Below are positions 1-64,000 of a stretch of 64,000 nucleotides of DNA, piece by piece. This stretch comes from an uncultured Verrucomicrobiota bacterium. Its GTDB lineage: Bacteria > Verrucomicrobiota > Kiritimatiellia > RFP12 > UBA3636. The stretch covers positions 1,248-65,247 of the forward strand of contig CAMVRE010000002.1 of assembly GCA_947169825.1 (NCBI GenBank), written 5' to 3'. Each line of letters starts with the position of its first letter. Position 1 is the stretch's first letter. The notes beneath the pieces were generated by a model that worked only from the letters and a program-made list of their open reading frames with translations, did not search any database and had not been told where the DNA came from. Both the position numbers and the translations under genes were made by a program.

Positions 1-469
1 TGTTGCCCTGGATGTTCAGAGGATAGTAGTTCGTGCGCAGTTCATGCTGCTCTCTGTCCTCCGCCTCCTTGCGCGACCCCATGGTTTCCCATTGCCAGTA
101 GCAGTTCTTCCCGATGAAGTCGTTGACCGCCTTCTCCGCCTTCGTCATGTCCTTCCCCAACAAGGCGGAGAGCGTCTGCCGAAGCGTGGAGAGGTAGCCC
201 GACCGAACGGACGAATCGCTGTGGTGCTGCGACATATGCCAGCGAGCGCGCTGACGGCAGCTCTTGGCGATTCCGAAATACAGGGCGCAGTATTCCTCGC
301 CATCGATGACCTGCCGCTGGATTCTCTTTGTCTCGATTGTGCCGAGAGGCGCCAACAGACGATTGACGGACGAGGACCGGAACCACCAGGTGTATACGCC
401 GGGACGGGTCTCCACAGACGCGAATTTGTCTTTTTTCAGCGTTTCGACCGACTCGATCATTTTCTTCAT
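1..469 (-). CDS. GIY-YIG-like nuclease domain protein; C-terminus lies beyond the window edge
   Basis: Not in the ORF track because no stop lies inside the window. The reverse strand from ATG (comp. 467-469) is open to position 1: MKKMIESVETLKKDKFASVETRPGVYTWWFRSS...GEEYCALYFGIAKSCRQRARWHMSQH...LSTLRQTLSALLG...EQHELRTNYYPLNIQGN. GVY, then YFG about 30 aa later, then Arg/Glu/Asn, follow GIY-YIG order. It starts 10 nt after the stop of the 480-968 gene. Confidence 0.5.
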   Translation of the reverse strand, partial: MKKMIESVETLKKDKFASVETRPGVYTWWFRSSSVNRLLAPLGTIETKRIQRQVIDGEEYCALYFGIAKSCRQRARWHMSQHHSDSSVRSGYLSTLRQTLSALLGKDMTKAEKAVNDFIGKNCYWQWETMGSRKEAEDREQHELRTNYYPLNIQGN

Positions 470-479
470 GGCGATTGGG

Positions 480-968
480 CTAGCGGTTGTTTTTTCTAAT
501 GATTCGATTGAATTCGCTCATCTTGCGACCGATGGGCATCCCTTCGCCGACGATGCAAATGTGCTTGATGTGCTTCACAAGGTTGGCGTAGTATGCTTTT
601 CCCGTCAGGAAAACGATGCGATCCTTCTCCAGATCGACCCCCTCCTCCCGCAGTTGCTCCAGAACCTTGTCCGCCCATTCCCGACGGTAGGCCGCCGGCT
701 GTTTGGACAGAAGCATATTGTAGTTTCGCAGTTTTGTTTCCGGCTTGACGAGATGGTGCTTGGCCGAAAGGATGTAGACGGCGTCCGGCTTCATCGAGTC
801 GGCACATTCCAGAGCTTTCTTGAACAGCGGACCCGTGTACAGTTCCGCGGCCGCCAAAGGTATCTTGCTGTTTCTTTTCGTGGCCGAGCAAGGAACCAAT
901 GCAATCGTTTTCATCGAAGTTCTTTTGTGGATGTGCTTGTGCGGGTTCGAGCCCTTTGCGTTTGCCAT
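480..968 (-). CDS. DUF6884-like protein (function unknown)
   Basis: 162-aa ORF. AGGAGG lies 7 nt upstream of ATG 968. KTIALVPCSATK...AAELYTGPLFKKAL...DAVYILSAKHHLVKPETKLRNYNMLL...REWADKVLEQL...IVFLTGKAYY resembles my recollection of the DUF6884 family pattern. GC is lower than in the flanks. Confidence 0.6.
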   Translation of the reverse strand: MANAKGSNPHKHIHKRTSMKTIALVPCSATKRNSKIPLAAAELYTGPLFKKALECADSMKPDAVYILSAKHHLVKPETKLRNYNMLLSKQPAAYRREWADKVLEQLREEGVDLEKDRIVFLTGKAYYANLVKHIKHICIVGEGMPIGRKMSEFNRIIRKNNR

Positions 969-1066
969 TATGTTTCCTCCTTTGTTTTGGCGGGGGTGAT
1001 TTCGTGCCGTCGCGGCGCTCCCGCCGCAACGCCGCCAAATTTACCACCCCCGTCGTTTCGGATCAA
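969..1066 (-). promoter_or_regulatory. Portable promoter + 5' leader module, copy 1
   Basis: Minus strand reads TTGATC (comp. 1061-1066), N17, TAAATT (comp. 1038-1043). Then comes the leader GGCGGCGTTGCGGCGGGAGCGCCGCGACGGCACGAAA with a GTTGCGGCG-GGAG-CGCCGCGAC hairpin, then an SD and ATG. The same module recurs at 34320-34414, 35601-35693 and 38521-38613, and truncated at 15377-15410. Confidence 0.5.
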
Positions 1067-1128
1067 GGGAAGTTTTGCGATGCGCCCGCCGCGCATCGGC
1101 CGATTGCTCGCGGCTTCGCCGCTCGGGG

Positions 1129-1235
1129 AGGACGACGAGACGACGGGCTGGCAACGACGAGAAATCGTGCCTCGAATTCCGAAGGATCGAGGAGGCGTCT
1201 CCTGTCGTCTTGTCGTCTCGTCATCCCGTCGTCCT
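1129..1235. repeat. Repeat family A (~100-108 nt long imperfect palindrome), copy 1
   Basis: GGACGACGAGACGACGGGCTGG...GAAATCGTGCCTCGAATTCCGAAGGATCGAGGAGGCGTCTCCTGTCGTCTTGTCGTC. Outer arms are GACGACGAGACGACGGG / CCYGTCGTCTTGTCGTC; the inner stem here is CCTCGA/TCGAGG. Confidence 0.7.
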
Positions 1236-1380
1236 GGAACCAGGCGGCGCAGCCGCCCCACAAAACCTCCGCGAACTCCGCGGACTCCGCGGGAGTTTTC
1301 TCCGGCGCATGGCCCTGCAATCTCTGCGTGGCTACGGCCGGTTCTTGTTGCTTTCCACAAGAGCGGCAACCTTGTTGGAC

Positions 1381-2049
1381 CTATCCCCGCTCGCCGAACA
1401 GCTCCTCCGCAAATTCCGCGTCCATCCATGCGACTAGATCGCCTTTTTCGTCTATTGCGGAGAAGTCTCCACCGGAGTAGTTGCGGAAGAACGCGAACAC
1501 TTCCAGCAGCGTTTTCTTCGCTCGGGCAAAGATGCCCGGGGAGCCGGATTCGCGGGGGCCGGCGACGTTCAGCACGATTCCATCGGCCTGCCCGGGCCGC
1601 ACGGAGTCCTCCAGGGAAAGCATCCAGTTGCGGATCTGGGTGGCGGCGTCGGCGGCGGACAGGAGGACGACCTTGCAGGGGCGTCCGTTCTTCGCGGCAT
1701 GGTCGGCGGTGTAGGCGGTCCCGCCGACGAGCGGAAGCGCGTCGACAAGGATCAGCGTCGCGTCGGAATCGAGCACGTTTCTCCTCGTCCGCTCGCGGAA
1801 TCCGCCCGAAGGGCACTCCTTCAAGGTGTAGAACCCCTCCGGCACCACGCCGTCCTCGGCGAGACGCCCGCAGGGCATCCAGCCCCCGGTCGCGAGGCTG
1901 AACGACATCGCGGCGACGAGACCCGCACGGTCGACGCCGGTCTGTCCGCCGCTCACGATCTTCCACGGCCGGAGGTTCATGCTTTTCGACAATGGCGCTA
2001 GCGGTGTCTTCGCGTCGGTCGATTGTTCTTGATTCTCATTGTTGGACAT
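1381..2049 (-). CDS. SLOG-superfamily protein, YpsA / 'putative molybdenum carrier' type, with ~70-aa C-terminal extension
   Basis: 222-aa ORF. AAGGAG lies 8 nt upstream of ATG 2049. KIVSGGQTGVDRAGLVAA...GGWMPCGRLAEDGVVPEGFYTLKE...RTRRNVLDSDATLILV...GGTAYT matches the SGGQTGVDR...GR.AEDG...RT..NV.DSD.TL signature I know for this family. Confidence 0.7.
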   Translation of the reverse strand: MSNNENQEQSTDAKTPLAPLSKSMNLRPWKIVSGGQTGVDRAGLVAAMSFSLATGGWMPCGRLAEDGVVPEGFYTLKECPSGGFRERTRRNVLDSDATLILVDALPLVGGTAYTADHAAKNGRPCKVVLLSAADAATQIRNWMLSLEDSVRPGQADGIVLNVAGPRESGSPGIFARAKKTLLEVFAFFRNYSGGDFSAIDEKGDLVAWMDAEFAEELFGERG

Positions 2050-2716
2050 GGTTTCTTCTCCTTTCGGTTTTGCGGCCGCGCGGCGGCGGGCAGATGGTCG
2101 GAAAGAAGCACCGGTATTTCTCCAGCACTTCGATCCGATGTTCTGCGAGATACTCCGCGAGGCGGTTCGGATCCGGGCCGCGCTCCTTGTTCCAGGCGAT
2201 GATGGCGCTTTCCAGGTTGGAGCGGGAACAGCGCGGCGCGGCGCCTTCCGGACCGGCTTCCAGATACGCGAGGAGGCCGTCGCGCAGTCGTTCGTATCCG
2301 TCCCACCGGCATTCCGTTCCCGTCCGGTCGATGCCGAAGAATCCGGCGTATCCGTCCATTTGCCGCAACAGCGCCGGCTCGCCGGTCGCGAGCAGGGCGA
2401 CCAGGGAGATTTCGAACGAGAAACTGCGCCGTTCCAGATCGTCGGCCCGGCCCCAGGACTTCACCCGTCGGCTGGCGCACCAGTCGTCCTCGTCGAGCGA
2501 TTCGATCTCGACCGCGTCGTGGAGGAAGACGGCGACCTCTTCGCATTCGACCGTGTCGAAGCGGATTCCGGTCATGTAGAGCTCCCGAAGGACCGCGCCC
2601 GGTCCCGGGCCGTGCTCTTCAAACTCCTCCGCGAACCCCACCATCGTACCGAGGATCGAGCACCAGCGGTATGATTTGTCGTCCGGATAGAGATAGAGCG
2701 TGAACACGTGCGACAT
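2036..2716 (-). CDS. Hypothetical protein; its stop overlaps the SLOG gene start by 14 nt
   Basis: The ORF in the track is 2036-2761. I prefer the internal ATG at 2716 (MSHVFTLYLYPDD...) because the first 15 codons lie in repeat family F; the start remains uncertain. No motif recognised. Confidence 0.55.
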   Translation of the reverse strand: MSHVFTLYLYPDDKSYRWCSILGTMVGFAEEFEEHGPGPGAVLRELYMTGIRFDTVECEEVAVFLHDAVEIESLDEDDWCASRRVKSWGRADDLERRSFSFEISLVALLATGEPALLRQMDGYAGFFGIDRTGTECRWDGYERLRDGLLAYLEAGPEGAAPRCSRSNLESAIIAWNKERGPDPNRLAEYLAEHRIEVLEKYRCFFPTICPPPRGRKTERRRNHVQQ

Positions 2717-2747
2717 CGGGCTGAACTCTGTGTTGGACTCCGCGCGA

Positions 2748-3053
2748 TCATTTCGGCGCATGGCTCTGCGATCTCTGCGTTCTCTGCGTGTGAAAAGGAC
2801 TCCGCGCCGGCACGGCCGGGTCGAAGGTCGCGCGCTCGAGCGCGAAGAGCCCCCGCGCCGGCGCCGACGCGAGCAGCCCCGGGATCTCCTCCGGCGGGAA
2901 CGCTTCGCCCGCGTCCGCGCGCTCGACGACGCGGACGCCCCAGCGCTCCTCCGGCGTCATCGCCGCAATCGCGCGCCGCGCCGCGCGCATCTGCCGCGCC
3001 GCCTCCTCGATCCCGCCCATCGCCTCGATGGCGTTTATGAAACTCTGCATCAT
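2748..3053 (-). CDS. Small hypothetical protein (101 aa); last ~15 codons and the stop lie in repeat family F
   Basis: ORF in the track: MMQSFINAIEAMGGIEEAARQMRAARRAIAAMTPEERWG... A promoter-like TTGATC-N17-TATATT lies just upstream. Coding status is uncertain. Confidence 0.4.
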   Translation of the reverse strand: MMQSFINAIEAMGGIEEAARQMRAARRAIAAMTPEERWGVRVVERADAGEAFPPEEIPGLLASAPARGLFALERATFDPAVPARSPFHTQRTQRSQSHAPK

Positions 3054-3097
3054 CTTCGTGTTGTCTCCGGCGCAAACCGCGCGCCCACACGAGATAG

Positions 3098-3126
3098 AAT
3101 ATACCCCGGGTGTCGTTTGAGATCAA
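3098..3126 (-). promoter_or_regulatory. Sigma70-like promoter TTGATC-N17-TATATT for the 3053->1381 operon
   Basis: Minus strand: TTGATC (comp. 3121-3126), a 17-nt spacer, TATATT (comp. 3098-3103), about 45 nt upstream of ATG 3053. Confidence 0.4.
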
Positions 3127-3188
3127 TGGAGATTTTGGAAAAATTATACTTGCGAGGCCGGGCTTCGGGGGAAATCTCCCCCCGGTCG

Positions 3189-3345
3189 CGGCCGGTCGAC
3201 AAAAGGACAACAGGACACCAGGACGAAAGGTCGCGCCCCCGCCCGCCGAAGGTTCCGGGAGCGCGTTCGATCAAGTCGCCCCTCTCGCCAAAGGCATCAA
3301 GGGCGCGACCTGTTGTCCTTTCGTCCTGTTGTCGAGCGGCCGGCC
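3189..3345. repeat. Repeat family D, inverted pair (~50-nt arms, ~60-nt spacer)
   Basis: Arm 3189-3238 is GGCCGGTCGACAAAAGGACAACAGGACACCAGGACGAAAGGTCGCGCCC. Its approximate reverse complement lies at 3301-3345, and a third copy at 36469-36518. Each arm contains AGGACNNN repeated four times. Confidence 0.6.
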
Positions 3346-4911
3346 TTCGGGGGAAGATTCCCCGCACGGTGTGGGAATGAGATGAGATCGGTTACATGTT
3401 GATTGATAAAATCTCCATGCGTAATCATCTTTTTTGTTAAGGGAATGAGCACGGAACGATTGGATGAATTCCTTGACATAAACTGGGTTGATTTCCTTTT
3501 CGAGTTCCTTCTGGTTCTTCTCAATAAAACCCGCAATTTGACCATATGACAGCAAATGATACTTCCGGGACATGCTATCTTTTTGACTCTTCTTCTTGTC
3601 CTTTTCTTTGATTTCATTTTCCAAATCCTGGATTCGATAGTCTGGAGCCACTACGAAGCAAAGCGGCTTTTTCCGTCTTGGGTGTTCCGATGTTCCAATT
3701 CCCTGCCCCCACTTGTAGTAGGTATTCAGTTGGGAAATCTTCTTTCCCTCATCCACGCCATTTAACCCGCTGTCAATTTTGTTTTCGATGATTATGCGCT
3801 GAATCAAGGTCGTTTCGCCATCATCCGCATAAATGTCGGCGCATACATCCATTCGTCCTTTTGTCGCGTCATCGTCTTCAGACTTGTCTTCGTCCTCTTC
3901 GTTCTTCTCCCAGGAAGGACACTCCTTGTAAACCTTGATTTTCGTCCATTGATTTATATTGAAAACTCGATCACTATTAGGAAGCGATTTCTCGTCACGC
4001 ATGTAAGTGCAAAACTGCTTGAGCATGCTTCCATTCGCAACCCGAAGAACGGAATAGAGCATATTTGTGAATGCCTGCTCGTAGTCTTGAAGAGAAATCA
4101 CCTCCAAAAACAACGAGTTCTTTCCGGGCATCCCCTTGAACTTTTCCTCGTTAAAATACTGTTCATTGACTTGGTTTGGAATAAACTTTTCCAAATTCCC
4201 ATTCTTTATTGATCTTTCAATCTGTTGTTTGAGATTCTTGTATGCTGGATTGTCAACTACATTTGACCTTTTCCCTCTCTGTTTGTTCCAAATGTATCCT
4301 TTGTTTCGCCATTGATAGTTCATCTTGACATGAATTGGACATTTGGCTTCAAAGATTTCGTCTGCCCGGTATGTTACAGCTATATCCCAACGGTTGTCAA
4401 AACATTGATCAAGTGGTTTTCCGTTGTATTGAATATTTAATCTCTTTATCAATTCTCCAGTCAATGCTCCGTTGTCGCGCATCTGTTTGTTGCGCGTTGT
4501 CAGTCGGTGGAGTTTCTCTTTGAGCTTGACGACATACAAGATGTCAAAGGCATACATCTTATCCTCGTTCGCGTTCTTTTTGGTCATCTTTGAGTGACTG
4601 GTAAGAACCAAATACTTGGCAACACACTTTTCTTTTTCGATCCGCTCCAAAGGCCTCTCTGCAGCGCGAATGAGAGGGGGATTTTGGTTTGATTTTGCAG
4701 GACGCTGAAGATCATCCATTTCGCCGACCCAAATGTTATCGGGACAAGTTCCGGCATGTAGACCATAGATGTAGTGCTCGCCGTTGTCATCTCGTAGAAA
4801 ATCAATGATCTCGTGGGCGATATGGCCCTCAGCATCCAGCCATCCACCCAGAAATGGCTTGTTCAAAATAATCACTTCGTTGGAGTAGTCTTTATCACCT
4901 TGCGGTTTCAT
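3271..4911 (-). CDS. PD-(D/E)xK nuclease family protein with unknown ~300-aa N-terminal region (AT-rich island 1)
   Basis: Track ORF 3271-4956, trimmed to the ATG at 4911 where GC drops. The C-terminal half has GRMDVCADIYADD...LIQRIIIENKIDSGL...QLNTYYKW, i.e. a D...(I/V)ENK...QL..Y pattern typical of PD-(D/E)xK (PDDEXK) families. The last ~40 codons (below ~3385) run into GC-rich repeats D and E, so the native 3' end is probably lost. Confidence 0.6.
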   Translation of the reverse strand: MKPQGDKDYSNEVIILNKPFLGGWLDAEGHIAHEIIDFLRDDNGEHYIYGLHAGTCPDNIWVGEMDDLQRPAKSNQNPPLIRAAERPLERIEKEKCVAKYLVLTSHSKMTKKNANEDKMYAFDILYVVKLKEKLHRLTTRNKQMRDNGALTGELIKRLNIQYNGKPLDQCFDNRWDIAVTYRADEIFEAKCPIHVKMNYQWRNKGYIWNKQRGKRSNVVDNPAYKNLKQQIERSIKNGNLEKFIPNQVNEQYFNEEKFKGMPGKNSLFLEVISLQDYEQAFTNMLYSVLRVANGSMLKQFCTYMRDEKSLPNSDRVFNINQWTKIKVYKECPSWEKNEEDEDKSEDDDATKGRMDVCADIYADDGETTLIQRIIIENKIDSGLNGVDEGKKISQLNTYYKWGQGIGTSEHPRRKKPLCFVVAPDYRIQDLENEIKEKDKKKSQKDSMSRKYHLLSYGQIAGFIEKNQKELEKEINPVYVKEFIQSFRAHSLNKKDDYAWRFYQSTCNRSHLIPTPCGESSPEGRPLDNRTKGQQVAPLMPLARGAT

Positions 4912-5190
4912 TTCACGAGATCTCCCAGAGGTTCGTTCCAGTTGGCGAAGCGGCATCGCTCCGGGGGAAGAATTCTACCACAGCCCGTTGTTTCAGTTCA
5001 AGGCGAAAATGGATATAATTTGCGAAAAAGCCGGAACAGACGGACCCCGGCCCTTCGACGCAATTGACGCAGTCGACCAAGTCGGGCTTCCCCCCTCTCG
5101 CCTTCGGGGGGGGAGCGCCCGATTTCGTCGATTTCGTCGCGGCGTCGATTGCGTCGATGTTCGGCCGGACTTCGGGGGAGTCTTCCCCCC

Positions 5191-5270
5191 GGTCGACGAC
5201 ATCGACGATGCCGACGACGTCGACGAACCGCGCACGGAAGGCCGAAGGCGCGAGGTGCGACCGGAATCGG
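5191..5270. repeat. Repeat family C
   Basis: GGTCGACGACATCGACGA(YGCCGACGACRTCGACGA)ACCGCGCACGGAAGGCCGAAGG...GCGACCGGAATC. Other copies lie at 14226-14305 and 37525-37612, with a partial copy at 32745-32815. It is usually preceded by family E (CTTCGGGGG-N5-8-CCCCCGGTCG). Confidence 0.55.
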
Positions 5271-5308
5271 GTCGGCCCGGCCGCGCACGCAGTCCGCGCC
5301 GCTCGAGG

Positions 5309-5408
5309 AGGACGACGAGACGACGGGCTGACGGGACGACGAGAAATCGCGCCACCCTTTCCGAAGGTTCGGGGAGGCGGCTCCCGTCGTCTTGTCGTCC
5401 CGTCGTCG
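5309..5408. repeat. Repeat family A, copy 2
   Basis: GGACGACGAGACGACGGGCTGACGGGACGACGAGAAATCGCGCCACCCTTTCCGAAGGTTCGGGGAGGCGGCTCCCGTCGTCTTGTCGTCCCGTCGTC. Confidence 0.7.
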
Positions 5409-5526
5409 TGTCGGGAAACGGGTCTCGCGCTAGCATCAAATGCGAAATGTCCGGCCTGAGTGCAAGAAGGGTTTTTAGGATTCGGGTGCTAGGCGTCGTT
5501 TCGGGTTACGTGATTCACGAAACCTG

Positions 5527-5548
5527 ACAACAACGCGCAAGCGCGCTG
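5527..5548 (-). terminator. Possible intrinsic terminator after the 839-aa gene
   Basis: The minus strand reads CAGCGCGCTTGCGCGTTGTTGT about 20 nt after the stop at 5568. This is a GCGCGC/GCGCG stem followed by a T-rich run. Confidence 0.35.
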
Positions 5549-5567
5549 AATACCGACGGCAAGGTTG

Positions 5568-8087
5568 CTATTTCAAGAAACCGAGCGTATGCACCATAGG
5601 TCGCATTTTCGCTTCCAATGATTTGAAAAGCTTAACGAACTCGTCATAGTCTGATCTCGCGTATTCTTTGGCCAGCGCCTTTATCTGGTACCATCCGCAA
5701 TCCCAATTCAAAATTTGGTATTCCGGATGTTCTTGGTCAAACAACTCCCTATATTTGAACGTGCCTCTAACAATATCTTTAGCCTTTTCCAAAACCGCCT
5801 GTGCTTCTGCCGAAAGTGTTACGCCTTGTAACTTTGTATAAACGTATCGATCGTTTGAGGTTCTAGCATCGGCGTATGAAAGATTGAAGCCATAGTTGTT
5901 TGCCAACTGTGTCATTTCATCCTTTGACATCCAGAAAAACTCGTTTTTAATGTTCCAAGATTTTCCCTTATAGTTGACGTTTCTTAACGACGATTGATTA
6001 CTTGACGAATGAAACAATGAGAAAACGATTGAATCGTTCACGAACTCGTTGTATTTCGGGTGATCCTCGTTTGGTGCAAGGTATTCGTCCTTTGAGTTAA
6101 TCCAGTTCTTTTTGATTAGTTTGCGTGCGGAAAACAATGCGGTAATCCGCTCATAGTTTTCCTTCATAATCGAAAGTCCGTTGGCATTAGTGGAATCACA
6201 ACTTGTGAAAATGCTGACTTTTAATGTATTTTGATCAACATTATTACCCATATTGGAATAACAACCGAGCGCCATATTGTTGATTTTTGTTTTGCAATTT
6301 TTCCCCAGCTTCACAGACAAGGCACTTGACAAGGTTGGTTTGTCCTCTATGCTGATACCTTTGATTGGCTCCTTTATCCAGTTCTTTGCAGATTTTTCAC
6401 CATCAATGTTATAAACAATCTTTTGATCCATTATTGTCACTTCTCCCGCATTTTCATCAACGCAGTCGTATACAAAATTGTTTTTATCCAGAGTATTTCC
6501 ACATTTCCAGACTGAAAAAGAAATTCCCCAATCCTTTGAAACGTCGGCAAAATGACTAGCACGGAACTGACACGCCTTTTCAAATGCAAATTCTTGCAAA
6601 AAAAACTTTCGAAATACTGCCCAACTTGGTCCCGTTAAGAATAGAGTTGGAGAAAACAACCCTATATGGCAATTTGTTAAATGGTAACCTTGTTTGATTC
6701 TCATTATGCGATACAAAAATTGTGCATACAAATTCTTGCTGGCATTGCCCATTTTGTTCTTAACCATTTCTGCATAAATAGCGCTATCACAAGCTCCAGC
6801 GCCTTTGGTATTTTTTGCTCCTTTTCCATAGTCGCTACTTGCAGTTCCGTATGGCGGATTTATAAAGAACACAATTGGTTTGTCTTGTCGCAAAGCATTG
6901 AGTAATCCTTCAGGGGGTTCTTTTTGCATCGGAACAAAATCATCGGGCATAGGAATGGGGTCGTTCAAGAAATCGAACTGAAACTTTGTCGCTTCTTGGT
7001 TATAATCGGCACCTATGTTCAATTCACTTTGGAACAAGGTTGAGCAATACAGTTCTCGAAATTTGTAATCTCTTGTTAGATTCCCAGTCCCCCAACAGTT
7101 ATCCCAGACTACGCATGTTTCCTTCCAATCCAAACCAATGACATCCTCAATCATCTTATGGGCGTAATCCGCAAACAAAGTAGGTGTCCAGAAATCGCCT
7201 TTTATACGTCTTTCGGCATCTTCGATTAGTCGATCCGCAATTCCTTTAAACCTCATTGTTTCCTGTGGAGTGTAGTTTCTGTCAAAATAGCTGAAAAACG
7301 CTTTGAACGCATTTCCATCCATATTCACGTTTTTACCATTGCATACAAGGAAGTTTGGATAGCTTGGATGCGGATAGTAATTCATTTTATCACTAATGAC
7401 ACCCATAAAGATTTCAACCAAATCATGTGCGCTCAATTTAGTCTTGCCTTTCAACACGTTTCTACAGAAATAGTCAAAAATCCTGGAAAGGTTGTGTTCG
7501 GTGACCCGCACTTGTCTTTGCACGTTGTCTGCCAAATCCTTGATTTTCTCAGCGACGATTTTGAAACTGAAGTTTTCGTTGACACTGAAAACATATGGAT
7601 TGATGTTTGAATCTTGCGAAATTTTTAACACAAATTCTGGGTTAGTTGCGGCGGCGTTGGAAGGGGAAACACCCCAGTCAACGTCTTCGTCCAAGTACTT
7701 TTGCAGCGCGTTGGTTTGTAAAACAAAGCACTCATCCTTGTCCCCCACTAGGCATACATTCGGGAGTACAAGTCCGTTTTCCTCAAAACGCTTCAGATAG
7801 TATATCACTTGTATCAAGACTTTTGCCCTTGAGGCTGTGTTGTTGAGCATTTCGTTAAATTTGTACTCAATAATCAACTTGAGAGTGTTTCCTTTTTCGC
7901 TCTTCGTATCAACAAACCCGTCGCAGTTAAACGGATATTCGATACCCTTTGGGGGGTGGAAATACATATTGATGCCCTTGTTGTAAACATCCTCAACTTG
8001 GCGCTCAATGTCGGCACTCTTGATTTCGTCGTAAAACTTACTCACTGCTACCTCCGATGTGTTTCTAAAGTTTTCTTCTCGCCCCAT
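5568..8087 (-). CDS. Large N6-adenine DNA methyltransferase with N-terminal PD-ExK-like motif; putative type IIG/IIL-style restriction-modification enzyme (AT-rich island 2)
   Basis: 839-aa ORF. SAM motif I-like VVWDNCWGTGNLT and catalytic motif IV FFINPPYGTASS. The N-terminus has CDGFVDTKSEKGNTLKLIIEYKF (D-x13-E-x-K). The long C-terminal region could be a target-recognition domain. Strongly AT-rich relative to the flanks. Confidence 0.7.
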   Translation of the reverse strand: MGREENFRNTSEVAVSKFYDEIKSADIERQVEDVYNKGINMYFHPPKGIEYPFNCDGFVDTKSEKGNTLKLIIEYKFNEMLNNTASRAKVLIQVIYYLKRFEENGLVLPNVCLVGDKDECFVLQTNALQKYLDEDVDWGVSPSNAAATNPEFVLKISQDSNINPYVFSVNENFSFKIVAEKIKDLADNVQRQVRVTEHNLSRIFDYFCRNVLKGKTKLSAHDLVEIFMGVISDKMNYYPHPSYPNFLVCNGKNVNMDGNAFKAFFSYFDRNYTPQETMRFKGIADRLIEDAERRIKGDFWTPTLFADYAHKMIEDVIGLDWKETCVVWDNCWGTGNLTRDYKFRELYCSTLFQSELNIGADYNQEATKFQFDFLNDPIPMPDDFVPMQKEPPEGLLNALRQDKPIVFFINPPYGTASSDYGKGAKNTKGAGACDSAIYAEMVKNKMGNASKNLYAQFLYRIMRIKQGYHLTNCHIGLFSPTLFLTGPSWAVFRKFFLQEFAFEKACQFRASHFADVSKDWGISFSVWKCGNTLDKNNFVYDCVDENAGEVTIMDQKIVYNIDGEKSAKNWIKEPIKGISIEDKPTLSSALSVKLGKNCKTKINNMALGCYSNMGNNVDQNTLKVSIFTSCDSTNANGLSIMKENYERITALFSARKLIKKNWINSKDEYLAPNEDHPKYNEFVNDSIVFSLFHSSSNQSSLRNVNYKGKSWNIKNEFFWMSKDEMTQLANNYGFNLSYADARTSNDRYVYTKLQGVTLSAEAQAVLEKAKDIVRGTFKYRELFDQEHPEYQILNWDCGWYQIKALAKEYARSDYDEFVKLFKSLEAKMRPMVHTLGFLK

Positions 8088-8223
8088 TCGAGACGGAAAG
8101 AAAGATGTTATGTCGATTGTTTGAAAAACCGTTGGTTCTTCGTGGTTGAAACGTCATTGCCGCCGTACTCGTCCGGCAACGATGGAAACGACTTGTTGAA
8201 AAAATTGTTGACTTCTACTCGAA

Positions 8224-9324
8224 TTACACTTGACCGGCAAGCTTGTATTTCGCCAGTTGCGGCTGCGCTTTCAGAAGCCGCGCCCAGTCGTTCTCCGTGA
8301 GAGCTTTCCACATCCCCGATTTCCAGAATTCGTCCTTGCAGAGTTCCACGAATTCGGGATGCTCGCACAGAAGGTCCACCCAATCGCGATTCGTCACTTC
8401 GGACCAGTCGCACTTGTCGACGAGCTGTGGATATTTGACAAGGATCCGCACCCAGTCCTCCCCATTGATGCGCTTCCAGCTCAAATCGTAATTCTTGGCG
8501 GCCTCCTCGTAGTTCTCGAGGATCAAGTCGGCGATCTCGGCCGACGCGAGGTGCGACGTGTCCCATCTCACGACCGATTTGCCGCCTCGGTTTTCAGTGT
8601 CAGTTGGTTGTTCCGGCTTGTATTTCGCCAGTTGCGGCTGCGCTTTCAGAAGCCGCGCCCAGTCGTTCTCCGTGAGAGCTTTCCACATCCCCGATTTCCA
8701 GAATTCGTCCTTGCAGAGTTCCACGAATTCGGGATGCTCGCACAGAAGGTCCACCCAATCGCGATTCGTCACTTCGGACCAGTCGCACTTGTCGACGAGC
8801 TGTGGATATTTGACAAGGATCCGCACCCAGTCCTCCCCATTGATGCGCTTCCAGCTCAAATCGTAATTCTTGGCGGCCTCCTCGTAGTTCTCGAGGATCA
8901 AGTCGGCGATCTCGGCCGACGCGAGGTGCGACGTGTCCCATTTTCCGATCACGACCGATTTGCCGCTTTGGTTTTCAGCGTCAGTTGGTTGTTCCGGCTT
9001 GTATTTCGCCAGTTGTGGCTGCGCTTTCAGAAGTCGAGACCAGTCGTTCTCCGTGAGAGCTTTCCACATCCTCGATTTCAAGAATTCGTCCTTGCAGAGT
9101 TCCACGAATTCGGGATGCTCGCACAGAAGGTCCACCCAATCGCGATTCGTCACTTCAGACCAGTCGCACTTGTCGACGAGCTGGGGAAGTTTGACAAGAA
9201 TCCGCACCCAGTCCTCCCCGTTGATGCGCTTCCAGCTCAAATCGTATTTTTTGACGGCCTCCTCGTAGTTCTTGAGGATCAAGTCGGCAATCTCGGCCGA
9301 CGCAAGATCCGATGTGTCGAACAT
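8224..9324 (-). CDS. W-repeat protein built from three ~125-aa tandem units
   Basis: Track ORF 8224-9666, trimmed to ATG 9324 (AAGGAG 8 nt upstream); the upstream extension translates repeats. Each unit contains DW.RILVKYPQLVDKCDWSEV..RDWVDLLCEHPEFVELC...NDWARLLKAQPQLAKYK. Confidence 0.7.
   Translation of the reverse strand: MFDTSDLASAEIADLILKNYEEAVKKYDLSWKRINGEDWVRILVKLPQLVDKCDWSEVTNRDWVDLLCEHPEFVELCKDEFLKSRMWKALTENDWSRLLKAQPQLAKYKPEQPTDAENQSGKSVVIGKWDTSHLASAEIADLILENYEEAAKNYDLSWKRINGEDWVRILVKYPQLVDKCDWSEVTNRDWVDLLCEHPEFVELCKDEFWKSGMWKALTENDWARLLKAQPQLAKYKPEQPTDTENRGGKSVVRWDTSHLASAEIADLILENYEEAAKNYDLSWKRINGEDWVRILVKYPQLVDKCDWSEVTNRDWVDLLCEHPEFVELCKDEFWKSGMWKALTENDWARLLKAQPQLAKYKLAGQV
8242..9324. 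repeat. Tandem direct repeat, periods 375 and 381 bp, three copies inside the CDS
   Basis: Copy 1 (8242-8566) and copy 2 (8617-8941) look identical by eye over ~325 bp. Copy 3 (from 8998) differs by scattered substitutions and a 6-nt insertion. Confidence 0.85.
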
Positions 9325-9425
9325 GGCGTTGTCTCCTTTGCGGGTTGCTGGTTGTGAAGAGTGGATGATGCGGTGGAACGGCTGTGGCGTTTTCGCCCGC
9401 GCGCAGTGGGCGGGCAACAAGAGGA

Positions 9426-9455
9426 AGTATAGCACGCCGACGGGTGGGAGTTCAA
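9426..9455 (-). promoter_or_regulatory. Sigma70-like promoter TTGAAC-N18-TATACT upstream of the 8224-9324 gene
   Basis: Minus strand: TTGAAC (comp. 9450-9455), an 18-nt spacer, TATACT (comp. 9426-9431). Confidence 0.4.
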
Positions 9456-9474
9456 GGGTAATTTGCGGATTTGC

Positions 9475-9535
9475 AGGGCGTGGCGGGATGGAGACCCCGC
9501 CACGCCCGCATCGGCCGGGCTCCCGCGGCTTCGGC
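9475..9535. repeat. Repeat family B
   Basis: GGGCGTGGCGGG...CCCCGCCACGCCCGCATCGGCCGG...CTCGCGGCT, a CGTGGCGGGG/CCCCGCCACG hairpin with a conserved tail. Other copies lie at 13884-13960, 32666-32740 and 34416-34492, with partial copies at 1085-1128 and 35712-35735. Confidence 0.6.
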
Positions 9536-9543
9536 GCGCAAGG

Positions 9544-9651
9544 AGGACGACGAGACGACAGGCTGACGGGACGACGAGAAATCGCGCCTCCTTTGCCGGA
9601 GGATCGGGGAGGCGTCTCCCGTCGTCTTGTCGTCCCGTCGTCTTGTCGTCC
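9544..9651. repeat. Repeat family A, copy 3
   Basis: GGACGACGAGACGACAGGCTGACGGGACGACGAGAAATCGCGCCTCCTTTGCCGGAGGATCGGGGAGGCGTCTCCCGTCGTCTTGTCGTCCCGTCGTCTTGTCGTCC. Confidence 0.7.
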
Positions 9652-9707
9652 AGAGACGGCTGTCACAGGGGGAAATCCTCCCCCGCTCGCGGCCGCGTCG
9701 CGGAATC

Positions 9708-9766
9708 GGACGGACTTGCGAGCCCTAGTCGGCCCTGCGGTCGGCGCAAAGGCGGAAGGAATCCGA
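9708..9766. repeat. Repeat family G: 3' module carrying the last FGE-type codons, a stop and downstream sequence; free-standing here after ligA
   Basis: 44 nt, GGACTTGCGAGCCCTAGTCGGCCCTGCGGTCGGCGCA(A/G)AGGCGGAAG, are shared with 14340-14383, where they encode ...FRLCADRRAD-stop of the FGE gene. 31 nt are shared with 37880-37912. A related GGACTTGCGGGACC abuts the stop at 32856. Confidence 0.5.
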
Positions 9767-9767
9767 C

Positions 9768-11609
9768 CTACAAGAGCGCCAGGAACTCCTCTTCGGTGAT
9801 GATTTTCGTTCCGAGCTGCTGGGCCTTCTTGTTCTTGCTGCTGCCCGACCCGGGGTCGTTGGTCACGAGATAGGTGAGCCCCTTCGCCACCGAGGTCCGA
9901 ACCTCATATCCGGCGGCCTCGGCCCGCTTGGACGCCTCGGCGCGGGTCATGGTGTTCAATGCGCCGGTGAAGCACACGGACCCCTTTGAACCGCCCTGAC
10001 GGACATTCCCCTCGGCATTCGCAAGCACCGTGCCGTGATATCGGGAATCGCGCACGATCATCTCGACGATGGCGAAGTTCTCGGAGGCGCATGCCAGGAA
10101 GGCGTCCATCGTCTTCTGCCCGACACCCTCCGGGAAGGAGTCCGGGGGCACACGGCCATCCTGAAGATTCCGATACCCGTAATGGCCGATGATCTTCCTC
10201 AGCGTGATTTCCGCAAGGTCCTTGAACGGAAGCGCCTTGAAAAGATCGACATTGGACGCGCCCATGACGCAGCGGGATATCTCCTTCTCGAAATAGACCT
10301 CCATCTTGTACTTCGGGTTGCCGCGGAAGCCGAGCAGCTTGTCGAAGCTGTCGATGCCCCAGGCCTCCAGGGACTTGCGGCTCACGCGCTTGATGCCGAT
10401 GTTGGCGAGGAAGGTGAGAACCCTCTCGTAACCGCGGGAGGGGCAGCCCTCGTTGGGGCAGCGTATGTCGCAGCCGTCGCGGACCACGTGTGTTCCGCAG
10501 ACGGGGCACACCTTGGGAGGTCGGATGGGGGTGGTCTTGCCGCCTGCGAGGACGCGTGTGATTTTCGGGATGATGTCGCCGGACTTCACGATCTCGACGG
10601 TGCTGCCAATGCCGATGCCCATCTGCCGGATCCAGTCGACGTTGTTCAGCGTCACCCGGGAAATGGTGCTGCCGCCAATGTCGACCGGCTCGATGGTCGC
10701 CACCGGGCTCATCCGGCCGTCCTTGCTTGGCTCGCCCCATTCGATGCCGGTAATCCTGGACTGGGAAACGAGCTGATTCAGCTTGAAGGCGACCTGCGCC
10801 TGAGGGCGGTAGCGGTTCTCCGCCTTGTACAGCGGCGAGGAAAGCACCAGCCCGTCCGTGGGATAACCGAAGTCCCGCTCGGCTAGCTTCGTCAACTGGC
10901 CGACGAGGCCGGCGGGGACAGGATCGAGGCCGATTTCGGTATTCCAGGCCACGTCGAATCCGAGGGCGGCGAGGCGGGAGAACTGCTCGCCCTTGGCGAG
11001 CGCGCCTCCCATGATTTCATAGGCGACGAAGGAAATGTGCCTGAGAAGGGCCGGCTCGGCGGTCTTCTGGCTCATGATTCCCGCGCAGGCGTTGCGGGGG
11101 TTGGCGAACGGTCCGGCGATGGCGGCGAAGTCGGCGTCCTTGATGACCAGTTCCCCGCGAATGTCCAACGGCCCCCCGCGGTTCGGGACCGTGCCGGGAA
11201 CGCCGTTCCCGATGAGCTTCACCTTGTCCGTGATGTCCATGCCCGCATAGCCGTCGCCGCGCGTCGTGGCGCTGGCCAGCTTGCCCTTCTCGTAATGGAG
11301 TCGGCAGCTGATGCCGTCGATCTTGGCGCTGACCGAAAGCACGGGATTCATCGGAAGCACCCGGGAGGAAATCCAGGAAAGGAGCTTGGCCGGCTCCTCG
11401 GCCTTCATCTTGTCCAGCGACCCCATGACGAAGGGGTGGCTGACCTTGCCGGTCTCCTCGTGGAGGCTGTCGCGGAACGCCGAATACTCTTCGGGCGACA
11501 CCGTCTTCTTGTAGGCCTCGCAGAGGTCGTCGAAGGCCTGGTCGGTCATGATGGGCCGCCCAATGCGATAGGCCTTGTTCGCCTCGATGATCTGCTCTCG
11601 GATCGTCAT
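9768..11609 (-). CDS. ligA: NAD-dependent-type DNA ligase, short and divergent (613 aa)
   Basis: Adenylation motif SAKIDGIS, ATTRGDGYAGMDIT, IRGELV, Zn finger CPVCGTHVVRDGCDIRCPNEGCP, and a C-terminal BRCT-like GSVCFTGALNTMTRAEASKRAEAAGYEVRTSVAKGLTYLVTND. Whether this is the housekeeping ligase or an accessory paralogue cannot be decided from the window. Confidence 0.75.
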   Translation of the reverse strand: MTIREQIIEANKAYRIGRPIMTDQAFDDLCEAYKKTVSPEEYSAFRDSLHEETGKVSHPFVMGSLDKMKAEEPAKLLSWISSRVLPMNPVLSVSAKIDGISCRLHYEKGKLASATTRGDGYAGMDITDKVKLIGNGVPGTVPNRGGPLDIRGELVIKDADFAAIAGPFANPRNACAGIMSQKTAEPALLRHISFVAYEIMGGALAKGEQFSRLAALGFDVAWNTEIGLDPVPAGLVGQLTKLAERDFGYPTDGLVLSSPLYKAENRYRPQAQVAFKLNQLVSQSRITGIEWGEPSKDGRMSPVATIEPVDIGGSTISRVTLNNVDWIRQMGIGIGSTVEIVKSGDIIPKITRVLAGGKTTPIRPPKVCPVCGTHVVRDGCDIRCPNEGCPSRGYERVLTFLANIGIKRVSRKSLEAWGIDSFDKLLGFRGNPKYKMEVYFEKEISRCVMGASNVDLFKALPFKDLAEITLRKIIGHYGYRNLQDGRVPPDSFPEGVGQKTMDAFLACASENFAIVEMIVRDSRYHGTVLANAEGNVRQGGSKGSVCFTGALNTMTRAEASKRAEAAGYEVRTSVAKGLTYLVTNDPGSGSSKNKKAQQLGTKIITEEEFLALL

Positions 11610-11748
11610 GGAAACTCCTTCCGCTACGTTCTTTCAAGGGCAACCACCATGAACCCCTCACCATTGTGCAGTATACGGGAAACCGGTTGGAAAATCAAGG
11701 AAAAACAATAGAAATCCATTGCGCGCTGCGGGACCGGGCGGACTTGCC

Positions 11749-13845
11749 CTACGAAACGACCCAGCGGCCGTTGCGCTCTTCGCGGATTTCGTCGAGGCGG
11801 ACGAGGCCGTCCGGGCCGAGGACGAAGGTCGCCTCGACGTCCCGGTATCCGCGATGGAGCGTGAGTTCAATCGCCGGGGCTCCGTCCGTGCGGTAGGCCG
11901 TCACGTCCAGGAGCTTGACTCCCGGCTCGGTGCACGTCCACTCGAAGGTCTCGCCGGTCGCGCGCCGGACGATCCGCACGACGGTCATGTCCTCCGCCTT
12001 TGCGAGTTCTTCGTCGCGGGTGTCCTTCGCCTCGACGGCGCCGGGGCTCTTGCCGTTCACGGAAACCTCGAAGGCGTCCGGCCGGTCGCGCGCCCGCATG
12101 TCCCGCCAGGCCAGCCCCCACGCCGTTTCCGCGTCGGGGTCGCAGCCGTGCGCGAGGAGCGTGTTTTCGATCCGGGATCCCCAACCGTTGTAGAGGGTGT
12201 ACCAGAGCAGGTTGCGGCCGAGGGCGTCGACGCAGGACTTCAGGATACCGGGTTTCTTCGCCTCGGCCCGTTCCAGCCAGGCGGCCGCCTCCATCGCCTC
12301 CCAGTTCGCGCAGACGAAGAAGAGCATCCGGCGTTCGTCGAGCAGCTCCTTCGTCTTTTCGTCGTTCGCGAGCAGCCATTCCAGGGTCTTCGTCCGGTAG
12401 AGGGCCAGGACGACGGCGAGCACGCGCGCGTCGACGCGCCGGCCGGACACGGCGAGCCGCATCGCCAGCTGCGCGGGGGCGTCGGCCTTGATCGCCTTCT
12501 TCAGCTTGGGGTCGAGCCGGACCTTGTCCGCGTCCACGTCGTCGGAGTAGTCGGATCGCGCCACGCTCTTGAAGAACGCGGGGTCGGTGCAGCGCGCCTC
12601 CGCGCCGGCGGGGCCGCCGTTCTCCGCCGCCCAGCGGCGGCCGTTGCGGGTGTCGAGCAGCGCGAGGGGGACGTCGCGCGCCTCGAGGGGCGGGAGCCCC
12701 GCGAAGGGGCCGGACTCATGCCGGAGCCCCTCGTCGTCGGCCAGGCGCAGCAGCCGCGCGCGCGTCGGCTTCGGAATCTCCCGGTCGAGGATCGCGTCGG
12801 CGAGGATCCGCTCGCGCGGGCCGAAGGGGCTCGCGAGCGATTCGGGCTCGTAGTCCATCGCGAGGAGGGCGGCGATCCCCCGGTCCGGGTCCGACCGGAG
12901 GAGCGCCCGGACGCCCTCGCTTGTGGACGGAACCGGCTTCGCCCCGGGCGCGGAGGCCGGCACGAAGAGCGGCTCCGCCTCGCGGCGCGCCCGGCGCCCT
13001 GGGGCGGCGGCGGTTCCGTCCGCGGAGGGCCGGACGGCGTCCTCGGCGGCCGCTTCGACGAGATCCGTCCACGAGAACCCGTAGCGGCACTTGCGGCCGG
13101 GCTTCGCCCCGGCCTGGCGGATCAGGTCGAAGAACGCGCGGCCTTCGTCGCCGGCGAGCCATCGCGTCCAGTCCGGTCCGTCGAGCCGGGTGCAGCGCCA
13201 GGCCGCATAGAAGAGGGGCGAATAGCCGAGGGCGTCGACGAAGTCCGCCCGGCCGAGCTTTGGCCGGAGCTTCTTCAGGACGAACGCGAGGCGGGCGGCG
13301 GACGGGCAGTTCGCGCAGGCGTAGAGGAACATCTCGCGGACGGGGAAGAGCGGGGAATCCTTCTCCGCGGCCCGGAGGAAGGCGATCGCCGAAGCGGTCG
13401 ACGTCCCCCCGCGCAGGAACCGCTCGGCGCCCGCCCGGGAGGCGGGGCGTTTGGCGTCGGGGTCGTCCAGTTCCGGATGGATGCGGGAAAAGAAGCAGTC
13501 GTCCTCGAGGTTCCGGAAATCCCGGAAGCCGGGGACCCGCTTCGCGACGAGCCGGGCGAGGTAGCCCGCGACGTCCGCCTCCCCGAGGTAGCGCATCCAG
13601 ACGCGGGCCTTCTCCCTGGGCGGGACCTTGGACGCCGGCGCCGTCAGCGCCCCCTCCAGCAGATGGACCGGCGCGCGGCAGCCGCGGACGTATTCCAGGT
13701 CGAGGTCGTCGCGGAAGAGCCGCGCGAGCCGCGACGCCGCGAACGGGTGCAGCGCCTGGATCGCCTCCGCGGTGTTTCCGCCGGGATTCTCGCGGGCGGC
13801 CTTGCGTTTTGCTTCGTATTCGGACAGGATTTCGTCGGCGTTCAA
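11749..13845 (-). CDS. Hypothetical 698-aa protein with degenerate ankyrin-like repeats
   Basis: Track ORF 11749-14613, trimmed to TTG (comp. 13843-13845), which is preceded by AAGGAG at 6 nt; the upstream part translates repeats B, C and G and overlaps the FGE gene. DALGYSPLFYAAW... and DALGRNLLWYTLYNGWGSRIENTLLAHGCDPDAE resemble ANK repeats. Confidence 0.55.
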   Translation of the reverse strand: MNADEILSEYEAKRKAARENPGGNTAEAIQALHPFAASRLARLFRDDLDLEYVRGCRAPVHLLEGALTAPASKVPPREKARVWMRYLGEADVAGYLARLVAKRVPGFRDFRNLEDDCFFSRIHPELDDPDAKRPASRAGAERFLRGGTSTASAIAFLRAAEKDSPLFPVREMFLYACANCPSAARLAFVLKKLRPKLGRADFVDALGYSPLFYAAWRCTRLDGPDWTRWLAGDEGRAFFDLIRQAGAKPGRKCRYGFSWTDLVEAAAEDAVRPSADGTAAAPGRRARREAEPLFVPASAPGAKPVPSTSEGVRALLRSDPDRGIAALLAMDYEPESLASPFGPRERILADAILDREIPKPTRARLLRLADDEGLRHESGPFAGLPPLEARDVPLALLDTRNGRRWAAENGGPAGAEARCTDPAFFKSVARSDYSDDVDADKVRLDPKLKKAIKADAPAQLAMRLAVSGRRVDARVLAVVLALYRTKTLEWLLANDEKTKELLDERRMLFFVCANWEAMEAAAWLERAEAKKPGILKSCVDALGRNLLWYTLYNGWGSRIENTLLAHGCDPDAETAWGLAWRDMRARDRPDAFEVSVNGKSPGAVEAKDTRDEELAKAEDMTVVRIVRRATGETFEWTCTEPGVKLLDVTAYRTDGAPAIELTLHRGYRDVEATFVLGPDGLVRLDEIREERNGRWVVS

Positions 13846-13978
13846 GTCGTTCTCCTTTCTTTGCGGCCTCGCAGGTTTCGCGGCCTCGCAGGGCGTGGCG
13901 GGGTCTCCGCCCCGCCACGCCCGCATCGGCCGGATGCTCGCGGCTTCGCCGCTCGGGGATTTCCCGCGGTTATGTTCC

Positions 13979-14007
13979 AGTATACCGACCGGCGGCGGAG
14001 AGTTCAC
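13979..14007 (-). promoter_or_regulatory. Possible promoter GTGAAC-N17-TATACT; leader would contain a family B hairpin
   Basis: Minus strand: GTGAAC (comp. 14002-14007), a 17-nt spacer, TATACT (comp. 13979-13984). Confidence 0.35.
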
Positions 14008-14350
14008 CCCGGCGGCCGGTCTTTTCCGGTGCCGGGTCTTCGGGTTGCCGGGTTTTCGGGATTTCGCTCCGGGTTGTCGGCGCGCGGCGAGGCCGCGCTT
14101 GTTCGGGACTTCGCGAAAACTGCCCTGCGGCGGCGAACGCCGCACGAAACCCCGGGGCGAAAACCCGGAAAAGGCGCCGCGAGCGGCGCCGGCCGAAAAC
14201 CCAAAACCGGGAAGACCTCGCAGCCGGTCGACGACATCGACGACCCGCGCACGGAAGACCGAAGGCCGGGCGTGCGCGGAGCGAAGCGGAGAGACAACGC
14301 CCGGCCGTGCGCGCGGCGGAGCCGTCGCGCACGAGCCGGACTTGCGAGCC

Positions 14351-15376
14351 CTAGTCGGCCCTGCGGTCGGCGCAGAGGCGGAAGCCGAGGTCGTCCATCG
14401 CGGAGACGAAACACTTGAGATTGCACTCGTAAGCCGGTTGGCGCTCGCGACTGGAAGCCTTCGCCCGCCGGCCGCCGCAGTAGATTCCTTTGTACCCGCA
14501 GTTGCTCGCGGTCCATTCCCCGACCAAGCCGAGCATGTCGTGGAGGCCGAACGCATTGGCGCGCTTTCTGCCGACCGGCGGCAAATCTTCAGAAGTGCCA
14601 TTCCACTCGCCATCGCCCCATGAGACGGTATCGAGGTTCTCTTCCGTGATCTCCACGCCGTCTTCCCGAAGGCAGTAGTCGCCCTTCGATCCGGCGCGAC
14701 AGGCGTATTCCCACTCCTCCGCCGTCGGGAGGCGGAACGAGAGTCCCGAGCTCTTCACGGCGTCCAGTTCGTTCAGCTTCTCGAGAAAACGCTCGCACAC
14801 GCCGTCGTAGGCAATCACCATGTAACGCCGCCACACGTCCTCCCACTCTTCTTCCCCATAATATTCCCGGAACTCATCCTCCCCCTGGTCCTCGAAGGGG
14901 TAGTAGTCGCGCGGGCAGTCCGTGTGGGGAAGGTCGGCGTCGGCCTTCCTCGGGCGAGCGCCGCCCAAAACGGCCCACCATTGCCTGTTCGTCACGGGGA
15001 AAACGCCCATGAACAGTCCCGACGGGAGTTCCTTCATCACGAGGTCGACGCCCTTTCGGGGTAGCGGAACGGTCACGGTCTGAAGAGCCTTTCCGCGGTT
15101 GCGCGCGATTCCGTCCGCGATCTTCTTTTCCGCCTCCGCCTTCGCATCCCGCTCGGCGATCTTCTTGAGAAGGTGCTCGCGGATGCCCTCCATGGTATCG
15201 CCAAGCATGAGCAGCCCGGCCAGGCTTTCCCTAGCCCGTTCCGGAGTCATCCCCGACTCGATCGCGAGCTCTTCGAGGGTCATCGAGGAATAGTCCGGCG
15301 CCGCCTTCTTGACGGATGCCTTCTTCGCGGGAGTTTTCGTAGGTGCCTTCTTCGCGGGCGTCTTCTTCTGTGCCAT
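14351..15376 (-). CDS. FGE/SUMF1-family (formylglycine-generating-enzyme fold) domain protein with Lys/Ala/Pro-rich N-terminal tail
   Basis: Track ORF 14351-15724, trimmed to ATG 15376 (AGGAG upstream). N-terminus MAQKKTPAKKAPTKTPAKKASVKKAAP. The FGE blocks are GVFPVTNRQWW..., SGLSFRLPTAEEWEYACRAGS, NAFGLHDMLGLVGEWT and GFRLCADRR. Confidence 0.8.
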   Translation of the reverse strand: MAQKKTPAKKAPTKTPAKKASVKKAAPDYSSMTLEELAIESGMTPERARESLAGLLMLGDTMEGIREHLLKKIAERDAKAEAEKKIADGIARNRGKALQTVTVPLPRKGVDLVMKELPSGLFMGVFPVTNRQWWAVLGGARPRKADADLPHTDCPRDYYPFEDQGEDEFREYYGEEEWEDVWRRYMVIAYDGVCERFLEKLNELDAVKSSGLSFRLPTAEEWEYACRAGSKGDYCLREDGVEITEENLDTVSWGDGEWNGTSEDLPPVGRKRANAFGLHDMLGLVGEWTASNCGYKGIYCGGRRAKASSRERQPAYECNLKCFVSAMDDLGFRLCADRRAD

Positions 15377-15410
15377 TTTGGTTTCTCCTGTGCCGTCGCG
15401 GCGCTCCCGG
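15377..15410 (-). promoter_or_regulatory. Truncated copy of the portable leader module (promoter part missing) between the recD stop and the FGE start
   Basis: The minus strand reads CTAG-CCGGGAGCGCCGCGACGGCACAGGAGAAACCAAA-ATG. Only the 3' half of the leader hairpin and the SD survive, abutting the recD stop at 15411. Confidence 0.45.
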
Positions 15411-17369
15411 CTAGAGGGAGACTCCGGTGTCGCGCGTCTCCTTGCGGGCGAGGGCGGCGTCGAGCGCGGCGTCCGTCGCGAGCAGGACGGCTCGCTTCTC
15501 GGCGCGCGTGACTCCGGTGTAGAGGATCTTCCGGGTGAGCAGCGGGCAGGCCGCCGAGACGGGCAGCACGACGAGAACGTTGAGATACTGCGAACCCTGG
15601 CTCTTGTGGATGGTGGACGCATAGGCCAGCTCGTGCTCCGGCAGAAGCGCGGTGGAACACGCGACGACGGACTCCCCGCGCTCGAAGACCGCGGTCGGAA
15701 CACCGTCCGCACCGCGGACGACAATGCCGACGTCGCCGTTGTAGAGATGCCGGTCCGGCGTGTTGTGCGTGACGATCACCGGGACGCCCGGCAGGTCGAG
15801 CGGCCGTGGATGCGCCTTGCCGCGCTCCGCGGCAAGGCGCTTTCGGGACAGGCGCCTGTTGATGGCGCGCACGCCGAACGGACCTCCGTGGACGGCGGCG
15901 AGGATGCGGGAGCGTTCGAGCATCTTGAAAAGCGCGTTCGACTTCTCCGTGGCCGGGAACGTGCCGTCCTCGCCGGGAACCGGCGCGCGGAACTCCTTCG
16001 CCGCGCGCACAAGCGCGCCGTCCGCGGCGCAAAGCCCGAAGCGGTCGGCCCAGGCGTCAACCGCCTCGCGGGCGGCCCTCGCGGCCGCCTCCGCGTCCTC
16101 GGGGAGCGTCCGCAGGAAGAACTCGCCCTCCGGGGGCGGGGACTTGGCGTCGAAGCCGTCGGTCCAGCTGTCGCCGTCGCGCCGTGACTCCGGCGCGCGC
16201 AGAACGGCGTCCGATCCGGCGTTGATGCCCTCGGCGGCGTCCTTCAGGCGGCCGTTGAAGCGGTGCGTGTTCCCGAGGCGGACGACGAACGGGGCCTGCG
16301 CCTCGCCGACGAGGTCGCCGAGGATGGCGCCCGTCTCGACGGACGGCAGCTGGTCCGAGTCGCCGATGAGGACGAGACGGCAGTCCCCCGGCAGCGCCCC
16401 GAGGAGCGCCCGCATGAGGGGGACGCCGACCATCGAGACCTCGTCGACGACGACGAGCCGGTGCGGCAGCGGATTGTCCGCGTGGTGCGCGAAGCGCGGC
16501 GCGAGGCCGCCGAGGAGCGTGTGGACGGTCGAGTGCCCGAGGCTCCGCAGCGCCTGCCGCGTCCCGTCGTCGAGCCCGAGCGCCTTCCCGCACTCCTTGA
16601 TGATCGCCTCGCCCATGCGCTGCGCCGCGCGTCCCGTCGGGGCCGCGAGCGCGATCTGGTCGGGGCGGAGCGTCCCCGAGGAGAGCAACGCGCGGAGGAT
16701 GGCGCAGACGATCGTGGTCTTGCCGGTGCCGGGACCGCCGGTGATCACGACAAAGCGGCTGGAGGCGGCGCGCTCCACGGCGGCCCGCTGGTACTCGTCG
16801 AGGTCGAACGTGAAGCGCATGGCGCCCTCGAGGAACGCTGGCGCGACGGGCGCGACGTCGGCAGAGCCGGCCGCGCCGTCGCGGAGGCCCCCCAGCAGCG
16901 CGTTGACGGCGTCCACGTCGCGCCACTGGCGCTGGAAGGCGAGCGTCCCGGGGCCGAACGAGTCCACGACCGGGTCGTGCGCGAAAAGCCCGAGGTGCGG
17001 GGCGGCGAAGGCCTCCCACGCGGAGCGCGCGGCCTTCGCGGCGGCTTTGTTGGCATCATCGTCCTCGTCCGGCGACCAGGCGGCGCGGGCGAGGAGCTCG
17101 GGGGCCGCGGCGGTCCGCAGGAAGGAGCTGCCGCCGTGCAGGGCGCGGCAAAGCGCGGCGACGAGCAGCGCGTGGCCCGCACGGGCCTTGAGCTCCGGGC
17201 GCAGATTCGCCAGGTCGCGGGCGAGCTGGAGGTCGGCGAACCGGATGGCGTTCGTGGAGAGCATCCGGGCGAGAACGGCGCGGACTTCGCGTTCGCCGTC
17301 GCTCCCGGAGGAGGGGATGCCTGCGGCGGCGAGCCGGGCGGAAAGCGTTTCGATCGAGGGCGTGGGCAT
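15411..17369 (-). CDS. recD: Exodeoxyribonuclease V alpha subunit RecD
   Basis: 652 aa. SF1 helicase motifs VITGGPGTGKTT, LAAPTGRAAQRM, LVVVDEVSMVG, LIGDSDQLPSVETG, ASTIHKSQGSQY, LYTGVTRA. Confidence 0.85.
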   Translation of the reverse strand: MPTPSIETLSARLAAAGIPSSGSDGEREVRAVLARMLSTNAIRFADLQLARDLANLRPELKARAGHALLVAALCRALHGGSSFLRTAAAPELLARAAWSPDEDDDANKAAAKAARSAWEAFAAPHLGLFAHDPVVDSFGPGTLAFQRQWRDVDAVNALLGGLRDGAAGSADVAPVAPAFLEGAMRFTFDLDEYQRAAVERAASSRFVVITGGPGTGKTTIVCAILRALLSSGTLRPDQIALAAPTGRAAQRMGEAIIKECGKALGLDDGTRQALRSLGHSTVHTLLGGLAPRFAHHADNPLPHRLVVVDEVSMVGVPLMRALLGALPGDCRLVLIGDSDQLPSVETGAILGDLVGEAQAPFVVRLGNTHRFNGRLKDAAEGINAGSDAVLRAPESRRDGDSWTDGFDAKSPPPEGEFFLRTLPEDAEAAARAAREAVDAWADRFGLCAADGALVRAAKEFRAPVPGEDGTFPATEKSNALFKMLERSRILAAVHGGPFGVRAINRRLSRKRLAAERGKAHPRPLDLPGVPVIVTHNTPDRHLYNGDVGIVVRGADGVPTAVFERGESVVACSTALLPEHELAYASTIHKSQGSQYLNVLVVLPVSAACPLLTRKILYTGVTRAEKRAVLLATDAALDAALARKETRDTGVSL

Positions 17370-17423
17370 GGGAAGGGCGGGGCTGTGGATGGGACGGGGG
17401 TTGCAAGGACGTGTCCGCCGGCG

Positions 17424-20400
17424 TCATTCGACGGCGCAGAGGGCGGCGGCGGCGTTTTCGCGGAAGCGGTCGCGCCAGCCGGGGGCGAAGCGTTCGCGGA
17501 AGACGGCCGGCCCGGCGCCATGCTCGCCGCCGCGGACGAACAGATAGACGGCGCCGCCGAGCTTCTCCTCGCCGCCCAGCCAGTCGGCGACGGCGAGGGC
17601 GTAGAGCCGGTACTGCAGCTTGTAGCCGCAGTCGTCCATCTCGGCCTCGGCGTTTTTCTCGTCGTAGGCGTCCAGGGCGTTGGTTTTCCAGTCGAGGATG
17701 AAGAACTTCCCGCCGCGTCCGGCGCGGAAGACCAGGTCGACGGCTCCCTTCAGGAAGCCGTCGCGTTCCGTGGTCCCGGCCACGTGGCGCTCGTCCGCGA
17801 TGAACGGCACCTCGGCGCGGCGGTCGCCGCGCGCGACGTCGGCGAGGCGGCGCGGGCCGTCCGCGAACGGCAGCGGCGCGCGGAGCGCGGCCCAGGCCAT
17901 GCGGCCGAGCGCGCGTTCGGTCGCGCATCCGTCCGCGCCCACGAGCCTCCCGAGCCCCTCCGTGCGCATGGCGTCGGCGACGAGCTTGCGAAGGGCCTCG
18001 TTGTCGGCCCAGAGCTTGTCGAAGTCGTCCGCGCTTCCGACGGACACGAAGCCCGGGCTGCCGGGTTCGTCCGTGCCGTTGCAAAGCGACTCCATCACAT
18101 TGTGGAACGCGTTGCCGCCGGGTTTTCCGCCCGGAACGGCCGAACCGGGGATGGCGTCGGTCCCGGCGTCCGTGGACTCGATGCCGCCCTCGCGATCCTC
18201 GTCGTCTTCCCGGTCCTCGATTTCCGGTTCCGGCTTCAGGTCCGCGGCCTTGTCGGCGCCGCGATCGTGGAGGGAGGAGAACGAGTCCTTGTGCAGACGC
18301 CGGTCGAAAAGATTCCCGAGACCCTTTCCGTCGAGCAGAACGGGCTCGGGCCCGGCTTCGGCGGCGGCGGCTCCTGCCGCGACTTCGGCGATCGGGGCGT
18401 CGAACGCCTCCTTCGGGTCGGCGGTACCGAGATTCGGTTTGCCTTCGGTGAGGTTCGCGACGGCGGCGGCCGCCTCCTGGACGCCTTCGAAATGCCGCAG
18501 AACCGCCTTGCAGAGGAACCCGTCGCGCAGGGCGGAGCCCTCGCTGCCGATGCCCGACGCGGACGCCTTGGCCGACCAGGGCAGGTAGAGCTTCATGCGG
18601 GCGCGGGTCAGGACGACGTAGATCAACCGCCGTATGTTGCGTTTCTCCTCCTCCTCCGCAAGCTTCTCCAGGTCGCCTTCGAGCGGCTTTCCGTCGATCC
18701 GGAAGACGCGGCGGCGGCGGTCGTCGGCGTCGGTCAGGAGTACGCTGTCGGGCTTGAATTTTCCCGTTGTGGAGACGATCTGGGAGAAGCCGTAGGGGAC
18801 GAAGACGACGGGGAACTCGAGGCCCTTGGAGGCGTGCATCGTCATGATCTGCACGCGGTCCTCGTCGGTCTCGCGTTCGCGCAGCGAGGCTTCGTCGCCC
18901 GCGTCCGCGTCGCCGTCGCGCCATGCGCGGAGCGTGTCGGCGAAGTCCTCCAGGACGAGCGCGGAGGAACCCTTGGCGGCGAGCAGGTCGTCGAGGATCT
19001 GCCGCACGCCGGCGAAGCGGCGGTCGAACTCGCGGTCGTCCGGGCCGCGGGGGCTCCGGAGCGCGGTGTCGAAGACGAACGAGTCGAAGAGGCGGCTCCA
19101 TTTGCGCTCGCCGGCGAGCTTCGTCCAGTCCCGGACGAGCTTCGCGACTTCGGGCGGATCGTTCGAGAGCGCGGACTCGAGCTCGTCGAGGCGGACGCCG
19201 AAGAAGGGCGAGAGCAGCGCCGCCGCGCGAAGGCCGCGGCGGTGGGGGCTGGCGACGAAGTCGAGGAGCGCGAGGACGGACTCCGCCTCGGCCGAGGCGA
19301 AGAGTCCCGGCTCCTTGTAGAAGGTGTGCCGGATGTCGAGCCTGTCGAGCTCCCGCTGGATGTGCCGGGCGTGCTTCTTCGCCTTGACGAGGAAGCAGAA
19401 GTCCCCGGGCTTGAAGCGGGTGCGGACGACCCTCCCCTCCTTGTCCCGGAACACGAACGCTCGGTCGCCGAGGTCCAGGAGGCGGCGGATCTCCTCCGCG
19501 GCGTTGCGGACGAACACGGGCAGGCACTGGTCCTGGTTGCCCCAGCCGGCCTTGGCGTCCGCGCCGGCGTCGCGCAACGCCTTGGGCAGCGATTCGAGCA
19601 GCGTGACGGGGCCGCGCCCGGTGCCGTCCGGGTCGCCGTCGCGGTAGCGCTTCTGGTCTTCCGGGGGCGGCGGATCGACGCCACGGTAGACGATGCGGTC
19701 GCCGTCGTCGCCGTCGGCCCCGCCATCCGGCGCGGCGTCGAACCAGTCCGGATCGGAGAACATGTCGTTGAACGCGTCGAGCAGCTGCTTCGGGCTGCGG
19801 AACGAGAATTTCAGCTTGTGCAGCTGTCCCGTCGCCGGATCCGCGAGCACCTTGCGCGCGTCGAGGTAGGTGCCGACGTCCGCGCCGCGGAACCCGTAGA
19901 TCGCCTGCTTTGGGTCGCCCACGGCGAGAAGCAGGCGGGGGCCGCCGGAACCGTCGGACGGCATCGCGACGGCGTGGCGGAACAGCGTCGAGAAGATGCT
20001 CCACTGCAGGCCGTCCGTGTCCTGGAACTCGTCGACGAGCGCGACGCGGTAGGCCTCGCGCAGCTTGGCGCGGAGGGCCTCGCTCTCCGGGCGCGCGACG
20101 ATGTCCGCCGTCCGGTGGATCATGTCGTCGTAGCTGAGCAGCCCCGCCTCGTCCACGCGCCTGCGGAACGCGGCGACGGCGCGGTCGAACAGGTCGCGGA
20201 GGAAGGCCGCGGAGGCTTCCTCCGCGACGAGGCGACCCGCTTCCGGCACGGACTTGCCGACCGCGTCCGCAAGCTTCTCGCACAGCGCGACCGCCTCGGG
20301 TCGGATATTGGCAAGCCATACGTTTTTGCCCCGCCCGGTCACGATGGGGTTCCGGGCTCCGGCAAGGTCGAAGCGGAGGGACCGTGCGGCGATGATGGCG

Positions 20401-21188
20401 GACTTCCAGTCCCCGCCGTCCGCGAGTCCGTCGCGAAGCGCGGGAAGCCCGGAATAGAGCGCAACCGCGTTGTCCCGGCTATTGCTTCTCAGATCGATGC
20501 CGTCGAGCGCCGTCGCGAGCGCGCCGATATCATCGCCGCGTTCTTCCGCCTCGCGAAACACGCGGCGGATTTCGTCCACTTTGCCGCGGAGGAGGCCCGG
20601 CAGAAGGATCTCGAGCGGCGCGTCCCACTCGTAGGAGCGGAACGCGGCGACGGACTTCGCCACGCGGGTCGCGAAGTCGTCGGCGGACGGACTTTCCGCG
20701 GCCTTCAGGAAGTCGCCGAAGTCCTTGCCCCATGCATCGCGGAAGGCCGTCGAGCGGAGCGTGTCGACGACGGCCGCGCGGGCGATGGCGGCGAGCGCTT
20801 CGGACGCGACGACCTCGGCGGCCATCGGGAGGCCGTTCTCGAAGGCGTATTCGCGCAGGACGCGCTGGCAGAAGGAATGGATGGTGCTGATGGTGGCGTC
20901 GTCGAAGCCGCGAAGGGCCTCCTTGAGGCGCTTCTGGTCGCCCTTGCCGGCGGCGAGCTCCTTCTCGAGCGCGTCGCGAATGCGGTCCCTGAGCTCGCCG
21001 GCCGCCTTCTCGGTGAAGGTGACGAGGAGGATCTTCTCGATCGGGACGCCCTCGTCCGCGACGAGGCGCAGGACGAGCTTCTGGAGCGTGTGGGTCTTCC
21101 CGGTTCCGGCGGACGCCTCGACGATGGCGTCCCTTCCGAAGTCGATCCTGTCCCAGACGGGCGGTTGCGGTGCGTTCCGGTCCGGCAT
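17424..21188 (-). CDS. recB: Exodeoxyribonuclease V beta subunit RecB (UvrD-type helicase plus C-terminal PD-(D/E)xK nuclease)
   Basis: Last 1254 codons of track ORF 17424-24860, starting at MPDRNAPQPPVWDRIDF... Motifs EASAGTGKTHTL and LLVTFTEKAAGELR; nuclease motif GAVDLVFRAGRGGKFFILDWKTN. The start lies 2 nt after the recC stop. Confidence 0.85.
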   Translation of the reverse strand: MPDRNAPQPPVWDRIDFGRDAIVEASAGTGKTHTLQKLVLRLVADEGVPIEKILLVTFTEKAAGELRDRIRDALEKELAAGKGDQKRLKEALRGFDDATISTIHSFCQRVLREYAFENGLPMAAEVVASEALAAIARAAVVDTLRSTAFRDAWGKDFGDFLKAAESPSADDFATRVAKSVAAFRSYEWDAPLEILLPGLLRGKVDEIRRVFREAEERGDDIGALATALDGIDLRSNSRDNAVALYSGLPALRDGLADGGDWKSAIIAARSLRFDLAGARNPIVTGRGKNVWLANIRPEAVALCEKLADAVGKSVPEAGRLVAEEASAAFLRDLFDRAVAAFRRRVDEAGLLSYDDMIHRTADIVARPESEALRAKLREAYRVALVDEFQDTDGLQWSIFSTLFRHAVAMPSDGSGGPRLLLAVGDPKQAIYGFRGADVGTYLDARKVLADPATGQLHKLKFSFRSPKQLLDAFNDMFSDPDWFDAAPDGGADGDDGDRIVYRGVDPPPPEDQKRYRDGDPDGTGRGPVTLLESLPKALRDAGADAKAGWGNQDQCLPVFVRNAAEEIRRLLDLGDRAFVFRDKEGRVVRTRFKPGDFCFLVKAKKHARHIQRELDRLDIRHTFYKEPGLFASAEAESVLALLDFVASPHRRGLRAAALLSPFFGVRLDELESALSNDPPEVAKLVRDWTKLAGERKWSRLFDSFVFDTALRSPRGPDDREFDRRFAGVRQILDDLLAAKGSSALVLEDFADTLRAWRDGDADAGDEASLRERETDEDRVQIMTMHASKGLEFPVVFVPYGFSQIVSTTGKFKPDSVLLTDADDRRRRVFRIDGKPLEGDLEKLAEEEEKRNIRRLIYVVLTRARMKLYLPWSAKASASGIGSEGSALRDGFLCKAVLRHFEGVQEAAAAVANLTEGKPNLGTADPKEAFDAPIAEVAAGAAAAEAGPEPVLLDGKGLGNLFDRRLHKDSFSSLHDRGADKAADLKPEPEIEDREDDEDREGGIESTDAGTDAIPGSAVPGGKPGGNAFHNVMESLCNGTDEPGSPGFVSVGSADDFDKLWADNEALRKLVADAMRTEGLGRLVGADGCATERALGRMAWAALRAPLPFADGPRRLADVARGDRRAEVPFIADERHVAGTTERDGFLKGAVDLVFRAGRGGKFFILDWKTNALDAYDEKNAEAEMDDCGYKLQYRLYALAVADWLGGEEKLGGAVYLFVRGGEHGAGPAVFRERFAPGWRDRFRENAAAALCAVE

Positions 21189-21190
21189 GG

Positions 21191-24100
21191 CTAGGCCCCC
21201 TTCTCCTTGATTCCGGCGATCATCTGCGCGAACCGTTTTCCGGCGATCGCCCGCAGTTTGTCCTCCGGCAGATCCTCCAGATCGCGGACGAGCGTGTCCG
21301 CGAGCGTTTCGACCGCGAGCTCCGACGCGGTCCGGCCGCCGCCTCCGTCCCACTCGGACGGCGGGCTGCGCAGCGCCTTCAGCGTCTCGGGCCAGTCCGT
21401 CTTCGCGAAACGGCCGGCGTCCGGAGCGGGCTTCCCTTTCGCCTTTTCCGGCCACGCCCACGCCTTCGCGAAGTCCGTCCAGCCGAACGAGAAGACATGG
21501 CCATCCGCATCCAGGCGGTCGGAATCCGCGAAGGAGAGCCAGTCGGCCGCGAGGCCGGCGAGGAAGCCGCGGGCCTCGTCCGCCTGCGGCGTCTCCCACC
21601 GCCAGGCGCCGAAGCGTTCGTTCGGCTGCTTTGCGTTCAGGTTGACGACCGCGACCCGGAGCGGCGGCGGCGCCTTGCCGTCCGCGCAGGCGGCGAGCCA
21701 GACGAGCAGCGGCCCGGCCGCGACGTCGGGCGCCAGGACGGCATCCGAATCGAACTTGCGGAAGAAGAGCGCCGTCGCGGCCGTCTCCGTCCCGGCCGGC
21801 GGATACCAGGCCGGCGTGTCGCCGACGAAGCGGAAGGAGCGGGTTCCGCCCGCCGTGGCGACATCGATCGAGGGACGGACGCGCAGCGGCTCGGGCGTTC
21901 TCGGCCCCGCCGCGCGAAGGCCCGTCCGGCGCAGCGCGTCGAGCCAATCGCCGAGCGTCGCCTCGTTGCCGAGCGAGCGGCCCCGTTCGTAGTCGCCGAG
22001 GAAGCCCTCCGGCGCCGCGGCGCGGCGCTGGAGTCCGGCGAACAGCTCCCTGGCCTTCGCGGCGAGCGCGTCCGCGTCCGGCTCCACGGGCTCCGAGAGG
22101 AAGAACGAGGCGAGCTCGCCCTGGACGCCCCAGAAGTCCGGTCCGTAGGAGAGCGAGAGCGCAGGATCGTCCGCCGGCGCCTTGTCCTGCCAGCCCTTCC
22201 TTTCGATGCCGAACCGACGCGAGAGGATCGCCTTGAGCGGATCCGCCAGGAACTCGGCGAGGTCGCGGAGGCGGATGTCCCCGGATTCGGCCCCTCCGGC
22301 TCCGCCGGACCGGATCGTCGCGAAGCGCGCCGGCGGCGAATCGAGGCCGGCGCGGATGCGGGCCGCCTCGCGGATCTCGGCGCGGTAGGTCGGGAGCAGG
22401 CCCGCGAGCGGGCCGTCCCGGACGGGATCGGGCCTGCACGTGCACGCCGGGTCGCTTTCGAGGAGCGGGATGTCGGCCGCGGGCAGCGGGCCGCTCCCGG
22501 GCGGCAGCACGTTCTCCTCGACGAACCGCCTCAGGTCCCGGACGACCGAGCAGGGGAAGAGGTCCGCGTCCTTGCGGAGGTCCTTCGAGACCCAGGAGAG
22601 GACGAGGCGGTCGCGCGCGGCCATGAGCGTCTCGAGGAAGAGGTAGCGGTTGATGTCCGGCATGCGCGCGTCGCCCACCGCGCGGCCGAGGCCGCGCAGG
22701 TCGAGCGTGGAGTCGGATACGGTCCCCGGGAACCGCCCCTCGTTGAGCCCCAGCACGAAGACCTGGCGGAACGGCACGGGGCGCATCGGCTGCAGCGAGG
22801 CGACCGTGACGCCGCTCGTGAGGTAGCCCCCGCGGCGCGAGGGCATCGCGCCCACGAACTGCTCGATGCACTGCGCGACGAACGGCAGGCGCAGCGCGCC
22901 GAAGCCCTCGAGCGAGCGGAGGGTCGAGAGGACGGCGCGGCGGACGGCGGCCTCGAGCTTGTCGTCCGGCGCGACGGCAAGGAACCGGGCGGCCAGCCGC
23001 TCGACGGCCTCGAGCCAGCAGGACGGATCCTTCCCATCGCCCGCGAACTCCGCGACGGCCGGCAGCGCGGCGCGGTCGCGCAGCGGCGCGAGGGACAGGA
23101 AGAGCTCCTCCACGATCTCGGGGAAGCGCAGGTCCTCCCCGTCCGCGCGCTCCGGCAGCGGCAGCGGCGCCCCATCCGCGCCGGCGGCCTCCTCGGCCAC
23201 GGCGGAGAGGCGCAGGCGCGAGAGCGCGTAGTCCCAGGTTCCGTTCGCCGCGTCCGCGAGGCCGTGGGCCTCCGCGTCGGCCGCGTCGAACCAGCGGAAC
23301 GCGCCGGTCTCCTCCGCGCGGTCGCGCCAGGCGCGGAGGTCGTCCGGCGAGAAGCGCAGCGCGCGCTGCACGCAGGGGTTCGCCAGGACGTCGAAGATCG
23401 CCGAGCGCGAGAGCCCCCCGGCGGCGAGGCGGAACAGCGCGAGCAGGCCGCGCAGCAGCGCGCTGTCCTGCGAGGCGGCGCCGTCGACGAGCCCGTAGGG
23501 GATCTGCCCGCGGCCGTCGAACACCTCCTCGATCACGGGCCTGTAAGTGGCCATGTCGGGGACGAGCACCGCAATGTCGGAGAAGGTGGGGCCGTCCCCG
23601 CCATCCGCCTCGCCGGGCCGCCAGACCGCGCCGAGGATCGCGTTGTAGACCGTCTCCACCTCCCGTCGGACGCTTTGCGCCTTCACGAGCTGCAGCGAGG
23701 CGTCCGGGGCGACGCGCCGCAGCTCCGACGTGCGCGTTCGCACCGACGACTGGACGGTCGAGAGCACCGTCGGCTCGCGGACGTCCGGCGCGGGGTCGAG
23801 CGCGCGGATGTCCAGACTCACGTCGCGGTTCTCCTCCTCGAGGTCCACCAGCAGCCGCATCGTCTCGCGGCCGGCTTGCCCCCAGGCGGAAAGCAGCTCG
23901 TTGTCCGAGCCGATGTCGCCGGGATCCGTCGCGCCGGCCTGGCGCGCGCGCTCCCACGGCGATTCGATGTCGCCCCAGTATTCGAGGCAGACGGTGAGGT
24001 GGTAGAAGACCACCGCGTGCGTCTTCGCGAGCCAGTGGAGAATCCGGGCGTGGAGCAGCGAGAGGGACGACTGGCCGAAGAAGAACAGCGTGCGCGCGGG

Positions 24101-24760
24101 GCCCTGGGGCGGATTTGCGCGGACAAGGTCGAAGAGCTGGCGCAGGGAGGGGTTCTCCGCGCCGGCGGCCGCGGGAAAGCGGCCGCCTTCGCCGAAGAGG
24201 GCGCGAGCGAGCGAGCGCTCGGCGCGCTCGACGGCGCCGGCGGGCCCGGACGAACCGCCCGCGAGCCACTCCGCGACCATGTCGGGCCGGCGCAGGTCGT
24301 ATTCGCCCGAGAGCGTCGCGAGGCGGTCGGAAAGCTGCCAGAGCTTGCGCGCCGCATCGTCCGTGTCCGGCGCGAGGGGCTTCCCCGGCTTCGCCGCCGG
24401 ATCGACGTAGCGGCGCAGCGGCGCGAGGTCGGGGTCCCTGCCCTCGACCAGCAGCCGCGCGATCTCGTTGCGGAGGCGGTCCCCGGGGAGCAGCGCCTTG
24501 GGGCGCCGATCGGCCGGGACGTTCTCCGAGAGGACGTTGAAGAGCAGCTTGTCGAGGAACGGGAACTCCACACCCGCGGCGAGCGCCGGCTCGTCCGCGA
24601 ACGCGCGGACGCGGAGCCAGTTTTCGAGGTTGCGGTTCGGAACCGCGACGGGCGCGGAGTCGAACGGGTCGTCGACGGCTTCGTTGCGTTCGCGCAGCCG
24701 TTTCTTCAAATCGGCGGCCAGATCGGCGACGCGGTCGGAGTAAAGGATGGAGAGCGGCAT
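21191..24760 (-). CDS. recC: Exodeoxyribonuclease V gamma subunit RecC
   Basis: Track ORF 21191-25234, trimmed to MPLSILYSDRVADLAADL... (ATG 24760), 5 nt after the sbcDC stop. The N-terminal pattern (VAVPNRNLENWLR, GVEFPFLDKLL) and ~1190-aa size are typical of RecC, as is its position before recB-recD. Confidence 0.8.
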   Translation of the reverse strand: MPLSILYSDRVADLAADLKKRLRERNEAVDDPFDSAPVAVPNRNLENWLRVRAFADEPALAAGVEFPFLDKLLFNVLSENVPADRRPKALLPGDRLRNEIARLLVEGRDPDLAPLRRYVDPAAKPGKPLAPDTDDAARKLWQLSDRLATLSGEYDLRRPDMVAEWLAGGSSGPAGAVERAERSLARALFGEGGRFPAAAGAENPSLRQLFDLVRANPPQGPARTLFFFGQSSLSLLHARILHWLAKTHAVVFYHLTVCLEYWGDIESPWERARQAGATDPGDIGSDNELLSAWGQAGRETMRLLVDLEEENRDVSLDIRALDPAPDVREPTVLSTVQSSVRTRTSELRRVAPDASLQLVKAQSVRREVETVYNAILGAVWRPGEADGGDGPTFSDIAVLVPDMATYRPVIEEVFDGRGQIPYGLVDGAASQDSALLRGLLALFRLAAGGLSRSAIFDVLANPCVQRALRFSPDDLRAWRDRAEETGAFRWFDAADAEAHGLADAANGTWDYALSRLRLSAVAEEAAGADGAPLPLPERADGEDLRFPEIVEELFLSLAPLRDRAALPAVAEFAGDGKDPSCWLEAVERLAARFLAVAPDDKLEAAVRRAVLSTLRSLEGFGALRLPFVAQCIEQFVGAMPSRRGGYLTSGVTVASLQPMRPVPFRQVFVLGLNEGRFPGTVSDSTLDLRGLGRAVGDARMPDINRYLFLETLMAARDRLVLSWVSKDLRKDADLFPCSVVRDLRRFVEENVLPPGSGPLPAADIPLLESDPACTCRPDPVRDGPLAGLLPTYRAEIREAARIRAGLDSPPARFATIRSGGAGGAESGDIRLRDLAEFLADPLKAILSRRFGIERKGWQDKAPADDPALSLSYGPDFWGVQGELASFFLSEPVEPDADALAAKARELFAGLQRRAAAPEGFLGDYERGRSLGNEATLGDWLDALRRTGLRAAGPRTPEPLRVRPSIDVATAGGTRSFRFVGDTPAWYPPAGTETAATALFFRKFDSDAVLAPDVAAGPLLVWLAACADGKAPPPLRVAVVNLNAKQPNERFGAWRWETPQADEARGFLAGLAADWLSFADSDRLDADGHVFSFGWTDFAKAWAWPEKAKGKPAPDAGRFAKTDWPETLKALRSPPSEWDGGGGRTASELAVETLADTLVRDLEDLPEDKLRAIAGKRFAQMIAGIKEKGA

Positions 24761-24765
24761 GTCTT

Positions 24766-27700
24766 TCAGGTGCCTTTCTTTGACTTTCCGTCGGCGGAGT
24801 CGGGCGCGGGCGGATTGCCCGGGCTGTCGCTCCAGTCGACCCAGCGGTTGCCGCCGCCACGGTCCTGCAGACGGCTGGAACGGCTTCCCTTGACGGCCTC
24901 GAGGACGGTGTCGGCGGCCGACAGGACGGCCTCGACGTGCGTGACGACGCCGACGAGCGTGCCGGACGTGCCGATGCGGTCGAGCACCTCGATCGCCGCG
25001 TCGAGCGATTCGCGGTCGAGCGTGCCGAACCCTTCGTCGAGGAACAGGTTCCCGCACGCGCCGCCGCCCCGCAGCGCCGCGAAGCCGAGCGCGAGGGCGA
25101 GCGACGCGAAGAACGACTCGCCGCCGGAGAGGTTCGAGACGGGGCGCGTGCCGTCCTGCTCCGCGTCGATGACGCGCAGGGATTCGTCCCGGAGCTTGCC
25201 CGACTCCGTGAGGCTTACGCCGCCGGACGACCACGCGAAGCGGTAGCGCTTGCCGGACAGGGCCTGCAGGTGAGGGTCCGCCGCCAGGACGAGATTCCGG
25301 AAGTTGAGCCTCTGCGCGAAGAGCTGGAACGCCTTTCCTTCATTGCCGCCGAGCATCGCGTCGAGATCCTTCCAGTCGTCCGCCGTCTTCTTGAGCGGGG
25401 CGAGCGCATCCTTGTCCGCCTCGACCTCCGCCGCGAGCGCATCGTATGCCGCAAGCTCGTTCCTGGCCGCGCCGGCCTTCTGGTCTGCATCGCTCTGGGC
25501 CTTTTCGGCGGGGGCGAGCTCGGCCCGGACGGTCGCCTCGGCCCGCCGGGTCGGGGGCTTGTCCTTGTCGCCATCGAGCAACCTGGATTCCCGCTCCAGT
25601 CGATCCTTTTCGCCGGCGGTTCCGTCCGCGCCGTAGAGCCGGATGGATTCGTTGTGGAGAATGCTCTCCTTGTTTTCGAGAGTCTGGAAATCGCCGTCGT
25701 CAAGCTGCGCGGCATTCCAGTCCGCGTCCGTTGCGAATCCGGCGTTGGTGCGCTTCGCGTCGAAGCCGGCTCGAAGAGTGGCGGCGTCGGACTTCGCCTT
25801 GGACTCGTCATTCGTCAATTTCGTTCGGTCCGCCTGCCAGTTCGCCAGATTCGTGTTCGCGGCATCCAGATTGGCCTTTGCCGTCGCGGCCGTCTTGTCC
25901 GCGACGGCCTTCCCTCCGTTCAGCCGGTCCCGTTCATCCTGCGGTTTCTTCGTGCCGTAGAGATCGGAGCGGGCCTTTTCGAGGGCGGCGAGACGTTCCT
26001 TCTCCCTGTCGACTTTCTCCTGGGCCGTCTTCAAATCGGTCGCGGTCTGATTTACGGAATCCCTCAGCTGCGGGAGGGCGGCGGCCTTGGTGTCCGCGTC
26101 CTGCTTCGCGGCGGCGACGTCGGAGATCGCGTTCTGGATATCCCGGTCCGCAGTCGCTTGAACCGTCTGGAGGTTGTTCTTCGCCGTGTTCGTGGCGGCA
26201 ACGGCCTTCTGCCAGGCCTGGAAAAGACCGTCGGTTCTGACGACGAGGGCCTGGACGGCGGCGTCGCCGTCCTGGATTTCCTTCGCGTACTTGGACGAAG
26301 GCGGCAGGCTGACGGCGGGAATCGCGTTGGCGTCCTTGTGGTGGATGACGCCGCAGACAGGGCAGGGTTCGCCGTCGACAAGGTGCGCGCGCATGGTCTC
26401 GGCGTTCTGGCTTTCGGTCTGGACGGCGAGGAATCGGAGTGCCTCCTTCTCGGCCCGTTCTACCTTCCACTTGTCCGCGGCGGCATCGGAATTCGTCTTG
26501 GCAAGGTCGTAGTCCCGCTTCTTCGCCGACGCGGCTTCTTCAAGGTCGCCGATCGGGTCCCGCGCCGCCTTGATGCGGTTCTGTGCATCGCGCGCGCTTG
26601 CAATGGTTTGGAATAGGGGTTCGTCTTTCCACTTCTTGTCGGGATCCGTTCCGTTCGTCCAGTACGCGTCCGCGGCGTCGGCGCGCTCGGCCGCCGTCTG
26701 CGCGGCCGTTTTCGCAGCGGAAAGATCGGTCGAAGCCTTGGTCGCCGCGGATTGTTTTCCGGCAAGGGCGGTGTCAAGCCGCAGGACCTCGCTCCGCTGG
26801 TCGGCGATGACCTTGTCCCGCGCGTCGATGTCGTCGAGGAACGCCTTGCGGTCGACGATGGCCTTCTGCGCCCGTTCGACGGCCGTCCGGGCCTTTTCGT
26901 CGCACTCCTTCAGTCCGGGCAGGGCGTCTTGGGCCGTTTTGATCTTCCCGTCGAGCTGTCGGATCTGATTGACCAGATTTGTCTCCCTGCTCTCCGCGAG
27001 CGATAGCGTGTTCCAGTCGGCTAGCAGGGAGGCCGCCTTGCGGGCGGCGTCGAGGCGAGCCTGGTCCGGCGCGAAGTCGGCTTTGTCGTCCGCGAGTTTC
27101 TTCGCGTCCGCTTTGAAGGTTCCCCGGTCCGTGTCGAGACGGTCGGCTCGTTTCGTCCAGGCGAGTTCGCCGCGGAGTTTTTCCGCCGCGGCCTTCGCCC
27201 GGGTGGCGGTCTCGTTCGCAGCGGCCAGCCGCTCTTCCAGCTCCTGGCGCTCGCCCGACTTCTCCAGCAGTTCCAGTCGGGTTCCGGCCGCGGTCTTTTT
27301 CTGATCGAACGCGGCGACGGCTTCGAGCTTGCGGCGATTGATTTCGGCGCCGATGAGCCCGAACTGGGGCGAGTCGGTGACCTTCTCGAGAATCGCGGCG
27401 CGAGTTTCCTCGTCGGCCTTGAGGAACTGGTCGAATCGGCCCTGGGAGAGCAGGACGATGCGCGTGAACTCGCCGTAGGTGAATCCGAGCCGAGCGGCGA
27501 CGATCGCGGCGCAGTCCTTCGACTTTTTGCCCCCGTAGATGGATTTCGGCGAGCCGTTCGCCGCCCGGTCGGTTTCGTCCCACAGTTCGTGGCGGTATGG
27601 GTCGAGCCCGTCCTTCTTCTTCGGTTTCCGTCGCTGGGCCCAGACGGCGCGGTAGGTGTGTCCGTCGATGCCGACGAAACGAACGGCGGCGCGGCAGAAC

Positions 27701-29232
27701 GTGGCAGTGCGGGCCATGACCTCGTTTTCGTTCTGCGTGATTTCCTTTTCCTGCCGGGCCGTCTGGCCGTAGAGCGCGAGCGTGATGGCGTCGAGGACGG
27801 TCGTCTTTCCCGCGCCGGTGTCGCCCGCGATGGCGAACGTCCCGCCATGCTCGCGGAGCTTCTCGAAGTCGATCTCCGCGCGGCCCTTGAGGCTGTTGAG
27901 GTTGGAGAGTTCGACGGAGAGGAGGCGGGGTGTCGCCCGGCGTTCGGGAGCGCCGCCGCCGGCGGCGGCCGCCGCATTGGACGGGGCCGCGGCGGCGGCC
28001 TCGCGGACGAGGGCGAGGAGCTCGTCGGCACGCGCCGGCGAGACTTTCGACGCGTCGAAGCGCAGCTTCGCGACGCCCTCCGGGTCGAGTTTCGCGAACG
28101 TGGCGGGGTCGAAGGCGGGCAGCGCGGCCGCGCCCGTCCGCTCCCGGCCGTCGCGCAGGCCGAAGAATTCGGCGCCGGACCCCTCGACCGCCTTTTCGAG
28201 ATTCGCGGTAAGCTCCTCGAGCGAGCCCTCGCCATCGGTGATCTTCGCCGTGAACCAGGCGGCGGCGACGGGATTTTCGTCCGTGTCCGCGCCGGGATTC
28301 CTCGAGACAAGACGCTTCGCCTCGCGGACGATGTCGTCCGACGTCCCCTCCAGCACGCGAATCTTGCGCAGGACCTTCGGGTCCACGAGGATGGGGTCGA
28401 CGGAGACGGCGCCGTCGTCCGCGAACGCCACGAACGGGACGGACTTGGGCGTCGCGAGCTCGCCCGTCCCGACCGCGTAGGGGGAGCCGGCATAGAAGGC
28501 CCTGCCGCACGGGACGGCGACACCCTGCGGGATGTGCAGATGCCCGAGCGCGGCGTAGTCGGCCGCCGGCAGGGCGGAGGCGGGGACCTCGACCACGTTG
28601 CCGACGACCCGGAGCTCGGCGCCCCGCGCGTCGAACGCCTTCGCGCCCTGCACGGCGCAGTGGGCGACGACGACGAGCGGCGATCCGGCGTGCGCGGCGG
28701 CGCGGGCGCGCTCCGCGGTGCGCTCGAAGTGCGCGCGGAAGCCCGCCTGGAGCGCGTCCGCCGGATCCGTCCCGGCGGGCGCCTCGTTGCGCAGCCGCGA
28801 TTCGCGCAGGAACGGAACGGCCGCGACGGCGAGCGCACCGCCGTCCGCGCAGGGGACGGCGAACGCCTCGTCATCCTCGAGCGAGGGGCCGTCCGCCACG
28901 ATGCGGATGCCGCTGTGCCGCGCGAGTCCGCCCGCGCAGCGGAGCGCGGGGGCGGAGTCGTGGTTGCCGGCGATGGCCACGACCGCGCCGACGAGCGGGT
29001 CGGCCGGATCCCGCAGGCGCGCGAGGAAGTCGTACCAGACCTGGCGGGCGGCGGGGGAGGGGGCGTGGCCGTCGAAGACGTCGCCCGCGACGACGAGCAG
29101 GTCGGCGCGCGGAGTCTCGTCGGCGAGGCGTCCGCAAAGCCAGTGGAGGAAATGCCGCTGCTCGGCGAGCCGTTCGTGGTTGTGGAGCGTGGCGCCGAGA
29201 TGCAGATCGGCGAGATGGACGAGTTTCTTCAA
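24766..29232 (-). CDS. sbcCD: SbcD-SbcC fusion protein (Mre11-type nuclease fused to Rad50-type ATPase), 1488 aa
   Basis: N-terminus: MKKLVHLADLHLG, VVAGDVFD and AIAGNHD (calcineurin-like phosphoesterase motifs). From about residue 440: LLSVELSNLNSLKGRAEIDF...FAIAGDTGAGKTTVLDAITLALYG (Walker A), long coiled-coil regions, Zn hook GEPCPVCG, signature LSGGESF and Walker B LFLDEGFGTLD. There is no stop between the two parts. The start codon is TTG. Confidence 0.8.
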   Translation of the reverse strand: MKKLVHLADLHLGATLHNHERLAEQRHFLHWLCGRLADETPRADLLVVAGDVFDGHAPSPAARQVWYDFLARLRDPADPLVGAVVAIAGNHDSAPALRCAGGLARHSGIRIVADGPSLEDDEAFAVPCADGGALAVAAVPFLRESRLRNEAPAGTDPADALQAGFRAHFERTAERARAAAHAGSPLVVVAHCAVQGAKAFDARGAELRVVGNVVEVPASALPAADYAALGHLHIPQGVAVPCGRAFYAGSPYAVGTGELATPKSVPFVAFADDGAVSVDPILVDPKVLRKIRVLEGTSDDIVREAKRLVSRNPGADTDENPVAAAWFTAKITDGEGSLEELTANLEKAVEGSGAEFFGLRDGRERTGAAALPAFDPATFAKLDPEGVAKLRFDASKVSPARADELLALVREAAAAAPSNAAAAAGGGAPERRATPRLLSVELSNLNSLKGRAEIDFEKLREHGGTFAIAGDTGAGKTTVLDAITLALYGQTARQEKEITQNENEVMARTATFCRAAVRFVGIDGHTYRAVWAQRRKPKKKDGLDPYRHELWDETDRAANGSPKSIYGGKKSKDCAAIVAARLGFTYGEFTRIVLLSQGRFDQFLKADEETRAAILEKVTDSPQFGLIGAEINRRKLEAVAAFDQKKTAAGTRLELLEKSGERQELEERLAAANETATRAKAAAEKLRGELAWTKRADRLDTDRGTFKADAKKLADDKADFAPDQARLDAARKAASLLADWNTLSLAESRETNLVNQIRQLDGKIKTAQDALPGLKECDEKARTAVERAQKAIVDRKAFLDDIDARDKVIADQRSEVLRLDTALAGKQSAATKASTDLSAAKTAAQTAAERADAADAYWTNGTDPDKKWKDEPLFQTIASARDAQNRIKAARDPIGDLEEAASAKKRDYDLAKTNSDAAADKWKVERAEKEALRFLAVQTESQNAETMRAHLVDGEPCPVCGVIHHKDANAIPAVSLPPSSKYAKEIQDGDAAVQALVVRTDGLFQAWQKAVAATNTAKNNLQTVQATADRDIQNAISDVAAAKQDADTKAAALPQLRDSVNQTATDLKTAQEKVDREKERLAALEKARSDLYGTKKPQDERDRLNGGKAVADKTAATAKANLDAANTNLANWQADRTKLTNDESKAKSDAATLRAGFDAKRTNAGFATDADWNAAQLDDGDFQTLENKESILHNESIRLYGADGTAGEKDRLERESRLLDGDKDKPPTRRAEATVRAELAPAEKAQSDADQKAGAARNELAAYDALAAEVEADKDALAPLKKTADDWKDLDAMLGGNEGKAFQLFAQRLNFRNLVLAADPHLQALSGKRYRFAWSSGGVSLTESGKLRDESLRVIDAEQDGTRPVSNLSGGESFFASLALALGFAALRGGGACGNLFLDEGFGTLDRESLDAAIEVLDRIGTSGTLVGVVTHVEAVLSAADTVLEAVKGSRSSRLQDRGGGNRWVDWSDSPGNPPAPDSADGKSKKGT

Positions 29233-29254
29233 GGGAAAACAATGCTTGGACTTG

Positions 29255-30667
29255 CTAACCGCCGACTTCCTGCCAGCCCTTCTTGACGTTCGCCGCGATG
29301 TCGGCGTCCATCAGGGCTGCGAGCTGCTCGCGCGAGGAGGAGATCCGGATGACGCGGTCGAGCGGCTTCGCGCGGCCGGAGCTGTAGTCCGTGAAGTGGT
29401 AGACGTAGGCCGGATACCGCGGGTCGGTCCCCTCCTTGTTGGTCTTCCAGAGCAGGTACTTCTGCACCATCAGCTTCGCGGGCTTGTCCCCCTTCGCGGG
29501 CGTCTCCTTCACGAAGACGCGGCGCGCGAGGATCTCGCTCTTCGGCAGGTCCGCGGCCGCGGCCGTCTTCGGCGCCGCGAACGGGCAGAGGTCCGTGATC
29601 TGCCGCTCGGCCACGAGCGCCGGGTCCGGCGTCTTGTCCTCGCGCAGGCGCTCGAAGACGGGGCTCTTCACCGAGACGCCCGCGCTCAGCCCGCGCGAGG
29701 TCCACCCCGCGGCGGGGTCCCACGTCGCGACCGGGTTCGTCTTCGGCCGCCCGTCCGAGCCCTCGGCGACGAACTCCGCGACCGAGATCTCCGCCACGAT
29801 CTCCGGCCTTGCCATCCGGAACGCGACGCCGTCGCGGTCCGCCTGGACGAACCGCGAGGGGCAGTCGAGCGCGCGCAGCCGTTCGAGGAGCGCCTTGCGG
29901 TCCTCCGCGGAGAACCCGCCCCCGACGATCCCCGCGATCCGGTAGTCGCCCGCCTCGTCGCGCACGGCGAAGAGCGCGTTGCGCAGCCCCAGGTCGCCCA
30001 CGGTGTAGCCGACGAGCACGGCGTCGATCGTGTGCCGGGGCTTCATCTTCCAGACGAACCCCGACGGCGCGTGGATCACGAGCCCCTCGGCGCCCTCGCC
30101 CTCCACCCAGTCGCGGTAGATCTCCTCGATGCCCTCCAGGTCCGCCGCCTCGCGGCGCTCGACGGGCCGCACGGCCTCGTCCTTGAACCACGCCGAGAGC
30201 TTCGCGTGGACCGCCGCGTAGCCCTTCTCCGCGAAGGGCGCGCCGTCGATCTCCGCGATGCCGAACGGCGCGAGCCTCAGCTCGCCGACGCGCTTCGGGT
30301 CGGCCAGCGCCGAGAGCGCGTCGCCCACGCGCGGGCGGCCGTTCGCGACGGGCAGGTAGAGCTCGCAGACCACCGTCGCGGACTGCACGCCCGCCGCGCG
30401 CAGCGCCGCCGCGAGCACCTCCGCGCACGGCGCCTCGAGCGCCTTGCCGCCGCTGCCGACGAGCGTCGCGGCGCCGTCGCGGAAGAACGCGCATGCCATC
30501 ACGCCGTCGATCTTGCGCGTGACCTGGAACGTCTCCTTCCCGCCGCCGCGGATGTGCTCCTTGGCCGTGGCGGGGTCCACGAGGTAGAAGCGGTTGGACA
30601 TGTTCTTCTTGCAGTCGGCCGCCGCCTTGCGCAGCTCGGCCGGGACTTCCGCCGTCTTGTCAGCCAT
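29255..30667 (-). CDS. ATP-dependent DNA ligase with ~100-aa C-terminal extension
   Basis: 470 aa. Motif I TRKIDGVMA, III VVCELYL, IV EGLVIHA, V FVWKMKP, VI FERLREDK. The tail ...YPAYVYHFTDYSSGRAKPLDRVIRISSSREQLAALMDADIAANVKKGW is loosely WGR-like (unverified). The start overlaps the upstream gene by 8 nt (ATGGCTGA). Confidence 0.75.
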   Translation of the reverse strand: MADKTAEVPAELRKAAADCKKNMSNRFYLVDPATAKEHIRGGGKETFQVTRKIDGVMACAFFRDGAATLVGSGGKALEAPCAEVLAAALRAAGVQSATVVCELYLPVANGRPRVGDALSALADPKRVGELRLAPFGIAEIDGAPFAEKGYAAVHAKLSAWFKDEAVRPVERREAADLEGIEEIYRDWVEGEGAEGLVIHAPSGFVWKMKPRHTIDAVLVGYTVGDLGLRNALFAVRDEAGDYRIAGIVGGGFSAEDRKALLERLRALDCPSRFVQADRDGVAFRMARPEIVAEISVAEFVAEGSDGRPKTNPVATWDPAAGWTSRGLSAGVSVKSPVFERLREDKTPDPALVAERQITDLCPFAAPKTAAAADLPKSEILARRVFVKETPAKGDKPAKLMVQKYLLWKTNKEGTDPRYPAYVYHFTDYSSGRAKPLDRVIRISSSREQLAALMDADIAANVKKGWQEVGG

Positions 30668-31367
30668 TGGGAAGCTCCTTGAGTTCGAGGTTCGTGAGGT
30701 GCAGCAGGAGCAGGTATCTGTCGCCGTCCACGCGCCCCTCCAGGAAGCCGCGGTAGGGCGTCCCGTTCCGGTCCAGCACGAGCGGCCCGGCCCCCTTCTC
30801 GCCGGCGCCCACGAGCATCATCGCCCTCTTGGACGCGAGCGTCTCCGCCATCTCGCGGAGGAACTTGTAGGTGAGCCCGTTCACGTGCCGCAGCGCGAGG
30901 CAGCGCCCGAAGGCGAACCGCCGGATCGCGGCCTTCTTCGGGAAGAGCTTGCCCGTCCAGCGGACCGGGAGCTTCTCCAGCGCCACGTTCGCGGGCGTCT
31001 CCGCGGGGGCGCGCTCCTCCTTCACCGTTCCGTCCGGGGCGACCACGCGCTCCCGGAGCGCCACGTCGAAGGCGACCTCGCCCGCGTCCGTCACGTAGAC
31101 CTTGTGCAGCCCCTCCAGCCGGCGGCCGGCGAGCTCGAGGTCGATCTCCGGGTCGCCCTCGACGATGCGCCGCCCGAGCGCCACCGCGTCGGGCGTCTCC
31201 TTCCGGAGCGCCTCGACCGTCGTGCCCGCGGTCTCGTCGAGGATCCGCCCCGACTCGAACGCGACGCCGCCCGGCGCCGCCCTGCGGACGGTTCTCTTCG
31301 CCCGGACCGGCTCGAACCCGACCTCGGCGTCGAGCCGCTCCGCGTTTGCCAAATGGATCGTTCTCAC
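30660..31367 (-). CDS. Hypothetical 235-aa protein, translationally coupled on both sides
   Basis: GTG start with GGAGGA 7 nt upstream, overlapping the stop of the 403-aa gene. No motif recognised (MRTIHLANAERLDAEVGFEPV...LLLLHLTNLELKELPNG). Confidence 0.6.
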   Translation of the reverse strand: MRTIHLANAERLDAEVGFEPVRAKRTVRRAAPGGVAFESGRILDETAGTTVEALRKETPDAVALGRRIVEGDPEIDLELAGRRLEGLHKVYVTDAGEVAFDVALRERVVAPDGTVKEERAPAETPANVALEKLPVRWTGKLFPKKAAIRRFAFGRCLALRHVNGLTYKFLREMAETLASKRAMMLVGAGEKGAGPLVLDRNGTPYRGFLEGRVDGDRYLLLLHLTNLELKELPNG

Positions 31368-31379
31368 GTTCGCTTCCTC

Positions 31380-32591
31380 CTACATCATCCCGAAATCGAG
31401 CTCTTCCTCTTCGCCGGACGCCTCCTCCGGCTCCTCCTCCAGCTCGCCGGCCTGCTCGAGCCCGACGAACTCCCGCGCCACCGGGTCGCCGGCGAAGAGC
31501 CAGGCGACGCCGCCCGACGCGAGCAGGCACGCCTCCCTGGGCGCCGGCCCCGCGCGATAGTTGAACGGGAAGCGGAAGATCCGCTCCCCCACCGCCGCCG
31601 CGAGGTCCGGATTGGAGAGCTGGTAGACGGAATCCCAGACGTGGTCGAGGAACGCCTCCTCGTCCGCCTCCTCCGCCATCGTCCCGGCGCGGCAGGCGAA
31701 CTCCGACTCCTCCGCCGTCGGCAGGCGGAAGACCAGCCCGGACGCCTTCGCGGCGGGCAGCGCATTGAGCTTCTCCAGGAACTCCCGGCAGTCGTCCCAC
31801 GAGACGTTCTCCACCGGATTCTCCGCACCATTGAACTTGGCGGGGTTCTCGCCCATTACGGCCTCCCATTGCGCCTGCGTGACCGGGAACCGTCCCATCG
31901 AGTGTCCCTTTCCGGGAATCGGGACCATCGCGAGCTCGACGCCGCCGGGCAGAGAGAGCGTCGCCGGCGCGGCGGACGCGGATTCGGCGCAAAGACGCAA
32001 GCCGATGAAGTCGTCCCGAAGCGAAGGCAGACCCGTGTCCGCAGCACAGGGCACACAGTACTCGGCCGTGCTGCGCCAGCTGCCCCCGCGCAAGATGCAC
32101 CACACCGTTCCGTCCTCGTTCTCTTCCTGCGTCGAAGTCCACTCCGCCACGTTGCCGAGCGCGTCGTAGAGGCCGAACGAATTCGGCCTCTTCTGCCCGA
32201 CGGGATGCGTCGTGCCGCCGGAGTTGTCCGCGAACCACGCCACCTCGCCGAGCGGCGCCGTCGCGATCGCGACGGCGCCGTCCGGGGGCGTCAGCGCGAC
32301 CGGCGCATCGAACGTGGACGGGACGGTCGGCAGCTCGTTGCCGGCCTCGTCCACGTACGTGAGCGCGTCGGCGTCCAGCCAGGTGCCGTCGGCGGCGAGG
32401 GTCGCGTTCGCGGTCCCGCTCGCGGGGACGACGAGCGAGCCGTCGGGGTCGAGCCACGCCTTCCGGCACGGCGCCCCCGCGGCGTCCATCGCCACGATCT
32501 CGGTCTTCCCGTAAAGCTTGTCCCGGTCCAGTTTCACGGGCTCGGCCTGGAAGGCCGTCCCGCCCAAATCGAATGTCAGCGCTCTCGCCAT
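31380..32591 (-). CDS. FGE/SUMF1-domain protein with permuted (C-half then N-half) domain order and acidic tail
   Basis: 403 aa. Residues ~105-195 are AWFADNSGGTTHPVGQKRPNSFGLYDALGNVAEWT...RGGSW...IGLRLC, the usual C-terminal half. Residues ~215-300 are MVPIPGKGHSMGRFPVTQAQWEAVMGENPAKFNGAENPVENVSWDDCREFLEKLNA...LVFRLPTAEESEFACRAGT, the usual N-terminal half, ~75% identical by eye to the 37849-38520 protein. Confidence 0.7.
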   Translation of the reverse strand: MARALTFDLGGTAFQAEPVKLDRDKLYGKTEIVAMDAAGAPCRKAWLDPDGSLVVPASGTANATLAADGTWLDADALTYVDEAGNELPTVPSTFDAPVALTPPDGAVAIATAPLGEVAWFADNSGGTTHPVGQKRPNSFGLYDALGNVAEWTSTQEENEDGTVWCILRGGSWRSTAEYCVPCAADTGLPSLRDDFIGLRLCAESASAAPATLSLPGGVELAMVPIPGKGHSMGRFPVTQAQWEAVMGENPAKFNGAENPVENVSWDDCREFLEKLNALPAAKASGLVFRLPTAEESEFACRAGTMAEEADEEAFLDHVWDSVYQLSNPDLAAAVGERIFRFPFNYRAGPAPREACLLASGGVAWLFAGDPVAREFVGLEQAGELEEEPEEASGEEEELDFGMM

Positions 32592-32626
32592 ATCGTTCCT
32601 TTCCGCTTGTGTTCGGTGATGGGGGA

Positions 32627-32655
32627 AGTATACCCCGCCGCGGCCGGAAAATCAA
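32627..32655 (-). promoter_or_regulatory. Sigma70-like promoter TTGATT-N17-TATACT at the head of the 32591->15411 gene string
   Basis: Minus strand: TTGATT (comp. 32650-32655), a 17-nt spacer, TATACT (comp. 32627-32632), about 35 nt before ATG 32591. Confidence 0.45.
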
Positions 32656-32855
32656 CCGAGCATGGCGGCCTCGCGGGGCGTGGCGGGGTCCGCACCCCGC
32701 CACGCCCGCATCGGCCGGATGCTCGCGGCTCCGCCGCTCGGCGCCGCTCCGCGCACGGAAGCCCGAAGGCCGGGCGTGCGCGGAGCGAAGCGGAGAGCCA
32801 ACGCCCGTTCGGTCCCGCGGCGTTGCGCCGCGGGACAGGACGGACTTGCGGGACC

Positions 32856-34319
32856 TCACTTCCCCTTCCGCTTCTTCGCGAACTGCGGCTGCGCGGCGAG
32901 GAGCGTCTTCCAGTCCGCGGCCTTGAGCGTCTTCCAGACGCACTTGTCCGCGAACTCCGGCCGCGCCGAGAGCAGCGCCGCCCAGTCCGCGCCCGACAGC
33001 TCGGCCCATTTGTTGCACCACTCCGCCATCTCGGGGCGGGCGACCAGCAGCTTCACCAAGTTCCCGGGGGACAGGCTGCTCCGAAGGTCGAGTCGATCCT
33101 CCTTGCGGAGCTTGGAGATGTCGCACCGGGCCGCGAATTGCGGCTGGGTCGCAAGAAGACTGGCCCAGTTCCCGCCGCTGAGCTTCGACCATTTGCACCG
33201 ATCCGCGAACTGCGGTTGACTCCTCAGCAGATACACCCAGTCGTCGCCGCTGAGCTTCGACCACCAGCACCGCTCCGCGAACTGCGGTTGCGCGGGGCCG
33301 CCGTTTCCGGTGAGGAGACTCGCCCAGTCCCAGCCTTTTAGCTTCGACCAGTCGCAATGGTCCGCGAGCAGCGGCTGCTGGGCGAGGAGACATTTCCAGT
33401 CGTTCCCGTCCAGCTTCGACCAGTCGCATTTGTCCGCGAACTGCGGCTGCTTGGCGAGGAGTTTCGCCCAGTCGCCGCCGTCCAGCGTCGACAAGTCGCA
33501 CTTGTCCGCGAACTGCGGTTGCGCAGCAAGGAGCTCGGCCCAAAACCCGCCGAACGGTCTGCCTAGCCAGCCGCGTCCCAGCTTTGACCAGTCGCACTTG
33601 TCCGCGAACTGCGGCTGCTCGGCGAGGAGACTCGCCCAGTCGCCGCCGCCCAGCGTTGATAAGTCGCACTTGTCCGCGAACTGCGGCTGCGCGGCAAGGA
33701 GCCTGGTCCAGTAGTAGCGGTCCAGCTTCTCCAAGTCGCAATGGGCGGCGAGTTGCGGCTGCTTGATCAGAAGTTTGAACGCCTCCTCCACGCGGTCGCT
33801 CTCCTCCCAGGAGTTGTCCTTCCTCGTGAAGTAGAAGATGTCGGCCCATTTGTCGCATAGGTCGGCGAACTGCGGCTGCGCCGTCAGCAGACGGATCCAG
33901 GACCGAGCGGACAGTTCGGCCCATTTGTCGCATCGGTCCGCGAACTGCGGCTGCTCGGCGAGGAGGTTCGCCCAACCCTCGCCGTCCAGCTTCGGCCATT
34001 TCGGCATCGATTCGGCCATGGACGGATGCCTCCCGAGGAGCTGGCTCCAGTCATCGGACTCCATCTTGGACGGGGCGCATCGGCCGACGAACTGCGGCTG
34101 CGCCTGAAGGAGCTGGAACCAGTGGCGACGGACCAGCTTGCCCCAGTCCACCGGCCGGCACTCGGCGGCGCGTTCCGGATGCTTGGCCAGGAGCGCGGCA
34201 AGATTGTCCGCGGACAGGCGCGACAGAGAGGCGGGTGGCTTCTTTGCGGACGGCGCGGGCTGGTTCGGAGCGGGCTTCTTCGCAGCGGTCTTTGCGGTCG
34301 TTTTCTTCTTCTGTGCCAT
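32856..34319 (-). CDS. W-repeat protein: about 15 tandem 24-residue repeats, Lys/Ala/Pro-rich N-terminal tail
   Basis: Track ORF 32856-34625, trimmed to ATG 34319 (MAQKKKTTAKTAAKKPAPNQPAPSAKKPP). Example repeats: DWAKLLAKQPQFADKCDWSKLDGN, DWKCLLAQQPLLADHCDWSKLKGW, DWVYLLRSQPQFADRCKWSKLSGG. Confidence 0.7.
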   Translation of the reverse strand: MAQKKKTTAKTAAKKPAPNQPAPSAKKPPASLSRLSADNLAALLAKHPERAAECRPVDWGKLVRRHWFQLLQAQPQFVGRCAPSKMESDDWSQLLGRHPSMAESMPKWPKLDGEGWANLLAEQPQFADRCDKWAELSARSWIRLLTAQPQFADLCDKWADIFYFTRKDNSWEESDRVEEAFKLLIKQPQLAAHCDLEKLDRYYWTRLLAAQPQFADKCDLSTLGGGDWASLLAEQPQFADKCDWSKLGRGWLGRPFGGFWAELLAAQPQFADKCDLSTLDGGDWAKLLAKQPQFADKCDWSKLDGNDWKCLLAQQPLLADHCDWSKLKGWDWASLLTGNGGPAQPQFAERCWWSKLSGDDWVYLLRSQPQFADRCKWSKLSGGNWASLLATQPQFAARCDISKLRKEDRLDLRSSLSPGNLVKLLVARPEMAEWCNKWAELSGADWAALLSARPEFADKCVWKTLKAADWKTLLAAQPQFAKKRKGK

Positions 34320-34414
34320 TTTTGGTTTCTCCCGTGGCGGGGTCTGCTTCGTACCCTCGCGACGCCCCCGCCGCAACGCCGTCCAGTCTACCACCGCGCG
34401 CGCTTCCGAATCAA
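34320..34414 (-). promoter_or_regulatory. Portable promoter + leader module, copy (TTGATT-N18-TAGACT)
   Basis: Minus strand: TTGATT (comp. 34409-34414), TAGACT (comp. 34385-34390), leader GGACGGCGTTGCGGCGGGGGCGTCGCGAGGGTACGAAG...GGGAGAAACCAAAA-ATG. The hairpin is kept with one G-T wobble. Confidence 0.5.
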
Positions 34415-34493
34415 GCGGCCTCGCAGGGCGTGGTGGGGTCTGCACCCCGCCACGCCCGCATCGGCCGGAATCTCGCGGCTCGCCGCTCGTGGG

Positions 34494-34592
34494 GGACGAC
34501 GAGACGACGGGCTGACGGGACGACGGGAAATCGCGCCTCCTTTCCCGAAGGATCAAGGAGGCGTCTCCCGTCGTCTTGTCGTCCCGTCGTCC
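34494..34592. repeat. Repeat family A, copy 4
   Basis: GGACGACGAGACGACGGGCTGACGGGACGACGGGAAATCGCGCCTCCTTTCCCGAAGGATCAAGGAGGCGTCTCCCGTCGTCTTGTCGTCCCGTCGTCC. The inner stem is CGCCTCCTT/AAGGAGGCG. Confidence 0.7.
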
Positions 34593-34682
34593 TTGGACGG
34601 CCGTCACACGGGGCGGCTTTCCCACACGGCGGCCGATTCTATGGGTTTCGTGCCGTGCGGGGCCAATCGATCTTTGGGAAAA

Positions 34683-35600
34683 TCACTTGCTGCGCAGTTG
34701 GCGAAGGGGATGCAGTTGGCAAAGGGGTTTAATGAGTGACGGCTTTAGTTTTTCGTCCATTTCGTCCGTGATATACTTGATACATTTGCAGGGCGCCTTG
34801 CTCTTCTTGTTTTTCGCGGCAATCGCAAACAGAAACATTTCCAATTCGCCGATGGAGATTCCTTTGTTCCGACATTTTTTGGAGTAATCGTATGTTCCTT
34901 TTAACAGTTGACAATACCTTTCGTACGTTTCGCGCTTGGAGTAATAGAATTTGTCGACGGCGAAATTCTTGTAGGCCAAGTTGAAAATGGTTTCTTGATC
35001 GTGTATGTCCATGTCACCATTTCGGGCGGCAGGTTGTCTGAAAAACATCATCTCGCCACCGTCTATTGTATGCCATCCATTGGTAAAGATCAGCCAGTTC
35101 AACGTGAATGCAACGCGAGAGTCGTACACGGGATATTTTTCGCTGTCGAGAAATGAAGCGACCTTCGAAAGGGACGAAATTCCGTCGAAGCCAATGACAC
35201 CGGCATAATCGTCCGAATTGTTCTTTTTGTCTTTGATTGTATTTCGCAATTCATTGAGCGAATCTTCTTTGGGAACTGAATTGATCTTGCCCCACTCGCC
35301 AACGATCCATTTTGCAATTTTCAAATATGTCTCATCGTCTTGTTTTGACAAAATCTTCGAGAATCTGGATTTTGCTTCCAAGGTTAGTCTGGCCGGGTTA
35401 TCTTTGAATTTTGCGAGTGCCTTTTTGATTTTGTCACATTCAGCCAATTCCATTCCACTGAGAGAATTCAATGGAAAGGGCCAAACGTAGTAGCCTTTGA
35501 GTTCCGTGTTCAACTCGACCTCGAACTTTTCCAGCAGGGCCTTGTAAACTGTTTCCGGAAACAAGCTGGTTTCATTCGAGGGTTCGTTATGCTTCGCCAT
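34683..35600 (-). CDS. Hypothetical 305-aa protein (AT-rich island 3)
   Basis: Track ORF 34683-36197, trimmed to ATG 35600 (MAKHNEPSNETSLF...) at the GC drop. IAKWIVGEWGKINSV...GISSLSKVASFLDSEKYPVYDSRVAFTLNWL is faintly reminiscent of 'OGG-fold' glycosylase-like hypothetical proteins; confidence in that function is very low. Confidence 0.65.
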   Translation of the reverse strand: MAKHNEPSNETSLFPETVYKALLEKFEVELNTELKGYYVWPFPLNSLSGMELAECDKIKKALAKFKDNPARLTLEAKSRFSKILSKQDDETYLKIAKWIVGEWGKINSVPKEDSLNELRNTIKDKKNNSDDYAGVIGFDGISSLSKVASFLDSEKYPVYDSRVAFTLNWLIFTNGWHTIDGGEMMFFRQPAARNGDMDIHDQETIFNLAYKNFAVDKFYYSKRETYERYCQLLKGTYDYSKKCRNKGISIGELEMFLFAIAAKNKKSKAPCKCIKYITDEMDEKLKPSLIKPLCQLHPLRQLRSK

Positions 35601-35693
35601 TTTGTTCTTTGTTTTAGCGGGGTTGGTTTCGTGCCGTCGCGGCGCTCCCGCCGCAACGCCTCCCAGTCTACCACCGCGCGCGCTGCGGTTCAA
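35601..35693 (-). promoter_or_regulatory. Portable promoter + leader module, copy (TTGAAC-N17-TAGACT)
   Basis: Minus strand: TTGAAC (comp. 35688-35693), TAGACT (comp. 35665-35670), leader GGGAGGCGTTGCGGCGGGAGCGCCGCGACGGCACGAAACCAACCCCGC...ATG. Confidence 0.5.
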
Positions 35694-35734
35694 GGGAGAT
35701 TCGCGGCGCGGCGGCCTCGCAGGGCGTGGCGGAT

Positions 35735-36310
35735 TCAGGGACGGCGGGCCAGGTGGCTCCCGGGGTCCAGCAGGAACGGAACGAGGCCGATGGTTTCGAT
35801 GCCCGTCTCGTCCGTCCACGGCTTCTCGAAGCCGCCGGTCACGACGATCTTCCGGAAGAAGTCCCCCGTTTTGCGCAGGGATTCCGTCTCCTGCCTGCGC
35901 TTTTCCGCGTCGGGGACCGCGTAGGCCGACTGGATGTAGACCTTCCCGGCCCCGTCGTTCACGACGAAATCGATCTCCCGCCGGACGTGTTCCTTGTCCG
36001 GTCCGGAGCCTTCCGTGGTCTCGACGACGCCGACGTCGACCGAACAGCCGCGCCCGACGAGTTCGTTGTAGAGGACGTTCTCCATGAGGTGCGCCGGCTC
36101 CTGCTGCCGGAAGTTCGTCCGAGCGTTGCGCAGGCCGACGTCCGTCGCGTACCACTTGGAGGGCGCGGACAGATAGCGCCCGCCCTTCACGTCCCACCGG
36201 TCGGCCCTTTGGAACAGGAAGGCGTCCTCGAAATACTTTAGGAACTTCCGGTGGAAACCCACCGCCCCTGAAAACGACTGGCAGTTAGAAGAGGTTTGGC
36301 GAATTGTCAA
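35735..36310 (-). pseudogene. 5'-truncated AAA-ATPase gene (DUF4143-type C-terminal part only)
   Basis: KFLKYFEDAFLFQRADRWDVKGGRYL..KWYATDVGLRNA...HLMENVLYNELVGRGCSVDVG...REIDFVVNDGAGKVYIQSAY matches the C-terminal part of AAA_14/DUF4143 ATPases. The Walker A/B part is absent, and repeats D and the CCCGTCATT motifs lie upstream. Confidence 0.55.
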
Positions 36311-36371
36311 GCGTTATTTTCCAATCTGGTGGAATTCCACCGGATCGGAAAATTCATACCGCCAACGGCGG

Positions 36372-36425
36372 CCCGTCATTTGCCGGCGAGCCGGCACCCG
36401 TCATTCCGCCGAAGGGGACCGTCAT
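36372..36425. repeat. Short CCCGTCATT + hairpin array (3 units)
   Basis: CCCGTCATT at 36372 and 36397 and a degenerate GACCGTCATT at 36417, separated by TGCCGGCGAGCCGGCA and CCGCCGAAGGGG. Confidence 0.6.
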
Positions 36426-36596
36426 TCCGGCGAAGGCTGCCCCCGCGAAGCGGACTTCCCCCGCACCGCGGCCGGTCGACGAAAGGACAACAGGACACCA
36501 GGACAAAAGGTCGCGCCCCGCTCGCCGAAGGGACAAGGGGCCGTGCGACCAGGTCGCCCGCGCGCCTTCGGCGGAGGGCCGTCAGCCGGAGAACCT

Positions 36597-37366
36597 TCAA
36601 CGGGCCGGCTGCAGGAACATCGCCATGTAGTGCGGAAGCGTAATCTTCTTTCCGACGACTCCGACGTTTCCCCCCGTGAGCTTGTAGCCGAACGGGATCG
36701 ACGGATTGGCGAGAAGCTTGTCCAGCGAGAGTGTCGCCCCCGTTTTCGCCTTCACTTCAACCGGGACGACGCCGTCCGCCGACTCGACGAGGAACTCCAT
36801 CTCGAGCCGTCCGCCGTCTTTGCTGTGGTAGAGCAGGGGGAAGCCGTTGCGCTCCAGGACGCCCGCGACGAGGTTCTCGTAGACGCCGCCCTTGAGCGAG
36901 CCGGCGAGCGTGCCTGCGCGCACTGCACGTCGCCGAAGTGCGGTTCGTCGACGAACCCCGAGACGACTTCCGGCATTCCCCCGACGACGGCGTATTCGCG
37001 CAGCAGCCGGTGGAACGTTTCGTTCACGGCCTCGGGCACCTTTTCGCGCCGTTCGAAATACGGGCGAAGGACATCGATCCGTTCATCGTCCCAGCCCTTC
37101 GCCCACAGGTATTCCCGGAACGAGAGCGAGTGCATCGTGACCTGCCGCTCGAACCCGACGGGGACGGACTTGGGCTGCCGGTCCTTGCGGCGCTTGTACT
37201 TGATGCCCAGCAGCGAGCCGGACGCGACCACGTCGCACCGGCCGTCCTGCGCGAGGAACTTCATCGCCGTCCGGGCGTTCGGGCATTCCTGGATCTCGTC
37301 GAGGAAGAGCAGCGTGCCGTAGAATTCCCGTTTCAGTTCGGCCATGGCGTCTCTTTCCCCATCCAC
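36597..37366 (-). pseudogene. Second DUF4143-type ATPase gene: 5'-truncated, frameshifted, internally shortened
   Basis: Two overlapping frames are involved. Frame 36752-37366 reads LLFLDEIQECPNA (Walker B)...SGSLLG...SFREYL...VVGGMPEVV. Frame 36597-36923 reads KGGVYENLVAGVLERNGFPLLYH...LEMEFLVESADGVVPVEVKAKTG. There is no Walker A region and the frames switch near 36905-36925. Confidence 0.6.
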
Positions 37367-37634
37367 CCGTCTTCGGCGGTGGAAAACGGCGCGATTCTAC
37401 GCCGTGTTGCATCTTTTTGCAACTTGAAAAACGTCCATGTGCAACTTTTTGCAAGATACATTTTCGGAGAATGCCGGTTTTTGCGGGCCGGGCTTCGGGG
37501 GAGGCCAGCCCCCGCGCCACGGCCGGTCGATGACATCGACGACGCCGACGACATCGACGACCCGCGCACGGAAGGCCGAAGGTCGATGGTGCGACCGGAA
37601 TCAGAGCCGCCCGGCTCCGCCGGCGGAGCCGGCA

Positions 37635-37875
37635 CCCGTCATTCCGCGAAGGCGGCCCGTCATTTGCCGGCATAGCCGGCACCCGTCATTCCGCCGAAGG
37701 CGGCCCGTCATTTCCGCGAAGCGGACCCGTCATTTGCCGGCAAGCCGGCACCCGTCATTTCCGCGAAGCGGACCCGTCATTCCGCCGGAGCCGGCACCCG
37801 TCATTCCGCCAAAGGCGGCCCGTCATTTGCCGGCAGAGCCGGCACCCGTCATTCCGCCGAAGGCGGCCCGTCATT
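37635..37875. repeat. Array of 11 direct CCCGTCATT motifs, each separated by a 12-17-nt GC mini-hairpin
   Basis: Motif starts at 37635, 37656, 37682, 37704, 37726, 37751, 37773, 37797, 37819, 37845 and 37867 (spacing 21-26 nt). The spacers are CCGCGAAGGCGG, TGCCGGCATAGCCGGCA, CCGCCGAAGGCGG, TCCGCGAAGCGGA, TGCCGGCAAGCCGGCA and so on; all are self-complementary. Confidence 0.85.
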
Positions 37876-38520
37876 GGATGCGGCCCTGCGGTCGGCGCAG
37901 AGGCGGAAGCCGATCGCGATGTCCCAGAGCCAGTGCCGGTCCGCGGCCCGGTAGGAGGACTCCACCGCCGCGTTCAACCAGCTGCCGCCGCAATAGACGC
38001 GGCCATTGCCACTCGTGGCGGTGTTCGTCCACTCCCACACGTTGCCGTGCATGTCGTAAAGCCCGAACGCATTCGGCTTCTTCAGTCCGACAGGATGCGT
38101 CTTTCCGTCCGAGTTGTCCCTGTACCACGCGACCTTGCCGAGCGTCTTCCCCGTGATTTCCGTCCCGTCCGCGAGCTTGCAGTAGTCGCCCTTCGCGCCG
38201 GCGCGGGCGGCGAACTCCCACTCCTCATCCGTCGGCAGGCGGAACACCAGGCCGGACCCCTTCGCGGCGGGCTGTGCGTTGAGCGTCTCCAGAAACTCCC
38301 GGCAATCATCGCACGAAACGCGCTCCACGGGATTCTTCGCGCCCTTGAACCGAGCGGAGTTCCAGCCCATCACGGCCTCCCACTCCGCCTGCGTGACCGG
38401 GAACCGGCCCATCCGGAAGCCCCTGCTGGGAATCGGGACCATCGAGGCGACGATGTCCTCGACGACCGCGGGATCGACGGAGGCGGCCTCCTTCTTCGTG
38501 ACGATCTTCTCCTGTTCCAT
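37849..38520 (-). CDS. FGE/SUMF1-family domain protein (223 aa, domain only)
   Basis: Track ORF 37849-38940, trimmed to ATG 38520 (GGAGGAG upstream). GRFPVTQAEWEAVMG, NPVERVSCDDCREFLETLNA, LVFRLPTDEEWEFAARAG, NAFGLYDMHGNVWEWT, CGGSW, GFRLCADRR. The last 11 codons and the stop lie in the first unit of the CCCGTCATT array. Confidence 0.8.
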   Translation of the reverse strand: MEQEKIVTKKEAASVDPAVVEDIVASMVPIPSRGFRMGRFPVTQAEWEAVMGWNSARFKGAKNPVERVSCDDCREFLETLNAQPAAKGSGLVFRLPTDEEWEFAARAGAKGDYCKLADGTEITGKTLGKVAWYRDNSDGKTHPVGLKKPNAFGLYDMHGNVWEWTNTATSGNGRVYCGGSWLNAAVESSYRAADRHWLWDIAIGFRLCADRRAASNDGPPSAE

Positions 38521-38613
38521 TCTGGCTCCTCCTGTGGCGGGGTCGTTTTCGTGCCGTCGCGGCGCTCCCGCCGCAACGCCGCCCAGTCTACCACCGCGCG
38601 CGATACGGTTCAA
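38521..38613 (-). promoter_or_regulatory. Portable promoter + leader module, copy (TTGAAC-N17-TAGACT)
   Basis: Minus strand: TTGAAC (comp. 38608-38613), TAGACT (comp. 38585-38590), leader GGGCGGCGTTGCGGCGGGAGCGCCGCGACGGCACGAAAACGACCCCGCCACAGGAGGAGCCAGA-ATG. Confidence 0.5.
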
Positions 38614-38904
38614 GGAAGTTTTCGGCCGCCACCGGGGGGCGGGGGAGCGCCCCGCACCGCGGCCGTGATTCGTCCGCGCTATGGCGCCAGCAGCGTGTCG
38701 GCCGGGACGAGGAAGTCGAACCACCCCCGGCGAACGACGGACGGCGCCAGCTCCCCGTCGTAGACGAGCGCGGTCCGGACCGAAAGGCCCGAGGCGGGGA
38801 AGAAGCGACTTGAGGTTGTTCGGGTGTCGGCTGCGGGAGAAGTTTCCCTGTCTTCCTTGTTCGACGGACAGGATCCGGCCGGGGGGGGGAGCCAGCCGTC
38901 CGAG

Positions 38905-39160
38905 ATCTGGAGCAAACGGTCTGGAATGCGATGCCGTCATCCACCTTCATGGCGGACGGTACGGACTCGTCGAAATCAAGCTCGGCGGCAAGGAGCTGGT
39001 CGAGAAAGGGGCTTCCTCCCTGAAGAAGCTTTCCTCGAAGCTCGACACGTCGAAAATGCGCAAGCCCTCGTTCCTGATGGTCTTGACCGCGGTGGGCGAT
39101 GTCGCTTACCGGCGCGAGGACGGCGTTGTGGTCTGCCCGATCTCCGCGCTGAAACCCTGA
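38905..39160 (+). pseudogene. Third DUF4143-type ATPase remnant (extreme C-terminus only)
   Basis: End of track ORF 38681-39160: ...LECDAVIHLHGGRYGLVEIKLGGKELVEKGASSLKKLSSKLDTSKMRKPSFLMVLTAVGDVAYRREDGVVVCPISALKP. This is the E.D....iEvKlg...L..L pattern of the nuclease-like C-terminal domain, with nothing homologous upstream. Confidence 0.45.
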
Positions 39161-39263
39161 ACTCGCGTCGCGGTGCCGACTGCGTCGATGCCCGGCCGGG
39201 AGAGGGGGGGCGGCTTCCCCCGGAGACCGGCCGGTCGACGCGGTCGGACCCGCACACTCGCGC

Positions 39264-39452
39264 CTATCCTCCGGCGAGTTTCAGCAACAGCAGGAACCCG
39301 AGGCCGAGAAGGATGAAGCCGATGACGGTTTTCGAAAGTTCGTAGGCGATGCGGAACGTCCCCTTGAGGATCTTGAACCCGGTCGCCGCCAGCGCCGAGA
39401 CGAAGGCGACGGCAACGACGATTCCGAGGAGGACGAGGAGGGCCGTTTTCAT
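39264..39452 (-). CDS. Small two-helix membrane protein (62 aa)
   Basis: MKTALLVLLGIVVAVAFVSALAATGF...TVIGFILLGLGFLLLLKLAGG. The ATG overlaps the amidohydrolase stop (ATGA). Confidence 0.45.
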   Translation of the reverse strand: MKTALLVLLGIVVAVAFVSALAATGFKILKGTFRIAYELSKTVIGFILLGLGFLLLLKLAGG

Positions 39453-40201
39453 CGTCCGCGGAGGAATCGGAAGAAGTTGCCCGACATCACGGCCTCTGAA
39501 TAGCCGTATTCCTTCGCGCCTTCGAGGTCGTTGGCGTAGAGTTCGTCGATCGTGCCTTCGTAGAATCCGGCCTGGAGCGGCAGGTCCGTTCCGAACATCA
39601 CGCGGTCTTCAACGCCCGCCGCGACGAGTTCCGGGTAGCTTTCCGGAGACATGAAGGCGGTGTCCGTGAAGAGGTTCGGACATTCCTTCAGGCAGTCGAT
39701 CGTTTCCCGGACGGGGCGACAGTGCGCGAAGTCGATGCGAAGCCGCGGATGGCGCTTCGCGAACGGCAGAAGTTCGTGCGGATAGCAGCCCGCGTCCTCG
39801 CCCGTGTGGAACTGGACCGGCACGCCCCGCTCCTCGAGCAGGGAAAGAATCCGGTCGAGGTCCTTCGGGCGCTTCTTGACCCACGGCGTCTCCTTCTCGT
39901 GCAGCTTCACGCCCTCCCAGAGCCCGGAGTTGAGGGTCTTCAGATCGGGATCGGCATCGTAGAAGCGCCCGGCGAGCCAGTAGAAGGCGTGCGCTCCCTC
40001 GCCGAACGCCGCCTTCGTCTCGACGGCGTCGCGTTCGATGGTCTCGAAGGGCAGCCCCTTCTGCGCGTTCATCGACGAGAAGATGAACTCATCCACCCCC
40101 TGTCGCTTGAGAATCTCGGCGATTTCCGAGGCCTTGAAGTCCTTCACGGACCGCTCGTCGCCGATGTCCCCCACATGTACGTGTGCGTCGCAGATTTTCA
40201 T
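39449..40201 (-). CDS. Metal-dependent TIM-barrel amidohydrolase family protein
   Basis: 250 aa. N-terminal CDAHVHVG, a central FHTGE and a C-terminal MFGTDLP follow the Amidohydro_2-type pattern. Confidence 0.7.
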   Translation of the reverse strand: MKICDAHVHVGDIGDERSVKDFKASEIAEILKRQGVDEFIFSSMNAQKGLPFETIERDAVETKAAFGEGAHAFYWLAGRFYDADPDLKTLNSGLWEGVKLHEKETPWVKKRPKDLDRILSLLEERGVPVQFHTGEDAGCYPHELLPFAKRHPRLRIDFAHCRPVRETIDCLKECPNLFTDTAFMSPESYPELVAAGVEDRVMFGTDLPLQAGFYEGTIDELYANDLEGAKEYGYSEAVMSGNFFRFLRGR

Positions 40202-40231
40202 TTCGTTCGTTTTCCTTTCTTGGTTGTTCGT

Positions 40232-41035
40232 TTACCGTGGCCCTCGTGGAATGTTGTTTTCCATGTTCAGATCCTCGTATTTCATTCCCATACAGGATTC
40301 GAATCGGTCCTTGAACTCCGGCTGGCTCCGCAATAGTGTGCGCCAGTCATCGATGCCAAGTTTCTTCCAGTCGCAAAAATGCTGGAATTCGATTCTGGGC
40401 TTCTTCGACAGGAGTTCCGACCAGTCCTTGCCGTCGAGCAGACTCCATTTGCACGGCATGAAAACGGCGTTCAGCACGAATCCCGGGACGCCGCGCATCC
40501 AGAAGTGCAGAAGGAAGTCCCGCCAGTCCCGGCCCGTGAAGTGATTGAACCGGCATCGGGAGAGGTCGTGGTTCCAGTTGAGGATCATCGCCTGGACCGC
40601 CCCTCCCTGTTTTCCGGCGTCCACGAGTTCCAGTTTTTTTAGGAGCGGCCGCCGGGGCTGCATCCATTTGCGTCGCGTCTTTTCGTTCGCTTCTTCGAGG
40701 CTGAACGATGTTTTCCCAGGATGGGCCGGGTCTCGGACATTCATCCCTTCGAATCCCATCGTTTCGAGGTCGCCTCCGTCGAATTCCTCCCAGCGGTCGC
40801 ATTTCTCCGCGAGCTGCGGCTGCCGACTGAGCAGCGCGGCCCAGTCCTCCTTGCTCCATTCCGCGGCGGACGACCAGTCCCACCGTGCGGCGAACCCGGG
40901 TCGTCTGCACAGCAGGTAGTGCCAGGCCTTTCCGTCGAACGACATCCAGTCGCACTCGTCCGCCGCTCCCGATCGTTCGCAGAGCAGCTTCGCCCATTCG
41001 ATCCCCGTCCGTGGGACGGTCTTGTTCTCTTTCAT
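40232..41035 (-). CDS. W-repeat protein paralogue (267 aa)
   Basis: IEWAKLLCERSGAADECDWMSFDGKAWHYLLCRRPGFAARWDWSS...EDWAALLSRQPQLAEKCDRWEEF...KDWSELLSKKPRIEFQHFCDWKKLGIDDWRTLLRSQPEF. The start lies 1 nt after the GT9 stop. Confidence 0.65.
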   Translation of the reverse strand: MKENKTVPRTGIEWAKLLCERSGAADECDWMSFDGKAWHYLLCRRPGFAARWDWSSAAEWSKEDWAALLSRQPQLAEKCDRWEEFDGGDLETMGFEGMNVRDPAHPGKTSFSLEEANEKTRRKWMQPRRPLLKKLELVDAGKQGGAVQAMILNWNHDLSRCRFNHFTGRDWRDFLLHFWMRGVPGFVLNAVFMPCKWSLLDGKDWSELLSKKPRIEFQHFCDWKKLGIDDWRTLLRSQPEFKDRFESCMGMKYEDLNMENNIPRGPR

Positions 41036-41036
41036 T

Positions 41037-42047
41037 TCAGGCTCCGTTGTCGGCCGACACCAAACGCTTCGCTTCCTGCACGGCGGCGGAGACCGGCACC
41101 TCGCCGATGCACGCCCGCCGGCAGTCGCCGCACCGGGAGCCCGTTCTGATTCCGCAGTCCGGCATCAGGATTCCATGCCGCGCGACATCGTAGCAAAACC
41201 AGTTGTCCGCCCCGGAATTCGAAAAGAACTGGAGCGTCGGAACATCGAACGCGGCCGCGAAGTGCATGGGGCCGGAATCGTTGCCTATGACCAGTCTGGC
41301 ATGCACGATCAACCACGCGAGTTCGGCAAACGGCAAGCTGCGGAACGCCTTTCTCCCGAGTTCCGCGAGTTCCGCATCGACGCCCGTGTCCATTGAGCCG
41401 ATCGCGAAAACTGCGGACAAACCGATGTCGCGCAACGCGCGGGCAACCTCTTCGACCTTCCGAACGGGGTAGATTTTGCAGTCGCTCGAGGCGCCCGGCA
41501 GAAACAGCGCATAGTCGCCCTCGGGCGGATCGTCCGGCGGAATGCACCGGTAGTTGGCTTCCGTCAGCCGAGCCGGACCTCCCTCGAAATCCGGATTCAC
41601 GAGGCGGATCAGTTCGGCATACTGGTTCGGAACGAACCGACGCTTCTTCAGCGTCATGTTTTCCCAGTAGTCGAGAGACACCCACTTGTCGAAGACTTCG
41701 GCGCATGTCGCGGGCGGGCGTTTCGTTTCCTCCATTCCGTATGACCGGCCGTCCCGACTCTTCAAACGACGGACCAGTTCCGTACACCAGGAATCGTAGC
41801 CGTGGTTGAAAACGGCGTCGAACCGTTCTTCGAATGCTTTCGGGAGCGAAAAGATTCCCGGCGGGCCTTGTTCAAGTGCCACGACATGGTCGCAGGGTGC
41901 ATAATTGGAATAGAGGCTGGCGATTGATGGCGTCGCGAAGACAGTGGTTTCGCAAGGCGCGTACAGTCGCTTGAGTTCTTCCAGTTCGCCCATCAGGAGA
42001 ACCGAATCCCCGAGGGGAGCGAAGGGAATGAAGGCGATCCGCTTCAT
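41037..42047 (-). CDS. Glycosyltransferase family 9 (heptosyltransferase-like)
   Basis: 336 aa. The N-terminal PLGDSVLLMGELEELKRLYP-type motif and VIGNDSGPMHFAAAFDVPTLQFF match the GT9 GNDSGPMHLAAA signature. Confidence 0.75.
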   Translation of the reverse strand: MKRIAFIPFAPLGDSVLLMGELEELKRLYAPCETTVFATPSIASLYSNYAPCDHVVALEQGPPGIFSLPKAFEERFDAVFNHGYDSWCTELVRRLKSRDGRSYGMEETKRPPATCAEVFDKWVSLDYWENMTLKKRRFVPNQYAELIRLVNPDFEGGPARLTEANYRCIPPDDPPEGDYALFLPGASSDCKIYPVRKVEEVARALRDIGLSAVFAIGSMDTGVDAELAELGRKAFRSLPFAELAWLIVHARLVIGNDSGPMHFAAAFDVPTLQFFSNSGADNWFCYDVARHGILMPDCGIRTGSRCGDCRRACIGEVPVSAAVQEAKRLVSADNGA

Positions 42048-42053
42048 TTCGCC

Positions 42054-43502
42054 TCACTGCCCGGCGTCGTGCCTGCGCTTGAACTCCTCCACGATTTCGC
42101 GGTTGATTCGTGCAACCTTGCAGAAATGGTCGCTCACCTTGAGCATATTGCCCGTCTCGTTGAAGTTGCGAACGAGACATGTCGCGCAGAACGTCCGGTC
42201 TGGGCATCCAATGCATTGCGGGATGTCCTTTTTCCGCAGTCCGCGTAAGTAGAGAATCGCTGGCGACTTTTCCCAGACTTCCCGCAGCGTCTTCTCGTGG
42301 CAGTTCCCGAGCGGGTAGTCCTGGAAGCCCGAGCAGGGATAGTAGTTGCCGTCGGCGTTGAGACAGATCGCATCGATCCCGACGCCGCACATCGGGAGAT
42401 TCCCCCATTCCTCCACGCTCATTTCCTTCGACGGATCGTAGTTGGGAATTTCCGCGGCGAACGACGGATCGTGTTCGGCGATCGTGGTGATGATTTCCCG
42501 CGTCTCGTCGAGCGAAAGACGGTTCGCGAGATTGTCGGTCGTGTGGTCGCTCCGCGCCATCATGATGAAGTCCGTATAGGCCTTGCACTTGAGCGAAACG
42601 CCGTAGTCGAGGACGGCCTGGTAGCCCTTGTAGTTTCCCTTCATCGTCGGGCAGGAGATCTGGACTGGAACGTTCAGCGCGTGGAGCCTCTCGATGGCCG
42701 CTTTCGTCTTCGCGAACGAGCCGGGCAGCTGCGTGATGGCGTCGTGCGTCGCCGCATCCATGCTGTAGAGCGAAACCTGGACGAGTGAAAGATTCTGCGT
42801 GGCGAGGAAGCGGCACGTCCTCTCGTCGCAGAGCGTGAGGTTGGACAGCACCGAGACCGAAAGGTCCTTCCCGCGCGCGTGAGCGAGAATTCGCTTGAAG
42901 TCCGGGTGCAGCATGCATTCGCCGCCCGAAAGCGTGATCGAGAGACCTCCCATCTCGCGGAATTCATCGATTACGCGCAAGGCGCTCTCGGTTTCCATCG
43001 TGAAGTGCCGGTCGCGGGGAACGTAGCAGTGGACGCACTTCTCCGTGCAGCGCGACGTGAGATCGAGGTGGAGGGAGAACGGCGTCGGATGCGACTCGAA
43101 ATACTCGTGCAGTTCCGCATGTTCGCGGGCCTGCTGCCGCTCCTGCTCCGTGATGTTGCCGAGGTCGAACGCCGTCGAGGGAACTTCAATGTCGTAGGTG
43201 AAGGACGGATCCTTCCGATCCAGTTCCTCTGGCGTCGCGCCTTCGACGACGAAATTCTCCTCCACGAGCGGTTGCAGCAACTCCGCGAAGTCCCGACCGA
43301 CCTGCGCCGGATTGGCGTCCGCAAACAGCGCGGCGATTCGCTCCACGGCGTCCGCAACGGCGACCGGCGTCCGCCCGATGAACCGGAGGAACGGCTCCGC
43401 GTCCTTCAGGTCCAGGTCGGATTTCGTGAGCTGGTTGAAAATGTGCGTGTAGGGCCCGTATTGGCGGACGAACGCATTTTTGGAGAGACGAAGAAGTTTC
43501 AT
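42054..43502 (-). CDS. Radical SAM / SPASM-domain peptide-maturase-like enzyme with PqqD/RRE-like N-terminal region
   Basis: 482 aa. CxxxCxxC cluster SRCTEKCVHCYV. C-terminal SPASM cysteines: CGVGIDAICLNADGNYYPCSG...QCIGCPDRTFCATCLVRNF. The N-terminal ~110 aa (...RTPVAVADAVERIAALF...VGRDFAELLQPLVEENFVV) look PqqD-like. Confidence 0.85.
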   Translation of the reverse strand: MKLLRLSKNAFVRQYGPYTHIFNQLTKSDLDLKDAEPFLRFIGRTPVAVADAVERIAALFADANPAQVGRDFAELLQPLVEENFVVEGATPEELDRKDPSFTYDIEVPSTAFDLGNITEQERQQAREHAELHEYFESHPTPFSLHLDLTSRCTEKCVHCYVPRDRHFTMETESALRVIDEFREMGGLSITLSGGECMLHPDFKRILAHARGKDLSVSVLSNLTLCDERTCRFLATQNLSLVQVSLYSMDAATHDAITQLPGSFAKTKAAIERLHALNVPVQISCPTMKGNYKGYQAVLDYGVSLKCKAYTDFIMMARSDHTTDNLANRLSLDETREIITTIAEHDPSFAAEIPNYDPSKEMSVEEWGNLPMCGVGIDAICLNADGNYYPCSGFQDYPLGNCHEKTLREVWEKSPAILYLRGLRKKDIPQCIGCPDRTFCATCLVRNFNETGNMLKVSDHFCKVARINREIVEEFKRRHDAGQ

Positions 43503-43571
43503 GTCGGAAGAATTGCGGAAAAATCCCGCCGGTCGGAAGCACGAGCTTCCGACCGGCGGGTGTGGTATCCT

Positions 43572-43700
43572 CTACCGCGTACGTTCGCAAGAACGGCAGT
43601 TGCCGTGTCCGCTGCCGTCCGTTCCGAACGTCGGGCAGCCGGCGACGAACGAACGCTGGGCAGCGGACTTCGCCACGATCTGGGGTTTCTTGTAGGCCAT
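43572..43700 (-). CDS. Candidate RiPP precursor peptide (42 aa), not in the ORF track
   Basis: The reverse strand reads AAGGAGACCATAAA-ATG GCC TAC AAG AAA CCC ... CGG TAG, giving MAYKKPQIVAKSAAQRSFVAGCPTFGTDGSGHGNCRSCERTR. It has a strong SD, ends 69 nt upstream of the rSAM/SPASM gene and carries three Cys in the C-terminal half. Confidence 0.55.
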   Translation of the reverse strand: MAYKKPQIVAKSAAQRSFVAGCPTFGTDGSGHGNCRSCERTR

Positions 43701-43802
43701 TTTATGGTCTCCTTTGTGTTTGTTGTTGTTTTGTTTTTCCCCGCGCCGGCACCCGCCGGGCGGGAAGGGGATTAGAAGTCGCCGTTACCCTCGTCCGACT
43801 TG

Positions 43803-45206
43803 TCAAGAGGAGAACGACTTCCAGAAATTCGGGTCGCCGAGCGCCGCGATTCCACGCTCGACGGCCGCGTCGTCATGGTGATAAGTGTGTTTTTTGCCCT
43901 CTTCGTCCTCGTACGTTTCGTCCCACACCTTGTATCGCCGCAGTTTCGGGCACCGCGCGACAATCCGGTCCGCGGCATCTTCGGGCAGGTCTCCCCAGCG
44001 GCATTTATTCGCGAACTGCGGTTGTTTCGGCAAGAGGAAGATCCAATCCTCCGGCGAAAAACCGGACCAGCCGTCGAAAAACTCGGCTTCCTCCGGATGT
44101 TCCGCGAGGCGGGCCGCCCAGTCGGAAACGGCTTCCCGCTCCCGTTCCTCTTCCTCTTCCCGGCGTCGCCGCTCTTCTTCCTCCTGCTGGCGTCTCCTCG
44201 CCGCTTCTTCCTCCCGGCGTTTTCGCCGCTCTTCCGCTTCCTGGCGCTTCCGCGCCTCTTCCGCCTCCCGACGCTTTCTCTCCGCTTCCTCCTTCTGCCG
44301 GATCCGCTCCTTTTCCGCCTCCACCTCCTCGGACCATTCCTTCGGGAGAGACGCGACGGCCGGACGCTTGTCCGGCCCCTTCGCCAGGCGCAGGGCGGCG
44401 TCGAGAGCTGGCTGCATTTCGTCCGTGGCGTCGCGCGGGAAACCCAGGCGCTCCAGCGCTCCGGGAAGGCACGCCTTGTATGCGACCCGTTTTGTCGAGG
44501 CGGCACGTTCCGTCCGGATCGCCGCGACGATCTCCTCGAGCGGAATCCGGTCGAACGCGCGCCGTGAGCGCGGGTCGAGCGTCGGGGCGCGGAACCGATC
44601 ATAGGCGGCCGGATCCGCGCCGGCGGGCCAGAAGACCAATTCGTCGAGGCGCGACGTGAGCGGTCCCAACGACTCGATGGCAAGGCAAAGGCCCGCGTGG
44701 AAGACGAGGCGGCGTTGATCGTCGGTTTGATCGCCCGTCCACCATTCTTCCATCGCCCGCTCGAAAAGAAGACTTTCCGTAACGGGTCCTTCCTTCCCGA
44801 CAATCCGAAGAATCTGGTCGCGGATGATGGCCGGTCCCGCGGTAAGATTGAATTTGGACGAGTGGTAGGTTTTCCCTTTTTCCTCCGGCTCGTAAGGCGT
44901 CGCCCCCGCGCGCCTGATCCGCTCCAGCGCCTCGGCTTCCTCCCGCGCCTTCTTCTCCGCGGCCGCCTTTCGCTCGGCCTCCCGGCGGGCCAGGGCGGCC
45001 TCCTCGCGGGCCCGGGCGGCCGCCGCGGCTTCCGCCCGCTTGCGCGCCGCCTCGGCTTCGGCGGCCTTTTTCCGCTCCTCCTCGGCCTTCGCCTCGGCGA
45101 TGGCCGTCTCGACCGCGGACTTGGCGTTCTTGACGGCCTTGACCCCGGTTTCGGCCGCGGCGATGCCCGTGCGGACGATTTTCTTCAGCAATGATTCAAA
45201 GCGCAT
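43803..45206 (-). CDS. Hypothetical 467-aa protein: two charged coiled-coil segments, a central domain, and a C-terminal W-repeat module
   Basis: Track ORF 43803-45632, trimmed to ATG 45206 (MRFESLLKKIV...). It has two E/R/K/A-rich stretches. The central region GPVTESLLFERAMEEWW...LVFWPAGADPAAYDRFRAP...IPLEEIVAAI is faintly DUF3320-like. The C-terminus has SDWAARLAEHPEEAEFFDGWSGFSPEDWIFLLPKQPQFANKCRWGDL. Confidence 0.6.
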   Translation of the reverse strand: MRFESLLKKIVRTGIAAAETGVKAVKNAKSAVETAIAEAKAEEERKKAAEAEAARKRAEAAAAARAREEAALARREAERKAAAEKKAREEAEALERIRRAGATPYEPEEKGKTYHSSKFNLTAGPAIIRDQILRIVGKEGPVTESLLFERAMEEWWTGDQTDDQRRLVFHAGLCLAIESLGPLTSRLDELVFWPAGADPAAYDRFRAPTLDPRSRRAFDRIPLEEIVAAIRTERAASTKRVAYKACLPGALERLGFPRDATDEMQPALDAALRLAKGPDKRPAVASLPKEWSEEVEAEKERIRQKEEAERKRREAEEARKRQEAEERRKRREEEAARRRQQEEEERRRREEEEEREREAVSDWAARLAEHPEEAEFFDGWSGFSPEDWIFLLPKQPQFANKCRWGDLPEDAADRIVARCPKLRRYKVWDETYEDEEGKKHTYHHDDAAVERGIAALGDPNFWKSFSS

Positions 45207-45222
45207 GGAAATCCTTCCTGGT

Positions 45223-45831
45223 TCATTCGTCGGCGTCGTTGGATGAGCTCTTTTCCTTCTTGGCGAGTGTGTCGAGGAGGCGGAAGGACGCGGACGACGA
45301 AACGCCGGGTTCGTCTTTCGCGGCGCGGGCTTCGTCCATCGCCTGGCGGACGAGTTCAGGGTCCTTGCCCTGCTCGACGAGCATCTCGGCCGTCTGCCGC
45401 AGGCCTTCTTCGTCCTTCCGGGCGTCGCGATGCGCGAGAGCGGCCGCGACGAACGGAATCCTGCCCGCAACATGGGCCGCGAGGCCGACAAGGGCCGCGA
45501 CCGTCCAGAGCGTCCAGAACTGGCCGCGGACGATCCAGAAGAAGAGGGCGGCGAGGGCCGCGTCGAGGAAGAGCGCGCCGTAGCTCGCGGAGGTGGCCGT
45601 GTTCTTGGCGCCATACGTGAGGCCGACCGCAAAGAGGAACGCGGCGACGAAGCCGACGAGATGGAAGACGCCGTAGAAGGATTCCCAGCCGAGCCATTCG
45701 AAGAGAAGGCAGCCGAGCCACCAGACGCCGAACGGGATGCCCATGCAGAAGATGCCGACGACGAGCAGCTCGTTGAAGGCGACGTTCGGACATTCGTCCA
45801 TATCGAGATACTTGATCCGGGTTGTGCTCAT
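45223..45831 (-). CDS. Integral membrane protein (about 4 TM helices)
   Basis: Track ORF 45223-45942, trimmed to ATG 45831 (MSTTRIKYLDMDECPNVAFNELLVVGIFCMGIPFGVWWLGCLLF...). Its stop lies 16 nt before the next gene's start. Confidence 0.6.
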   Translation of the reverse strand: MSTTRIKYLDMDECPNVAFNELLVVGIFCMGIPFGVWWLGCLLFEWLGWESFYGVFHLVGFVAAFLFAVGLTYGAKNTATSASYGALFLDAALAALFFWIVRGQFWTLWTVAALVGLAAHVAGRIPFVAAALAHRDARKDEEGLRQTAEMLVEQGKDPELVRQAMDEARAAKDEPGVSSSASFRLLDTLAKKEKSSSNDADE

Positions 45832-46093
45832 TGGGTCGGCTGGGTGCGGGGTGCAAACGAGGAAGGGCCCTTCCGTCGCGGTTCCCCTGAGGCCCTGGAA
45901 AAGCCCGATCAAGAAACGCGAAGGAAGGGACGTGCAATGCACGCACCCTGCCGACAGGCCGCCTTTGATCTTTTGAACTTTCCAGGTTTCAGGGGATCGG
46001 CGGTTTGCAGCGGTGCAAATCTGGCGCGAAGTCTAGCAGACCCGCGTCGGCAAATCAACACCGTTTTCGCGCTTCTTGATCGGGGAGAATGCA

Positions 46094-46152
46094 AGGTTGA
46101 AGGGGGGAAGGGGTTGAAGGGGTTGAAAGGGGTTGAAGGGGTTGAAAGGGGA
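46094..46152. repeat. Tandem GGGGTTGAA(A) 9-10-nt repeats (5 GTTGAA cores)
   Basis: GTTGAA at 46096, 46113, 46122, 46132 and 46141. The minus strand reads CCCTTTCAACCCCTTCAACC... The array lies between the kinase stop and the membrane-protein gene. Confidence 0.7.
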
Positions 46153-46383
46153 AATCGCTGGTTGCGCGCGGGGGCGCGGCACGCGCTCACAGAGAATAGA
46201 GACGCCGGCCCGCCGATTCTTACGCGGGCCATTTCGAACGCGATCGCTTCGCGACGCAATTCTTGGCGAAGCCCGGTCCGCCCCGCAATGGCCGCTGCGC
46301 GGCCGGGCGGAACCGGTCTTCGCCATGGTACAACGCCCGCAGCGCGGACGCGCCGCCGCGACGATGAAATGCAAGCGGAAAAT

Positions 46384-48831
46384 TCAGGGAGACACGCGGA
46401 GCGCGGCGGCTTCGGCTTCGAGGGCGCGGGCGCGGTCCTCGTCGCCGAGGAGACGGTGGGCGCGGACGAGGTTGTCGAGGATCTCGGCGATGACGGGGCG
46501 GTAGCGCGCGGGATCGGAGACGAGGAGCGGCGCGAGGAGGCCGCGCATCTCGTCCCAGGCGGAGACGGCTTCCTCGTAGCGCTCCTGCTCGGCGCAGGTC
46601 CGGGCGAGACGGCCAAGGGCCTGCGCGCAGGCGAGGCGGTAGCCCTCGCCGTGAGCCTTGAAAAGATCCCGCCAGAGTTCGGTGGCCCGGCGGTAGGCCG
46701 CGATGGATTCGAGGCGGGCTCCGGTCTCCCGGTGCAGCTCGCCGAGGCGGTAGTGGCAGCCGGCGAGGAGGTCGAGAAGCGGCTGCTCCGCAGCCGCAGT
46801 GACAAGTGACGAGTGACGAGTGACGAGTGAGCCCGAGCGAGAGGCGTTCGGTGTTTCGACCGGAGAAGGGGTCTCGTTCGGGAAGAGGAAGGGCTCGAGG
46901 GCCTCGATGGCGCGGGAGGTCATCGTGAGGGCGGCGGCGGTTTCGCCGGCCCGATGGAGCATCCCGCCGAGGGCGGCCGCCAGGACGAAGAGCTGCGCCT
47001 TGCAGCCCGGATCGTCCGCCGGCGCGTAGCGGGCCCAGAGCAGCCCCGCTTCTTGGAGATCGGCGGCGGATTCGCGGAAGCGGCCCTCCATGCATTCCAT
47101 GTAGGCGCGCTCGGAGAGAAGCCAGGAGCGGAGCGGCCCGTAGCGCGCGGGATCGGACTCCACGAGCGGATCGATGGTGGCGAGGGCGTCGCGATAGGGC
47201 GCGTCGGCCGCGCCTTGGTCGGCGTTGGCGACGTAGGTCCACGAGAGACGGGCGAGGCAGAGGGCGAGGCGGACGCGCGCCGCGGGGGCGGCGTTGGTGG
47301 CTGCGGCGGCCCTCCGGGCGGTTTCGACGGCTTCGAACCAGGCGCTGTTCGCGCGCCCGATGGCGGCGCGATCCTGTCTCCAGGAGGACCAGGCGCCGTC
47401 CCCTTCGCGAACTTTGAGGAGAAGCTCCGCGTCCCCGCCGGAGAAGGCCTCGGCCTCAAAACGAACGATGGGGAGCAGCCGAAACGTGCCGAGCAGCTGC
47501 AGGGGGCCGCGGTCCTCGCCCTGCCAGACCGAATCGAGGCGCGGCGGCATCGGATGGGCGGGGAAGACGATGGCAACGGGAGGAGGCTGCGCCTCCCCCG
47601 AACCCCCACCAGCGAGGACAGGCTCTGCGGCCTCTGCGCTCTCTGCGTGAGAACCTATGGGAGGAGGCTGCGCCTCCCCCGAACCCCTTTCGGAAACGGA
47701 ACCGGGCTCTGCGTGGAAGCGGATGGTGACGGCCGCGGCTGCCGCTACGGCCGCGACGGCGGCGAGGGCGGCCCGCGCCGCGCGGCGCCGGCTTCGCGTG
47801 GCGGGGTCGATGGCGCGGCCGATCGCATCCAGTCTCCGCGTGATGGCGGCGGGGTCGGCGAGGCGGCGGGCGGGATCGGGATCGAGCAGGTCGCGCAGGA
47901 AGGGATCCCAGGCGCGGACGATGCGCGAAGGATCGTAGGAGGAGGGCGGGCGCAGGGAGCGCGGGCGATCGCCGGTGAGCGCCTCGTAGAGGACGGCGCC
48001 GAAGGAATACCAGTCGAGGGCCGGCGTGAGTTCCGCGCCGGCGCGGAACTGCTCGGGCGCGGCGTAGGCGGGGGAGCCGAGGAACTTGCGCGCACCGGAT
48101 TCGTCGAGGGAGATGGAATCGGGGGCCTCCGCGGCCCCCGAACCCCTCTCTGGCCGGGACGGAGCCCGGCCATCAGGACTCGCCGGAGCCCGGCCATCAG
48201 GACTCTCTGCGGACTCTGCGTGAGACCCTCCTCCTCCGCGTGTGAACTTCGCGAGGCCGAAGTCGGCGAGGAGGGCGCGGCCGGAGGCGTCGAAGAGGAC
48301 GTTGGAGGGCTTGACGTCGCGATGGAGGATGCCGACGGCGTGGGCGGCGGCGAGCGCGCCCGCAAGGTCGCGCGCGATGCGCAGCACGGCGGCCTCGGGC
48401 AGCGCCTTGCCGCCGTCGAGGAGGGCGGCAAGCGGGAGGGGACGAGGGGCGCCGGCGCCGCCCTCCGCCCCCTCCGGCGCGAAGCCATGGGGATAGGGGC
48501 AGAGGAGGACCTCGTCGCAGAGGCGGGCGATCTCGGACGGGGAGAGGAGGACGGCCGGCGTGACGAGATAGCGAAGGCCCGTGGCGGGGTCTTCCCCGGC
48601 GTGCAGGACGGGGAGGATCGACGGATGGTCGAGGGCGGCGAGGGCGCGGGCCTCGCGCTCGAAGCGGCGGGTGCGCGTGGCGCTGTCCGAGGGCCTCATC
48701 GCCTTGAGCGCCACGTCGCGGCCGAGCGCGCGATCGCGCGCCAGCCAGACCTCCCCCATGCCGCCCTCGCCGATCGGACGGAGAAGCGCGAAGGAGTTGT
48801 CGATGACGAGGCCAGGACGAAGGTCTTTCAA
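46384..48831 (-). CDS. Ser/Thr protein kinase with one TM segment and a large helical-repeat (TPR-like) C-terminal domain
   Basis: 815 aa, TTG start. GEGGMGEVWLARD, VALKAM, HRDVKPSNVLF, DFGLAKF, GSPAYAAPEQ. TM helix AALAAVAAVAAAAAVTIRF. The linkers contain in-frame copies of repeat family F and other short duplications. Confidence 0.85.
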   Translation of the reverse strand: MKDLRPGLVIDNSFALLRPIGEGGMGEVWLARDRALGRDVALKAMRPSDSATRTRRFEREARALAALDHPSILPVLHAGEDPATGLRYLVTPAVLLSPSEIARLCDEVLLCPYPHGFAPEGAEGGAGAPRPLPLAALLDGGKALPEAAVLRIARDLAGALAAAHAVGILHRDVKPSNVLFDASGRALLADFGLAKFTRGGGGSHAESAESPDGRAPASPDGRAPSRPERGSGAAEAPDSISLDESGARKFLGSPAYAAPEQFRAGAELTPALDWYSFGAVLYEALTGDRPRSLRPPSSYDPSRIVRAWDPFLRDLLDPDPARRLADPAAITRRLDAIGRAIDPATRSRRRAARAALAAVAAVAAAAAVTIRFHAEPGSVSERGSGEAQPPPIGSHAESAEAAEPVLAGGGSGEAQPPPVAIVFPAHPMPPRLDSVWQGEDRGPLQLLGTFRLLPIVRFEAEAFSGGDAELLLKVREGDGAWSSWRQDRAAIGRANSAWFEAVETARRAAAATNAAPAARVRLALCLARLSWTYVANADQGAADAPYRDALATIDPLVESDPARYGPLRSWLLSERAYMECMEGRFRESAADLQEAGLLWARYAPADDPGCKAQLFVLAAALGGMLHRAGETAAALTMTSRAIEALEPFLFPNETPSPVETPNASRSGSLVTRHSSLVTAAAEQPLLDLLAGCHYRLGELHRETGARLESIAAYRRATELWRDLFKAHGEGYRLACAQALGRLARTCAEQERYEEAVSAWDEMRGLLAPLLVSDPARYRPVIAEILDNLVRAHRLLGDEDRARALEAEAAALRVSP
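46798..46832. repeat. Heptanucleotide tandem repeat (AGTGACG)n inside the kinase CDS
   Basis: AGTGACA AGTGACG AGTGACG AGTGACG AGTGAGC, encoding ...GSLVTRHSSLVT... on the minus strand. The unit length is not a multiple of 3. Confidence 0.7.
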
Positions 48832-48945
48832 GGGTAAAGTTGAAAGGGAAAAGTGTAAAGTTGAAAAGGTTGAAGGGGTTGAAGAGTTGAAAAGCGAACA
48901 ACTTTAGACTTTAAACTTTAGACTTTAAACTTTCAACTTCTGCAT
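48832..48945. repeat. AT-rich simple-repeat block: 5 GTTGAA cores, then (AAACTTTAGACTTT)~2.5 and an inverted TTCAAC
   Basis: GTTGAA at 48839, 48860, 48869, 48878 and 48886; ACTTTAGACTTTAAACTTTAGACTTTAAACTTTCAAC spans 48901-48937. The block covers the kinase upstream region, the sigma-factor stop and the last ~10 sigma codons. Confidence 0.7.
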
Positions 48946-49597
48946 CGTCTTCTTCCAGTTTCTCCAAGAGGTCGGCGGCGGAGAGGCGGCCGCGGCCGAA
49001 GCGGTCGAGCTCCTCGCGGACGGCGCGCAGGATGCGGTTGCGGATCTGGTAGACGGCGTTGGGCTTGAGCTTGAACTCGCGTCCGACGTCGGCCGGAGCC
49101 TCGCCCTCCAGCGCGACGCGGCGGAAGACGGCCTGCGTGTTCGGCGAGAAGCGTCCGGAGCGGAAGACGCGCTTGAGGGCGAGCGTCCAGATCCGGAGCA
49201 GGGTCTCCGACTCGCCGTCGGCGGCGGGCGGAGGCGCGGGGAGGGCGTCCGCGAGCGAGGGCGGAACGGGCGCCGGGCGGCGCTGGAGGCGGAGGACGGC
49301 GTTGCGGACGGCGCGCCGCAGGTAGGCGCGGAAGGAGCTGCGCCCGGGCACGTAGCGGAAGCCCGGCAGGGCGGAGCGTACGGCGAGGAAGACCTCCTGC
49401 ACGAGGTCGTCGCGGTCGAACGGCTGGATCGGCTCGTGCCCGATGCGGGACGCCGCCACGTAGCGGCGCAGGACCGGCTCGTAGAGCCGCGCGAACGCCT
49501 CCGCGCGCGGCGAGGCGGGGTTCGCGGCGAGTTCGCGCAGCAGCGTCTCGGAGGTGGTGGGCGTGCGCTCGTCCGCCGGGCGGTCCCGGCCGCTCAT
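48911..49597 (-). CDS. ECF-type sigma-70 family RNA polymerase sigma factor
   Basis: Last 228 codons of the artefactual 2706-aa track ORF. MSGRDRPADE...; region 2-like DDLVQEVFLAVRSALPGFRY...FRAYLRRAVRNAVL; region 4-like VFRRVALEGEAPADVGREFKLKPNAVYQIRNRILRAVREEL. The start overlaps the RND stop (ATGA). Confidence 0.8.
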   Translation of the reverse strand: MSGRDRPADERTPTTSETLLRELAANPASPRAEAFARLYEPVLRRYVAASRIGHEPIQPFDRDDLVQEVFLAVRSALPGFRYVPGRSSFRAYLRRAVRNAVLRLQRRPAPVPPSLADALPAPPPAADGESETLLRIWTLALKRVFRSGRFSPNTQAVFRRVALEGEAPADVGREFKLKPNAVYQIRNRILRAVREELDRFGRGRLSAADLLEKLEEDDAEVESLKSKV

Positions 49598-52500
49598 GCG
49601 CGCCTCCGGCGCTCGGCGATGTAGTAGAGGGTCGGGACGAGGACGAGGGAGACGACGGAGGCGAGGGCGAGGCCGCCCACGACGACGAGCCCGAGCGGAC
49701 GCCAGGTCGCGGAGCCGTCGCCGTGGCTCGTCGCCATCGGCATCATGCCGAGCACCGTGGTGCAGGTGGTGATCATCACCGGGCGCAGGCGCTGGCGGCC
49801 GCCCTCGACGATGGCCTCGCGCAGCGCCCGGCCGCGCGAGCGCAGGAGGTTCACGTAGTCCACGAGCACGATGGAGTTGTTCACGACGACGCCCACCAGC
49901 AGCACCATGCCGATGTAGGCCGACATCGAGAGCGGCGTCCCCGTGAGGTGCAGCACCGCCACGACGCCCGAGAAGGCGAACGGCACGCTGAACATGATGA
50001 GCAGCGGATGCAGCAGCGACTCGAACTGCGCCGCCATCACCATGTAGACGAGCACGATGCCGAGCAGGATCATCATCGTGAGCGCCTTCTCGCTCTTCTC
50101 TTGCTCCTCGATCATGCCGCCGTATTCCACGGAGACGCCGTTCGGCAGCACGATCTGCTCCGCGACGCGCCGGCGCACGTCCGCCATCACGTCGCCCTCG
50201 GGGCGGGCGTCGGTGGCGTCGAACTCGACGCTGACGACGCGCTGCTGGTTCTTGCGCGTGATGGTGACGGGCCCGGAGCCCTCGACGACCTGCGCGATGG
50301 CGTCGAGCCGCACGCGCCCGCCGCCGGGCAGCGGCAGCTCCGTGCGCCGGATGTCCTCGATCGACGCGCGGTCGGGCGCGGCGAGGCGCAGCGTGATGTC
50401 GTACTCGTCCTCGCCCTCGCGGTACTGCGAGGCGTCGTCGCCCTGGAAGAGCGCGGAGACGGTCTCCGTGATCTCCTGCATCGTGAGCCCCATCGCGGAG
50501 GCCTTGGCGCGGTCGATCGCGATCGAGAGCTCGGGCTTGCCCATGTCCTGCGAGACGCGCACGTCGCGCGAGCCGGGCGTCTCCTGCGCGATCCGCTTGA
50601 TGCGCTCGGCGATGGCGGTCGTCTCGTCGAGGTCCCAGCCGTAGACCTCGACGAGCAGGTTCGCGCCGCCGCCCATCAGGATGCGGTTGAGGAAGTTGCC
50701 GGAGTTGGAGAAGACCTTGACGATCTCCGGCCACCGCGAGACCTCGCGAGTGATCTCGTCGCCGTATTCGTCGGCGGTCTTGTCGCGGTATTTGGCATCG
50801 ACGAGCCGCAGGCGGATCGTGCCGGCGTGCGAGCCGCCGCCGCCGCCGAACCCGCCCGAGCCGCCGGCGCGGAGCATCTCGGAGACGATCTTGTCGTCGC
50901 CGCACACGCGGTGGACGACCTCGAGGATGCGGCGGCCGGTCTCGGCCGTGATCTCGTAGCGCGTGCTGAGCGGGAGCTGGTAGCTGATCGAGAGCTGGCC
51001 GGTGTCCTCCTTGCCCATGAACTCGCTGCCGAGCGAGCGGAAGCCCCAGACCGTGAGCGCGACGACGCCGACGGCGGCGAGCACGACGAGCCAGCGCGCG
51101 TGGAGCGCGCCGGAGAGCAGCCGCGCGTAGCCGCGCTCGAGCGCGGCGAGGCGCCCCTCGCTCCAGGCGTAGAAGCGCGCGTAGGCGCCGCGGCCCGCCG
51201 GCGGCGGGCGCAGCAGCTTCGAGGCGAGCATCGGCGTGAGGAGGAGCGAGCAGACGACCGACGCGACGAGCGTCGCCGTCACGATGCCGCCGAGCTGCCC
51301 GAGCATGATGCCCGTCACGCCGTCCACGAAGACGAGCGGCACGAACACGACGATCGTCGTCAGGGTCGAGGCGAGGATCGCCGTGCCGACCTCGTCCGCG
51401 CCGAACATCGCGGCTTCGCGCCGGCCCGTGCCGCGCGAGACGTGGGAGATGACGTTCTCGAGCACCACGACCGCGTTGTCGACGACCATGCCGACCGCGA
51501 GCGCGAGCGCCGAGAGGCTCATCAGGTTGATCGTCCAGCCCTTGAGGAACATGAACACCGACGCGATGATGAGCGAGAAGGGGATCGTGAGCGCGATGAC
51601 GAGCGAGGTGCGCGCCGAGCGCAGGAAGAAGAGCGTCACCAGGACGACGAAGAGGCCGCCCCACAGCACGGTCTTCCCGACCGAGCGGATCGACTTGCCG
51701 ATCATGTCGCTCGTGTCGAACACGAGGTCGATCGAGTAGTCCGCCGGGAGGTTCGCCTTGATCTCCTCGAGCTTGTCCATCACGCGGCGCGCGACGGCCA
51801 TCGTGTTCTCGCCCGAGCGCTTCTGCACGTCGACCATCATGCCGGCGCGGCCCATGCGCTCCACGACGCGCGTCTCCTCCGCGAAGCCGTCCTCCACGCG
51901 CGCCACGTCGGAGACGCGCACGACCTTGTCGCCGTCGCGCTTCACCACGACGAGACCGACCTCCTCCGGCGTCGCGAACTCGCCCGGCACGCGGATCGTG
52001 TAGTCGACCGTGCCGATCTTCACGTTGCCCGCCGGCTCCGTCTGGTTGTCCGCGTCGATCGCCGCCGCGATCGCGGCGACCGAGAGGCCGTGGGCCGAGA
52101 GCTTCGCGGGATCGAGGTGGACGTTGATCTGGCGCTCCAGGCCGCCGAACGCCTCCGCCGTGCCGACGCCGGGGACGCGCTTGAGGACGTCGACGATGTC
52201 GTCGTTCACCGTGTCCTCGAGCTTCTCGATGTTCTCGGTCGCGGTGACGGAGAAGCCGAGGATCGGCATGTTGGCGGTGTTGAACTTGAACATCACCGGG
52301 TCGTCGGCGTCGTCCGGCAGGCGGCGCTTGGCGCGCTCGAGCAGGTCGCGCATGTCGTTCGCGGCCTCCCCCAGCTCCGTGCCCCACTTGAACTTGCACG
52401 TCACGCGCGAGACGCCCTCGCTCGTCGTCGAGGTGATCTCGTCGAGGTCGGTGACGGAGCCGAGCGCGCTCTCGATGACGCGGGTGATCTGCTGCTCGAC

Positions 52501-52674
52501 GTCCTCGGTCGAGGCGCCGTCCCAGCGCGTGAAGACGGAGATCGACGGGCTCTCGATCTCGGGCATCATGTCGATCGCGAGGCGCTGCCACGCGATGACG
52601 CCGAGGAGGAACACCGCGACGAACGCCATGAGCGTCGCCACGGGCCGTTTGACGCCGGTCTCGGAAAGCTTCAT
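49594..52674 (-). CDS. RND-family efflux transporter permease (AcrB/HAE1-like)
   Basis: 1026 aa. MKLSETGVKRPVATLMAFVAVFLLGVIAWQRLAIDMMPEIESPSISV... The 12-TM, two-large-loop organisation and its size are typical of this family. Confidence 0.9.
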   Translation of the reverse strand: MKLSETGVKRPVATLMAFVAVFLLGVIAWQRLAIDMMPEIESPSISVFTRWDGASTEDVEQQITRVIESALGSVTDLDEITSTTSEGVSRVTCKFKWGTELGEAANDMRDLLERAKRRLPDDADDPVMFKFNTANMPILGFSVTATENIEKLEDTVNDDIVDVLKRVPGVGTAEAFGGLERQINVHLDPAKLSAHGLSVAAIAAAIDADNQTEPAGNVKIGTVDYTIRVPGEFATPEEVGLVVVKRDGDKVVRVSDVARVEDGFAEETRVVERMGRAGMMVDVQKRSGENTMAVARRVMDKLEEIKANLPADYSIDLVFDTSDMIGKSIRSVGKTVLWGGLFVVLVTLFFLRSARTSLVIALTIPFSLIIASVFMFLKGWTINLMSLSALALAVGMVVDNAVVVLENVISHVSRGTGRREAAMFGADEVGTAILASTLTTIVVFVPLVFVDGVTGIMLGQLGGIVTATLVASVVCSLLLTPMLASKLLRPPPAGRGAYARFYAWSEGRLAALERGYARLLSGALHARWLVVLAAVGVVALTVWGFRSLGSEFMGKEDTGQLSISYQLPLSTRYEITAETGRRILEVVHRVCGDDKIVSEMLRAGGSGGFGGGGGSHAGTIRLRLVDAKYRDKTADEYGDEITREVSRWPEIVKVFSNSGNFLNRILMGGGANLLVEVYGWDLDETTAIAERIKRIAQETPGSRDVRVSQDMGKPELSIAIDRAKASAMGLTMQEITETVSALFQGDDASQYREGEDEYDITLRLAAPDRASIEDIRRTELPLPGGGRVRLDAIAQVVEGSGPVTITRKNQQRVVSVEFDATDARPEGDVMADVRRRVAEQIVLPNGVSVEYGGMIEEQEKSEKALTMMILLGIVLVYMVMAAQFESLLHPLLIMFSVPFAFSGVVAVLHLTGTPLSMSAYIGMVLLVGVVVNNSIVLVDYVNLLRSRGRALREAIVEGGRQRLRPVMITTCTTVLGMMPMATSHGDGSATWRPLGLVVVGGLALASVVSLVLVPTLYYIAERRRRA

Positions 52675-52680
52675 GGCGGG

Positions 52681-53763
52681 CTACTCCACGACGCGGACCG
52701 CGGCGCCGTCGGCGAGGCGGTGGAGACCGTCGACGACGATCTCGTCGCCCTCGGAAAGGCCGGAGACGATCTCCACGACGTCGTCGTGGCGGAGGCCGAC
52801 CGTAACATCGGCGAGGACCGCTTTGCCGCCTGCGACCTTGTAGACGCAGCGGCGGTCGCGGATGCGGAGCACCGCCTCGAACGGGACGACGAGCACGTCC
52901 GCGCGCTCGTCGAGCGCGAAGGCGCCGGTGGCATACATCCCGGGACGGAACTTGCCGTCGGGGTTCGGGAGGAGCGCGCGGACCGTCACGGTTCGCGTGG
53001 CGGGGTCCGCCGCGGGATAGGCCTCGTCGACGACGAGGTCGGCGGGATCGTCCGGGTAGGCGTCCACCGTCACGCGGACCTTCGTCTCGCCGGGCCTGAG
53101 GAGCGGCAGCGCCGTCGTCGGCACCTCGAAGAGCGCGCGCAGCGGATCGGTCGCGACAACCGTGTAGATCTCGCTCGTGGCGGTGACCATCGCGCCGGGA
53201 TGGAGGCGCTTGGCGGCGACGACGCCGTCCATCGGCGCGCGCACGACGCACTCCTCCAGGTCGAGCTCCGCCTTCGCGAGTCCTCCCTCGGCCTGGGCGA
53301 GCGAGGCGGCGGTGCGGTCGCGCGCGAAGCGGGCGACATCGAACTCCTGCTCCGTGGAGACCTTCGCCGCGCGGAGCTTCTCCGTGCGGGCGAACTCGCT
53401 CGCGGCGTCCTCCGCGAGCGCGCGGGCCGCCTCGGCGGCGGCCTTGGCGGAGTCGCGGGCGATGCGGTACTCGCGGTCGTCGAGGCGGGCGACGGCGTCG
53501 CCCTTCCGGACGCGCGCGCCCTCCTCGACGGGCGTGCCGTCGTCGAGCGCGGTCGAGGCGAGGCGCCCCGGGACCTTCGCGCAGAGCGAGACCTCGGCGG
53601 GCGCGGCGAGCGAGCCGGTCTTGACGAGCGTCTGCGCGATCGTGCGGCGCTCGGGCCGCGCGGTGCGCACGGCGAAGACCTTCGCCGCCGCCGGCTCCTG
53701 CGCGGCGGCGCCCGCCGCGACGAGCGCCGCGGCCAGCGCCGGAAAGAGTGAATGTCCGTTCAT
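52681..53763 (-). CDS. RND efflux periplasmic adaptor (membrane fusion protein)
   Basis: 360 aa. It has a signal-like N-terminus, then the lipoyl/hairpin/beta-barrel pattern (VKTGSLAAPAEVSLCAKVPGRL..., VRKGDAVARLDDREY, ...RAPMDGVVA...) and sits immediately upstream of the RND gene. Confidence 0.85.
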   Translation of the reverse strand: MNGHSLFPALAAALVAAGAAAQEPAAAKVFAVRTARPERRTIAQTLVKTGSLAAPAEVSLCAKVPGRLASTALDDGTPVEEGARVRKGDAVARLDDREYRIARDSAKAAAEAARALAEDAASEFARTEKLRAAKVSTEQEFDVARFARDRTAASLAQAEGGLAKAELDLEECVVRAPMDGVVAAKRLHPGAMVTATSEIYTVVATDPLRALFEVPTTALPLLRPGETKVRVTVDAYPDDPADLVVDEAYPAADPATRTVTVRALLPNPDGKFRPGMYATGAFALDERADVLVVPFEAVLRIRDRRCVYKVAGGKAVLADVTVGLRHDDVVEIVSGLSEGDEIVVDGLHRLADGAAVRVVE

Positions 53764-53820
53764 GGGAGGAAGAATACCAGAAACGGGGCCGCCTTGCCAG
53801 TCCGGGGACGGGCGGGGCGG

Positions 53821-54750
53821 CTAGCCCGCGAAGGCGGCCGCAGCGGCCTCGACCGAGGAAACGGAGTTCGCGTTGAGGAGCTTGGCGCCGGGAAGGGCTC
53901 GCTTCAGCATGCCCGTGAGGACGGCGCCGGGGCCGAACTCGACGAACGTGCCGGCGCCGAGCGCGGACATCGCGGCGGTGTCGTCGGTCCAGCGCACGGG
54001 GTGCGCGATCTGGGCGAGCATCGCGGCGCGGATGTCGTCGGGCGAGCCGTGCGGGCGCCCGGTGTAGTTGGAGAGGACGGGGACGGCGGGGGCGCGGAAG
54101 GCGACCCCGGCGAGGACGGGGGCGAGCTTTTCCGCGGCGGGGGCCATGAAGGGGCTGTGGTAGGCGCCGGCGGTCTGGAGGACGACCCCGCGGCCGCCGC
54201 GCGCCGTCGCGGCGGCCGCGGCGGCGGCGACCTGCTCGCGCGTGCCGCCGAGGACCGTCTGGAGCGCGGCGTTGTAGTTCGTGACGGCGCAGCCCGTCTC
54301 CGCGGCGATCGCCTCGCACGCGGCGGGGTCGAGCTTGAGGATCGAGACCATGGCGGAGGGGTTCGCCTCGCACGCCTCCTGCATGAAGCGGCCGCGCGCG
54401 GCGAGGACGCGCACGGCGTCGTCGAACGACACGGCCCCGGCGGCCCAGAGCGCGGTCCACTCGCCGAGACTGAGGCCGGCCATCGCGGCGAACGGCACGT
54501 CCGGCGCGAGCGCGCGGAAGGCGGTCCAGGCGGCCGCGCTCGCGACGAAGATCGCGGGCTGGCAGACGTCGGTGCGGGTGAGGCGCTCGACGGGCCCCTC
54601 GAAGACGGCTTCGGAGAGGGACCAGCCGAGGATGGAGTCGGCGCGGTCGAAGAGGGCGCGGCATTCGGGGCGGGACTCGGCCAGGTCGCGGCCCATGCCG
54701 ACGGCCTGGGCGCCCTGGCCGGCGAAGAGAGCGGCGTTCTTGTCGTTCAT
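53821..54750 (-). CDS. fabD: Malonyl-CoA:ACP transacylase
   Basis: 309 aa. FAGQGAQAVGMG, the active-site motif GLSLGEW, and YHSPFM. Confidence 0.9.
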   Translation of the reverse strand: MNDKNAALFAGQGAQAVGMGRDLAESRPECRALFDRADSILGWSLSEAVFEGPVERLTRTDVCQPAIFVASAAAWTAFRALAPDVPFAAMAGLSLGEWTALWAAGAVSFDDAVRVLAARGRFMQEACEANPSAMVSILKLDPAACEAIAAETGCAVTNYNAALQTVLGGTREQVAAAAAAATARGGRGVVLQTAGAYHSPFMAPAAEKLAPVLAGVAFRAPAVPVLSNYTGRPHGSPDDIRAAMLAQIAHPVRWTDDTAAMSALGAGTFVEFGPGAVLTGMLKRALPGAKLLNANSVSSVEAAAAAFAG

Positions 54751-54834
54751 GGCGGCGATTGGGGGATCGGGGTTCGGAAGGGCGCGGATTCTCGCACAAA
54801 ACCCCGGATTTGTGAACTCCGAAATCGGAGGCGG

Positions 54835-57762
54835 CTACGGGCGGGCGGCGGGCGGGCCGAGAAGCCGGTCGACCAGGCCGAGCCGGAAACGGACCTCGGC
54901 GCGGAGGGCGTCGACCTCGGCGGCGAAGTCGGTCGCGCCGCCCAGGGGCGGGACGACGCGGTAGTCCTCGTCCATGAAGGGCTCGAGGGCCGGCGCCCGC
55001 TCGTCGATCCACGCGTCGAGCGACGACTCGGCGAGCGGTCCCTCGCGCAGCTCCCTCCACCGCCGGCGGACGCGTTCCCGGAACCCGGGGACGGACGAGA
55101 AGAGCCGCCCGAAGAGGGGCGAGACGAGGAGCGACGTCCGGGCGTAGGCGCCGGCGGGGGCGACGAGGAACGTCTTGTCGTAGTCCCACGGCAGGAGCTC
55201 CCAGCGGCCGTCCTCGGCGCGGAGGCCGGCGTATTGGTTGGTGACGCGGCCGTCCTCGTTGCCGGTGAAGTTGACGAGGAGGAAGAAGTCGACCAGCTCG
55301 TCCAGGTCGAAGCGCTCCGCGGCGGCGGCGGCGAACGCGGCGGCGTCCGACTCCGCGACGAACCGCGCGATGTCGAGGAACGGCCCGTAGGGGTTCGCGC
55401 CGGGGCCGCCTTCCCCGTCGCCGCGGTCCACGCGGTCGACGACCTCGGCGGAGGCGCCCGCGGAGAGCCAGAGCCCGGTCGGGGCGCGGACCTTGTAGAG
55501 CGCGGAGAAGGGCTCGGAGAGCACGTCCTGCAGGCGCGGGCAGCATTCCCAGACCCCCGCGTAGGCGCCGTTCACAAAGACCTCGGTCCAGAAGACGGGG
55601 GCCGCGCGGGCCGTCCCCTCGGGCGACACGGCCCGGAAGGCGTCGAAGGAGAGGGCGTTGCGAAGGCGCGTCGCGTCGGAGTAGCCGGAGAGCAGCAGCA
55701 GGTGCCGGACGGGCTCCGGCGCGCCGGGAAACTGGACGGGCGCGTCGAACTTGAGGTTGATCGAACGCCGCCTGCCGGCGACGTAGCTGGTGTTGCCGCG
55801 CAGCTTCGCGCCGCCGCCGCCGGCGCCGGTGCCGGAGAGCCAGACGGGCTCCGGGTCGTCGCCCGCGGAGACGCGGAGGCAGACGAAGTCGGTGCGCGCG
55901 AGCTTGTCGAGCGGCCGTCCGAAATGGAGGAAGAGGGCGGGCAGTCCGGGCTCCTCCGGCATGACGCGGAACCGGTAGGTCCGCTCGGGGCGGCCCGGGG
56001 CGGACGCCGCGAGCTCGACGAAGCGCGGGCGGCCGTCCTCCGGGCGCCGGACGCGGCCCTTCGGGGAGATCGTGGCGGGGTCGGAGCTCCGCCACGCGAC
56101 GCCGGGGCCGGCGGCGTCGAGATCGAGGTCCTCCGTGACGTAGAGCGCGGCGCGGTTTCCGCCGAGGAGAGCGTCGGGGCCCGGCTCCGGCTCGGGCAGG
56201 AGGTAGGTCTCGCGGTTGCGGACGTGGCGCTTCTCGAGCGCGGCGGCCTCGGCGGGCCCGAGGGGGAACGAGGGGTCGGTCCGAAGCAGCGAGAGCATTC
56301 GGTTCCACGCCTTGTCGCGTTCGGGGCCCGTGAGCCCGGCGCCGGAGGCGGGATCGGTCGCGGGCGCGGAGAAGTGCATCCGGTCGGGGCGCGTGACGTC
56401 GCGGGCGCCGGTGGCGAACCACGGCGCGGCGGGCCCTTCGAACGGGACGAGGCAGTAGAGCCCGAGGAAGTCGCCGTCGAGATGGAGGCGGACGAGGACG
56501 GAGGGGTCGAGCGGGAGCGGGCGGGCGGCGTCCGGGTGGCGCGCGCCGAACTGTTCGGGGGGGAAGAGGCGGACGAGGCCGGAGCCGTCGCCGAAGAGCC
56601 CTCCCTCCGCGGCGAGGACGAACGCCGGGCGCGCGGCGCCGGGGGCGCCGGGGACGATCTCGTCGAGCCAGGCGCCGATGCGCTCCGTGCGGCCGCGGAA
56701 GGAGGCCTGGACGCGGCGGGCCTTGGCGCCGCGGTCCGTCCGGAACCCCGACGCGAGCGCCTCCAGGTGGGCGGCGCGGAAGTGGCGCGCGTCGGCGCGG
56801 GAGAGCCGCAGCTCGAGGGCGGGGATCGAGCGGTTGAGGAGGGCGGGGGCCGTCCCGGCGGCGCGGAACGCGCCGAGCGTTCCGAGCAGCGAGCGGAAGG
56901 ATGCGGCCCGGGCCTCGCGGGCCCTCAGGCGCGCGGCGAGGCGCGGCTCGAGCAGGTCCGGGATCGGCCGGCGCGCGGCGGCGAGCCGGGCGACCTCGGC
57001 GGCGTCGAGCGCGCGGCGGAAGGCGCACCATTCGTCCACGTCCATCGAGGGCGGAAAGTGGCCGTCCGTCCCGAACGAGACGTGGTGGGGCCGGAAGGAG
57101 AGGGGAGGGGAGGCGGCGCAGGAGTCGTCCGCGGCGCCGTCCACGTAGAGCGCGGCGCCGCCCTCGCCGATCGCGAGGGCGACGTGGGCGAAGCGCCCGG
57201 GCGCCGGGGCGGGCGCCGAGAGGACGCGGAGGCCGGAGGCGTCGCCGAAGGAGGCCTCCAGGCGCCCGTCGAGAAGGCGGAGGCCGAGGCCGGTCGTCTC
57301 GTCCCGGTCCCAGACGAGCCGGCGCTCGCCGGCGGAGTCGCCCTCCTCCGGGAACCGCGCCCAGAACGCCAGCGTGATCCCGCCGCGCGCGAAGGGCGAC
57401 CAGCGCTGCTTGAGGGCGACGAGGTTCTCGCCGGGGCGGCCGTCGAACCGGCGCGCCGAGCCGAAGACGCCCGGGACGCGGACGGCGGCCGTCCCGAGCA
57501 GCGGGATGCCCGTGACGAGGTCCGCCGGCGCGCGTTCGTCGAGCGGCGCGTAGAACTCGAGCCCGTGACCGTTCCGGAGCGCCGAGACGAGACGGCCGCG
57601 CGCGCGGTCCGTCTTGCGGTCGAGGCTCGCGAGGATCTTCGCGGCGAAGATCCAGGAGGACGCGAGCGCCGCGGCCGCGATCGCGAGGATCGCGAGCGAG
57701 GCGATGCGCGCGGCGCGGGCGATCGCGACGCGGGTGCCGGTGCCGGAGCGGGCGGTGCGCAT
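54835..57762 (-). CDS. CotH-family protein with N-terminal membrane anchor and LamG/concanavalin-like region
   Basis: 975 aa. N-terminal TM helix IASLAILAIAAAALASSWIF. The LamG-like block is ITLAFWARF...GLGLRLLDGRLEASFGD...HVALAIGEGGAALYVDGA. The CotH-like C-terminal region ends ...NQYAGLRAEDGRWELLPWDYDKTF. Confidence 0.7.
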   Translation of the reverse strand: MRTARSGTGTRVAIARAARIASLAILAIAAAALASSWIFAAKILASLDRKTDRARGRLVSALRNGHGLEFYAPLDERAPADLVTGIPLLGTAAVRVPGVFGSARRFDGRPGENLVALKQRWSPFARGGITLAFWARFPEEGDSAGERRLVWDRDETTGLGLRLLDGRLEASFGDASGLRVLSAPAPAPGRFAHVALAIGEGGAALYVDGAADDSCAASPPLSFRPHHVSFGTDGHFPPSMDVDEWCAFRRALDAAEVARLAAARRPIPDLLEPRLAARLRAREARAASFRSLLGTLGAFRAAGTAPALLNRSIPALELRLSRADARHFRAAHLEALASGFRTDRGAKARRVQASFRGRTERIGAWLDEIVPGAPGAARPAFVLAAEGGLFGDGSGLVRLFPPEQFGARHPDAARPLPLDPSVLVRLHLDGDFLGLYCLVPFEGPAAPWFATGARDVTRPDRMHFSAPATDPASGAGLTGPERDKAWNRMLSLLRTDPSFPLGPAEAAALEKRHVRNRETYLLPEPEPGPDALLGGNRAALYVTEDLDLDAAGPGVAWRSSDPATISPKGRVRRPEDGRPRFVELAASAPGRPERTYRFRVMPEEPGLPALFLHFGRPLDKLARTDFVCLRVSAGDDPEPVWLSGTGAGGGGAKLRGNTSYVAGRRRSINLKFDAPVQFPGAPEPVRHLLLLSGYSDATRLRNALSFDAFRAVSPEGTARAAPVFWTEVFVNGAYAGVWECCPRLQDVLSEPFSALYKVRAPTGLWLSAGASAEVVDRVDRGDGEGGPGANPYGPFLDIARFVAESDAAAFAAAAAERFDLDELVDFFLLVNFTGNEDGRVTNQYAGLRAEDGRWELLPWDYDKTFLVAPAGAYARTSLLVSPLFGRLFSSVPGFRERVRRRWRELREGPLAESSLDAWIDERAPALEPFMDEDYRVVPPLGGATDFAAEVDALRAEVRFRLGLVDRLLGPPAARP

Positions 57763-57778
57763 GGCGGGCGCGGGCGCG

Positions 57779-58480
57779 CTAGCGGATGCCGCCGGGCCGC
57801 TCGAGGAAGACGTTCACCGCGGCGAACGGCGCGGCGGCGAAGAGCGCCTTCTGGAGCTCCGACGCGTCGCGCAGGCCGCCGAAGACGTATTGGTTGGTGG
57901 ACATCCCGTTGCGCGTCGAGGCGCTCTCGAGCGTGTAGCGCGGCAGGTGCGCCGCGAGGGCCTTCTCGATCTCGTCCGCCTTCGCGAGCGCGGCCTCGGC
58001 GGGGAGGGTGAGGACCAGCACGCCGTCGCGCCGCAGCCAGCGCACCGCCGCCGCGCCGCGCGCCGCGACGAGCGCCGCGAGCGCGAAGAGGTAGAGGTAG
58101 AGGATGAAGGCGAACTGCTTCGTCGCCGCGCAGATCGCCGCCGCGATGACGAGCATGATGAACCCGACCTCCTCCGGCTCCTTGATCGGCGTGCGGAAGC
58201 GGATGATCGAGAGCGAGCCGAGCAGGCCCAGGGAGAGCGGCAGCGAGAGCTGCACGCCGATGAAGAGCGTCGTCACCGCGAGCGAGAGCAGCGGGAAGGC
58301 GCGGTGGATCTGGCTCCCGGTGCCGCGACGCTCGTAGAAGAAGCGGTAGAGCAGCGACGCGGCGGCGGCCGCGGCGAGCGAGACGAGCAGCGCGGCGAGG
58401 AAGTCGCCGACGGACATCTGCTCCTGGACGGCGAGGAAGCCGTCGCCGACCGAGTCGGGGGAGAAGGCGGAGAGTTTCAT
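57779..58480 (-). CDS. DUF4956-family membrane protein
   Basis: 233 aa. LSLGLLGSLSIIRFRTPIKEPEEVGFIMLVIAAAI matches the GALSIVRFRT.IKDP signature of DUF4956. Confidence 0.7.
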   Translation of the reverse strand: MKLSAFSPDSVGDGFLAVQEQMSVGDFLAALLVSLAAAAAASLLYRFFYERRGTGSQIHRAFPLLSLAVTTLFIGVQLSLPLSLGLLGSLSIIRFRTPIKEPEEVGFIMLVIAAAICAATKQFAFILYLYLFALAALVAARGAAAVRWLRRDGVLVLTLPAEAALAKADEIEKALAAHLPRYTLESASTRNGMSTNQYVFGGLRDASELQKALFAAAPFAAVNVFLERPGGIR

Positions 58481-58481
58481 T

Positions 58482-59192
58482 TCAGGGGATCCCGTTTGTG
58501 ATGCGAAGCATGCATTCGCCGTATTTGGAGAACGATCGGAGGCGGAGCCCGGCGCCCTGCAGCGCCTCCGACCACCGCGGCGGCGCTCCGCCGCGGTTCT
58601 TGAATTCGCAGACCAGCGCGTCGAGCGCGACGGGCGCGGCCCAGGGGAAGCGCTCCTCGTTCGGGAAGCCCTCGACGTTCCAGTCGACGGACACGCGGCT
58701 CCCGTTCTCGAGGTCGTTGTAGCGGACGCGGTCGTATTCGATCCGGCAGACCGGCGCCCACTCCGGCCCGACCGGCTCGCCGAGCGCCTCCGCGTGCGCC
58801 GCGAAGAGCGCCGGCCAGCGCGGGTCGGCGAGCGGCGCGCGCAGCAGCAGGTCCGTCGGCGCGCGGACCTCGGCGCGGACCTTGTTCCGCGCGGATCCGA
58901 TGCGGTGCTTGAGCTCGAGGAAGACCGGCGTCTCCGGCCCGGCGAGGTCCTCCGGCCGCCCGTACCAGCGCGCGCGCACCTTGCACTTGAGGTTGTCGCC
59001 GTCGTCCTTCTCGCGCCACGCGCGGAGCCCCGGCGTGTCGAAGTAGACGCTGTTGATCCGCCCCGTCTCGTGGTAGCGGTCCGGCAGCAGCCGCGCGTCC
59101 AGCAGCGCCAGCACGAACGGCAGGTCGCGCGCGTCGCCCACGAACTTGCGCTCGTTGACGAGATCGGGCTTCTGGGAGACGAGACCGGGCAT
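58482..59192 (-). CDS. VTC-domain (polyphosphate-polymerase-like) protein
   Basis: Track ORF 58482-59807, trimmed to ATG 59192 (MPGLVSQKPDLVNERKFVGD...). NSVYFDTP, KVRARWY, FLELKHR and RIEYDRVRY follow the VTC-domain pattern. Confidence 0.75.
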   Translation of the reverse strand: MPGLVSQKPDLVNERKFVGDARDLPFVLALLDARLLPDRYHETGRINSVYFDTPGLRAWREKDDGDNLKCKVRARWYGRPEDLAGPETPVFLELKHRIGSARNKVRAEVRAPTDLLLRAPLADPRWPALFAAHAEALGEPVGPEWAPVCRIEYDRVRYNDLENGSRVSVDWNVEGFPNEERFPWAAPVALDALVCEFKNRGGAPPRWSEALQGAGLRLRSFSKYGECMLRITNGIP

Positions 59193-59206
59193 CGTTCGCT
59201 CCCGCG

Positions 59207-59713
59207 TCACCTCCGTGCCGGCAGGTCCCGGACGACGAGGATCTCCTCCGTCCGGACGGCCTGGTTGCGGCGGGGCGCGCGAATCTTCTCCTGGAGCGTC
59301 CGGAGGATCCGGAGCTCGACGGGGTTCGCTTCCGGATGGGAGTCGATCAGGTCGCCGAGCGTCACCTCGAGCTTCTCGATGGTGACGGCGTCCTGCAGCG
59401 AGAGAAGGTTGCGGCCGGGCGCGATCTCGACGAGCGTCAGCCACGGGATGGCGGCCAGGAGGCGGCTTTTCGGGACGACCAGCAGCGTCTCGTCCTTCGC
59501 CACGCGAAGCTCGCCGACCGATTCCCCGGTCGCGGTCTCCGAGCCGGAGAGCGCCGTCTCGACGGCCTTCACGACGGCCTTTGCCCGGTCCGCGTCGATC
59601 GCCTCGAGCCATTTGAGGATCCGGTCGGGAAGCGTGATCGTGACCGGATGGCTCGGTTCGTCGAACTTGGCGGGGCGCCCGCCCCTTCCGATTTCTCGTG
59701 TCTTCGTCTTCAT
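59207..59713 (-). CDS. Hypothetical 168-aa protein
   Basis: Track ORF 59207-59755, trimmed to ATG 59713 (MKTKTREIGRGGRPAKFDEPSHPVTITLPDRILKWLEAID...). No motif recognised and the start is uncertain. Confidence 0.5.
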   Translation of the reverse strand: MKTKTREIGRGGRPAKFDEPSHPVTITLPDRILKWLEAIDADRAKAVVKAVETALSGSETATGESVGELRVAKDETLLVVPKSRLLAAIPWLTLVEIAPGRNLLSLQDAVTIEKLEVTLGDLIDSHPEANPVELRILRTLQEKIRAPRRNQAVRTEEILVVRDLPARR

Positions 59714-59778
59714 GGTGTTGCGCGGACGGCGTGGCCCGCGATCGCCCGGAGGCATCCTTTTTTCTCGGTTGCGGGGAT

Positions 59779-59807
59779 AATTTATGTTGAAATGGATTTG
59801 AAGTCAA
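59779..59807 (-). promoter_or_regulatory. Sigma70-like promoter TTGACT-N17-TAAATT in the AT-rich divergent intergenic region
   Basis: Minus strand: TTGACT (comp. 59802-59807), a 17-nt spacer, TAAATT (comp. 59779-59784). It heads the long minus-strand gene run. Confidence 0.4.
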
Positions 59808-59880
59808 GTTTTTTCATAAAAACCAGATCGCTTGCCTGCGGCGGCGTTCGGTGGTATGCTCCGGCGAAGAAGGAACGCAC

Positions 59881-60720
59881 ATGAAAGTCTGCCGCACCAA
59901 GAAGTCCCTCTCCGCCCTGTCCGCCGCCTGGCACCGGGCCGGAGAGACCGTCGCCCTCGTCCCCACGATGGGCTTCCTGCACGAGGGGCACCTCTCCCTC
60001 GTCCGCCTCGCGAAGAAGAAGGCGAGGCGCGTCGTCGTCTCCGTCTTCGTGAACCCGACCCAGTTCGGGCCGAACGAGGACTTCGCGCAGTATCCGCGCG
60101 ACGAGCGGCGCGACTTCGCGCTCCTGCGCGCCGAGGGGGTCGACGCCGTCTTCGCCCCGACCCCGGAGGAGATGTACGGCGCGGAGGCGACCGTCTCGCT
60201 CGTCGAGTCGAAGCTCTCGAAGGTGATGTGCGGCGCGTTCCGCCCCATCCACTTCGCCGGCGTCCTCACGGTCGTGCTGAAGCTCTTCAACGCCTCCCGC
60301 GCCGACGTGGCGGTGTTCGGACGCAAGGACGCGCAGCAGCTCGCCGTCATCCGCCGGATGGTGCGCGACCTCGACGTCCCGGTGCGGATCGTCGGCGCGC
60401 CGCTCGTCCGCGAGAAGGACGGCCTCGCGCTCTCCTCGCGCAACACCTACCTCTCGCCCGCCGAGCACGAGCGCGCGCTCGCGCTGCACGAGGCGCTCGA
60501 CGAGGCCGAGGCCGACTACAAGGCCGGCCGCACCGACCCGAGGCGCTCGGTCGCGAAGATCGAGAAGGCGCTCGCGAAGGCGTGCGACAGGGTCGACTAC
60601 GTCGTCGCCGTCGACGCCGACACGCTCGAGCCCGTGAAGAAACTCGGCCCGAACACCCTCCTCGCCCTCGCCGCCTACGTCGGGAAGACCCGCCTCATCG
60701 ACAACCACGTCCTCCGCTAG
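59881..60720 (+). CDS. panC: Pantoate--beta-alanine ligase
   Basis: Track ORF 59851-60720, trimmed to MKVCRTKKSL... VALVPTMGFLHEGHLSLV, VVSVFVNPTQFGPNEDF, FGRKDAQQ, REKDGLALSSRN. Confidence 0.9.
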   Translation: MKVCRTKKSLSALSAAWHRAGETVALVPTMGFLHEGHLSLVRLAKKKARRVVVSVFVNPTQFGPNEDFAQYPRDERRDFALLRAEGVDAVFAPTPEEMYGAEATVSLVESKLSKVMCGAFRPIHFAGVLTVVLKLFNASRADVAVFGRKDAQQLAVIRRMVRDLDVPVRIVGAPLVREKDGLALSSRNTYLSPAEHERALALHEALDEAEADYKAGRTDPRRSVAKIEKALAKACDRVDYVVAVDADTLEPVKKLGPNTLLALAAYVGKTRLIDNHVLR

Positions 60721-62981
60721 TGCCGCCAGCCGCGCCCCGCCAGAACGCCCCGACCGAGTCGCTCGCCGGCTCGGTGAAGAGCGTCGTCTTCCACAACGAG
60801 GAGACGGGCTGGTTCGTCGCCACGGTCGCCGTCGACGGCGGCGCGCCTGGCGGCGGCGAGACGGCGCAGCTCGTCGGCAAGTGCCCCACGATCTGGCAGG
60901 GCGAGGAGATCCGCGCCGTCGGCTCGTGGCGGCAGCACCCGACGCACGGGCTCGAGTTCGAGGCGACCGCCGTCGAGTGCGTCGCCCCCACCTCCGCGCG
61001 CGGCATCGAGCGGTATCTGGCGAGCGGGATCGTCCGCGGCATTGGCGAGAAGTGGGCGAAGAAGATCGTCGAGCGGTTCGGAGAGAACACGCTCGACGTG
61101 CTTGAGCGCGACTCCGGCCGCCTGGCGGAGGTGAAGGGCCTCGGCCCGGCGCGCCGCGCGGCGATCAAGCGCGCCTGGGAGGCGAACCGCGGCACGCGCG
61201 ACGCGATGATCTTCCTGCAGGGCCACGGCATCACGACCGGCGCGTCGGCCAAGATCTACCGCCAGTACGGCGCCAACACCGTCGCGACGGTGAAGCAGAA
61301 CCCCTACCGCCTCTGCGCGGACATCGACGGCATCGGGTTCCTCAAGGCCGACGAGATCGCGCGCAAGGTCGGCATCGAGCGGGATTCGCCGCTGCGCGCC
61401 CGCGCCGGGCTCTACCACACGCTCCAGACGCTCGCCGAGGAGGGCCACTGCTACTGCGAGAGGCCCGAGCTGCTGCTCGTCGCCGGGAACCTGCTCGGCA
61501 TCTCCGTCGACATCCTCGAGGCGGCGCTCGCCGAGGAGCTCGAGGGCTCGCGCCTCGCGGACGACGGCGGCCGCATCTACCTGCGGCGCCTCCTGCGCGC
61601 CGAGCGCCGCGTGGCGGGGTGCGTCCTCGCGATCCTCGACACGCGGCCCTCGTTCCGGCCGATCGACGTCCCCGCCGCGCTCGCGTGGGTCTCGCGCAAG
61701 CTCTCCTTCGAGCTCTCGCCGGCCCAGCGCAAGGCCGTCGAGATGGCGCTCGGGAGCAAGTTCTCGGTCGTGACCGGCGGCCCCGGCGTCGGCAAGACGA
61801 CGATCATCCGCGCGCTGCTCGACGTCTGGCGCGCGCGCGGCCTGCGCGTCTCGCTCGTCGCGCCGACCGGCCGCGCCGCGCGCCGCATGGCCGAGTCGAC
61901 CGGCGGCGAGGCGAGTACCGTCCACCGCCTCCTCAAGTGGAACCCGCAGAAGGGCGGCTTCGTCCACAACGCCGAGAACCCGCTCGACGCCGACGTCTTC
62001 GTCGTCGACGAGAGCTCGATGCTCGACGTCGAGCTCGCCGCGTCGCTGCTCTCGGCCGTGAAGCCCTCCTCGGCCGTCGTCCTCGTCGGCGACACCGACC
62101 AGCTCCCCTCCGTCGGCCCGGGCAACGTCCTGCGCGACATCATCGCCTCGGGCGTCGTCCCCTACGCGCGCCTCGACTTCATCTTCCGCCAGAAGAGCGG
62201 CGGCTGGATCGTCCGCAACGCCCACCGCGTGAACCAGGGCGAGGGCTTCCTGCTTCCGCCCGCGGGCGAGCCCTCCGACTTCTTCTTCGTCCCGTGCGAG
62301 GACCCGTCGCGCACGCTCGCGCTCGTCCTGGAGCTCGTCGAGCACCGCATCCCGCGGCGCTACAACCTCTCGCCGCTCGCGGACATCCAGGTCCTCACGC
62401 CGATGCGCAAGAACGACCTGGGGACCGAGAACCTCAACGCCGTGCTGCAGCGCGCGCTCAACCCCTCGGGGCCCGCGCTGCAGCGCTTCGGGCGCGCCTA
62501 CCGCGTCGGCGACCGCGTGATGCAGATCCGCAACGACTACGACAAGGACGTCTTCAACGGCGACATCGGGTTCGTCCGGACCGTCTCGCCCGACGGCTCC
62601 TCGCTCGACGTGGACTTCGACGGCCGGATCGTGGTCTACGCCGCCTCGGAGCTCGACGCGCTCGTGCACGCCTACGCGACGAGCATCCACAAGTCGCAGG
62701 GCAGCGAATACCCGGCCGTGGTGATCGTCGTGGCGAACCAGCACTACGTCCTGCTGGAGCGCAACCTGCTCTACACGGCGATCACGCGCGGGCGGAAGCT
62801 CGTGTGCGTCGTGGGCTCGCGCTTCGCGGTGAAGAAGGCGATCGAGACGACCACGACGCGCGAGCGCCACACCGCGCTGGCCGACCGCCTCCGCTCCCCC
62901 GGCGGCCGCCTTCCGCCCCTCGCCCCCGTCCCGCAGGACGCGAAGGCGCCGCTCGCGCCGGCCGACGCCCCGCACGCATAG
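60720..62981 (+). CDS. recD2: RecD2-like SF1B ATP-dependent DNA helicase
   Basis: In frame with track ORF 59832-62981. The proposed GTG start at 60720 overlaps the panC stop (TAGTG). N-terminal OB-like GSVKSVVFHNEETGWFVA, HhH region LAEVKGLGPARRAAI, VVTGGPGVGKTT, LVAPTGRAARRM, VFVVDESSMLD, LVGDTDQLPSVGPG, ATSIHKSQGSEY, LYTAITRG. Confidence 0.85.
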   Translation: MPPAAPRQNAPTESLAGSVKSVVFHNEETGWFVATVAVDGGAPGGGETAQLVGKCPTIWQGEEIRAVGSWRQHPTHGLEFEATAVECVAPTSARGIERYLASGIVRGIGEKWAKKIVERFGENTLDVLERDSGRLAEVKGLGPARRAAIKRAWEANRGTRDAMIFLQGHGITTGASAKIYRQYGANTVATVKQNPYRLCADIDGIGFLKADEIARKVGIERDSPLRARAGLYHTLQTLAEEGHCYCERPELLLVAGNLLGISVDILEAALAEELEGSRLADDGGRIYLRRLLRAERRVAGCVLAILDTRPSFRPIDVPAALAWVSRKLSFELSPAQRKAVEMALGSKFSVVTGGPGVGKTTIIRALLDVWRARGLRVSLVAPTGRAARRMAESTGGEASTVHRLLKWNPQKGGFVHNAENPLDADVFVVDESSMLDVELAASLLSAVKPSSAVVLVGDTDQLPSVGPGNVLRDIIASGVVPYARLDFIFRQKSGGWIVRNAHRVNQGEGFLLPPAGEPSDFFFVPCEDPSRTLALVLELVEHRIPRRYNLSPLADIQVLTPMRKNDLGTENLNAVLQRALNPSGPALQRFGRAYRVGDRVMQIRNDYDKDVFNGDIGFVRTVSPDGSSLDVDFDGRIVVYAASELDALVHAYATSIHKSQGSEYPAVVIVVANQHYVLLERNLLYTAITRGRKLVCVVGSRFAVKKAIETTTTRERHTALADRLRSPGGRLPPLAPVPQDAKAPLAPADAPHA

Positions 62982-62990
62982 AGAATCCGG

Positions 62991-64000
62991 ATGAACCCCG
63001 TCACGCTCAAGGAGCTGCGCCAGCTCACCCGCTCCCGCACGATCGCCGGCGCGATCGTCGGGTTCTTCCTCGTCCAGCTGCTCGCCGCGGCCCTCGTCGT
63101 CGTCGCGGAGACGAATTCGCACGGCGAGCTCGACGACGACTGCGGCGAGATGGTCTTCGCCTGGCTCGCCGCCCTCCTCGGTCCGATCCTCGCCTTCGTC
63201 GTCCCCGGCAACATCTTCTCGCGCCTCGTCTCGGAGCACGGCCCCGGGCGCGCGGAGCTGCTCGCCGCCACCGCCCTGCGCCCCTCCGCCCTCGTCGACG
63301 GCAAGATCCGCTCCGGCCTCGCGATGCTCGCGCTCTTCCTCGCCGGCGCGCTGCCGTTCCTGCTCTGCTCCTACCTGCTCGGCGGCGTCGACGTTCTCTT
63401 CGTGCTCTCCTGGACCCTCGCCGTCGCCGTCTGCGCCTCGACCGCCGTCCACCTCTCGCTCTTCCTCGGCTCGCTCCGCCTCTCCGCCCCCTTCCGCTGG
63501 TGCATCTGGGCCTTCTGCGCCATCCCCTGCATCCCCTTCGCCGTCCTCTCCGCGACCGGCTACGAGGAACTCGACTGGAACGAATGGGATTGGATTCTGC
63601 CCATGGCGGGACTTTTCGTCACCGCGAACTTCCTCCTCCGCGGCCTCGCCATCGCCCTCCTCGCCCCGCCCGCCACCGACCGCGTCCGCCCGCTGCGCCT
63701 CACCGCCGCCGCGCTGTGGCTCGCCTGGCTCGCGGTCATTGTCCTCCTGTCGCTCCATGGCAACACCGGGACGTCGTCCGTCGTCGAAGACATCGTGATG
63801 CTCCTGTCCTTCGCGGGCGTGGAAGTCCTCGCGCTCGCGGCGTTCGACCTTTCCTCGCCCTCCGGCCCCACGCGCCGCGTCCTGCTCGACCGCCCGCGCT
63901 CGCGCCTGCGCCGGTTGCTGCGCTTCCCCTTCACGACGGGCGCCGAAAGCGGCCTCGCCTTCGCGCTGCTGTTCCTCGGCACCGGTGCGGCGGTCGCCGG
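62991..64000 (+). CDS. Polytopic membrane protein, possibly ABC-2-type permease-like; continues past the window end
   Basis: Not in the track because it has no stop. ATG 62991 reads MNPVTLKELRQLTRSRTIAGAIVGFFLVQLLAAALVVV... and stays open through 64000, with strong third-position G/C and several hydrophobic helices. Confidence 0.6.
   Translation, partial: MNPVTLKELRQLTRSRTIAGAIVGFFLVQLLAAALVVVAETNSHGELDDDCGEMVFAWLAALLGPILAFVVPGNIFSRLVSEHGPGRAELLAATALRPSALVDGKIRSGLAMLALFLAGALPFLLCSYLLGGVDVLFVLSWTLAVAVCASTAVHLSLFLGSLRLSAPFRWCIWAFCAIPCIPFAVLSATGYEELDWNEWDWILPMAGLFVTANFLLRGLAIALLAPPATDRVRPLRLTAAALWLAWLAVIVLLSLHGNTGTSSVVEDIVMLLSFAGVEVLALAAFDLSSPSGPTRRVLLDRPRSRLRRLLRFPFTTGAESGLAFALLFLGTGAAVA

What the first reader, a model, noticed from the sequence alone, without database searches (positions are those of the whole stretch)
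3189..5567. AT-rich cargo genes are individually framed by the GC-rich repeat mosaic, and one ORF runs into a repeat
Seen: each AT-rich gene (3385-4911, 5568-8223, 34683-35600) is bounded on both sides by blocks of repeat families A-E. The two restriction-type genes are separated by ~600 bp of pure repeat mosaic (4957-5567). The 546-aa nuclease ORF has no native stop: its last ~40 codons are translated from repeats E and D (3271-3385). The 306-aa gene sits directly behind a portable promoter module. Inference: the repeats may act as recombination or insertion sites that capture foreign genes one at a time, giving an integron-like outcome without any visible integrase or attC-like site.
Basis: inference. 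Interest (0 to 1): 0.6.

Follow-up and report, generated by a model that had tools for sequence, protein, structure and literature searches.

The report
Repeat mosaic around imported defence genes
Two or three recently imported low-GC defence-type genes of a rumen Kiritimatiellae bacterium sit between GC-rich hairpin and promoter repeats, but these repeats are general gene-boundary elements of this genus, found beside housekeeping genes too, and are not a dedicated gene-capture device.

Summary
Three low-GC genes are real and foreign. They are a PD-(D/E)xK-family nuclease, a type IIG-like restriction-methylase and a 305-aa unknown. The first two were searched for in 30 related genomes and not found. 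The nuclease has lost its own stop and reads 41 codons into a hairpin repeat.

The framing is overstated. Only about 60% of the 611-bp spacer is repeated DNA. The methylase's upstream side has no repeat.

The framing is also not special. In this window 12 of 16 long intergenic regions carry repeats whatever their neighbours. Genome-wide, repeats occur in 30% of native-native spacers and 21% of spacers beside low-GC genes. Only 2 of 37 low-GC genes are framed on both sides. One hairpin-A copy follows a class II aminoacyl-tRNA synthetase gene.

I found no attC-type ends, no short delimiter repeat and no linked recombinase.

Some support remains. Families A, B, C and P are enriched beside low-GC genes. 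Two congeners hold different cargo between the same modules. Strain-level breakpoints fall at module edges.

Best reading: NIME/BIME-like terminator and promoter modules in a hypervariable island, probably aiding homologous shuffling of transcription units.

The scan has noted similar repeat mosaics on other DNA (e1-726939, e1-3208123).

The parts
3271..4911 (-). 546-aa PD-(D/E)xK-family nuclease gene, GC 0.44. The native part is about 3397-4911. The read-through tail of 41 codons is 3274-3396, with the stop at 3271-3273.
   Evidence: 132 homologues, some named PD-(D/E)XK nuclease or carrying PF14281. The alignment shows that homologues end just after residue 505. Sequence read.
3188..3375 (.). 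Hairpin element 'D/E': a long imperfect palindrome of GGAC(A/G)A-type runs (3188-3341) plus a GGGGAATCTTCCCCCGAAGG unit (3340-3375; a second unit lies at about 3160-3195). It supplies the last ~34 codons of the nuclease ORF.
   Evidence: nhmmer finds 7 loci on 5 contigs, all intergenic. Sequence read.
3054..3192 (-). Native promoter region of the downstream operon (TTGATC-N17-TATATT at 3126-3098). It has an 88% identical copy on contig C111.
4957..5054 (-). Unique stretch upstream of the nuclease gene, with a promoter-like TTGAAC-N18-TAGAAT site (5001-4972).
   Evidence: No other copy in the genome. Consensus scan.
5055..5296 (.). Repeat modules C (5055-5159) and B (5191-5281), both hairpin-forming. 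They occur in the same order on C78 and C7.
5297..5413 (.). Hairpin A: a ~105-nt palindrome built of GACGAC(G/A) runs around an inner stem. It lies 155 nt downstream of the methylase stop.
   Evidence: 16 loci in the genome, all intergenic, none between divergent genes. The consensus fold has 31 pairs. Restricted to the genus.
5414..5567 (-). Unique DNA downstream of the methylase gene. Not repeated.
5568..8045 (-). 825-aa single-chain restriction-methylase of type IIG/IIL kind, GC 0.40. It carries motif I VVWDNCWGTGNL and motif IV FFINPPYG.
   Evidence: 3054 homologues without a Pfam domain, sitting in 40% GC contigs with varying defence neighbours. The fold matches BpuSI, BsaXI, BrxX, DrdV and MmeI.
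8088..8223 (-). AT-rich unique stretch upstream of the methylase gene. It abuts the stop codon of the W-repeat gene and holds no repeat.
9325..9767 (.). Mosaic after ligA: remnant of an FGE-gene tail (9711-9754), hairpin A (9532-9648), module G_77 (9463-9541) and a promoter-like site (9455-9426).
34683..35600 (-). 305-aa low-GC gene of unknown function, GC 0.44.
35600..35707 (-). Promoter-leader-RBS module P, directly in front of the 305-aa gene.
34320..34597 (.). Mosaic after the 305-aa gene: hairpin A (34481-34597), G_77 (34415-34491) and module P (34320-34417) leading the next gene.

Best explanation
The low-GC genes are ordinary, independently acquired defence-type genes. They lie in a hypervariable accessory island (DNA repair and defence) of an uncultured rumen Kiritimatiellae bacterium.

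The GC-rich 'mosaic' around them is built from genus-specific reusable intergenic modules. These are long palindromes placed 40-150 nt after stop codons, which probably act as terminators or insulators. They are followed by a G_77 module and a reused promoter-leader cassette. Such modules mark transcription-unit boundaries all over the genome, including after a housekeeping synthetase gene. Any gene in this island therefore ends up framed by them.

Because the modules are dispersed homologous sequences, they probably also serve as substrates for general homologous recombination. That recombination swaps whole transcription units between strains, as proposed for NIME arrays and minimal mobile elements in Neisseria.

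The first entry of the foreign genes was by illegitimate joins unrelated to the repeats. One such join or a later mutation removed the nuclease's stop codon. In 66% GC DNA that gives a read-through of about 40 codons by chance.

Shown: foreign origin, repeat distribution, junction positions, and absence of attC ends or an integrase. Inferred: the terminator role and recombination at the modules.
For: Foreign and independent cargo:
- The 825-aa protein has 3054 homologues. The contexts I examined were ~40% GC contigs with variable defence neighbours and never held the nuclease.
- Nuclease relatives sit beside TIR or type I R-M genes, not beside this methylase.
- Neither gene was found in 30 family genomes.

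General distribution of the repeats:
- 341 of 1154 intergenic regions carry at least 30 nt of a repeat with at least 5 copies. The rate is 30% for native-native regions and 21% next to low-GC genes, p=0.25.
- The rate is 16% between divergent genes against 33% elsewhere, p=1e-6.
- Hairpin A has 16 loci, all intergenic and none between divergent genes. One lies 38 nt after a class II aminoacyl-tRNA synthetase gene.
- Hairpin A occurs in 9 of 11 genus genomes and in none of 19 genomes of other genera.
- In the window, 12 of 16 long intergenic regions hold repeats regardless of neighbour.

Junctions:
- The AT-rich DNA starts right after the W-repeat gene's stop. That gene's end matches its G001 orthologue.
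- The nuclease tail is 41 codons. The expected open run in 66% GC DNA is 42 codons.

Recombination at modules:
- In G001 and G004 the same flanks (P upstream, G_77-P downstream) enclose a different low-GC gene and a different hairpin.
- In a 98.7% identical strain (L026), homology downstream of ligA ends exactly at the end of the FGE-tail module. Upstream of the ligA promoter, a B/A/G_77 mosaic replaces the 725-aa gene.
Against: - Families A, B, C and P are enriched next to low-GC genes (odds ratios 7-25, small numbers). Passive boundary elements do not by themselves predict this. Single imported genes being their own transcription units, and permissive long spacers, could explain it.
- The terminator role is untested.
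- Covariation in hairpin A is weak: 3 of 31 pairs.
- The assembly is 73% complete and fragmented at repeats, so copy counts are underestimates and a recombinase could be missing.
- Several strain-level breakpoints are not at modules, for example the deletion between the 227-aa gene and ypsA relative to L033.
Confidence: 0.6

Rival explanations
1. The repeats are dedicated capture sites. A hairpin-recognising recombinase inserts cassettes made of an ORF plus a palindrome one at a time between promoter modules. This would be an integron-like system with its own kind of attC.
For: - Each cargo ORF is followed by a 100-170-nt imperfect palindrome. In one case the palindrome overlaps the ORF end.
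- All units are co-oriented.
- G000 and G001/G004 hold different ORF-plus-hairpin units between the same P and G_77 modules.
- Hairpin families are enriched by low-GC genes.
- Three HUH/Y1-transposase-like genes exist in the genome.
Against: - No RYYYAAC...GTTRRRY ends: 2 in the window against 3.65 in shuffles, and none in the mosaics.
- No conserved short core at module edges.
- PF00589 gives only two weak matches, on another contig.
- The Y1-like genes are not flanked by these repeats.
- Most low-GC genes lack repeats, and the same hairpins follow native and housekeeping genes.
- Units have their own promoter-like sites.
- The methylase's upstream junction has no repeat.
Confidence: 0.08
2. 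The repeats are small non-autonomous mobile elements (MITE or REPIN type). They invaded the spacers after the foreign genes arrived, preferring long, dispensable or AT-rich intergenic DNA.
For: - Hairpin A is a discrete ~105-nt unit with sharp ends and unrelated flanks.
- It is genus-restricted, with 0-8 matches in relatives and 17 here.
- The window copies are the most alike (about 91%), which suggests recent local copying.
- Y1-transposase-like genes are present.
Against: - No target-site duplications were seen at 12 copies.
- No AT-rich remainder of the nuclease's 3' end lies beyond the hairpin. It therefore did not simply insert into foreign DNA.
- Modules recur in fixed orders (C-B; A-G_77-P), as blocks rather than as single insertions.
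- The Y1-like genes lack flanking copies.
Confidence: 0.15
3. The boundary elements are purely passive. The repeats play no part in gene gain or rearrangement, and the local framing is coincidence within a repeat-rich region.
For: The within-window and genome-wide frequencies are no higher next to low-GC genes.
Against: - Specific families are enriched next to low-GC genes.
- Breakpoints lie at module edges in L026, and cargo differs between shared modules in G001/G004.
Confidence: 0.17

Closest known systems
Neisserial intergenic mosaic elements (NIMEs: dRS3 plus RS units) (Schoen et al. 2009, PMC3898611)
   Same: - Intergenic arrays of a few hundred bp are built from several repeat families in varying order.
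- They are associated with variable, horizontally acquired or surface genes.
- They are proposed to promote recombination with incoming DNA. The example is pilC1, flanked by NIME arrays.
   Different: - There is no 20-bp dRS3-like delimiter here.
- There is no phage integrase that targets the repeats.
- The units here are long GC-rich palindromes of short tandem runs plus a promoter cassette.
- Recombination is inferred from three comparisons only.
BIME/REP elements of enterobacteria and REPINs of Pseudomonas
   Same: - They are palindromic units combined into mosaics.
- They sit after 3' ends of genes and are rare between divergent genes.
- They are lineage-restricted with variable copy number.
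   Different: - I saw no GTAG-type tag.
- The three Y1-transposase-like genes are not flanked by the repeats.
- The units are about 100 nt rather than 20-40 nt.
Integron gene cassettes and CALINs (attC clusters without an integrase)
   Same: Co-oriented single genes, each followed by an imperfect palindrome of about 60-170 nt. One ORF runs into its palindrome, as happens with attC.
   Different: - No attC end motifs.
- No IntI.
- Each unit has a promoter-like site.
- The same palindromes follow ordinary native genes.
Minimal mobile elements (MMEs) of Neisseria (Saunders and Snyder; summarised in PMC3898611)
   Same: The same flanks hold different whole-gene cassettes in different genomes, without dedicated mobility genes.
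   Different: The flanks here are about 100-200-nt repeated regulatory modules, not conserved single-copy genes. Orthology of the slot is therefore uncertain, and only one slot was documented.
Putative mobile promoters (Matus-Garcia et al. 2012), as named by the earlier follow-up e1-2795183
   Same: Module P is a reused promoter-leader cassette in front of unrelated genes.
   Different: That concept covers only the upstream module. It does not cover the downstream hairpins or the framing.

Membership tests
Integron / CALIN | IntI-type tyrosine recombinase next to the array | tested here: not met
   PF00589 search of the whole assembly gives two weak matches (25.6 and 20.6 bits) on contig C212 and none on the window's contig. 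The assembly is 73% complete, so absence elsewhere is not proven.
Integron / CALIN | attC sites with RYYYAAC ... GTTRRRY ends, 57-141 nt apart | tested here: not met
   The pattern scan finds 2 in the window against 3.65 in shuffles, and none in any mosaic next to cargo. The attC covariance model was not available.
Integron / CALIN | Promoterless cassettes read from one common promoter | tested here: not met
   Promoter-like TTGAAC-N18-TAnAnT sites precede the nuclease and W-repeat genes. Module P precedes the 305-aa gene. These are consensus matches only.
Integron / CALIN | Each ORF followed by an imperfect palindrome | tested here: met
   Hairpin D/E follows the nuclease gene. Hairpin A follows the methylase, the 305-aa gene and ligA.
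NIME/BIME-type intergenic mosaic | Several repeat families combined in varying order inside intergenic regions | tested here: met
   Modules A, B, C, D/E, G_77 and P recur in different combinations on C2, C6, C7, C78 and C79.
NIME/BIME-type intergenic mosaic | Confined to non-coding DNA | tested here: met
   All 38 loci of A, B, C and D/E are intergenic by midpoint. Family F is not: 45 of 67 copies lie inside ORFs.
NIME/BIME-type intergenic mosaic | Short conserved delimiter (dRS3 20-mer, or the GTAG tag of REP) | tested here: not met
   Candidate short motifs at module edges are not recurrent. Only a few patterns were tried.
NIME/BIME-type intergenic mosaic | Lineage-restricted with variable copy number | tested here: met
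   Hairpin A occurs in 9 of 11 genus genomes and in none of 19 from other genera, with 0-8 matches against 17 here.
REP/REPIN with RAYT | Y1 (HUH) transposase gene flanked by its cognate palindromes | tested here: not met
   Three ~340-aa PF01797-positive paralogues lie on C65, C113 and C53. Their flanks hold no repeat with 5 or more copies.
Minimal mobile element | Same flanks, different whole-gene cassettes in different strains | tested here: inconclusive
   One slot: P ... G_77-P with the 305-aa gene plus hairpin A in G000, against a 203/239-aa gene plus hairpin B in G001/G004. The flanks are multi-copy modules, so orthology is uncertain.
MITE | Terminal inverted repeats with target-site duplication | tested here: not met
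   The units are palindromic, but I saw no duplication at the ends of 12 aligned copies.
Type IIG/IIL restriction-modification enzyme (825-aa protein) | Gamma-class N6-adenine methylase core (motif I before NPPY) fused to nuclease and target-recognition parts | tested here: met
   Motifs VVWDNCWGTGNL and FFINPPYG are in the sequence. Best fold matches are BpuSI 3s1s (E 6e-6), BsaXI, BrxX, DrdV and MmeI. The model is of moderate quality (pLDDT 66). The N-terminal D...EYK nuclease motif was read by eye only.
PD-(D/E)XK nuclease family (546-aa protein) | Sequence membership | tested here: inconclusive
   Homologues are named PD-(D/E)XK nuclease by NCBI, and some carry PF14281. The protein itself hits no Pfam, NCBIfam or PADLOC model.

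The most novel reading that the evidence does not exclude
In this Kiritimatiellae genus, accessory genes travel as units of 'ORF plus long palindrome'. These units are exchanged precisely between a reusable promoter-start module and a G_77 module. The exchange would be done by a hairpin-recognising enzyme not yet identified, or by very short homology. This would be an integrase-less functional analogue of integron cassettes that also recruits foreign defence genes.
Probability: 0.12. Interest if true: 0.7.

Novelty: new member of a known kind. Interest (0 to 1): 0.35.

Why it matters
- The result shows how a very GC-rich, uncultured rumen lineage packages newly imported low-GC defence genes. 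Each becomes its own transcription unit between native hairpin and promoter modules.
- It adds a PVC-group example to the few well-described intergenic mosaic repeat systems (NIME, BIME).
- It warns annotators that in this genome GC-rich repeats extend ORFs. The nuclease is one example, and 18 family-F copies lie at ORF 3' ends.
- If the modules really mediate unit exchange, they would be a simple, enzyme-free route to defence-gene turnover.

Tried and rejected
- Rfam and tRNA scans of the window found nothing, so the modules are not known RNAs.
- An empty-site comparison failed. The flanking genes (ligA paralogue, 227-aa gene, ypsA operon) are themselves accessory, and synteny with G001, L025 and L033 is scrambled.
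- The one metagenome scan gave only two loci.
- The exact-sequence look-up of the 305-aa protein found nothing.
- Pfam, NCBIfam, PADLOC and PDB sequence searches gave no hits for the cargo proteins.
- I first read the W-repeat gene as truncated by the AT-rich insert. I rejected this because the G001 orthologue ends the same way.
- An apparent third low-GC gene framed on both sides (C7:8273-8848) is a spurious ORF across repeat DNA.
- Gene calls come from my own simple codon-bias caller. The repeat threshold (at least 5 copies, at least 30 nt) is arbitrary.
Full report
**Setting.** The window is contig C2:1248-65247 of a 3.08-Mb, 394-contig, 69% GC assembly. Earlier notes of this scan place it in an uncultured rumen Kiritimatiellae bacterium. 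The assembly is 73% complete.

**The cargo genes.**
- Composition and ORF listing confirm three low-GC genes on the minus strand: 3271-4911 (546 aa, GC 0.44), 5568-8045 (825 aa, GC 0.40) and 34683-35600 (305 aa, GC 0.44).
- The 825-aa protein belongs to a family of 3054 proteins without any Pfam domain.
  - The contexts examined are ~40% GC contigs where the neighbours vary (Abi_alpha, SIR2_2, AAA, NT5C). They never include the nuclease.
  - Nucleotide similarity to the closest relatives is confined to the ORF.
  - A structure model (pLDDT 66) finds the type IIG enzyme BpuSI first, then BsaXI, BrxX, DrdV and MmeI. Together with motifs I and IV (NPPY), this supports a single-chain restriction-methylase.
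- The 546-aa protein has 132 relatives. Some are named PD-(D/E)XK nuclease, and they lie next to TIR or type I R-M genes.
- I found neither gene in 30 other genomes of the family. Both are recent and separate imports.

**The stop-less ORF.**
- Nine homologues end 1-5 residues after the position of T505.
- The window protein continues with CNRSHLIPTPCGESSPEGRPLDNRTKGQQVAPLMPLARGAT.
- The first ~7 extra codons are still AT-rich DNA. The rest lie in the hairpin element at 3188-3375.
- In 66% GC sequence an open frame lasts 42 codons on average, so the tail length needs no special explanation.
- An independent assembly from sample ERZ14209544 covers 3045-8670 with two mismatches, both elsewhere. 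The arrangement is therefore real.
- Reading into repeats is common in this genome. 45 of 67 copies of family F lie inside called ORFs, 18 of them at 3' ends.

**What the mosaic is.**
- The 611-bp spacer holds, in order:
  - a unique promoter-like stretch (4957-5054);
  - modules C, B and A (5055-5413);
  - 154 unique bases.
- Hairpin A is a ~105-nt palindrome of GACGAC(G/A) runs with an inner stem.
  - 12 full copies fold alike, with little covariation.
  - Its 16 loci are all intergenic. In intact copies the hairpin starts typically 40-150 nt (up to about 300 nt) after a stop codon. Among the 15 loci with both neighbours called, 13 lie between tandem genes, 2 between convergent genes and none between divergent genes.
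  - One locus follows a class II aminoacyl-tRNA synthetase gene. Others follow a hydrolase and a lipase gene.
  - It occurs in 9 of 11 genomes of the genus and in none of 19 from sister genera.
- Along the direction of transcription the usual order is: stop, hairpin, G_77, promoter module, next gene.
- This fits terminator or insulator plus promoter modules. That role is inferred, not shown.

**Is the framing special?**
- I made my own gene calls (2286 genes) and compared every intergenic region with the genome.
- 341 of 1154 intergenic regions hold at least 30 nt of a repeat with at least 5 copies. By neighbour type the rates are:
  - 30% of native-native regions;
  - 24% of regions with one low-GC neighbour;
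  - 10% of regions with two low-GC neighbours.
  Pooled, that is 21% against 30%, p=0.25.
- Of 37 low-GC genes, only the nuclease and the 305-aa gene are truly framed on both sides. A third apparent case is a spurious ORF.
- Within the window, 12 of 16 long intergenic regions carry repeats whatever the neighbours.
- The methylase's upstream side has none. AT-rich DNA starts just after the W-repeat gene's stop, and that gene's end matches its orthologue in G001.
- However, families A, B, C and P taken alone are enriched beside low-GC genes. For A it is 5 of 15 against 47 of 1154, p=2e-4. For the union outside this contig it is 3 of 17, p=0.02. Their neighbours have lower GC than average (0.59 against 0.67).
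- These modules therefore concentrate in accessory regions.

**Signatures of a dedicated system.** I found none.
- No attC-type ends.
- No recurrent short delimiter.
- Only weak tyrosine-recombinase matches, on another contig.
- Three HUH/Y1-transposase-like paralogues have flanks that lack the repeats.

**Comparisons with relatives.**
- Homology with G001 and with L025 stops at the ligA stop codon. Different genes follow in each.
- In a 98.7% identical strain (L026):
  - homology runs through ligA and a 44-nt remnant of an FGE-gene tail, and ends exactly at the end of that module;
  - upstream of the ligA promoter, a B/A/G_77 mosaic stands where G000 has a 725-aa gene.
- In G001 and G004, module P and a downstream G_77-P pair enclose a different low-GC gene and hairpin B.
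  - That gene is 203/239 aa with a D...ELK motif.
  - G000 has the 305-aa gene and hairpin A at this place.
  - Also in G001, module P cuts off a DUF262-like gene after 40 codons.
- Other differences are unrelated to modules. Examples are a 2.4-kb deletion and a 320-nt deletion in G000 relative to L033.
- Together these comparisons show an island in rapid flux where module edges often, but not always, coincide with breakpoints. This is what homologous exchange between dispersed module copies would leave.

**Comparison with known systems.**
- The closest are the NIME arrays and minimal mobile elements of Neisseria. The same idea has been proposed for them: repeat arrays promote exchange of adjacent genes, and pilC1 is flanked by arrays (PMC3898611).
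- The BIME/REP mosaics of enterobacteria are also close.
- The present case differs in unit structure. It also lacks a short delimiter and an integrase.
- The scan has already reported similar mosaics in other genomes (e1-726939, e1-3208123) and the promoter module in this one (e1-2795183).

**Verdict.**
- The arrangement is real but ordinary for this genome region.
- The capture-site reading is not supported in its strong form.
- A weaker role of the modules in homologous shuffling of transcription units is plausible.

Noticed in passing
L037/L042 (G001:C118, about 94950-95250): In the congener G001, the first 40 codons of a DUF262/GmrSD-like gene (MQAIAIDKTIKTAMENIKSHQFVLPAIQRKFVWSPERPKI) are cut off by a copy of promoter module P. 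That copy leads a low-GC 203-aa gene.
   Followed up: partly
window 1982-2081 and 2450; L033:545-866 and 1249-3612: Relative to a 95-97% identical strain (L033) and to G001, this genome lacks a ~320-nt internal piece of the 227-aa gene. It also lacks a 2.4-kb block between that gene and ypsA. The block holds an F-repeat mosaic plus three genes, including a YqiA-like esterase. Here the two genes overlap instead.
   Followed up: partly
L025:11838-11881: In GCA_018396375.1 the ligA paralogue has lost its stop (TAG to CAG). It reads 13 codons into the downstream sequence. This is another stop-less ORF in the lineage.
   Followed up: no
G000 contigs C65:1562-2575, C113:1010-2035, C53:2-262: Three ~80% identical paralogues of a ~340-aa protein carry an IS200/Y1-transposase (PF01797) N-terminal domain with an HUH-like SNHFHLLV motif. 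They are GC-typical and not flanked by multi-copy repeats.
   Followed up: partly
window 5568-8045: The 825-aa restriction-methylase family has over 3000 members in gut and rumen metagenomes. It has no Pfam, NCBIfam or PADLOC model and no sequence match in the PDB. Only the fold links it to type IIG/IIL enzymes.
   Followed up: partly
G000 contig C47:1855-2673: A GDSL lipase gene ends in three in-frame copies of the family-F octamer repeat, translated as SHAESAENAE.
   Followed up: no
window 9711-9754 and 14351-14394; L026:2209-2252: A 44-nt remnant of the last codons and stop of an FGE-domain gene sits after ligA in two strains. It marks the point where their downstream sequences diverge. This suggests ligA replaced the body of an FGE gene inside its regulatory frame.
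   Followed up: partly
G000 contig C6:16000-23000: A second array of small GC-typical accessory genes has module B in three successive spacers. The genes include an HNH-like protein, a NUDIX protein and two paralogous ~190-aa proteins.
   Followed up: no

Follow-up and report, generated by a model that had tools for sequence, protein, structure and literature searches.

Why do three genes for an FGE-sulfatase-domain protein, a protein of no named family and an ATP-dependent DNA ligase stand directly in front of the genes for the SbcDC and RecBCD nucleases in this bacterium, and what do the three encode? In the window (the whole 64 000-nucleotide stretch of DNA that was analysed) the string runs on the minus strand as gene A (31380–32591; 403 aa, FGE-bearing), gene B (30660–31367; 235 aa, GTG start), gene C (29255–30667; ATP-dependent DNA ligase, 470 aa), a gene for an SbcD–SbcC fusion (24766–29232; 1488 aa, TTG start), recC (21191–24760; 1189 aa), recB (17424–21188; 1254 aa) and recD (15411–17369; 652 aa), each of the seven with a single stop codon. 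The first-pass annotation had placed seven CDSs at these coordinates with junctions of 12, −8, 22, 5, 2 and 54 nt, and both were reproduced exactly. Its naming of the downstream genes was confirmed with Pfam and NCBIfam: RecC matched TIGR01450 (1.6e-92) and Pfam Exonuc_V_gamma and RecC_C, RecB, a UvrD-type helicase with a PD-(D/E)XK nuclease, matched TIGR00609 (2.2e-120) and Pfam UvrD-helicase, UvrD_C and PDDEXK_1, and RecD matched TIGR01447 (321 bits, cut-off 310). The fusion consists of SbcD (residues 3–393; TIGR00619, 127 bits, cut-off 77.65) and SbcC (residue 437 onwards; PRK10246, 1e-79) in one open reading frame, and a fusion of this kind was also found in the related loci L090, L091 and L093. 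For the head genes the Pfam and NCBIfam searches identified the OB domain of an ATP-ligase and a match to FGE-sulfatase. A probable eighth gene (14351–15376, minus strand), co-directional and beginning 34 nt past the recD stop behind AGGAGA, encodes another FGE-sulfatase-domain protein (Pfam FGE-sulfatase, 5e-18) with a Lys/Ala-rich N-terminus.

The string opens with a sigma70-like promoter, TTGATT-N17-TATACT (32627–32655, minus strand), whose core GGGGTATACTT occurs once in the window by exact search. It is the sole such site between positions 14000 and 33500, where shuffled sequences gave an expectation of 0.4, in line with the single promoter noted earlier. GC-rich hairpin elements, each beside a stop codon, bracket the string: a putative terminator at one end (14245–14353, minus strand) and a second copy upstream of the promoter (32749–32856). 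None lies inside the string, in the region of which 16 terminator-like matches were counted, no excess over the 13.8 expected. The 22 nt spacer between the ligase gene and sbcDC (29233–29254, minus strand) is CAAGTCC-AAGCATTGTTTTCCC and, as far as sequences this short can be read, resembles the local gene-end element (CGCAAGTCCGG-hairpin-CCGGGCGTTGTCTCTCC) with its hairpin removed. The link between the head genes and sbcDC–recCBD looks derived, through loss of a terminator-like hairpin, and since the gene-end hairpin after the ligase has apparently been lost, the whole string is probably transcribed from a single promoter in this strain.

Alignment with 18 homologues showed that gene A is a chimera, in which residues 1–101 and 307–403 are colinear with proteins of about 198 aa and an FGE domain interrupts this family sequence. 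The in-frame insertion of 205 codons (31677–32292, minus strand) holds an FGE-sulfatase domain that is complete, though circularly permuted (insert residues 8–107 align to residues 264–357 of a paralogue and residues 102–206 to its residues 153–254) and a 28 bp perfect palindrome (32253–32280). Compared with the 95% identical locus L088, 616 nt stand in place of 1 nt. The insertion is shared with L103/P0264 (97% identical); it was found neither in relatives with 93–95% nucleotide identity (P0121–P0123, L088 and L089) nor in any of 80 genome loci. Judged by these comparisons, the FGE domain entered a loop of A recently, is confined to this strain group and lies outside the ancestral system; it is not the ancestral 'ligand-binding head' for which it had been taken. 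The same evidence bears on the earlier suggestion that the head genes form an invader-DNA sensor or guard layer over RecBCD and SbcCD, with the FGE/C-lectin-like domain as the ligand sensor. RecBCD is a known anti-phage nuclease and an FGE-domain gene also follows recD, as such a layer might have it, but the domain is missing from every other A-family locus examined as well as from the close relatives, the insert copies a local paralogue family in permuted order, a frameshifting deletion of 17 nt lies close to the start of A in one of its two carrier alleles, and PADLOC returned nothing for the three head proteins. The comparative data largely refute this explanation, which we regard as highly improbable.

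Set apart from the insertion, the head genes make up a cassette of A (about 198 aa, acidic, with a median pI of 4.1), B (about 232 aa, basic) and an ATP-dependent DNA ligase with an extra C-terminal domain. The A family comprises 868 representatives (E ≤ 1e-3, 50% clustering) and ends in an invariant acidic tail, ..[DE][IL]DF[SDG][ML][MFIL], which in the window reads ..EEELDFGMM. Relatives of B extend across about eight phyla (Bacteroidota, Lentisphaerota, Actinomycetota, Bacillota, Chloroflexota, Myxococcota, Spirochaetota and others), where at least 564 species-level genomes encode one. A, B and the ligase gene are contiguous in 59 of the 67 loci that have enough flank, their order is preserved across phyla, and the genes on either side are heterogeneous. 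On this distribution the three genes form one self-contained, widespread and previously unannotated cassette. They had been proposed as an accessory of RecBCD and SbcCD; as a general role this did not hold up, the cassette being autonomous, with neither sbcCD nor recBCD within 10 kb in any of 87 loci outside this clade. The expected co-localisation with end-processing genes thus failed outside the clade, and inside it was borne out repeatedly (L090, with remnants in L092 and L094).

Gene C consists of nucleotidyltransferase and OB domains (Pfam DNA_ligase_A_C, 6e-12) and, at the C-terminus, a conserved basic domain of about 110 aa (29258–29590, minus strand). Its top NCBIfam match was the NHEJ ligase domain TIGR02779, under the cut-off of that model, and the family profile matched an archaeal ligase, human LIG1 and LIG4 and the ligase domain of Mycobacterium tuberculosis LigD in the PDB, over positions 20–354 only. 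It has the motifs KIDG (I, with K52), EGLVIH (IV), KMK (V) and REDK (VI), the key residues of which do not vary across the family alignment. By its motifs, the protein retains the full catalytic set of ATP-dependent DNA ligases, and NHEJ ligases are its nearest named families. The C-terminal domain gave neither a Pfam match nor a PDB sequence match.

Apart from the FGE domain inserted in A, neither A nor B matched any Pfam, NCBIfam, PADLOC or PHROG family. The 2362 homologues of B (E ≤ 1e-3; 47–93% identical) carry no Pfam domain, and A and B showed no similarity to each other by profile comparison. Structure models gave a different kind of signal. For B (AF2, pLDDT 68) the best 50 Foldseek matches in the PDB were all Ku (best 9i91_B, E = 4.3e-7, TM 0.53), and against BFVD there was one significant match, the Ku of Mycobacterium phage Dylan. 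A was modelled from the insertion-free P0121 (93% identical; pLDDT 66.5), and again its best 50 PDB matches were all Ku (top E = 2e-4). The models are of medium confidence, with TM values of 0.44–0.53, r.m.s.d.s of 5–8 Å and long low-confidence segments. Pfam Ku (PF02735) gave no match in A, B or 33 B homologues even at E ≤ 10, and hhalign comparison of the A and B profiles with a 10-sequence Ku alignment gave probabilities below 1%. The assignment of A and B to Ku is thus a prediction made from fold. The modest pLDDT values and the missing sequence similarity would also suit an artefact of modelling, in which case A and B might serve a nick-sealing or RNA/DNA ligase as accessory proteins of some other sort (e.g. 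clamp, scaffold or regulator). This we consider quite improbable, since two unrelated sequences, modelled independently, each returned only Ku among the best 50 PDB matches, with almost full-length coverage, the single significant match from a separate library was Ku as well, and the genomic partner is the usual partner of Ku, an ATP-dependent ligase with NHEJ ligases as its nearest families.

The explanation that we favour, and consider reasonably probable, is therefore that the cassette is a divergent two-subunit Ku with its own ligase, acting in a manner like NHEJ and joined in this clade to sbcDC–recCBD. 'End-recognition/resealing', the function first guessed for the head genes, is apt for what appear to be two Ku-fold proteins (from AF2 and Foldseek) and a ligase. 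The searchable literature and family libraries yielded no described system of this composition, again as had been noted. In bacterial NHEJ (a Ku homodimer with LigD, as in M. tuberculosis and Bacillus subtilis) a Ku gene likewise sits beside an ATP-dependent ligase gene, an adjacency seen in the canonical Ku loci examined, and the catalytic core of the cassette ligase comes closest to NHEJ ligase models. The cassette differs in having two different subunits instead of one, neither similar to Ku by Pfam or profile–profile comparison and one strongly acidic with a conserved acidic tail, and, where LigD carries polymerase and phosphoesterase domains, its ligase has a novel basic C-terminal domain instead. 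Another bacterial parallel is Sinorhizobium meliloti Ku3–Ku4 with LigD4, two adjacent and co-maintained ku-type genes proposed to form a eukaryote-like heterodimer acting alongside a ligase (PMC6379672). Tandem Ku–Ku genes beside LigD were seen on rhizobial plasmids; these are canonical PF02735 paralogues with full LigD, whereas the cassette subunits are unrecognisable by sequence and their ligase has a different architecture. Eukaryotic Ku70/Ku80–LIG4 with Mre11–Rad50 offers a similar set, in which a heterodimeric Ku (predicted in the present case) and its dedicated ATP ligase share their DNA ends with a nuclease of the Mre11/Rad50 type (here SbcD/SbcC), but in this bacterium one gene string encodes the whole set, vWA/SAP domains and XRCC4/XLF-type factors are absent and RecBCD is present; the analogy is one of function, without evidence of direct descent. 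The E. coli sbcDC and recC–ptrA–recB–recD loci are unlinked. They share the domain content of SbcD, SbcC, RecC, RecB and RecD with the string described here, in which SbcD and SbcC are fused and the five functions lie contiguously behind the Ku-like/ligase cassette.

In the favoured explanation, basic B (pI 9.2 for the protein in the window) and acidic A would pair, in the manner of Ku70/80, as a heterodimeric ring threaded onto double-strand ends, a pairing we infer from gene adjacency and charge (pI 4.1 for A and 9.0 for B, with 8.9 for the C-terminal domain of the ligase). The invariant tail of A may recruit the ligase through that basic domain. For a subunit that encircles DNA, an overall pI of 4.1 is out of the ordinary. 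Lacking polymerase and phosphoesterase domains, the ligase would seal only ends that are already ligatable.

A and B could instead act as Gam-like caps that shield DNA ends from RecBCD/AddAB and SbcCD or regulate these nucleases, with the ligase resealing; this might protect DNA, whether incoming or the cell's own, that restriction systems have cut, e.g. on integrative elements or in defence islands. Gam blocks RecBCD. The cassette would here probably be co-expressed with the very nucleases to be modulated, and in other phyla its neighbours include McrB-like AAA_5, PvuRts1I/SRA, ResIII, GIY-YIG, PDDEXK_4, DUF2779, nSTAND3 and DUF932 proteins and Strawberry-notch-type helicases. One preprint describes phage Mu Gam as a Ku-like DNA end-binding protein (bioRxiv 10.1101/2022.02.08.479637). 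Such a small Ku-related end binder affecting RecBCD access has its likeness to A and B, but Gam is a single phage protein with no partner ligase, while the cassette almost always keeps its ligase, which is a better fit to repair than to mere capping. Moreover, searches of 72 556 plasmids, 50 697 phage records and the IMG/VR viral contigs yielded no homologue of B, PADLOC and PHROGs gave no match for A or B, no Gam structure was among the Foldseek matches (best 50 in the PDB for each model; BFVD for B), and some cassettes lie in ordinary housekeeping surroundings (e.g. Micrococcales L004). A capping role is improbable on this evidence.

Whether the end-joining module that we favour works together with the nucleases behind it is a separate matter, on which the relatives within the clade are informative. 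L090 has the order cassette–sbcDC–recC–recB with a different cassette allele (55–69% identity, compared with 87/76% for SbcD/SbcC), which implies long retention or repeated placement at one site, and carries a 117 nt spacer with TTGTAA-N17-TATTAT between the ligase gene and sbcDC. L092 is a deletion derivative of this arrangement, and in L094 the same promoter is followed by A codons 1–28 fused at the ligase stop codon and then by the same spacer and sbcDC. From these alignments the link to the fused sbcDC–recCBD recurs within the clade, deletion remnants included, and the cassette has been deleted repeatedly (L092 and L094). In L091, which has no cassette, a similar promoter, GCGGGGTATACTT, stands directly upstream of sbcDC, and in L088, with its 95% identical cassette, a complete hairpin element and an FGE gene take the place of sbcDC after the ligase gene. 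The promoter block opens the region conserved with L089, L094 and L103, all three alignments starting at window position 32659, and the upstream contexts, unlike one another in four assemblies, all break at that position.

The deletions and the L088 arrangement imply that the coupling to sbcDC–recCBD is dispensable and may be incidental. Together with the L091 promoter, the shifting upstream contexts and the 87 loci elsewhere that lack these nuclease genes nearby, they speak for an end-joining or other ligase module unrelated in function to sbcDC–recCBD, its adjacency and tight junction being by-products of the rearrangements frequent in this genome (FGE paralogues, repeated gene-end elements) and its co-transcription unselected. 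Against this stand the recurrence of the gene order with the much more divergent L090 allele and the fact that every product of the string acts on DNA double-strand ends; we think this alternative unlikely, though it deserves some weight. With a Ku-fold pair and a ligase at its head, the string would likely unite an end-joining module with the SbcCD and RecBCD nucleases, the cassette having been placed in this clade between the operon promoter and the fused sbcDC–recC–recB–recD. If a single promoter serves all of them, end-joining would be co-expressed with SbcDC, which opens or cleans ends that are hairpinned or blocked and could remove protein-bound ones too, and with RecBCD, which performs resection and recombination. 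Such cooperation is plausible but inferred.

Gene B (30660–31367, minus strand, 235 aa) gave no match in Pfam, NCBIfam, PADLOC or PHROGs; 2362 homologues of its product, all of about 230 aa and 47–93% identical, were retrieved at E ≤ 1e-3. In Bacteroidales and Micrococcales contigs B is preceded by a gene for a protein of about 199 aa and followed by a gene for an ATP-dependent ligase of 454–478 aa. Over their whole length, the ∼199-aa proteins align with residues 1–101 and 307–403 of the 403-aa product of gene A (31380–32591, minus strand); the supposed FGE protein is therefore a member of the A family with 205 extra central residues. An exhaustive profile search returned 868 representatives of this family, nearly all of 196–215 aa. 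The inserted FGE domain apart, A was not identified at the sequence level by Pfam, NCBIfam, PADLOC or PHROGs, PDB profile searches with A and B returned noise and no curated family covering either protein was found. A description of the A–B–ligase cassette was not found in the full-text literature searched, which is not proof of absence.

A scan using one genome per species found relatives of B in at least 564 genomes from Bacteroidota, Lentisphaerota, Actinomycetota, Bacillota, Chloroflexota, Myxococcota, Spirochaetota and others; homologues were absent from PLSDB plasmids, INPHARED phages and IMG/VR contigs. All window proteins were compared by tblastn with 87 loci and their flanks, 10 kb at most per side. 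The genes for A, B and the ligase, the extra C-terminal domain of the latter included, were syntenic almost everywhere; this conserved order was contiguous in 59 of the 67 loci with sufficient flank, and the ligase gene was shifted by a few kilobases in three more. A Pfam census of the two nearest genes per side found no conserved partner gene; the upstream neighbours were miscellaneous and the downstream neighbours included LRR_5, AAA_16, protein kinases, ResIII, Strawberry-notch-type helicases, AAA_5, nSTAND3 and DUF932. In several lineages the cassette lies amid restriction- or defence-type genes (L001–L003 from Bacteroidales, L086 and L087), among them PDDEXK_4, DUF2779, a PvuRts1I-like SRA nuclease, McrB-like AAA_5, a GIY-YIG nuclease and MoxR-type AAA_5 with DUF2201.

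The additional segment of A corresponds to 616 nt (31677–32292) that replace a single nucleotide in the close relative L088 (95% DNA identity), an in-frame gain of 205 codons. Insert residues 8–107 match residues 264–357 of a local FGE paralogue (37849–38946) and residues 102–206 match its residues 153–254; as the two stretches appear in swapped order, the insert is a complete, circularly permuted FGE-sulfatase domain. Its Pfam score of 85.9 bits, over the cut-off, came from two stretches in permuted order, and a contiguous, family-native FGE-sulfatase domain (PF03781) was not found in A. The insert is lacking in P0121–P0123 (89–93% protein identity), L088 and L089 and in every other A-family member except that of the 97%-identical L103, where it is present within 2886 aligned nucleotides; this recurrence shows that the insert is real, and an assembly chimera was rejected as its source. 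Gene A of L103 has a 17-nt frameshifting deletion after codon ∼10 (L103 ∼1290–1330, equivalent to ∼32530–32560 of the window), which may stem from sequencing error or from decay of gene A once the insert was in place. At its upstream edge (32253–32280) the insert has, in coding sequence, a perfect 28-bp palindrome, CGGCGCCGTCGCGATCGCGACGGCGCCG, and the protein across this stretch is identical in L103/P0264; the palindrome may be a trace left by the insertion event. FGE paralogues such as that at 37849–38946 are scattered across the region and the flanks of its relatives. The FGE domain is a recent, strain-group-specific gain outside the ancestral system. The first-pass annotation had put forward a sensing or guard layer as an alternative; with the FGE segment in none of the 87 loci and no PADLOC-DB 2.0 defence-system family matching A, B or the ligase, that reading is largely excluded and its residual probability is very small.

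The product of gene B was modelled with AlphaFold2 from a 33-sequence alignment (pLDDT 68.3, pTM 0.48) and compared with the PDB using Foldseek. There were 65 matches at E ≤ 1e-3, the top 50 of which were all Ku; the best was M. tuberculosis Ku (9i91_B, E = 4.3e-7, TM 0.53), and others included another Ku homodimer, on hairpin DNA (8v53), and Ku70/80, with alignments of about 240 columns. In the viral library BFVD the sole significant match was a Ku protein, that from Mycobacterium phage Dylan (E = 1.4e-3, TM 0.50), the next match having an E value of only 0.5. Gene A was represented by P0121, an insert-free homologue 93% identical to the window protein minus its insert (pLDDT 66.5, pTM 0.57); the top 50 PDB matches were again only Ku, led by B. 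subtilis Ku (9vnq_A, E = 2e-4, TM 0.44). A and B are predicted from these medium-confidence models (pLDDT 66–68) to share the Ku β-barrel core fold, and the low-confidence segments may correspond to the Ku arms. Neither protein matched the Ku profile PF02735 in Pfam at E ≤ 0.01, and none of 33 B homologues matched it even at E ≤ 10. Comparison by hhalign of the A and B profiles with a ten-sequence Ku alignment, consisting of near-identical mycobacterial proteins and eight plasmid Ku genes, gave probabilities of 0.4% and 0.2%, and A and B had no detectable similarity to each other by the same method. The Ku assignment therefore rests on fold and genomic context. A mistaken fold call, with which the silent sequence profiles would agree and to which the uniform Ku matches of both models run counter, is judged unlikely.

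The genomic context is that expected of Ku, namely a partnership with an ATP-dependent DNA ligase gene, contiguous in 59 of the 67 informative loci. With a median pI of 4.1, A is a strongly acidic protein whose C-terminus is a conserved acidic tail, ..[DE][IL]DF[SDG][ML][MFIL]; B is basic (median pI 9.0). From their strict gene adjacency and complementary charges, we infer that A and B form a heterodimer.

The ligase gene (29255–30667, minus strand, 470 aa) encodes a protein with a Pfam DNA_ligase_A_C match at 6e-12. In NCBIfam the best matches were models of the NHEJ ligase domain and of LigD, every one scoring far under its cut-off (51.5 bits for the core against TIGR02779, cut-off 227.75). 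The motifs K52-I-D-G, EGLVIH, K207-M-K209 and R342-E-D-K345 are present, and residues K52, D54, G55, E194, G195, K207, K209, R342, D344 and K345 do not vary across an alignment of 20 sequences; with motifs I, IV, V and VI as well as an OB domain, the product is predicted to be an ATP-dependent DNA ligase with an intact active site. The single sequence found nothing in the PDB; the family profile matched DNA ligases at 1e-17 over positions 20–354 only, including archaeal ligases, the human enzymes LIG1 and LIG4, and the ligase domain of M. tuberculosis LigD. Fused polymerase (Prim-Pol) or phosphoesterase domains of the LigD type were not found, the matches being confined to the ligase core. Beyond the core, the extra C-terminal domain recognized in the first-pass annotation proved to be a basic (pI ∼9) segment of about 110 residues that is the best-conserved part of the protein and has no match in Pfam or the PDB. 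Ligases with WGR domains (NT-OB-WGR) are known (PMC7470946), and a likeness to WGR (PF05406) was seen by eye in ..VWKTNKE..FSSGRK..NVKKGW; none of 27 members matched that profile at E ≤ 10 and the family profile matched no PARP chain in the PDB, so that the assignment was rejected and a WGR-like nature is kept as a lead only. That A and B act mainly as Gam-like end caps, modulating nucleases or tolerating restriction damage, we regard as improbable; the ligase that accompanies them almost everywhere suits a repair role better than capping.

In the window the cassette heads a longer string of genes on the minus strand. The composition is about 70% G+C, at which raw ORF lists are crowded with spurious frames, and genes were chosen by translation and codon-position G+C. 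The seven genes previously called here were recovered at the same coordinates, with junctions of exactly 12, −8, 22, 5, 2 and 54 nt. The site TTGATT-N17-TATACT (32655–32627), noted earlier as the one sigma70-like promoter found for the string, is indeed alone of its kind in 14000–33500 (one observed, 0.4 expected from shuffles), and its core is present once in the window. Terminator-like matches in the same interval (16, against 13.8 expected from shuffles) show no excess.

A GC-rich, stop-codon-adjacent element of the form CGCAAGTCCGG-hairpin-CCGGGCGTTGTCTCTCC brackets the string, with copies at 32749–32856 (after the gene ending at 32856) and 14245–14353 (after the gene ending at 14351); a partial copy lies at 9685–9754 after the gene ending at 9768, there are shorter matches at 37546–37593 and 5212–5249, and a complete copy follows the ligase gene in L088 (L088 2879–2945). 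The left arm CGCAAGTCCGG and right arm CCGGGCGTTGTCTCTCC are conserved around the long hairpin, the stems of which vary in sequence among copies and keep their pairing. The predicted free energy is about −45 kcal/mol with z-scores against shuffles of only −1.4 to −1.9, making the structure call suggestive; in the source genome it probably serves as a terminator or marks gene ends. No copy was found within 14353–32591. A further FGE-domain gene (14351–15376, minus strand) starts 34 nt past recD behind AGGAGA, so that the likely transcription unit comprises eight genes, from ∼32655 to ∼14300. On our reading of these short sequences, the 22-nt spacer between the ligase gene and sbcDC resembles the element minus its hairpin; loss of the hairpin would explain the transcriptional fusion of a formerly separate cassette.

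The identities proposed for the downstream genes were supported by Pfam and NCBIfam. The first, on the minus strand at 24766–29232, encodes a 1488-aa SbcD–SbcC fusion (SbcD residues 3–393, SbcC from 437) with Metallophos, AAA_23 and SbcC_Walker_B matches in Pfam; the SbcD part scores 127 bits against TIGR00619 (cut-off 77.65) and the SbcC part matches PRK10246 (1e-79) and TIGR00618 (2.6e-70), both under the equivalog cut-offs. With an Mre11-type phosphoesterase and a Rad50-type ABC ATPase it is predicted to be an SbcCD nuclease. In E. coli sbcD and sbcC are separate genes. The fusion protein, of ∼1490–1500 aa with an Ala-rich linker at ∼395–436, is conserved in the related metagenome loci L090 (2726–7231), L091 and L093. 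It is followed, also on the minus strand, by recC (21191–24760; best match TIGR01450, 2e-92, under cut-off), recB (17424–21188; UvrD-type helicase and PD-(D/E)XK nuclease; TIGR00609, 2e-120, under cut-off) and recD (15411–17369; TIGR01447, 321 bits, cut-off 310). RecC, RecB (SF1A helicase plus PD-(D/E)XK nuclease) and RecD (SF1B helicase) are thus encoded together with the expected Pfam domains, and RecB, RecC and SbcC, as clear best matches under equivalog cut-offs, are divergent orthologues. Against PADLOC-DB 2.0, SbcC, RecB and RecD showed only generic ATPase or helicase similarities.

The first-pass annotation had proposed a survey for head-gene homologues beside end-processing genes. Outside the clade the survey was negative, with no SbcD, SbcC, RecB, RecC or RecD match by tblastn within 10 kb on either side in any of the 87 loci; within the clade it was positive (L090, with remnants in L092 and L094). 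These loci came from a metagenome scan with the SbcD part as query, which returned five related loci. L090 has the order cassette–sbcDC–recC–recB and no FGE insert; its cassette is 55–69% identical to that of the window, SbcD 87% and SbcC 76% identical, and RecC and RecB are very divergent. Its sbcDC is preceded by a 117-nt spacer containing TTGTAA-N17-TATTAT. L092 is the L090 locus with an out-of-frame deletion from codon ∼68 of A into the end of the ligase gene. The junction in L094 connects the window promoter and codons 1–28 of A to the ligase stop codon; the 22-nt spacer seen in the window and then sbcDC come next. The cassette-then-sbcDC arrangement, seen with two cassette alleles, therefore predates the window strain, and it has repeatedly been lost by deletion. 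An assembly chimera at the ligase–sbcDC junction was rejected, as junction and spacer recur in L094 and the gene order in L090.

In other relatives the linkage is not seen. L091 and L093 carry fused sbcDC–recC–recB with no cassette in view, L091 having the promoter GCGGGGTATACTT directly on sbcDC; in L088 a nearly identical cassette is placed elsewhere, followed by the hairpin element and an FGE gene, and in L086, a 64%-identical relative, a McrB-like gene follows the cassette. An incidental adjacency of cassette and sbcDC–recCBD would suit these loci and the 87 without linkage and would have to accommodate the two alleles in the same order; it is a minor yet real possibility. The alignments of L089 (from 2094), L094 (from 2001) and L103 (from 1220) share one starting point, window position 32659, immediately before the −35 hexamer, and the upstream gene differs from that of the window in both assemblies where it is seen (L089 and L103); the block made up of promoter and cassette seems to be mobile or to mark a recombination boundary.

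We tentatively propose, at less than even confidence, that A and B assemble into a heterodimeric Ku ring of the eukaryotic type which, with its dedicated ligase, constitutes a second bacterial NHEJ system unseen by sequence searches. Such a system would be distributed widely among anaerobes of the gut and rumen (Bacteroidales, Lentisphaerae, Clostridia and others), in many of which current Ku/LigD profiles would report no Ku; in this clade one transcript shared with the Mre11–Rad50-type SbcDC fusion and RecBCD would make a pathway-choice unit that joins ends if possible and otherwise clips and resects them. In the mechanism that we favour, an A–B ring would encircle DNA ends and the acidic tail of A would recruit the ligase through its basic C-terminal domain. 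Having no end-modifying domains, the ligase would seal clean ends only; in the clade, co-expression with SbcDC and RecBCD would supply end cleaning and a recombination alternative.

The closest known system is bacterial Ku–LigD, from which the cassette differs in Ku-like subunits that are unrecognisable by sequence, in an acidic subunit (A) with a conserved tail and in a ligase that lacks the LigD accessory domains and has a new C-terminal domain. The closest two-subunit precedent is the genetically inferred Sinorhizobium Ku3–Ku4 heterodimer (PMC6379672). On rhizobial plasmids tandem canonical Ku genes adjoin LigD. If the cassette performs active end joining, the distribution of bacterial NHEJ has been underestimated, surveys with Ku/LigD profiles being blind to it, and bacterial Ku would gain an obligate two-subunit form, with a bearing on the origin of the Ku70/80 heterodimer. 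There would also be a practical stake, many carriers being gut or rumen Bacteroidales and Clostridia: in such hosts, whether cells survive cuts by Cas9 or restriction enzymes, how genome editing turns out and how foreign DNA is taken up all hinge on end rejoining. The operon offers a natural experiment in the coordination of end joining, Mre11–Rad50-type end cleaning and RecBCD resection, and the series of close relatives (intact cassette, deletion remnants, relocation and domain insertion) could guide genetics. The sample labels STEW19 and WILK20 presumably denote rumen metagenome sets, which would place the relatives in rumen samples.

No tRNA or Rfam matches were found in the window. A NAD-dependent DNA ligase of the LigA type (9768–11609, minus strand, 613 aa) with adenylation, OB, Zn-finger and BRCT domains lies a few kilobases downstream on the strand of the operon; its NCBIfam score is well under cut-off (283 against 444 bits), and the choice lies between a divergent LigA and a LigB-like paralogue. 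A RecD2-type SF1B helicase (59820–62981, plus strand; 819 bits to TIGR01448) has an extra N-terminal segment of ∼316 aa, and the window thus carries RecD, RecD2, RecBC, SbcDC and two ligases. The segment 4000–8000 has 40–48% G+C against ∼70% for the genome and is possibly foreign DNA; ORFs of 839 aa (5568–8087) and 561 aa (3271–4956) there have no Pfam or NCBIfam match. Upstream of the operon, a 589-aa protein (32856–34625, minus strand) with no Pfam match is built from some 20 tandem copies of a ∼13–26-aa unit (..QPQFADKCDWSKL..) and shares a Lys/Ala-rich N-terminus (MAQKK..AKK..) with the FGE protein encoded at 14351–15376.

Follow-up and report, generated by a model that had tools for sequence, protein, structure and literature searches.

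A probable lineage-specific, reused expression-plus-N-tag module ahead of accessory genes in uncultured Kiritimatiellae

Conserved blocks that carry expression signals for otherwise different genes have been described in several bacteria. The upstream homology box (UHB) of the Borrelia burgdorferi ospE/ospF/elp (erp) family, which Marconi and colleagues reportedly described in 1996, is said to be a conserved upstream block with expression signals across diverse genes, and reportedly favours recombination between these genes. These are lipoprotein genes on the cp32 prophage plasmids of a spirochaete. Stabilising stem-loops at the 5' terminus are represented by the E. coli ompA leader and the STAB-SD element of Bacillus cryIIIA mRNA. 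Putative mobile promoters (PMPs; Matus-Garcia, Nijveen and van Passel, Nucleic Acids Res 2012), as summarised in PMC3575422, show at least 80% similarity over at least 50 nt upstream of non-homologous genes in one genome; according to this summary, some families are common to several taxa, the spread mechanism is unknown, and neither an Rfam family nor a known mobile element is involved. The PMP screen, by the same summary (PMC3575422), covered only the region from -150 to -50, and pairs with similar adjacent coding sequence were dropped. Neisseria Correia elements, ERIC and REPIN are short intergenic repeats that are also able to give their neighbours promoters (PMC3575422).

In this study, a repeated sequence was investigated in one window (the whole 64,000-nt stretch of DNA that was analysed) and in related metagenome contigs. 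Like the PMPs, this module is a highly similar sequence upstream of non-homologous genes, with no Rfam or mobile-element match. The preliminary description had placed nearly the same sequence before five unrelated genes, and all five sites were recovered at its coordinates on the minus strand, as four full copies and one truncated copy (chance expectation 0); two of the five cargo genes, however, are FGE paralogues with 38.5% amino-acid identity over the aligned part. The protein lengths given earlier as 306, 224 and 342 aa are corrected here to 305, 223 and 341 aa; the other two proteins have 162 and 487 aa. The 31-nt core GTTGCGGCGGGAGCGCCGCGACGGCACGAAA has three exact occurrences in the window as against 0 in 100 shuffles. 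The copies are as follows:

966..1073, minus strand: copy 1, subtype A, before the DUF6884 gene; -35 TTGATC at 1061-1066, -10 TAAATT at 1038-1043, hairpin at 1009-1030, SD GGAGGA, ATG at 966-968
15374..15410, minus strand: truncated copy; the loop, hairpin 3' arm, a shortened leader, SD GGAGAAA and ATG (15374-15376) are retained
34317..34421, minus strand: copy 3, subtype C, with a D8 repeat touching the -35; -35 TTGATT at 34409-34414, 18-nt spacer, -10 TAGACT at 34385-34390, variant hairpin at 34356-34377 (loop GGGG, one G.T pair, one terminal mismatch), ATG at 34317-34319
35598..35699, minus strand: copy 4; -35 TTGAAC at 35688-35693, -10 TAGACT at 35665-35670, hairpin at 35636-35657, weak SD AAAGAAC, ATG at 35598-35600
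38518..38622, minus strand: copy 5, canonical; AAAACTTCC upstream, -35 TTGAAC at 38608-38613, 17-nt spacer ending TGG, -10 TAGACT at 38585-38590, GC-rich GGGCGGC, hairpin GTTGCGGCG-GGAG-CGCCGCGAC at 38556-38577, GGCACGAAA at 38547-38555, SD GGAGGAG at 38526-38532, ATG at 38518-38520

The divergent copy had been said to keep its pairing through a G-T wobble; one such wobble is indeed retained, but the terminal pair is lost too. The earlier observation that one promoter is cut off by the recD stop was borne out, as the truncated copy abuts the TAG (15411-15413) of the RecD-like gene, the end of which stands where the promoter and 5' arm would be. An identical truncation was noticed in a close relative (L040/L041), and a fuller counterpart with promoter is present in L019, where the FGE protein is 96% identical. 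In L023, the D8 repeat and the promoter half of the module lie about 370 nt past recD, and the contig end cuts the module. Copy 5 and its orthologue in L022 share 96% identity.

The module comprises about 125 nt, with promoter, hairpin leader, ribosome site, ATG and lysine-rich codons. Resemblance among the window copies extends beyond the ATG into the first codons, so that the unit is larger than noted before and takes in the ATG and 6-25 lysine-rich codons (MAQKKK.TAKK; consensus ATG GCA CAG AAG AAG AAA .. ACC GCG AAG AAG). The promoter-like elements are TTGAAC, TTGATC or TTGATT, a spacer of 17 or 18 nt ending TGG (extended -10 TGn), and TAGACT or TAAATT. Only 8 of 12 positions match the promoter consensus and a simple promoter scan did not call a promoter; the transcription start and promoter activity are predicted from sequence. 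A near-invariant block from -20 to +45 covers the -10 region, GGGCGGC, the hairpin and GGCACGAAA, the last of which is kept in one copy (L031b) although the hairpin sequence is altered. Lysine-rich N-termini are nearly confined to ORFs placed behind the module. A lysine-rich tail is also found on the FGE protein of L025, a relative that lacks the module; the tail can therefore exist independently of the module.

The cargo genes in the window are:

480..968, minus strand: cargo 1, DUF6884 protein of 162 aa (Pfam PF21818, E=1e-33; PADLOC match PDC-M57A, E=2e-37), with an 18-aa basic N-terminal extension ahead of the ancestral Met (MKTIALVPCS)
14351..15376, minus strand: cargo 2, FGE-sulfatase-domain protein of 341 aa with the lysine-rich N-terminus MAQKKTPAKKAPTKTPAKKASVKK
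32856..34319, minus strand: cargo 3, protein of 487 aa with N-terminus MAQKKKTTAKTAAKK, then W-repeats of about 24 aa (D/W..LL..QPQFADKCDW); no match in a Pfam search
34683..35600, minus strand: cargo 4, AT-rich protein of 305 aa (GC 0.44 in a 0.66 window); no Pfam hit and no family match
37849..38520, minus strand: cargo 5, FGE-sulfatase-domain protein of 223 aa

The 3' ends of the 341-aa and 223-aa FGE genes are identical across 33 nt, and genes related to the W-repeat gene follow degenerate or promoter-only module copies in L002 and L031. As a separate observation, the FGE-domain cargo genes bear the signature of diversity-generating-retroelement (DGR) variable regions, and the C-terminal 40 aa or so of cargo 5 (about 37882-38001) form a hypervariable region of DGR type; these genes look like DGR variable proteins, a point missed in the preliminary description.

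Across the window and the related contigs, which belong to Kiritimatiellae/Verrucomicrobia and apparently come from ruminant gut, 32 distinct copies were found. In contrast to the random orientations and positions proposed earlier as the mark of a REP-like repeat, all 32 copies were sense, none inverted and none within a gene, with the start codon in register for nearly all of them, 38-60 nt past the hairpin. Behind these copies lie at least nine unrelated protein families (FGE-domain, DUF6884, W-repeat, 305/205-aa pair, 202-aa, 197/234-aa, 244-aa, 215-aa and PDDEXK_4). FGE-domain paralogues follow about half of the copies, in a census biased towards FGE genes by the fetching of some loci through FGE homologues. 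The non-FGE cargo has a GC of 0.40-0.53, compared with 0.57-0.70 for the contigs. In-frame joining of the module to unrelated ORFs, many of them AT-rich, is observed, and the AT-rich ORFs are probably foreign. The copies cluster mainly by cargo orthology and not by genome, and therefore much of the module similarity is inherited.

Among close genomes, the same ORF was seen with and without the module, and the module with differing ORFs. Eleven of 14 DUF6884 homologues begin at MKTIALVPCS, and the three module-bearing copies have 18-29 additional basic residues in frame; the module-less orthologue in L043 uses its own AGGAGG SD and the internal-Met start, with 88.7% nucleotide identity in the core. 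The comparison gives direct proof that the unit reaches into the coding region. A comparison of cargo behind the same module, as advised earlier, gave a positive result, since one module subtype with its upstream flank precedes different genes in the window and in L002. Window positions 961-1273 and L002 positions 6593-6927 have upstream repeats and module in common up to ATGGCAAA, where homology ends; past it stands the DUF6884 gene in the window and a gene for an unrelated 202-aa protein in L002. Between the window and L022, RecD shows 47.5% amino-acid identity, with 0.52 at third positions and 0.59 in the RecD upstream region, compared with 0.94-0.96 for the module and 0.80 at FGE third positions. 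Such high module identity despite the diverged RecD reflects either constraint or exchange.

The module makes up the 3' half of an inter-gene linker of 200-290 nt, which had been overlooked. In the linkers the blocks follow a single order, from the terminator-like hairpin through the D8 repeat and the promoter to the leader; on the upstream side, the copies show three kinds of junction. For copy 3 the other half is:

34415..34597, minus strand: upstream half of the linker, with the long palindromic D7 repeat and the D8 repeat

The D8 repeat there contains the hairpin GGCGTGGTGGGG..CCCCGCCACGCC and ends right at the -35.

These data are probably best explained by a lineage-specific, reused expression-plus-N-tag module, the cargo of which is exchanged via linker recombination and not by transposition of its own. 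A sigma-70-type promoter (TTGAAC, 17 nt ending TGn, TAGACT) with a GC-rich discriminator would drive the cargo, and the predicted transcript would begin 2-4 nt ahead of a stable 9-10-bp hairpin, followed by the conserved GGCACGAAA, an A-rich Shine-Dalgarno region free of structure, the ATG and the lysine-rich stub. Accessory genes may thus gain host-type transcription and translation signals together with a common basic N-terminus. Stabilisation of mRNA by a 5'-terminal stem-loop is established in E. coli, and the 5'-proximal hairpin most likely shields the mRNA 5' end. The module would spread and swap its cargo, also between lineages, when the repeated linkers undergo homologous or illegitimate recombination with one another.

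Single-sequence folds form the hairpin, with total leader free energies of -23 to -30 kcal/mol and a mostly open SD region, and its sequence is conserved among copies. The covariation test found a single compensatory pair, a result equalled by 102 of 500 shuffles, which leaves the helix unsupported by this test; in a manual tally of decayed copies, about 12 changes were pair-breaking and about five pair-keeping, roughly as expected from neutral drift. The loop, suggested earlier as a possible target of a shared regulator, varies in sequence among copies (GGAG, GGGG, AGG, AAGGT, GGGA). A U.G pair, possible on the sense strand only, is kept in 22 of 25 copies. The loop length shifts from 4 to 3 nt, which argues against a double-stranded DNA dimer operator. 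These features bear on a dedicated regulon, in which a trans-acting factor would recognise the block from -20 to +45 and co-regulate the cargo genes, being either an RNA-binding protein or small RNA on the hairpin (for example CsrA-like, with GGA in loop and SD) or an inverted-repeat repressor. Such a regulon is compatible with module reuse and would put the cause of conservation in regulation. It would suit the 65 nt that are almost invariant where the RecD proteins are only 47.5% identical, the occurrence of GGA in both the canonical loop GGAG and the SD about 35-40 nt apart, the GGCACGAAA retained in L031b, and a cargo that appears themed (DGR-type variable proteins, a candidate defence protein, nuclease-like proteins). 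We nonetheless regard it as unlikely, as the loop varies and GGA is lost in several copies, the arm spacing shifts in a manner intolerable for a dimeric DNA binder, covariation is lacking, and the arrays in the window have no candidate regulator gene linked to them.

The term mobile, as applied earlier, holds for reuse before unrelated and paralogous accessory genes, but is unsupported in the transposable-element sense. The module lacks target duplications and consistent terminal inverted repeats, and no Rfam family, phage or plasmid match was found for it; Pfam searches of the window found no transposase or RAYT-like gene, and neither the window nor the called genes of the fetched loci yielded an integrase or other recombinase. 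A selfish intergenic repeat (REP/REPIN or MITE-like) near gene starts, with incidental promoter-like hexamers, is therefore very improbable. Other intergenic repeats are abundant (long palindromic D7, D8 hairpins, D9 hairpin arrays), and the leader motif CCCCGCCAC recurs as an arm of the D8 hairpin, both in favour of this explanation; against it, the 32 copies share one orientation and a fixed register to the start codon, the SD, ATG and coding codons belong to the unit, and the upstream junctions are of three kinds.

Co-duplication of the upstream region with FGE genes, other resemblances being secondary or misread, would fit the many FGE paralogues and the clustering by cargo orthology, but it is largely refuted by the DUF6884 orthologues with and without the module and has almost no likelihood left, given at least eight further cargo families with no detectable FGE similarity, the different cargo in the window and L002, and a module remnant common to FGE paralogues only 38.5% identical in protein. 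Just as improbable is an integron-like cassette system with the hairpin/linker as recombinase site for inserting ORFs behind the promoter. In its favour are the ORF-linker-ORF arrays (linkers conserved, ORFs variable and often AT-rich), cargo junctions that fall precisely at the start codon, and contig L014, 1092 nt long, whose ends carry a 141-nt direct repeat of the kind expected from a circle or tandem repeat. An assembler also produces such a contig from a repeat longer than k; the searches above gave no integrase or recombinase, the perfect 22-nt hairpin does not resemble attC sites and has no GTTRRRY core, and every cassette brings a promoter, which integron cassettes do not.

The module can be set beside the known systems. 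Unlike the region of the PMP screen, it spans the -10, hairpin leader, SD, ATG and 6-25 codons; its host clade is the uncultured Kiritimatiellae, and it is directly documented to have been gained and lost on one orthologue and to have changed cargo. It resembles the UHB as a conserved expression-signal block upstream of diverse genes, though its genes are chromosomal, with no phage or plasmid match, the proteins have no signal peptides and the cargo is more diverse. As in ompA and STAB-SD, the hairpin, with a purine-rich, SD-like loop (GGAG/AGG), lies a few nucleotides from the 5' end, but here this end is a predicted one and covariation does not support the helix. Correia, ERIC and REPIN elements have terminal inverted repeats and occur in both orientations, whereas the module does neither and contains the start codon. 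Short, often foreign ORFs between conserved structured linkers recall integron arrays. The module loci differ in having no integrase or attC-like site and a separate promoter for every ORF, and in that their conserved sequence sits at the ORF 5' end and runs into the coding region. The module is thus not a new type of system but a clear new example, from the Kiritimatiellae, of a reused ("mobile") promoter.

We observed that a fixed block of promoter-like elements, leader, SD, ATG and basic codons, about 125 nt long and hereafter called the module, is attached in frame to unrelated ORFs (its cargo), that it is strongly conserved, and that it is present or absent on one and the same orthologue. 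The five sites of the preliminary description exist as described, all on the minus strand of the window:

480-968, minus strand: DUF6884 gene, behind the module
14351-15376, minus strand: FGE-sulfatase-domain protein, behind a truncated module copy
15377-15410, minus strand: the fifth, truncated copy, keeping only loop, 3' arm, shortened leader, SD and ATG
32856-34319, minus strand: W-repeat protein of 487 aa, behind the module
34683-35600, minus strand: AT-rich 305-aa protein, behind the module
37849-38520, minus strand: FGE-sulfatase-domain protein, behind the module

To call these five genes unrelated was slightly overstated, since the FGE pair is paralogous (38.5% identity).

The 31-nt core GTTGCGGCGGGAGCGCCGCGACGGCACGAAA occurs exactly three times in the window against none in 100 shuffles, and a repeat search of the window returned the module as a family of four 98-nt members (D10), whose window copies are 64-83% identical to the 98-nt reference without gaps. 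According to the MAFFT alignment, similarity among the copies begins about 10 nt upstream of the -35 and extends through the ATG; mean pairwise identity among 28 module copies is 0.79, with many pairs at 0.85-0.98. The promoter segment of the module reads GGTGGTAGACTGG ... ACGAA, and the canonical copy (38518-38622, minus strand) consists of the following elements, 5' to 3' on the coding strand:

5' block upstream of the -35: AAAACTTCC
-35: TTGAAC, then 17 nt ending in TGG (extended -10 TGn)
-10: TAGACT, then GGGCGGC
Hairpin: GTTGCGGCG-GGAG-CGCCGCGAC, then GGCACGAAA
Variable stretch: 10-20 nt with CCCCGCCAC inside
Start region: GGAG(G/A)A..CAAA, then ATG

With TTGAAC, 17 nt and TAGACT, this promoter-like element agrees with the sigma-70 consensus at 8 of 12 positions and adds the TGn extended -10; a simple sigma-70 scan makes no call here because its threshold is 9 of 12. 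The elements are kept in at least 30 module copies, and the promoter is a plausible one. An ECF-sigma promoter was rejected since the CGT-type -10 is absent, and the LexA box of Verrucomicrobia, which we take to be TGTTC-N4-GAACA, is likewise absent from the module.

Past the ATG, most copies read on as GCA CAG AAG AAG AAA .. ACC GCG AAG AAG (MAQKKK.TAKK), a stub that is often followed by more AKKAP-type repeats. Seventeen ORFs were found to have at least five lysines in their first 15 residues, and 14 of them are module-driven; the sole clear exception that is a real gene encodes an FGE protein in a module-less relative. The DUF6884 family displays the limits of the block most directly. Eleven of 14 homologues start at MKTIALVPCS, and the three that bear the module (window, L044 and L004, the L numbers denoting related contigs and loci collected for comparison) are extended in frame by 18-29 basic residues ahead of that methionine. 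The core coding sequence of the L043 homologue is 88.7% identical to that of the window, yet it has no module, uses its own AGGAGG SD and starts at MKT, whereas the full module and the extension are both present in the L044 homologue (90.8% identical). Over about 10% of nucleotide divergence, then, the module was gained or lost as one block, start codon included. The earlier notion of a portable expression module was largely right, and it is extended here to the ATG, the N-terminal tag and a larger linker.

With reference to distribution, among the GTDB genomes, scanned at one per species, the core is present only in L001, the MAG of an uncultured member of the Verrucomicrobia. A metagenome scan with a 21-nt hairpin pattern yielded 20 contigs, of which 11 hold the full module; in the remaining nine the GC-rich hairpin alone is matched by chance, and promoter, SD and ATG are missing around it. 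Diverged copies that the hairpin pattern missed were recovered by an nhmmer profile from 16 copies, and further ones came from contigs collected via FGE and DUF6884 homologues. Altogether, the window and the collected contigs harbor 32 distinct full or near-full copies (30 at 55 bits or more, plus two in L044). All 32 lie in sense orientation directly upstream of an ORF, and the in-register ATG fails in only three, through a cut at the contig end, a TTG in place of ATG, and a shifted ATG in a diverged copy. The record of one FGE homologue names a Kiritimatiellae MAG as its source, and sample labels suggest a ruminant-gut origin of the samples. No module was found with the FGE homologues of more distant Kiritimatiellae (GC 0.71 or 0.52-0.57), and searches for the module or its hairpin in viral contigs, phage records and plasmid records gave no match. 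Rfam gave no match over the whole window at gathering score, and at E up to 10 across 38400-38700 only chance-level matches (E 2-6) outside the module.

The suggestion that the module is itself a mobile element is unsupported, as consistent terminal inverted repeats are absent and Pfam detected no integrase, transposase or reverse transcriptase in the window ORFs. A REP, REPIN or MITE identity is countered by the uniform sense orientation together with the lack of a transposase in the window ORFs; for MITEs in particular, the inverted-repeat search round four copies returned GC-rich chance pairs and the shared CCCCGCCAC, with no consistent termini.

It had been proposed to check whether cargo differs behind the same module, and the outcome was positive. 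Window 961-1273 and L002 6593-6927 have in common the repeats D7 and D8 and module subtype A (TTGATC ... TAAATT) up to ATGGCAAA, past which the window continues into DUF6884 and L002 into an unrelated AT-rich 202-aa protein. The upstream neighbour is homologous in the two (88%), and the window has two extra genes between that neighbour and the linker. These linkers, the 200-290-nt spacers between consecutive cargo genes, follow one common block order:

Block 1: hairpin GCGCACG...CGTGCG
Block 2: D8a, GAGCGGCG.AGCCGCGAG
Block 3: D8b, GGCCGATGCG, with or without the hairpin GGCGTGGCGGGG..CCCCGCCACGCC
Blocks 4-6: promoter, then leader hairpin, then SD and ATG

An FGE gene and the W-repeat gene, which is unrelated to it, have a 3' flank in common, GGCTCGCAAGTCCG plus hairpins. 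After D8, two promoters of the window have a -10 of TATACT without the module leader, and one L031 copy joins the module promoter to another leader; the linker blocks therefore recombine. Each cargo ORF has its own promoter-like element, the hairpin start GTTGCGG is unlike GTTRRRY, and neither the window nor the genes called in the loci include an integrase, which sets this arrangement apart from integrons and attC sites.

D8, found at window 1050-1126, 9465-9541, 13880-13956, 32665-32741 and 34415-34491, contains a 12-bp GC hairpin (GGCGTGGCGGGG..CCCCGCCACGCC), one arm of which, CCCCGCCAC, recurs in the module leader; it terminates exactly at the -35 of the next promoter and is terminator- or insulator-like, though without a T-run. 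D7, at 1115-1231, 5297-5413, 9532-9648 and 34481-34597 and also in L002, L008 and L023, is an imperfect long palindrome of 117-150 nt (GACGACGGGACGACAAGACGACGGGAGACGCCTCC ... GGAGGCG ... CCGTCGTCTCGTCGTCC) and thus REPIN/MITE-like; genomes with 65-72% identity in their RecBCD DNA have D7 copies that are 83-92% identical. Tandem arrays of short GC hairpins with a period of about 47-70 nt, separated by AATGACGGG on the coding strand, were also noticed at 37634-37875 and 36354-36427. Such an array starts within the last codons of the 223-aa FGE gene, and the same arrays come after 'SNDG..' type FGE genes in L001, L008 and L035. The 1092-nt contig L014 has a 141-nt terminal direct repeat, its 951-nt unit being module, 234-aa gene and linker, as would be expected if the unit stood in a tandem array or came from an excised circle, or if the assembly had cycled through the repeat.

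The comparison of the window with L022 separates the module from its surroundings. RecD proteins are 47.5% identical, with a third-codon-position identity of 0.52, the 115 nt upstream of recD have an identity of 0.59, and RecBC DNA is 65-72% identical. The orthologous module reaches 0.94-0.96, and the FGE gene behind it about 0.80 at codon positions 1, 2 and 3 alike; the near-neutral sites of the cargo thus change faster than the module that precedes it. Cargo and module together are far more alike than the host backbone, which fits purifying selection on the module and cassette exchange between lineages. The copies mostly cluster by cargo orthology across genomes, not by genome, and hence no wholesale concerted evolution within a genome is seen. 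The module of L035a is closer to that of L035b than to that of its orthologue, and both L044 copies have the GCGAGGTGC loop variant in common, which suggests local exchange in some cases.

The truncated copy adjoins the TAG stop of the RecD-like helicase gene. Its counterpart in L019 (protein 96% identical) has the promoter, though with a 9-nt deletion in the spacer; in L023, D8 and the promoter half of the module lie about 370 nt past recD, where the contig ends; and in L040/L041, a close relative (RecD 96% identical), the truncation is the same as in the window. From these relatives it follows that the FGE gene lost its promoter in the window lineage, and it is probably read from recD.

The cargo proteins fall into at least nine groups without detectable mutual similarity in all-against-all BLASTP, with Pfam matches that differ or are absent: FGE-domain proteins of several architectures, DUF6884, W-repeat, the 305/205-aa pair, 202-aa, 197/234-aa, 244-aa, 215-aa, and PDDEXK_4 (behind a diverged copy). 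Non-FGE cargo has a GC of 0.40-0.53 versus 0.57-0.70 in its contigs. The genes around the window copies encode RecBCD-like proteins, an SbcCD fusion, two ligase-like proteins and cpYpsA (DNA repair). When ten cargo and neighbour proteins were searched against each of PADLOC and NCBIfam, the sole match was that of DUF6884 to the PADLOC candidate defence protein PDC-M57A (E=2e-37). A gene of about 156-177 aa comes after DUF6884 in every case (window 2-469 after 480-968, minus strand; L042, L043, L044) and is annotated PF20815 GIY_YIG_2 in L042-L044; this constant follower and the PDC-M57A match make the two genes a conserved candidate defence pair.

Several further features were noticed among the cargo and its neighbours. 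A protein family with repeats of about 24 aa (W..LL..QPQFADKCDWSKL) has no Pfam, NCBIfam or PADLOC match, and one L002 member has a zinc-ribbon-like motif at its N-terminus. It occurs at the following sites:

Window 8193-9248: three near-identical repeats of 375-381 nt, inside ORF 8224-9666
Window 32865-34141
Window 40307-40930
Window 43986-44051
L002 4252-5841

AAA_14 and DUF4143, usually one ATPase, lie in separate minus-strand ORFs (35735-36310 and 36752-37366) with about 440 nt of repeat-containing DNA between them, and the gene is probably disrupted. The AT-rich minus-strand ORFs 3271-4956 and 5568-8087 (561 and 839 aa), separated by a D7 repeat, have a GC3 of 0.45-0.50 against a usual window value above 0.8 and no match in Pfam, NCBIfam or PADLOC; a foreign origin is probable. 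Short tandem motifs rich in G and A (GGGGTTGAAG-type, period 9-10) at 46093-46148 and 48849-48902 border the Ser/Thr kinase-TPR gene 46384-48831 at both ends.

The FGE cargo genes appear to be DGR-type hypervariable proteins, as read from their substitution pattern. Orthologues are about 95% identical in the body and wildly different in a C-terminal stretch on the fixed scaffold RV.RGG.W...A..C.SS.R....P..R...LGFRLCADRRAD, which in the 223-aa window gene forms this feature:

37882-38001: variable region of the 223-aa FGE gene, found also in L001, L008, L016, L022 and L040

Nineteen codons of this 32-codon region take at least three amino acids among five genes; the third base is fixed in 14 of these 19 and is C in 11, variable codons being of the NNC form, and none of the 47 invariant bases of the region is an adenine. 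The neighbouring 22 codons have an ordinary third-position-biased pattern, with 4/2/8 variable sites at positions 1/2/3. Gene-wide, codon-position 1/2/3 identities are 0.81/0.84/0.80 between window 37849-38520 and L022 7814-8491, and 0.90/0.92/0.89 between the L001 and L016 orthologues; the positions are about equally diverged, which points to relaxed or diversifying selection beyond the variable region. No A-rich template repeat was found in the window or the 44 loci, where an AAC-substituted synthetic template found variable regions only, and no reverse transcriptase (RVT domain) in the called genes of the loci; both may be located elsewhere in the genome. A viral scan with the shared FGE 3' end found nothing. 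The last 33 nt are identical in both window FGE genes (14356-14388 and 37881-37913). An orphan copy (97%) of the last 30 or so nt lies at 9725-9758 (minus strand) with no FGE gene before it, directly after the stop of the LigA-like gene 9768-11609 and carrying the shared 3' flank GGGCTCGCAAGTCCG; it resembles what a deleted cassette would leave behind, or else a product of aberrant recombination or homing. More distant FGE homologues have lipoprotein-type signal peptides in place of the lysine-rich tail, and the apparently DGR-type cargo proteins have no signal peptides, bear histone-like tails and adjoin RecBCD genes.

Concerning the leader, ViennaRNA gave a 10-bp helix, one U.G included, in every leader folded, with the SD region largely open; free energies range from -23 to -30 kcal/mol, with z-scores of only -1.1 to -2.9. 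With transcription predicted to start about 7 nt past the -10, a distance of 2-4 nt would separate the RNA 5' end from the hairpin. In an alignment of 25 copies, 95.6% of the cells of the 10 pairs are paired and a compensatory change occurs in one pair only (G-C to A-U, by way of G.U); of 500 column shuffles of these 25 sequences, 102 reached the covariation score of 0.028, and the power of this test is limited since the copies were found through a hairpin pattern. Later copies show three pair-preserving changes (U.G to U-A, a symmetric 2-nt deletion keeping the stem, and a closing-pair G.U), and many pair-breaking ones occur in the evidently decaying copies L020b, L040a/b, L034 and L022b. A manual tally of about 5 pair-preserving versus about 12 pair-breaking events is much as under neutral drift. 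In sum, the helix has a conserved sequence and is stable in physical terms, and covariation does not demonstrate it. Two weaker points favour a structure in the sense-strand RNA over a dsDNA operator and weaken the latter: the U.G pair is conserved in 22 of 25 copies (a T.G mismatch in DNA, and a C.A mismatch on the opposite strand), and the loop is 3 to 5 nt long, so that the distance between the arms is not constant. Canonical copies have GGA both in the loop (GGAG) and at the SD (GGAG), as in CsrA-type control, an idea weakened by the loop variants GGGG, AGG and AAGGT, which lose the GGA; the reading of a hairpin-binding regulator is unsupported. A long-range pairing between GGCGG, which follows the -10, and CCGCC, which precedes the SD, was dismissed, as by eye its variants do not covary and it appears in one MFE fold only.

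As to mechanism, the module would equip accessory genes, which are often foreign, with signals of host type for transcription and translation. Competing readings are control by a dedicated regulon factor, a selfish repeat, simple paralogy and an integron-like system. The hairpin near the 5' end may stabilise the transcript or bind a factor, the A-rich start region would keep the initiation site unstructured in a 66% GC genome, and the repeated linkers may act as portable homology through which the host recombination machinery exchanges cassettes. A far more inclusive reading can be drawn, which as one claim we regard as a long shot: linker and module would form an integrase-independent cassette system; foreign AT-rich ORFs and DGR-diversified binding proteins would be exchanged at linkers within and between Kiritimatiellae genomes; every ORF would gain the same promoter, leader and lysine-rich tag, the tag targeting a common destination, for example nucleoid or DNA; and the hairpin would link the products to a common regulator, in a conflict or defence regulon. 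The module illustrates concretely a way in which AT-rich genes of foreign origin could become connected to the expression signals of their host in an uncultured gut lineage. Unrelated proteins can thereby gain a common basic N-terminus, whether as by-product or feature, and the module is a candidate expression part for the synthetic biology of Kiritimatiellae and PVC bacteria.

In comparison with known systems, the family of Borrelia genes with an 'upstream homology box' is a conceptual parallel to the module. The nearest relation is to the putative mobile promoters (PMPs), near-identical upstream regions that stand before unrelated genes and make up more than 4000 families, with a mechanism mostly unknown (Matus-Garcia, Nijveen, van Passel; PMC3575422). 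The module shows both of the features tested for PMPs, upstream similarity and non-homologous downstream coding sequences, with the caveat that its copies have the first 6-12 codons in common and the original screen would filter such pairs. Promoter reuse apart from genes is thus already catalogued in thousands of PMPs, but it is rarely resolved to the nucleotide. Here, a single family directly reveals the full extent of the unit, its gain and loss on one orthologue and its differing cargo, and the module reaches beyond the view of that screen, taking in leader, start codon and coding region.
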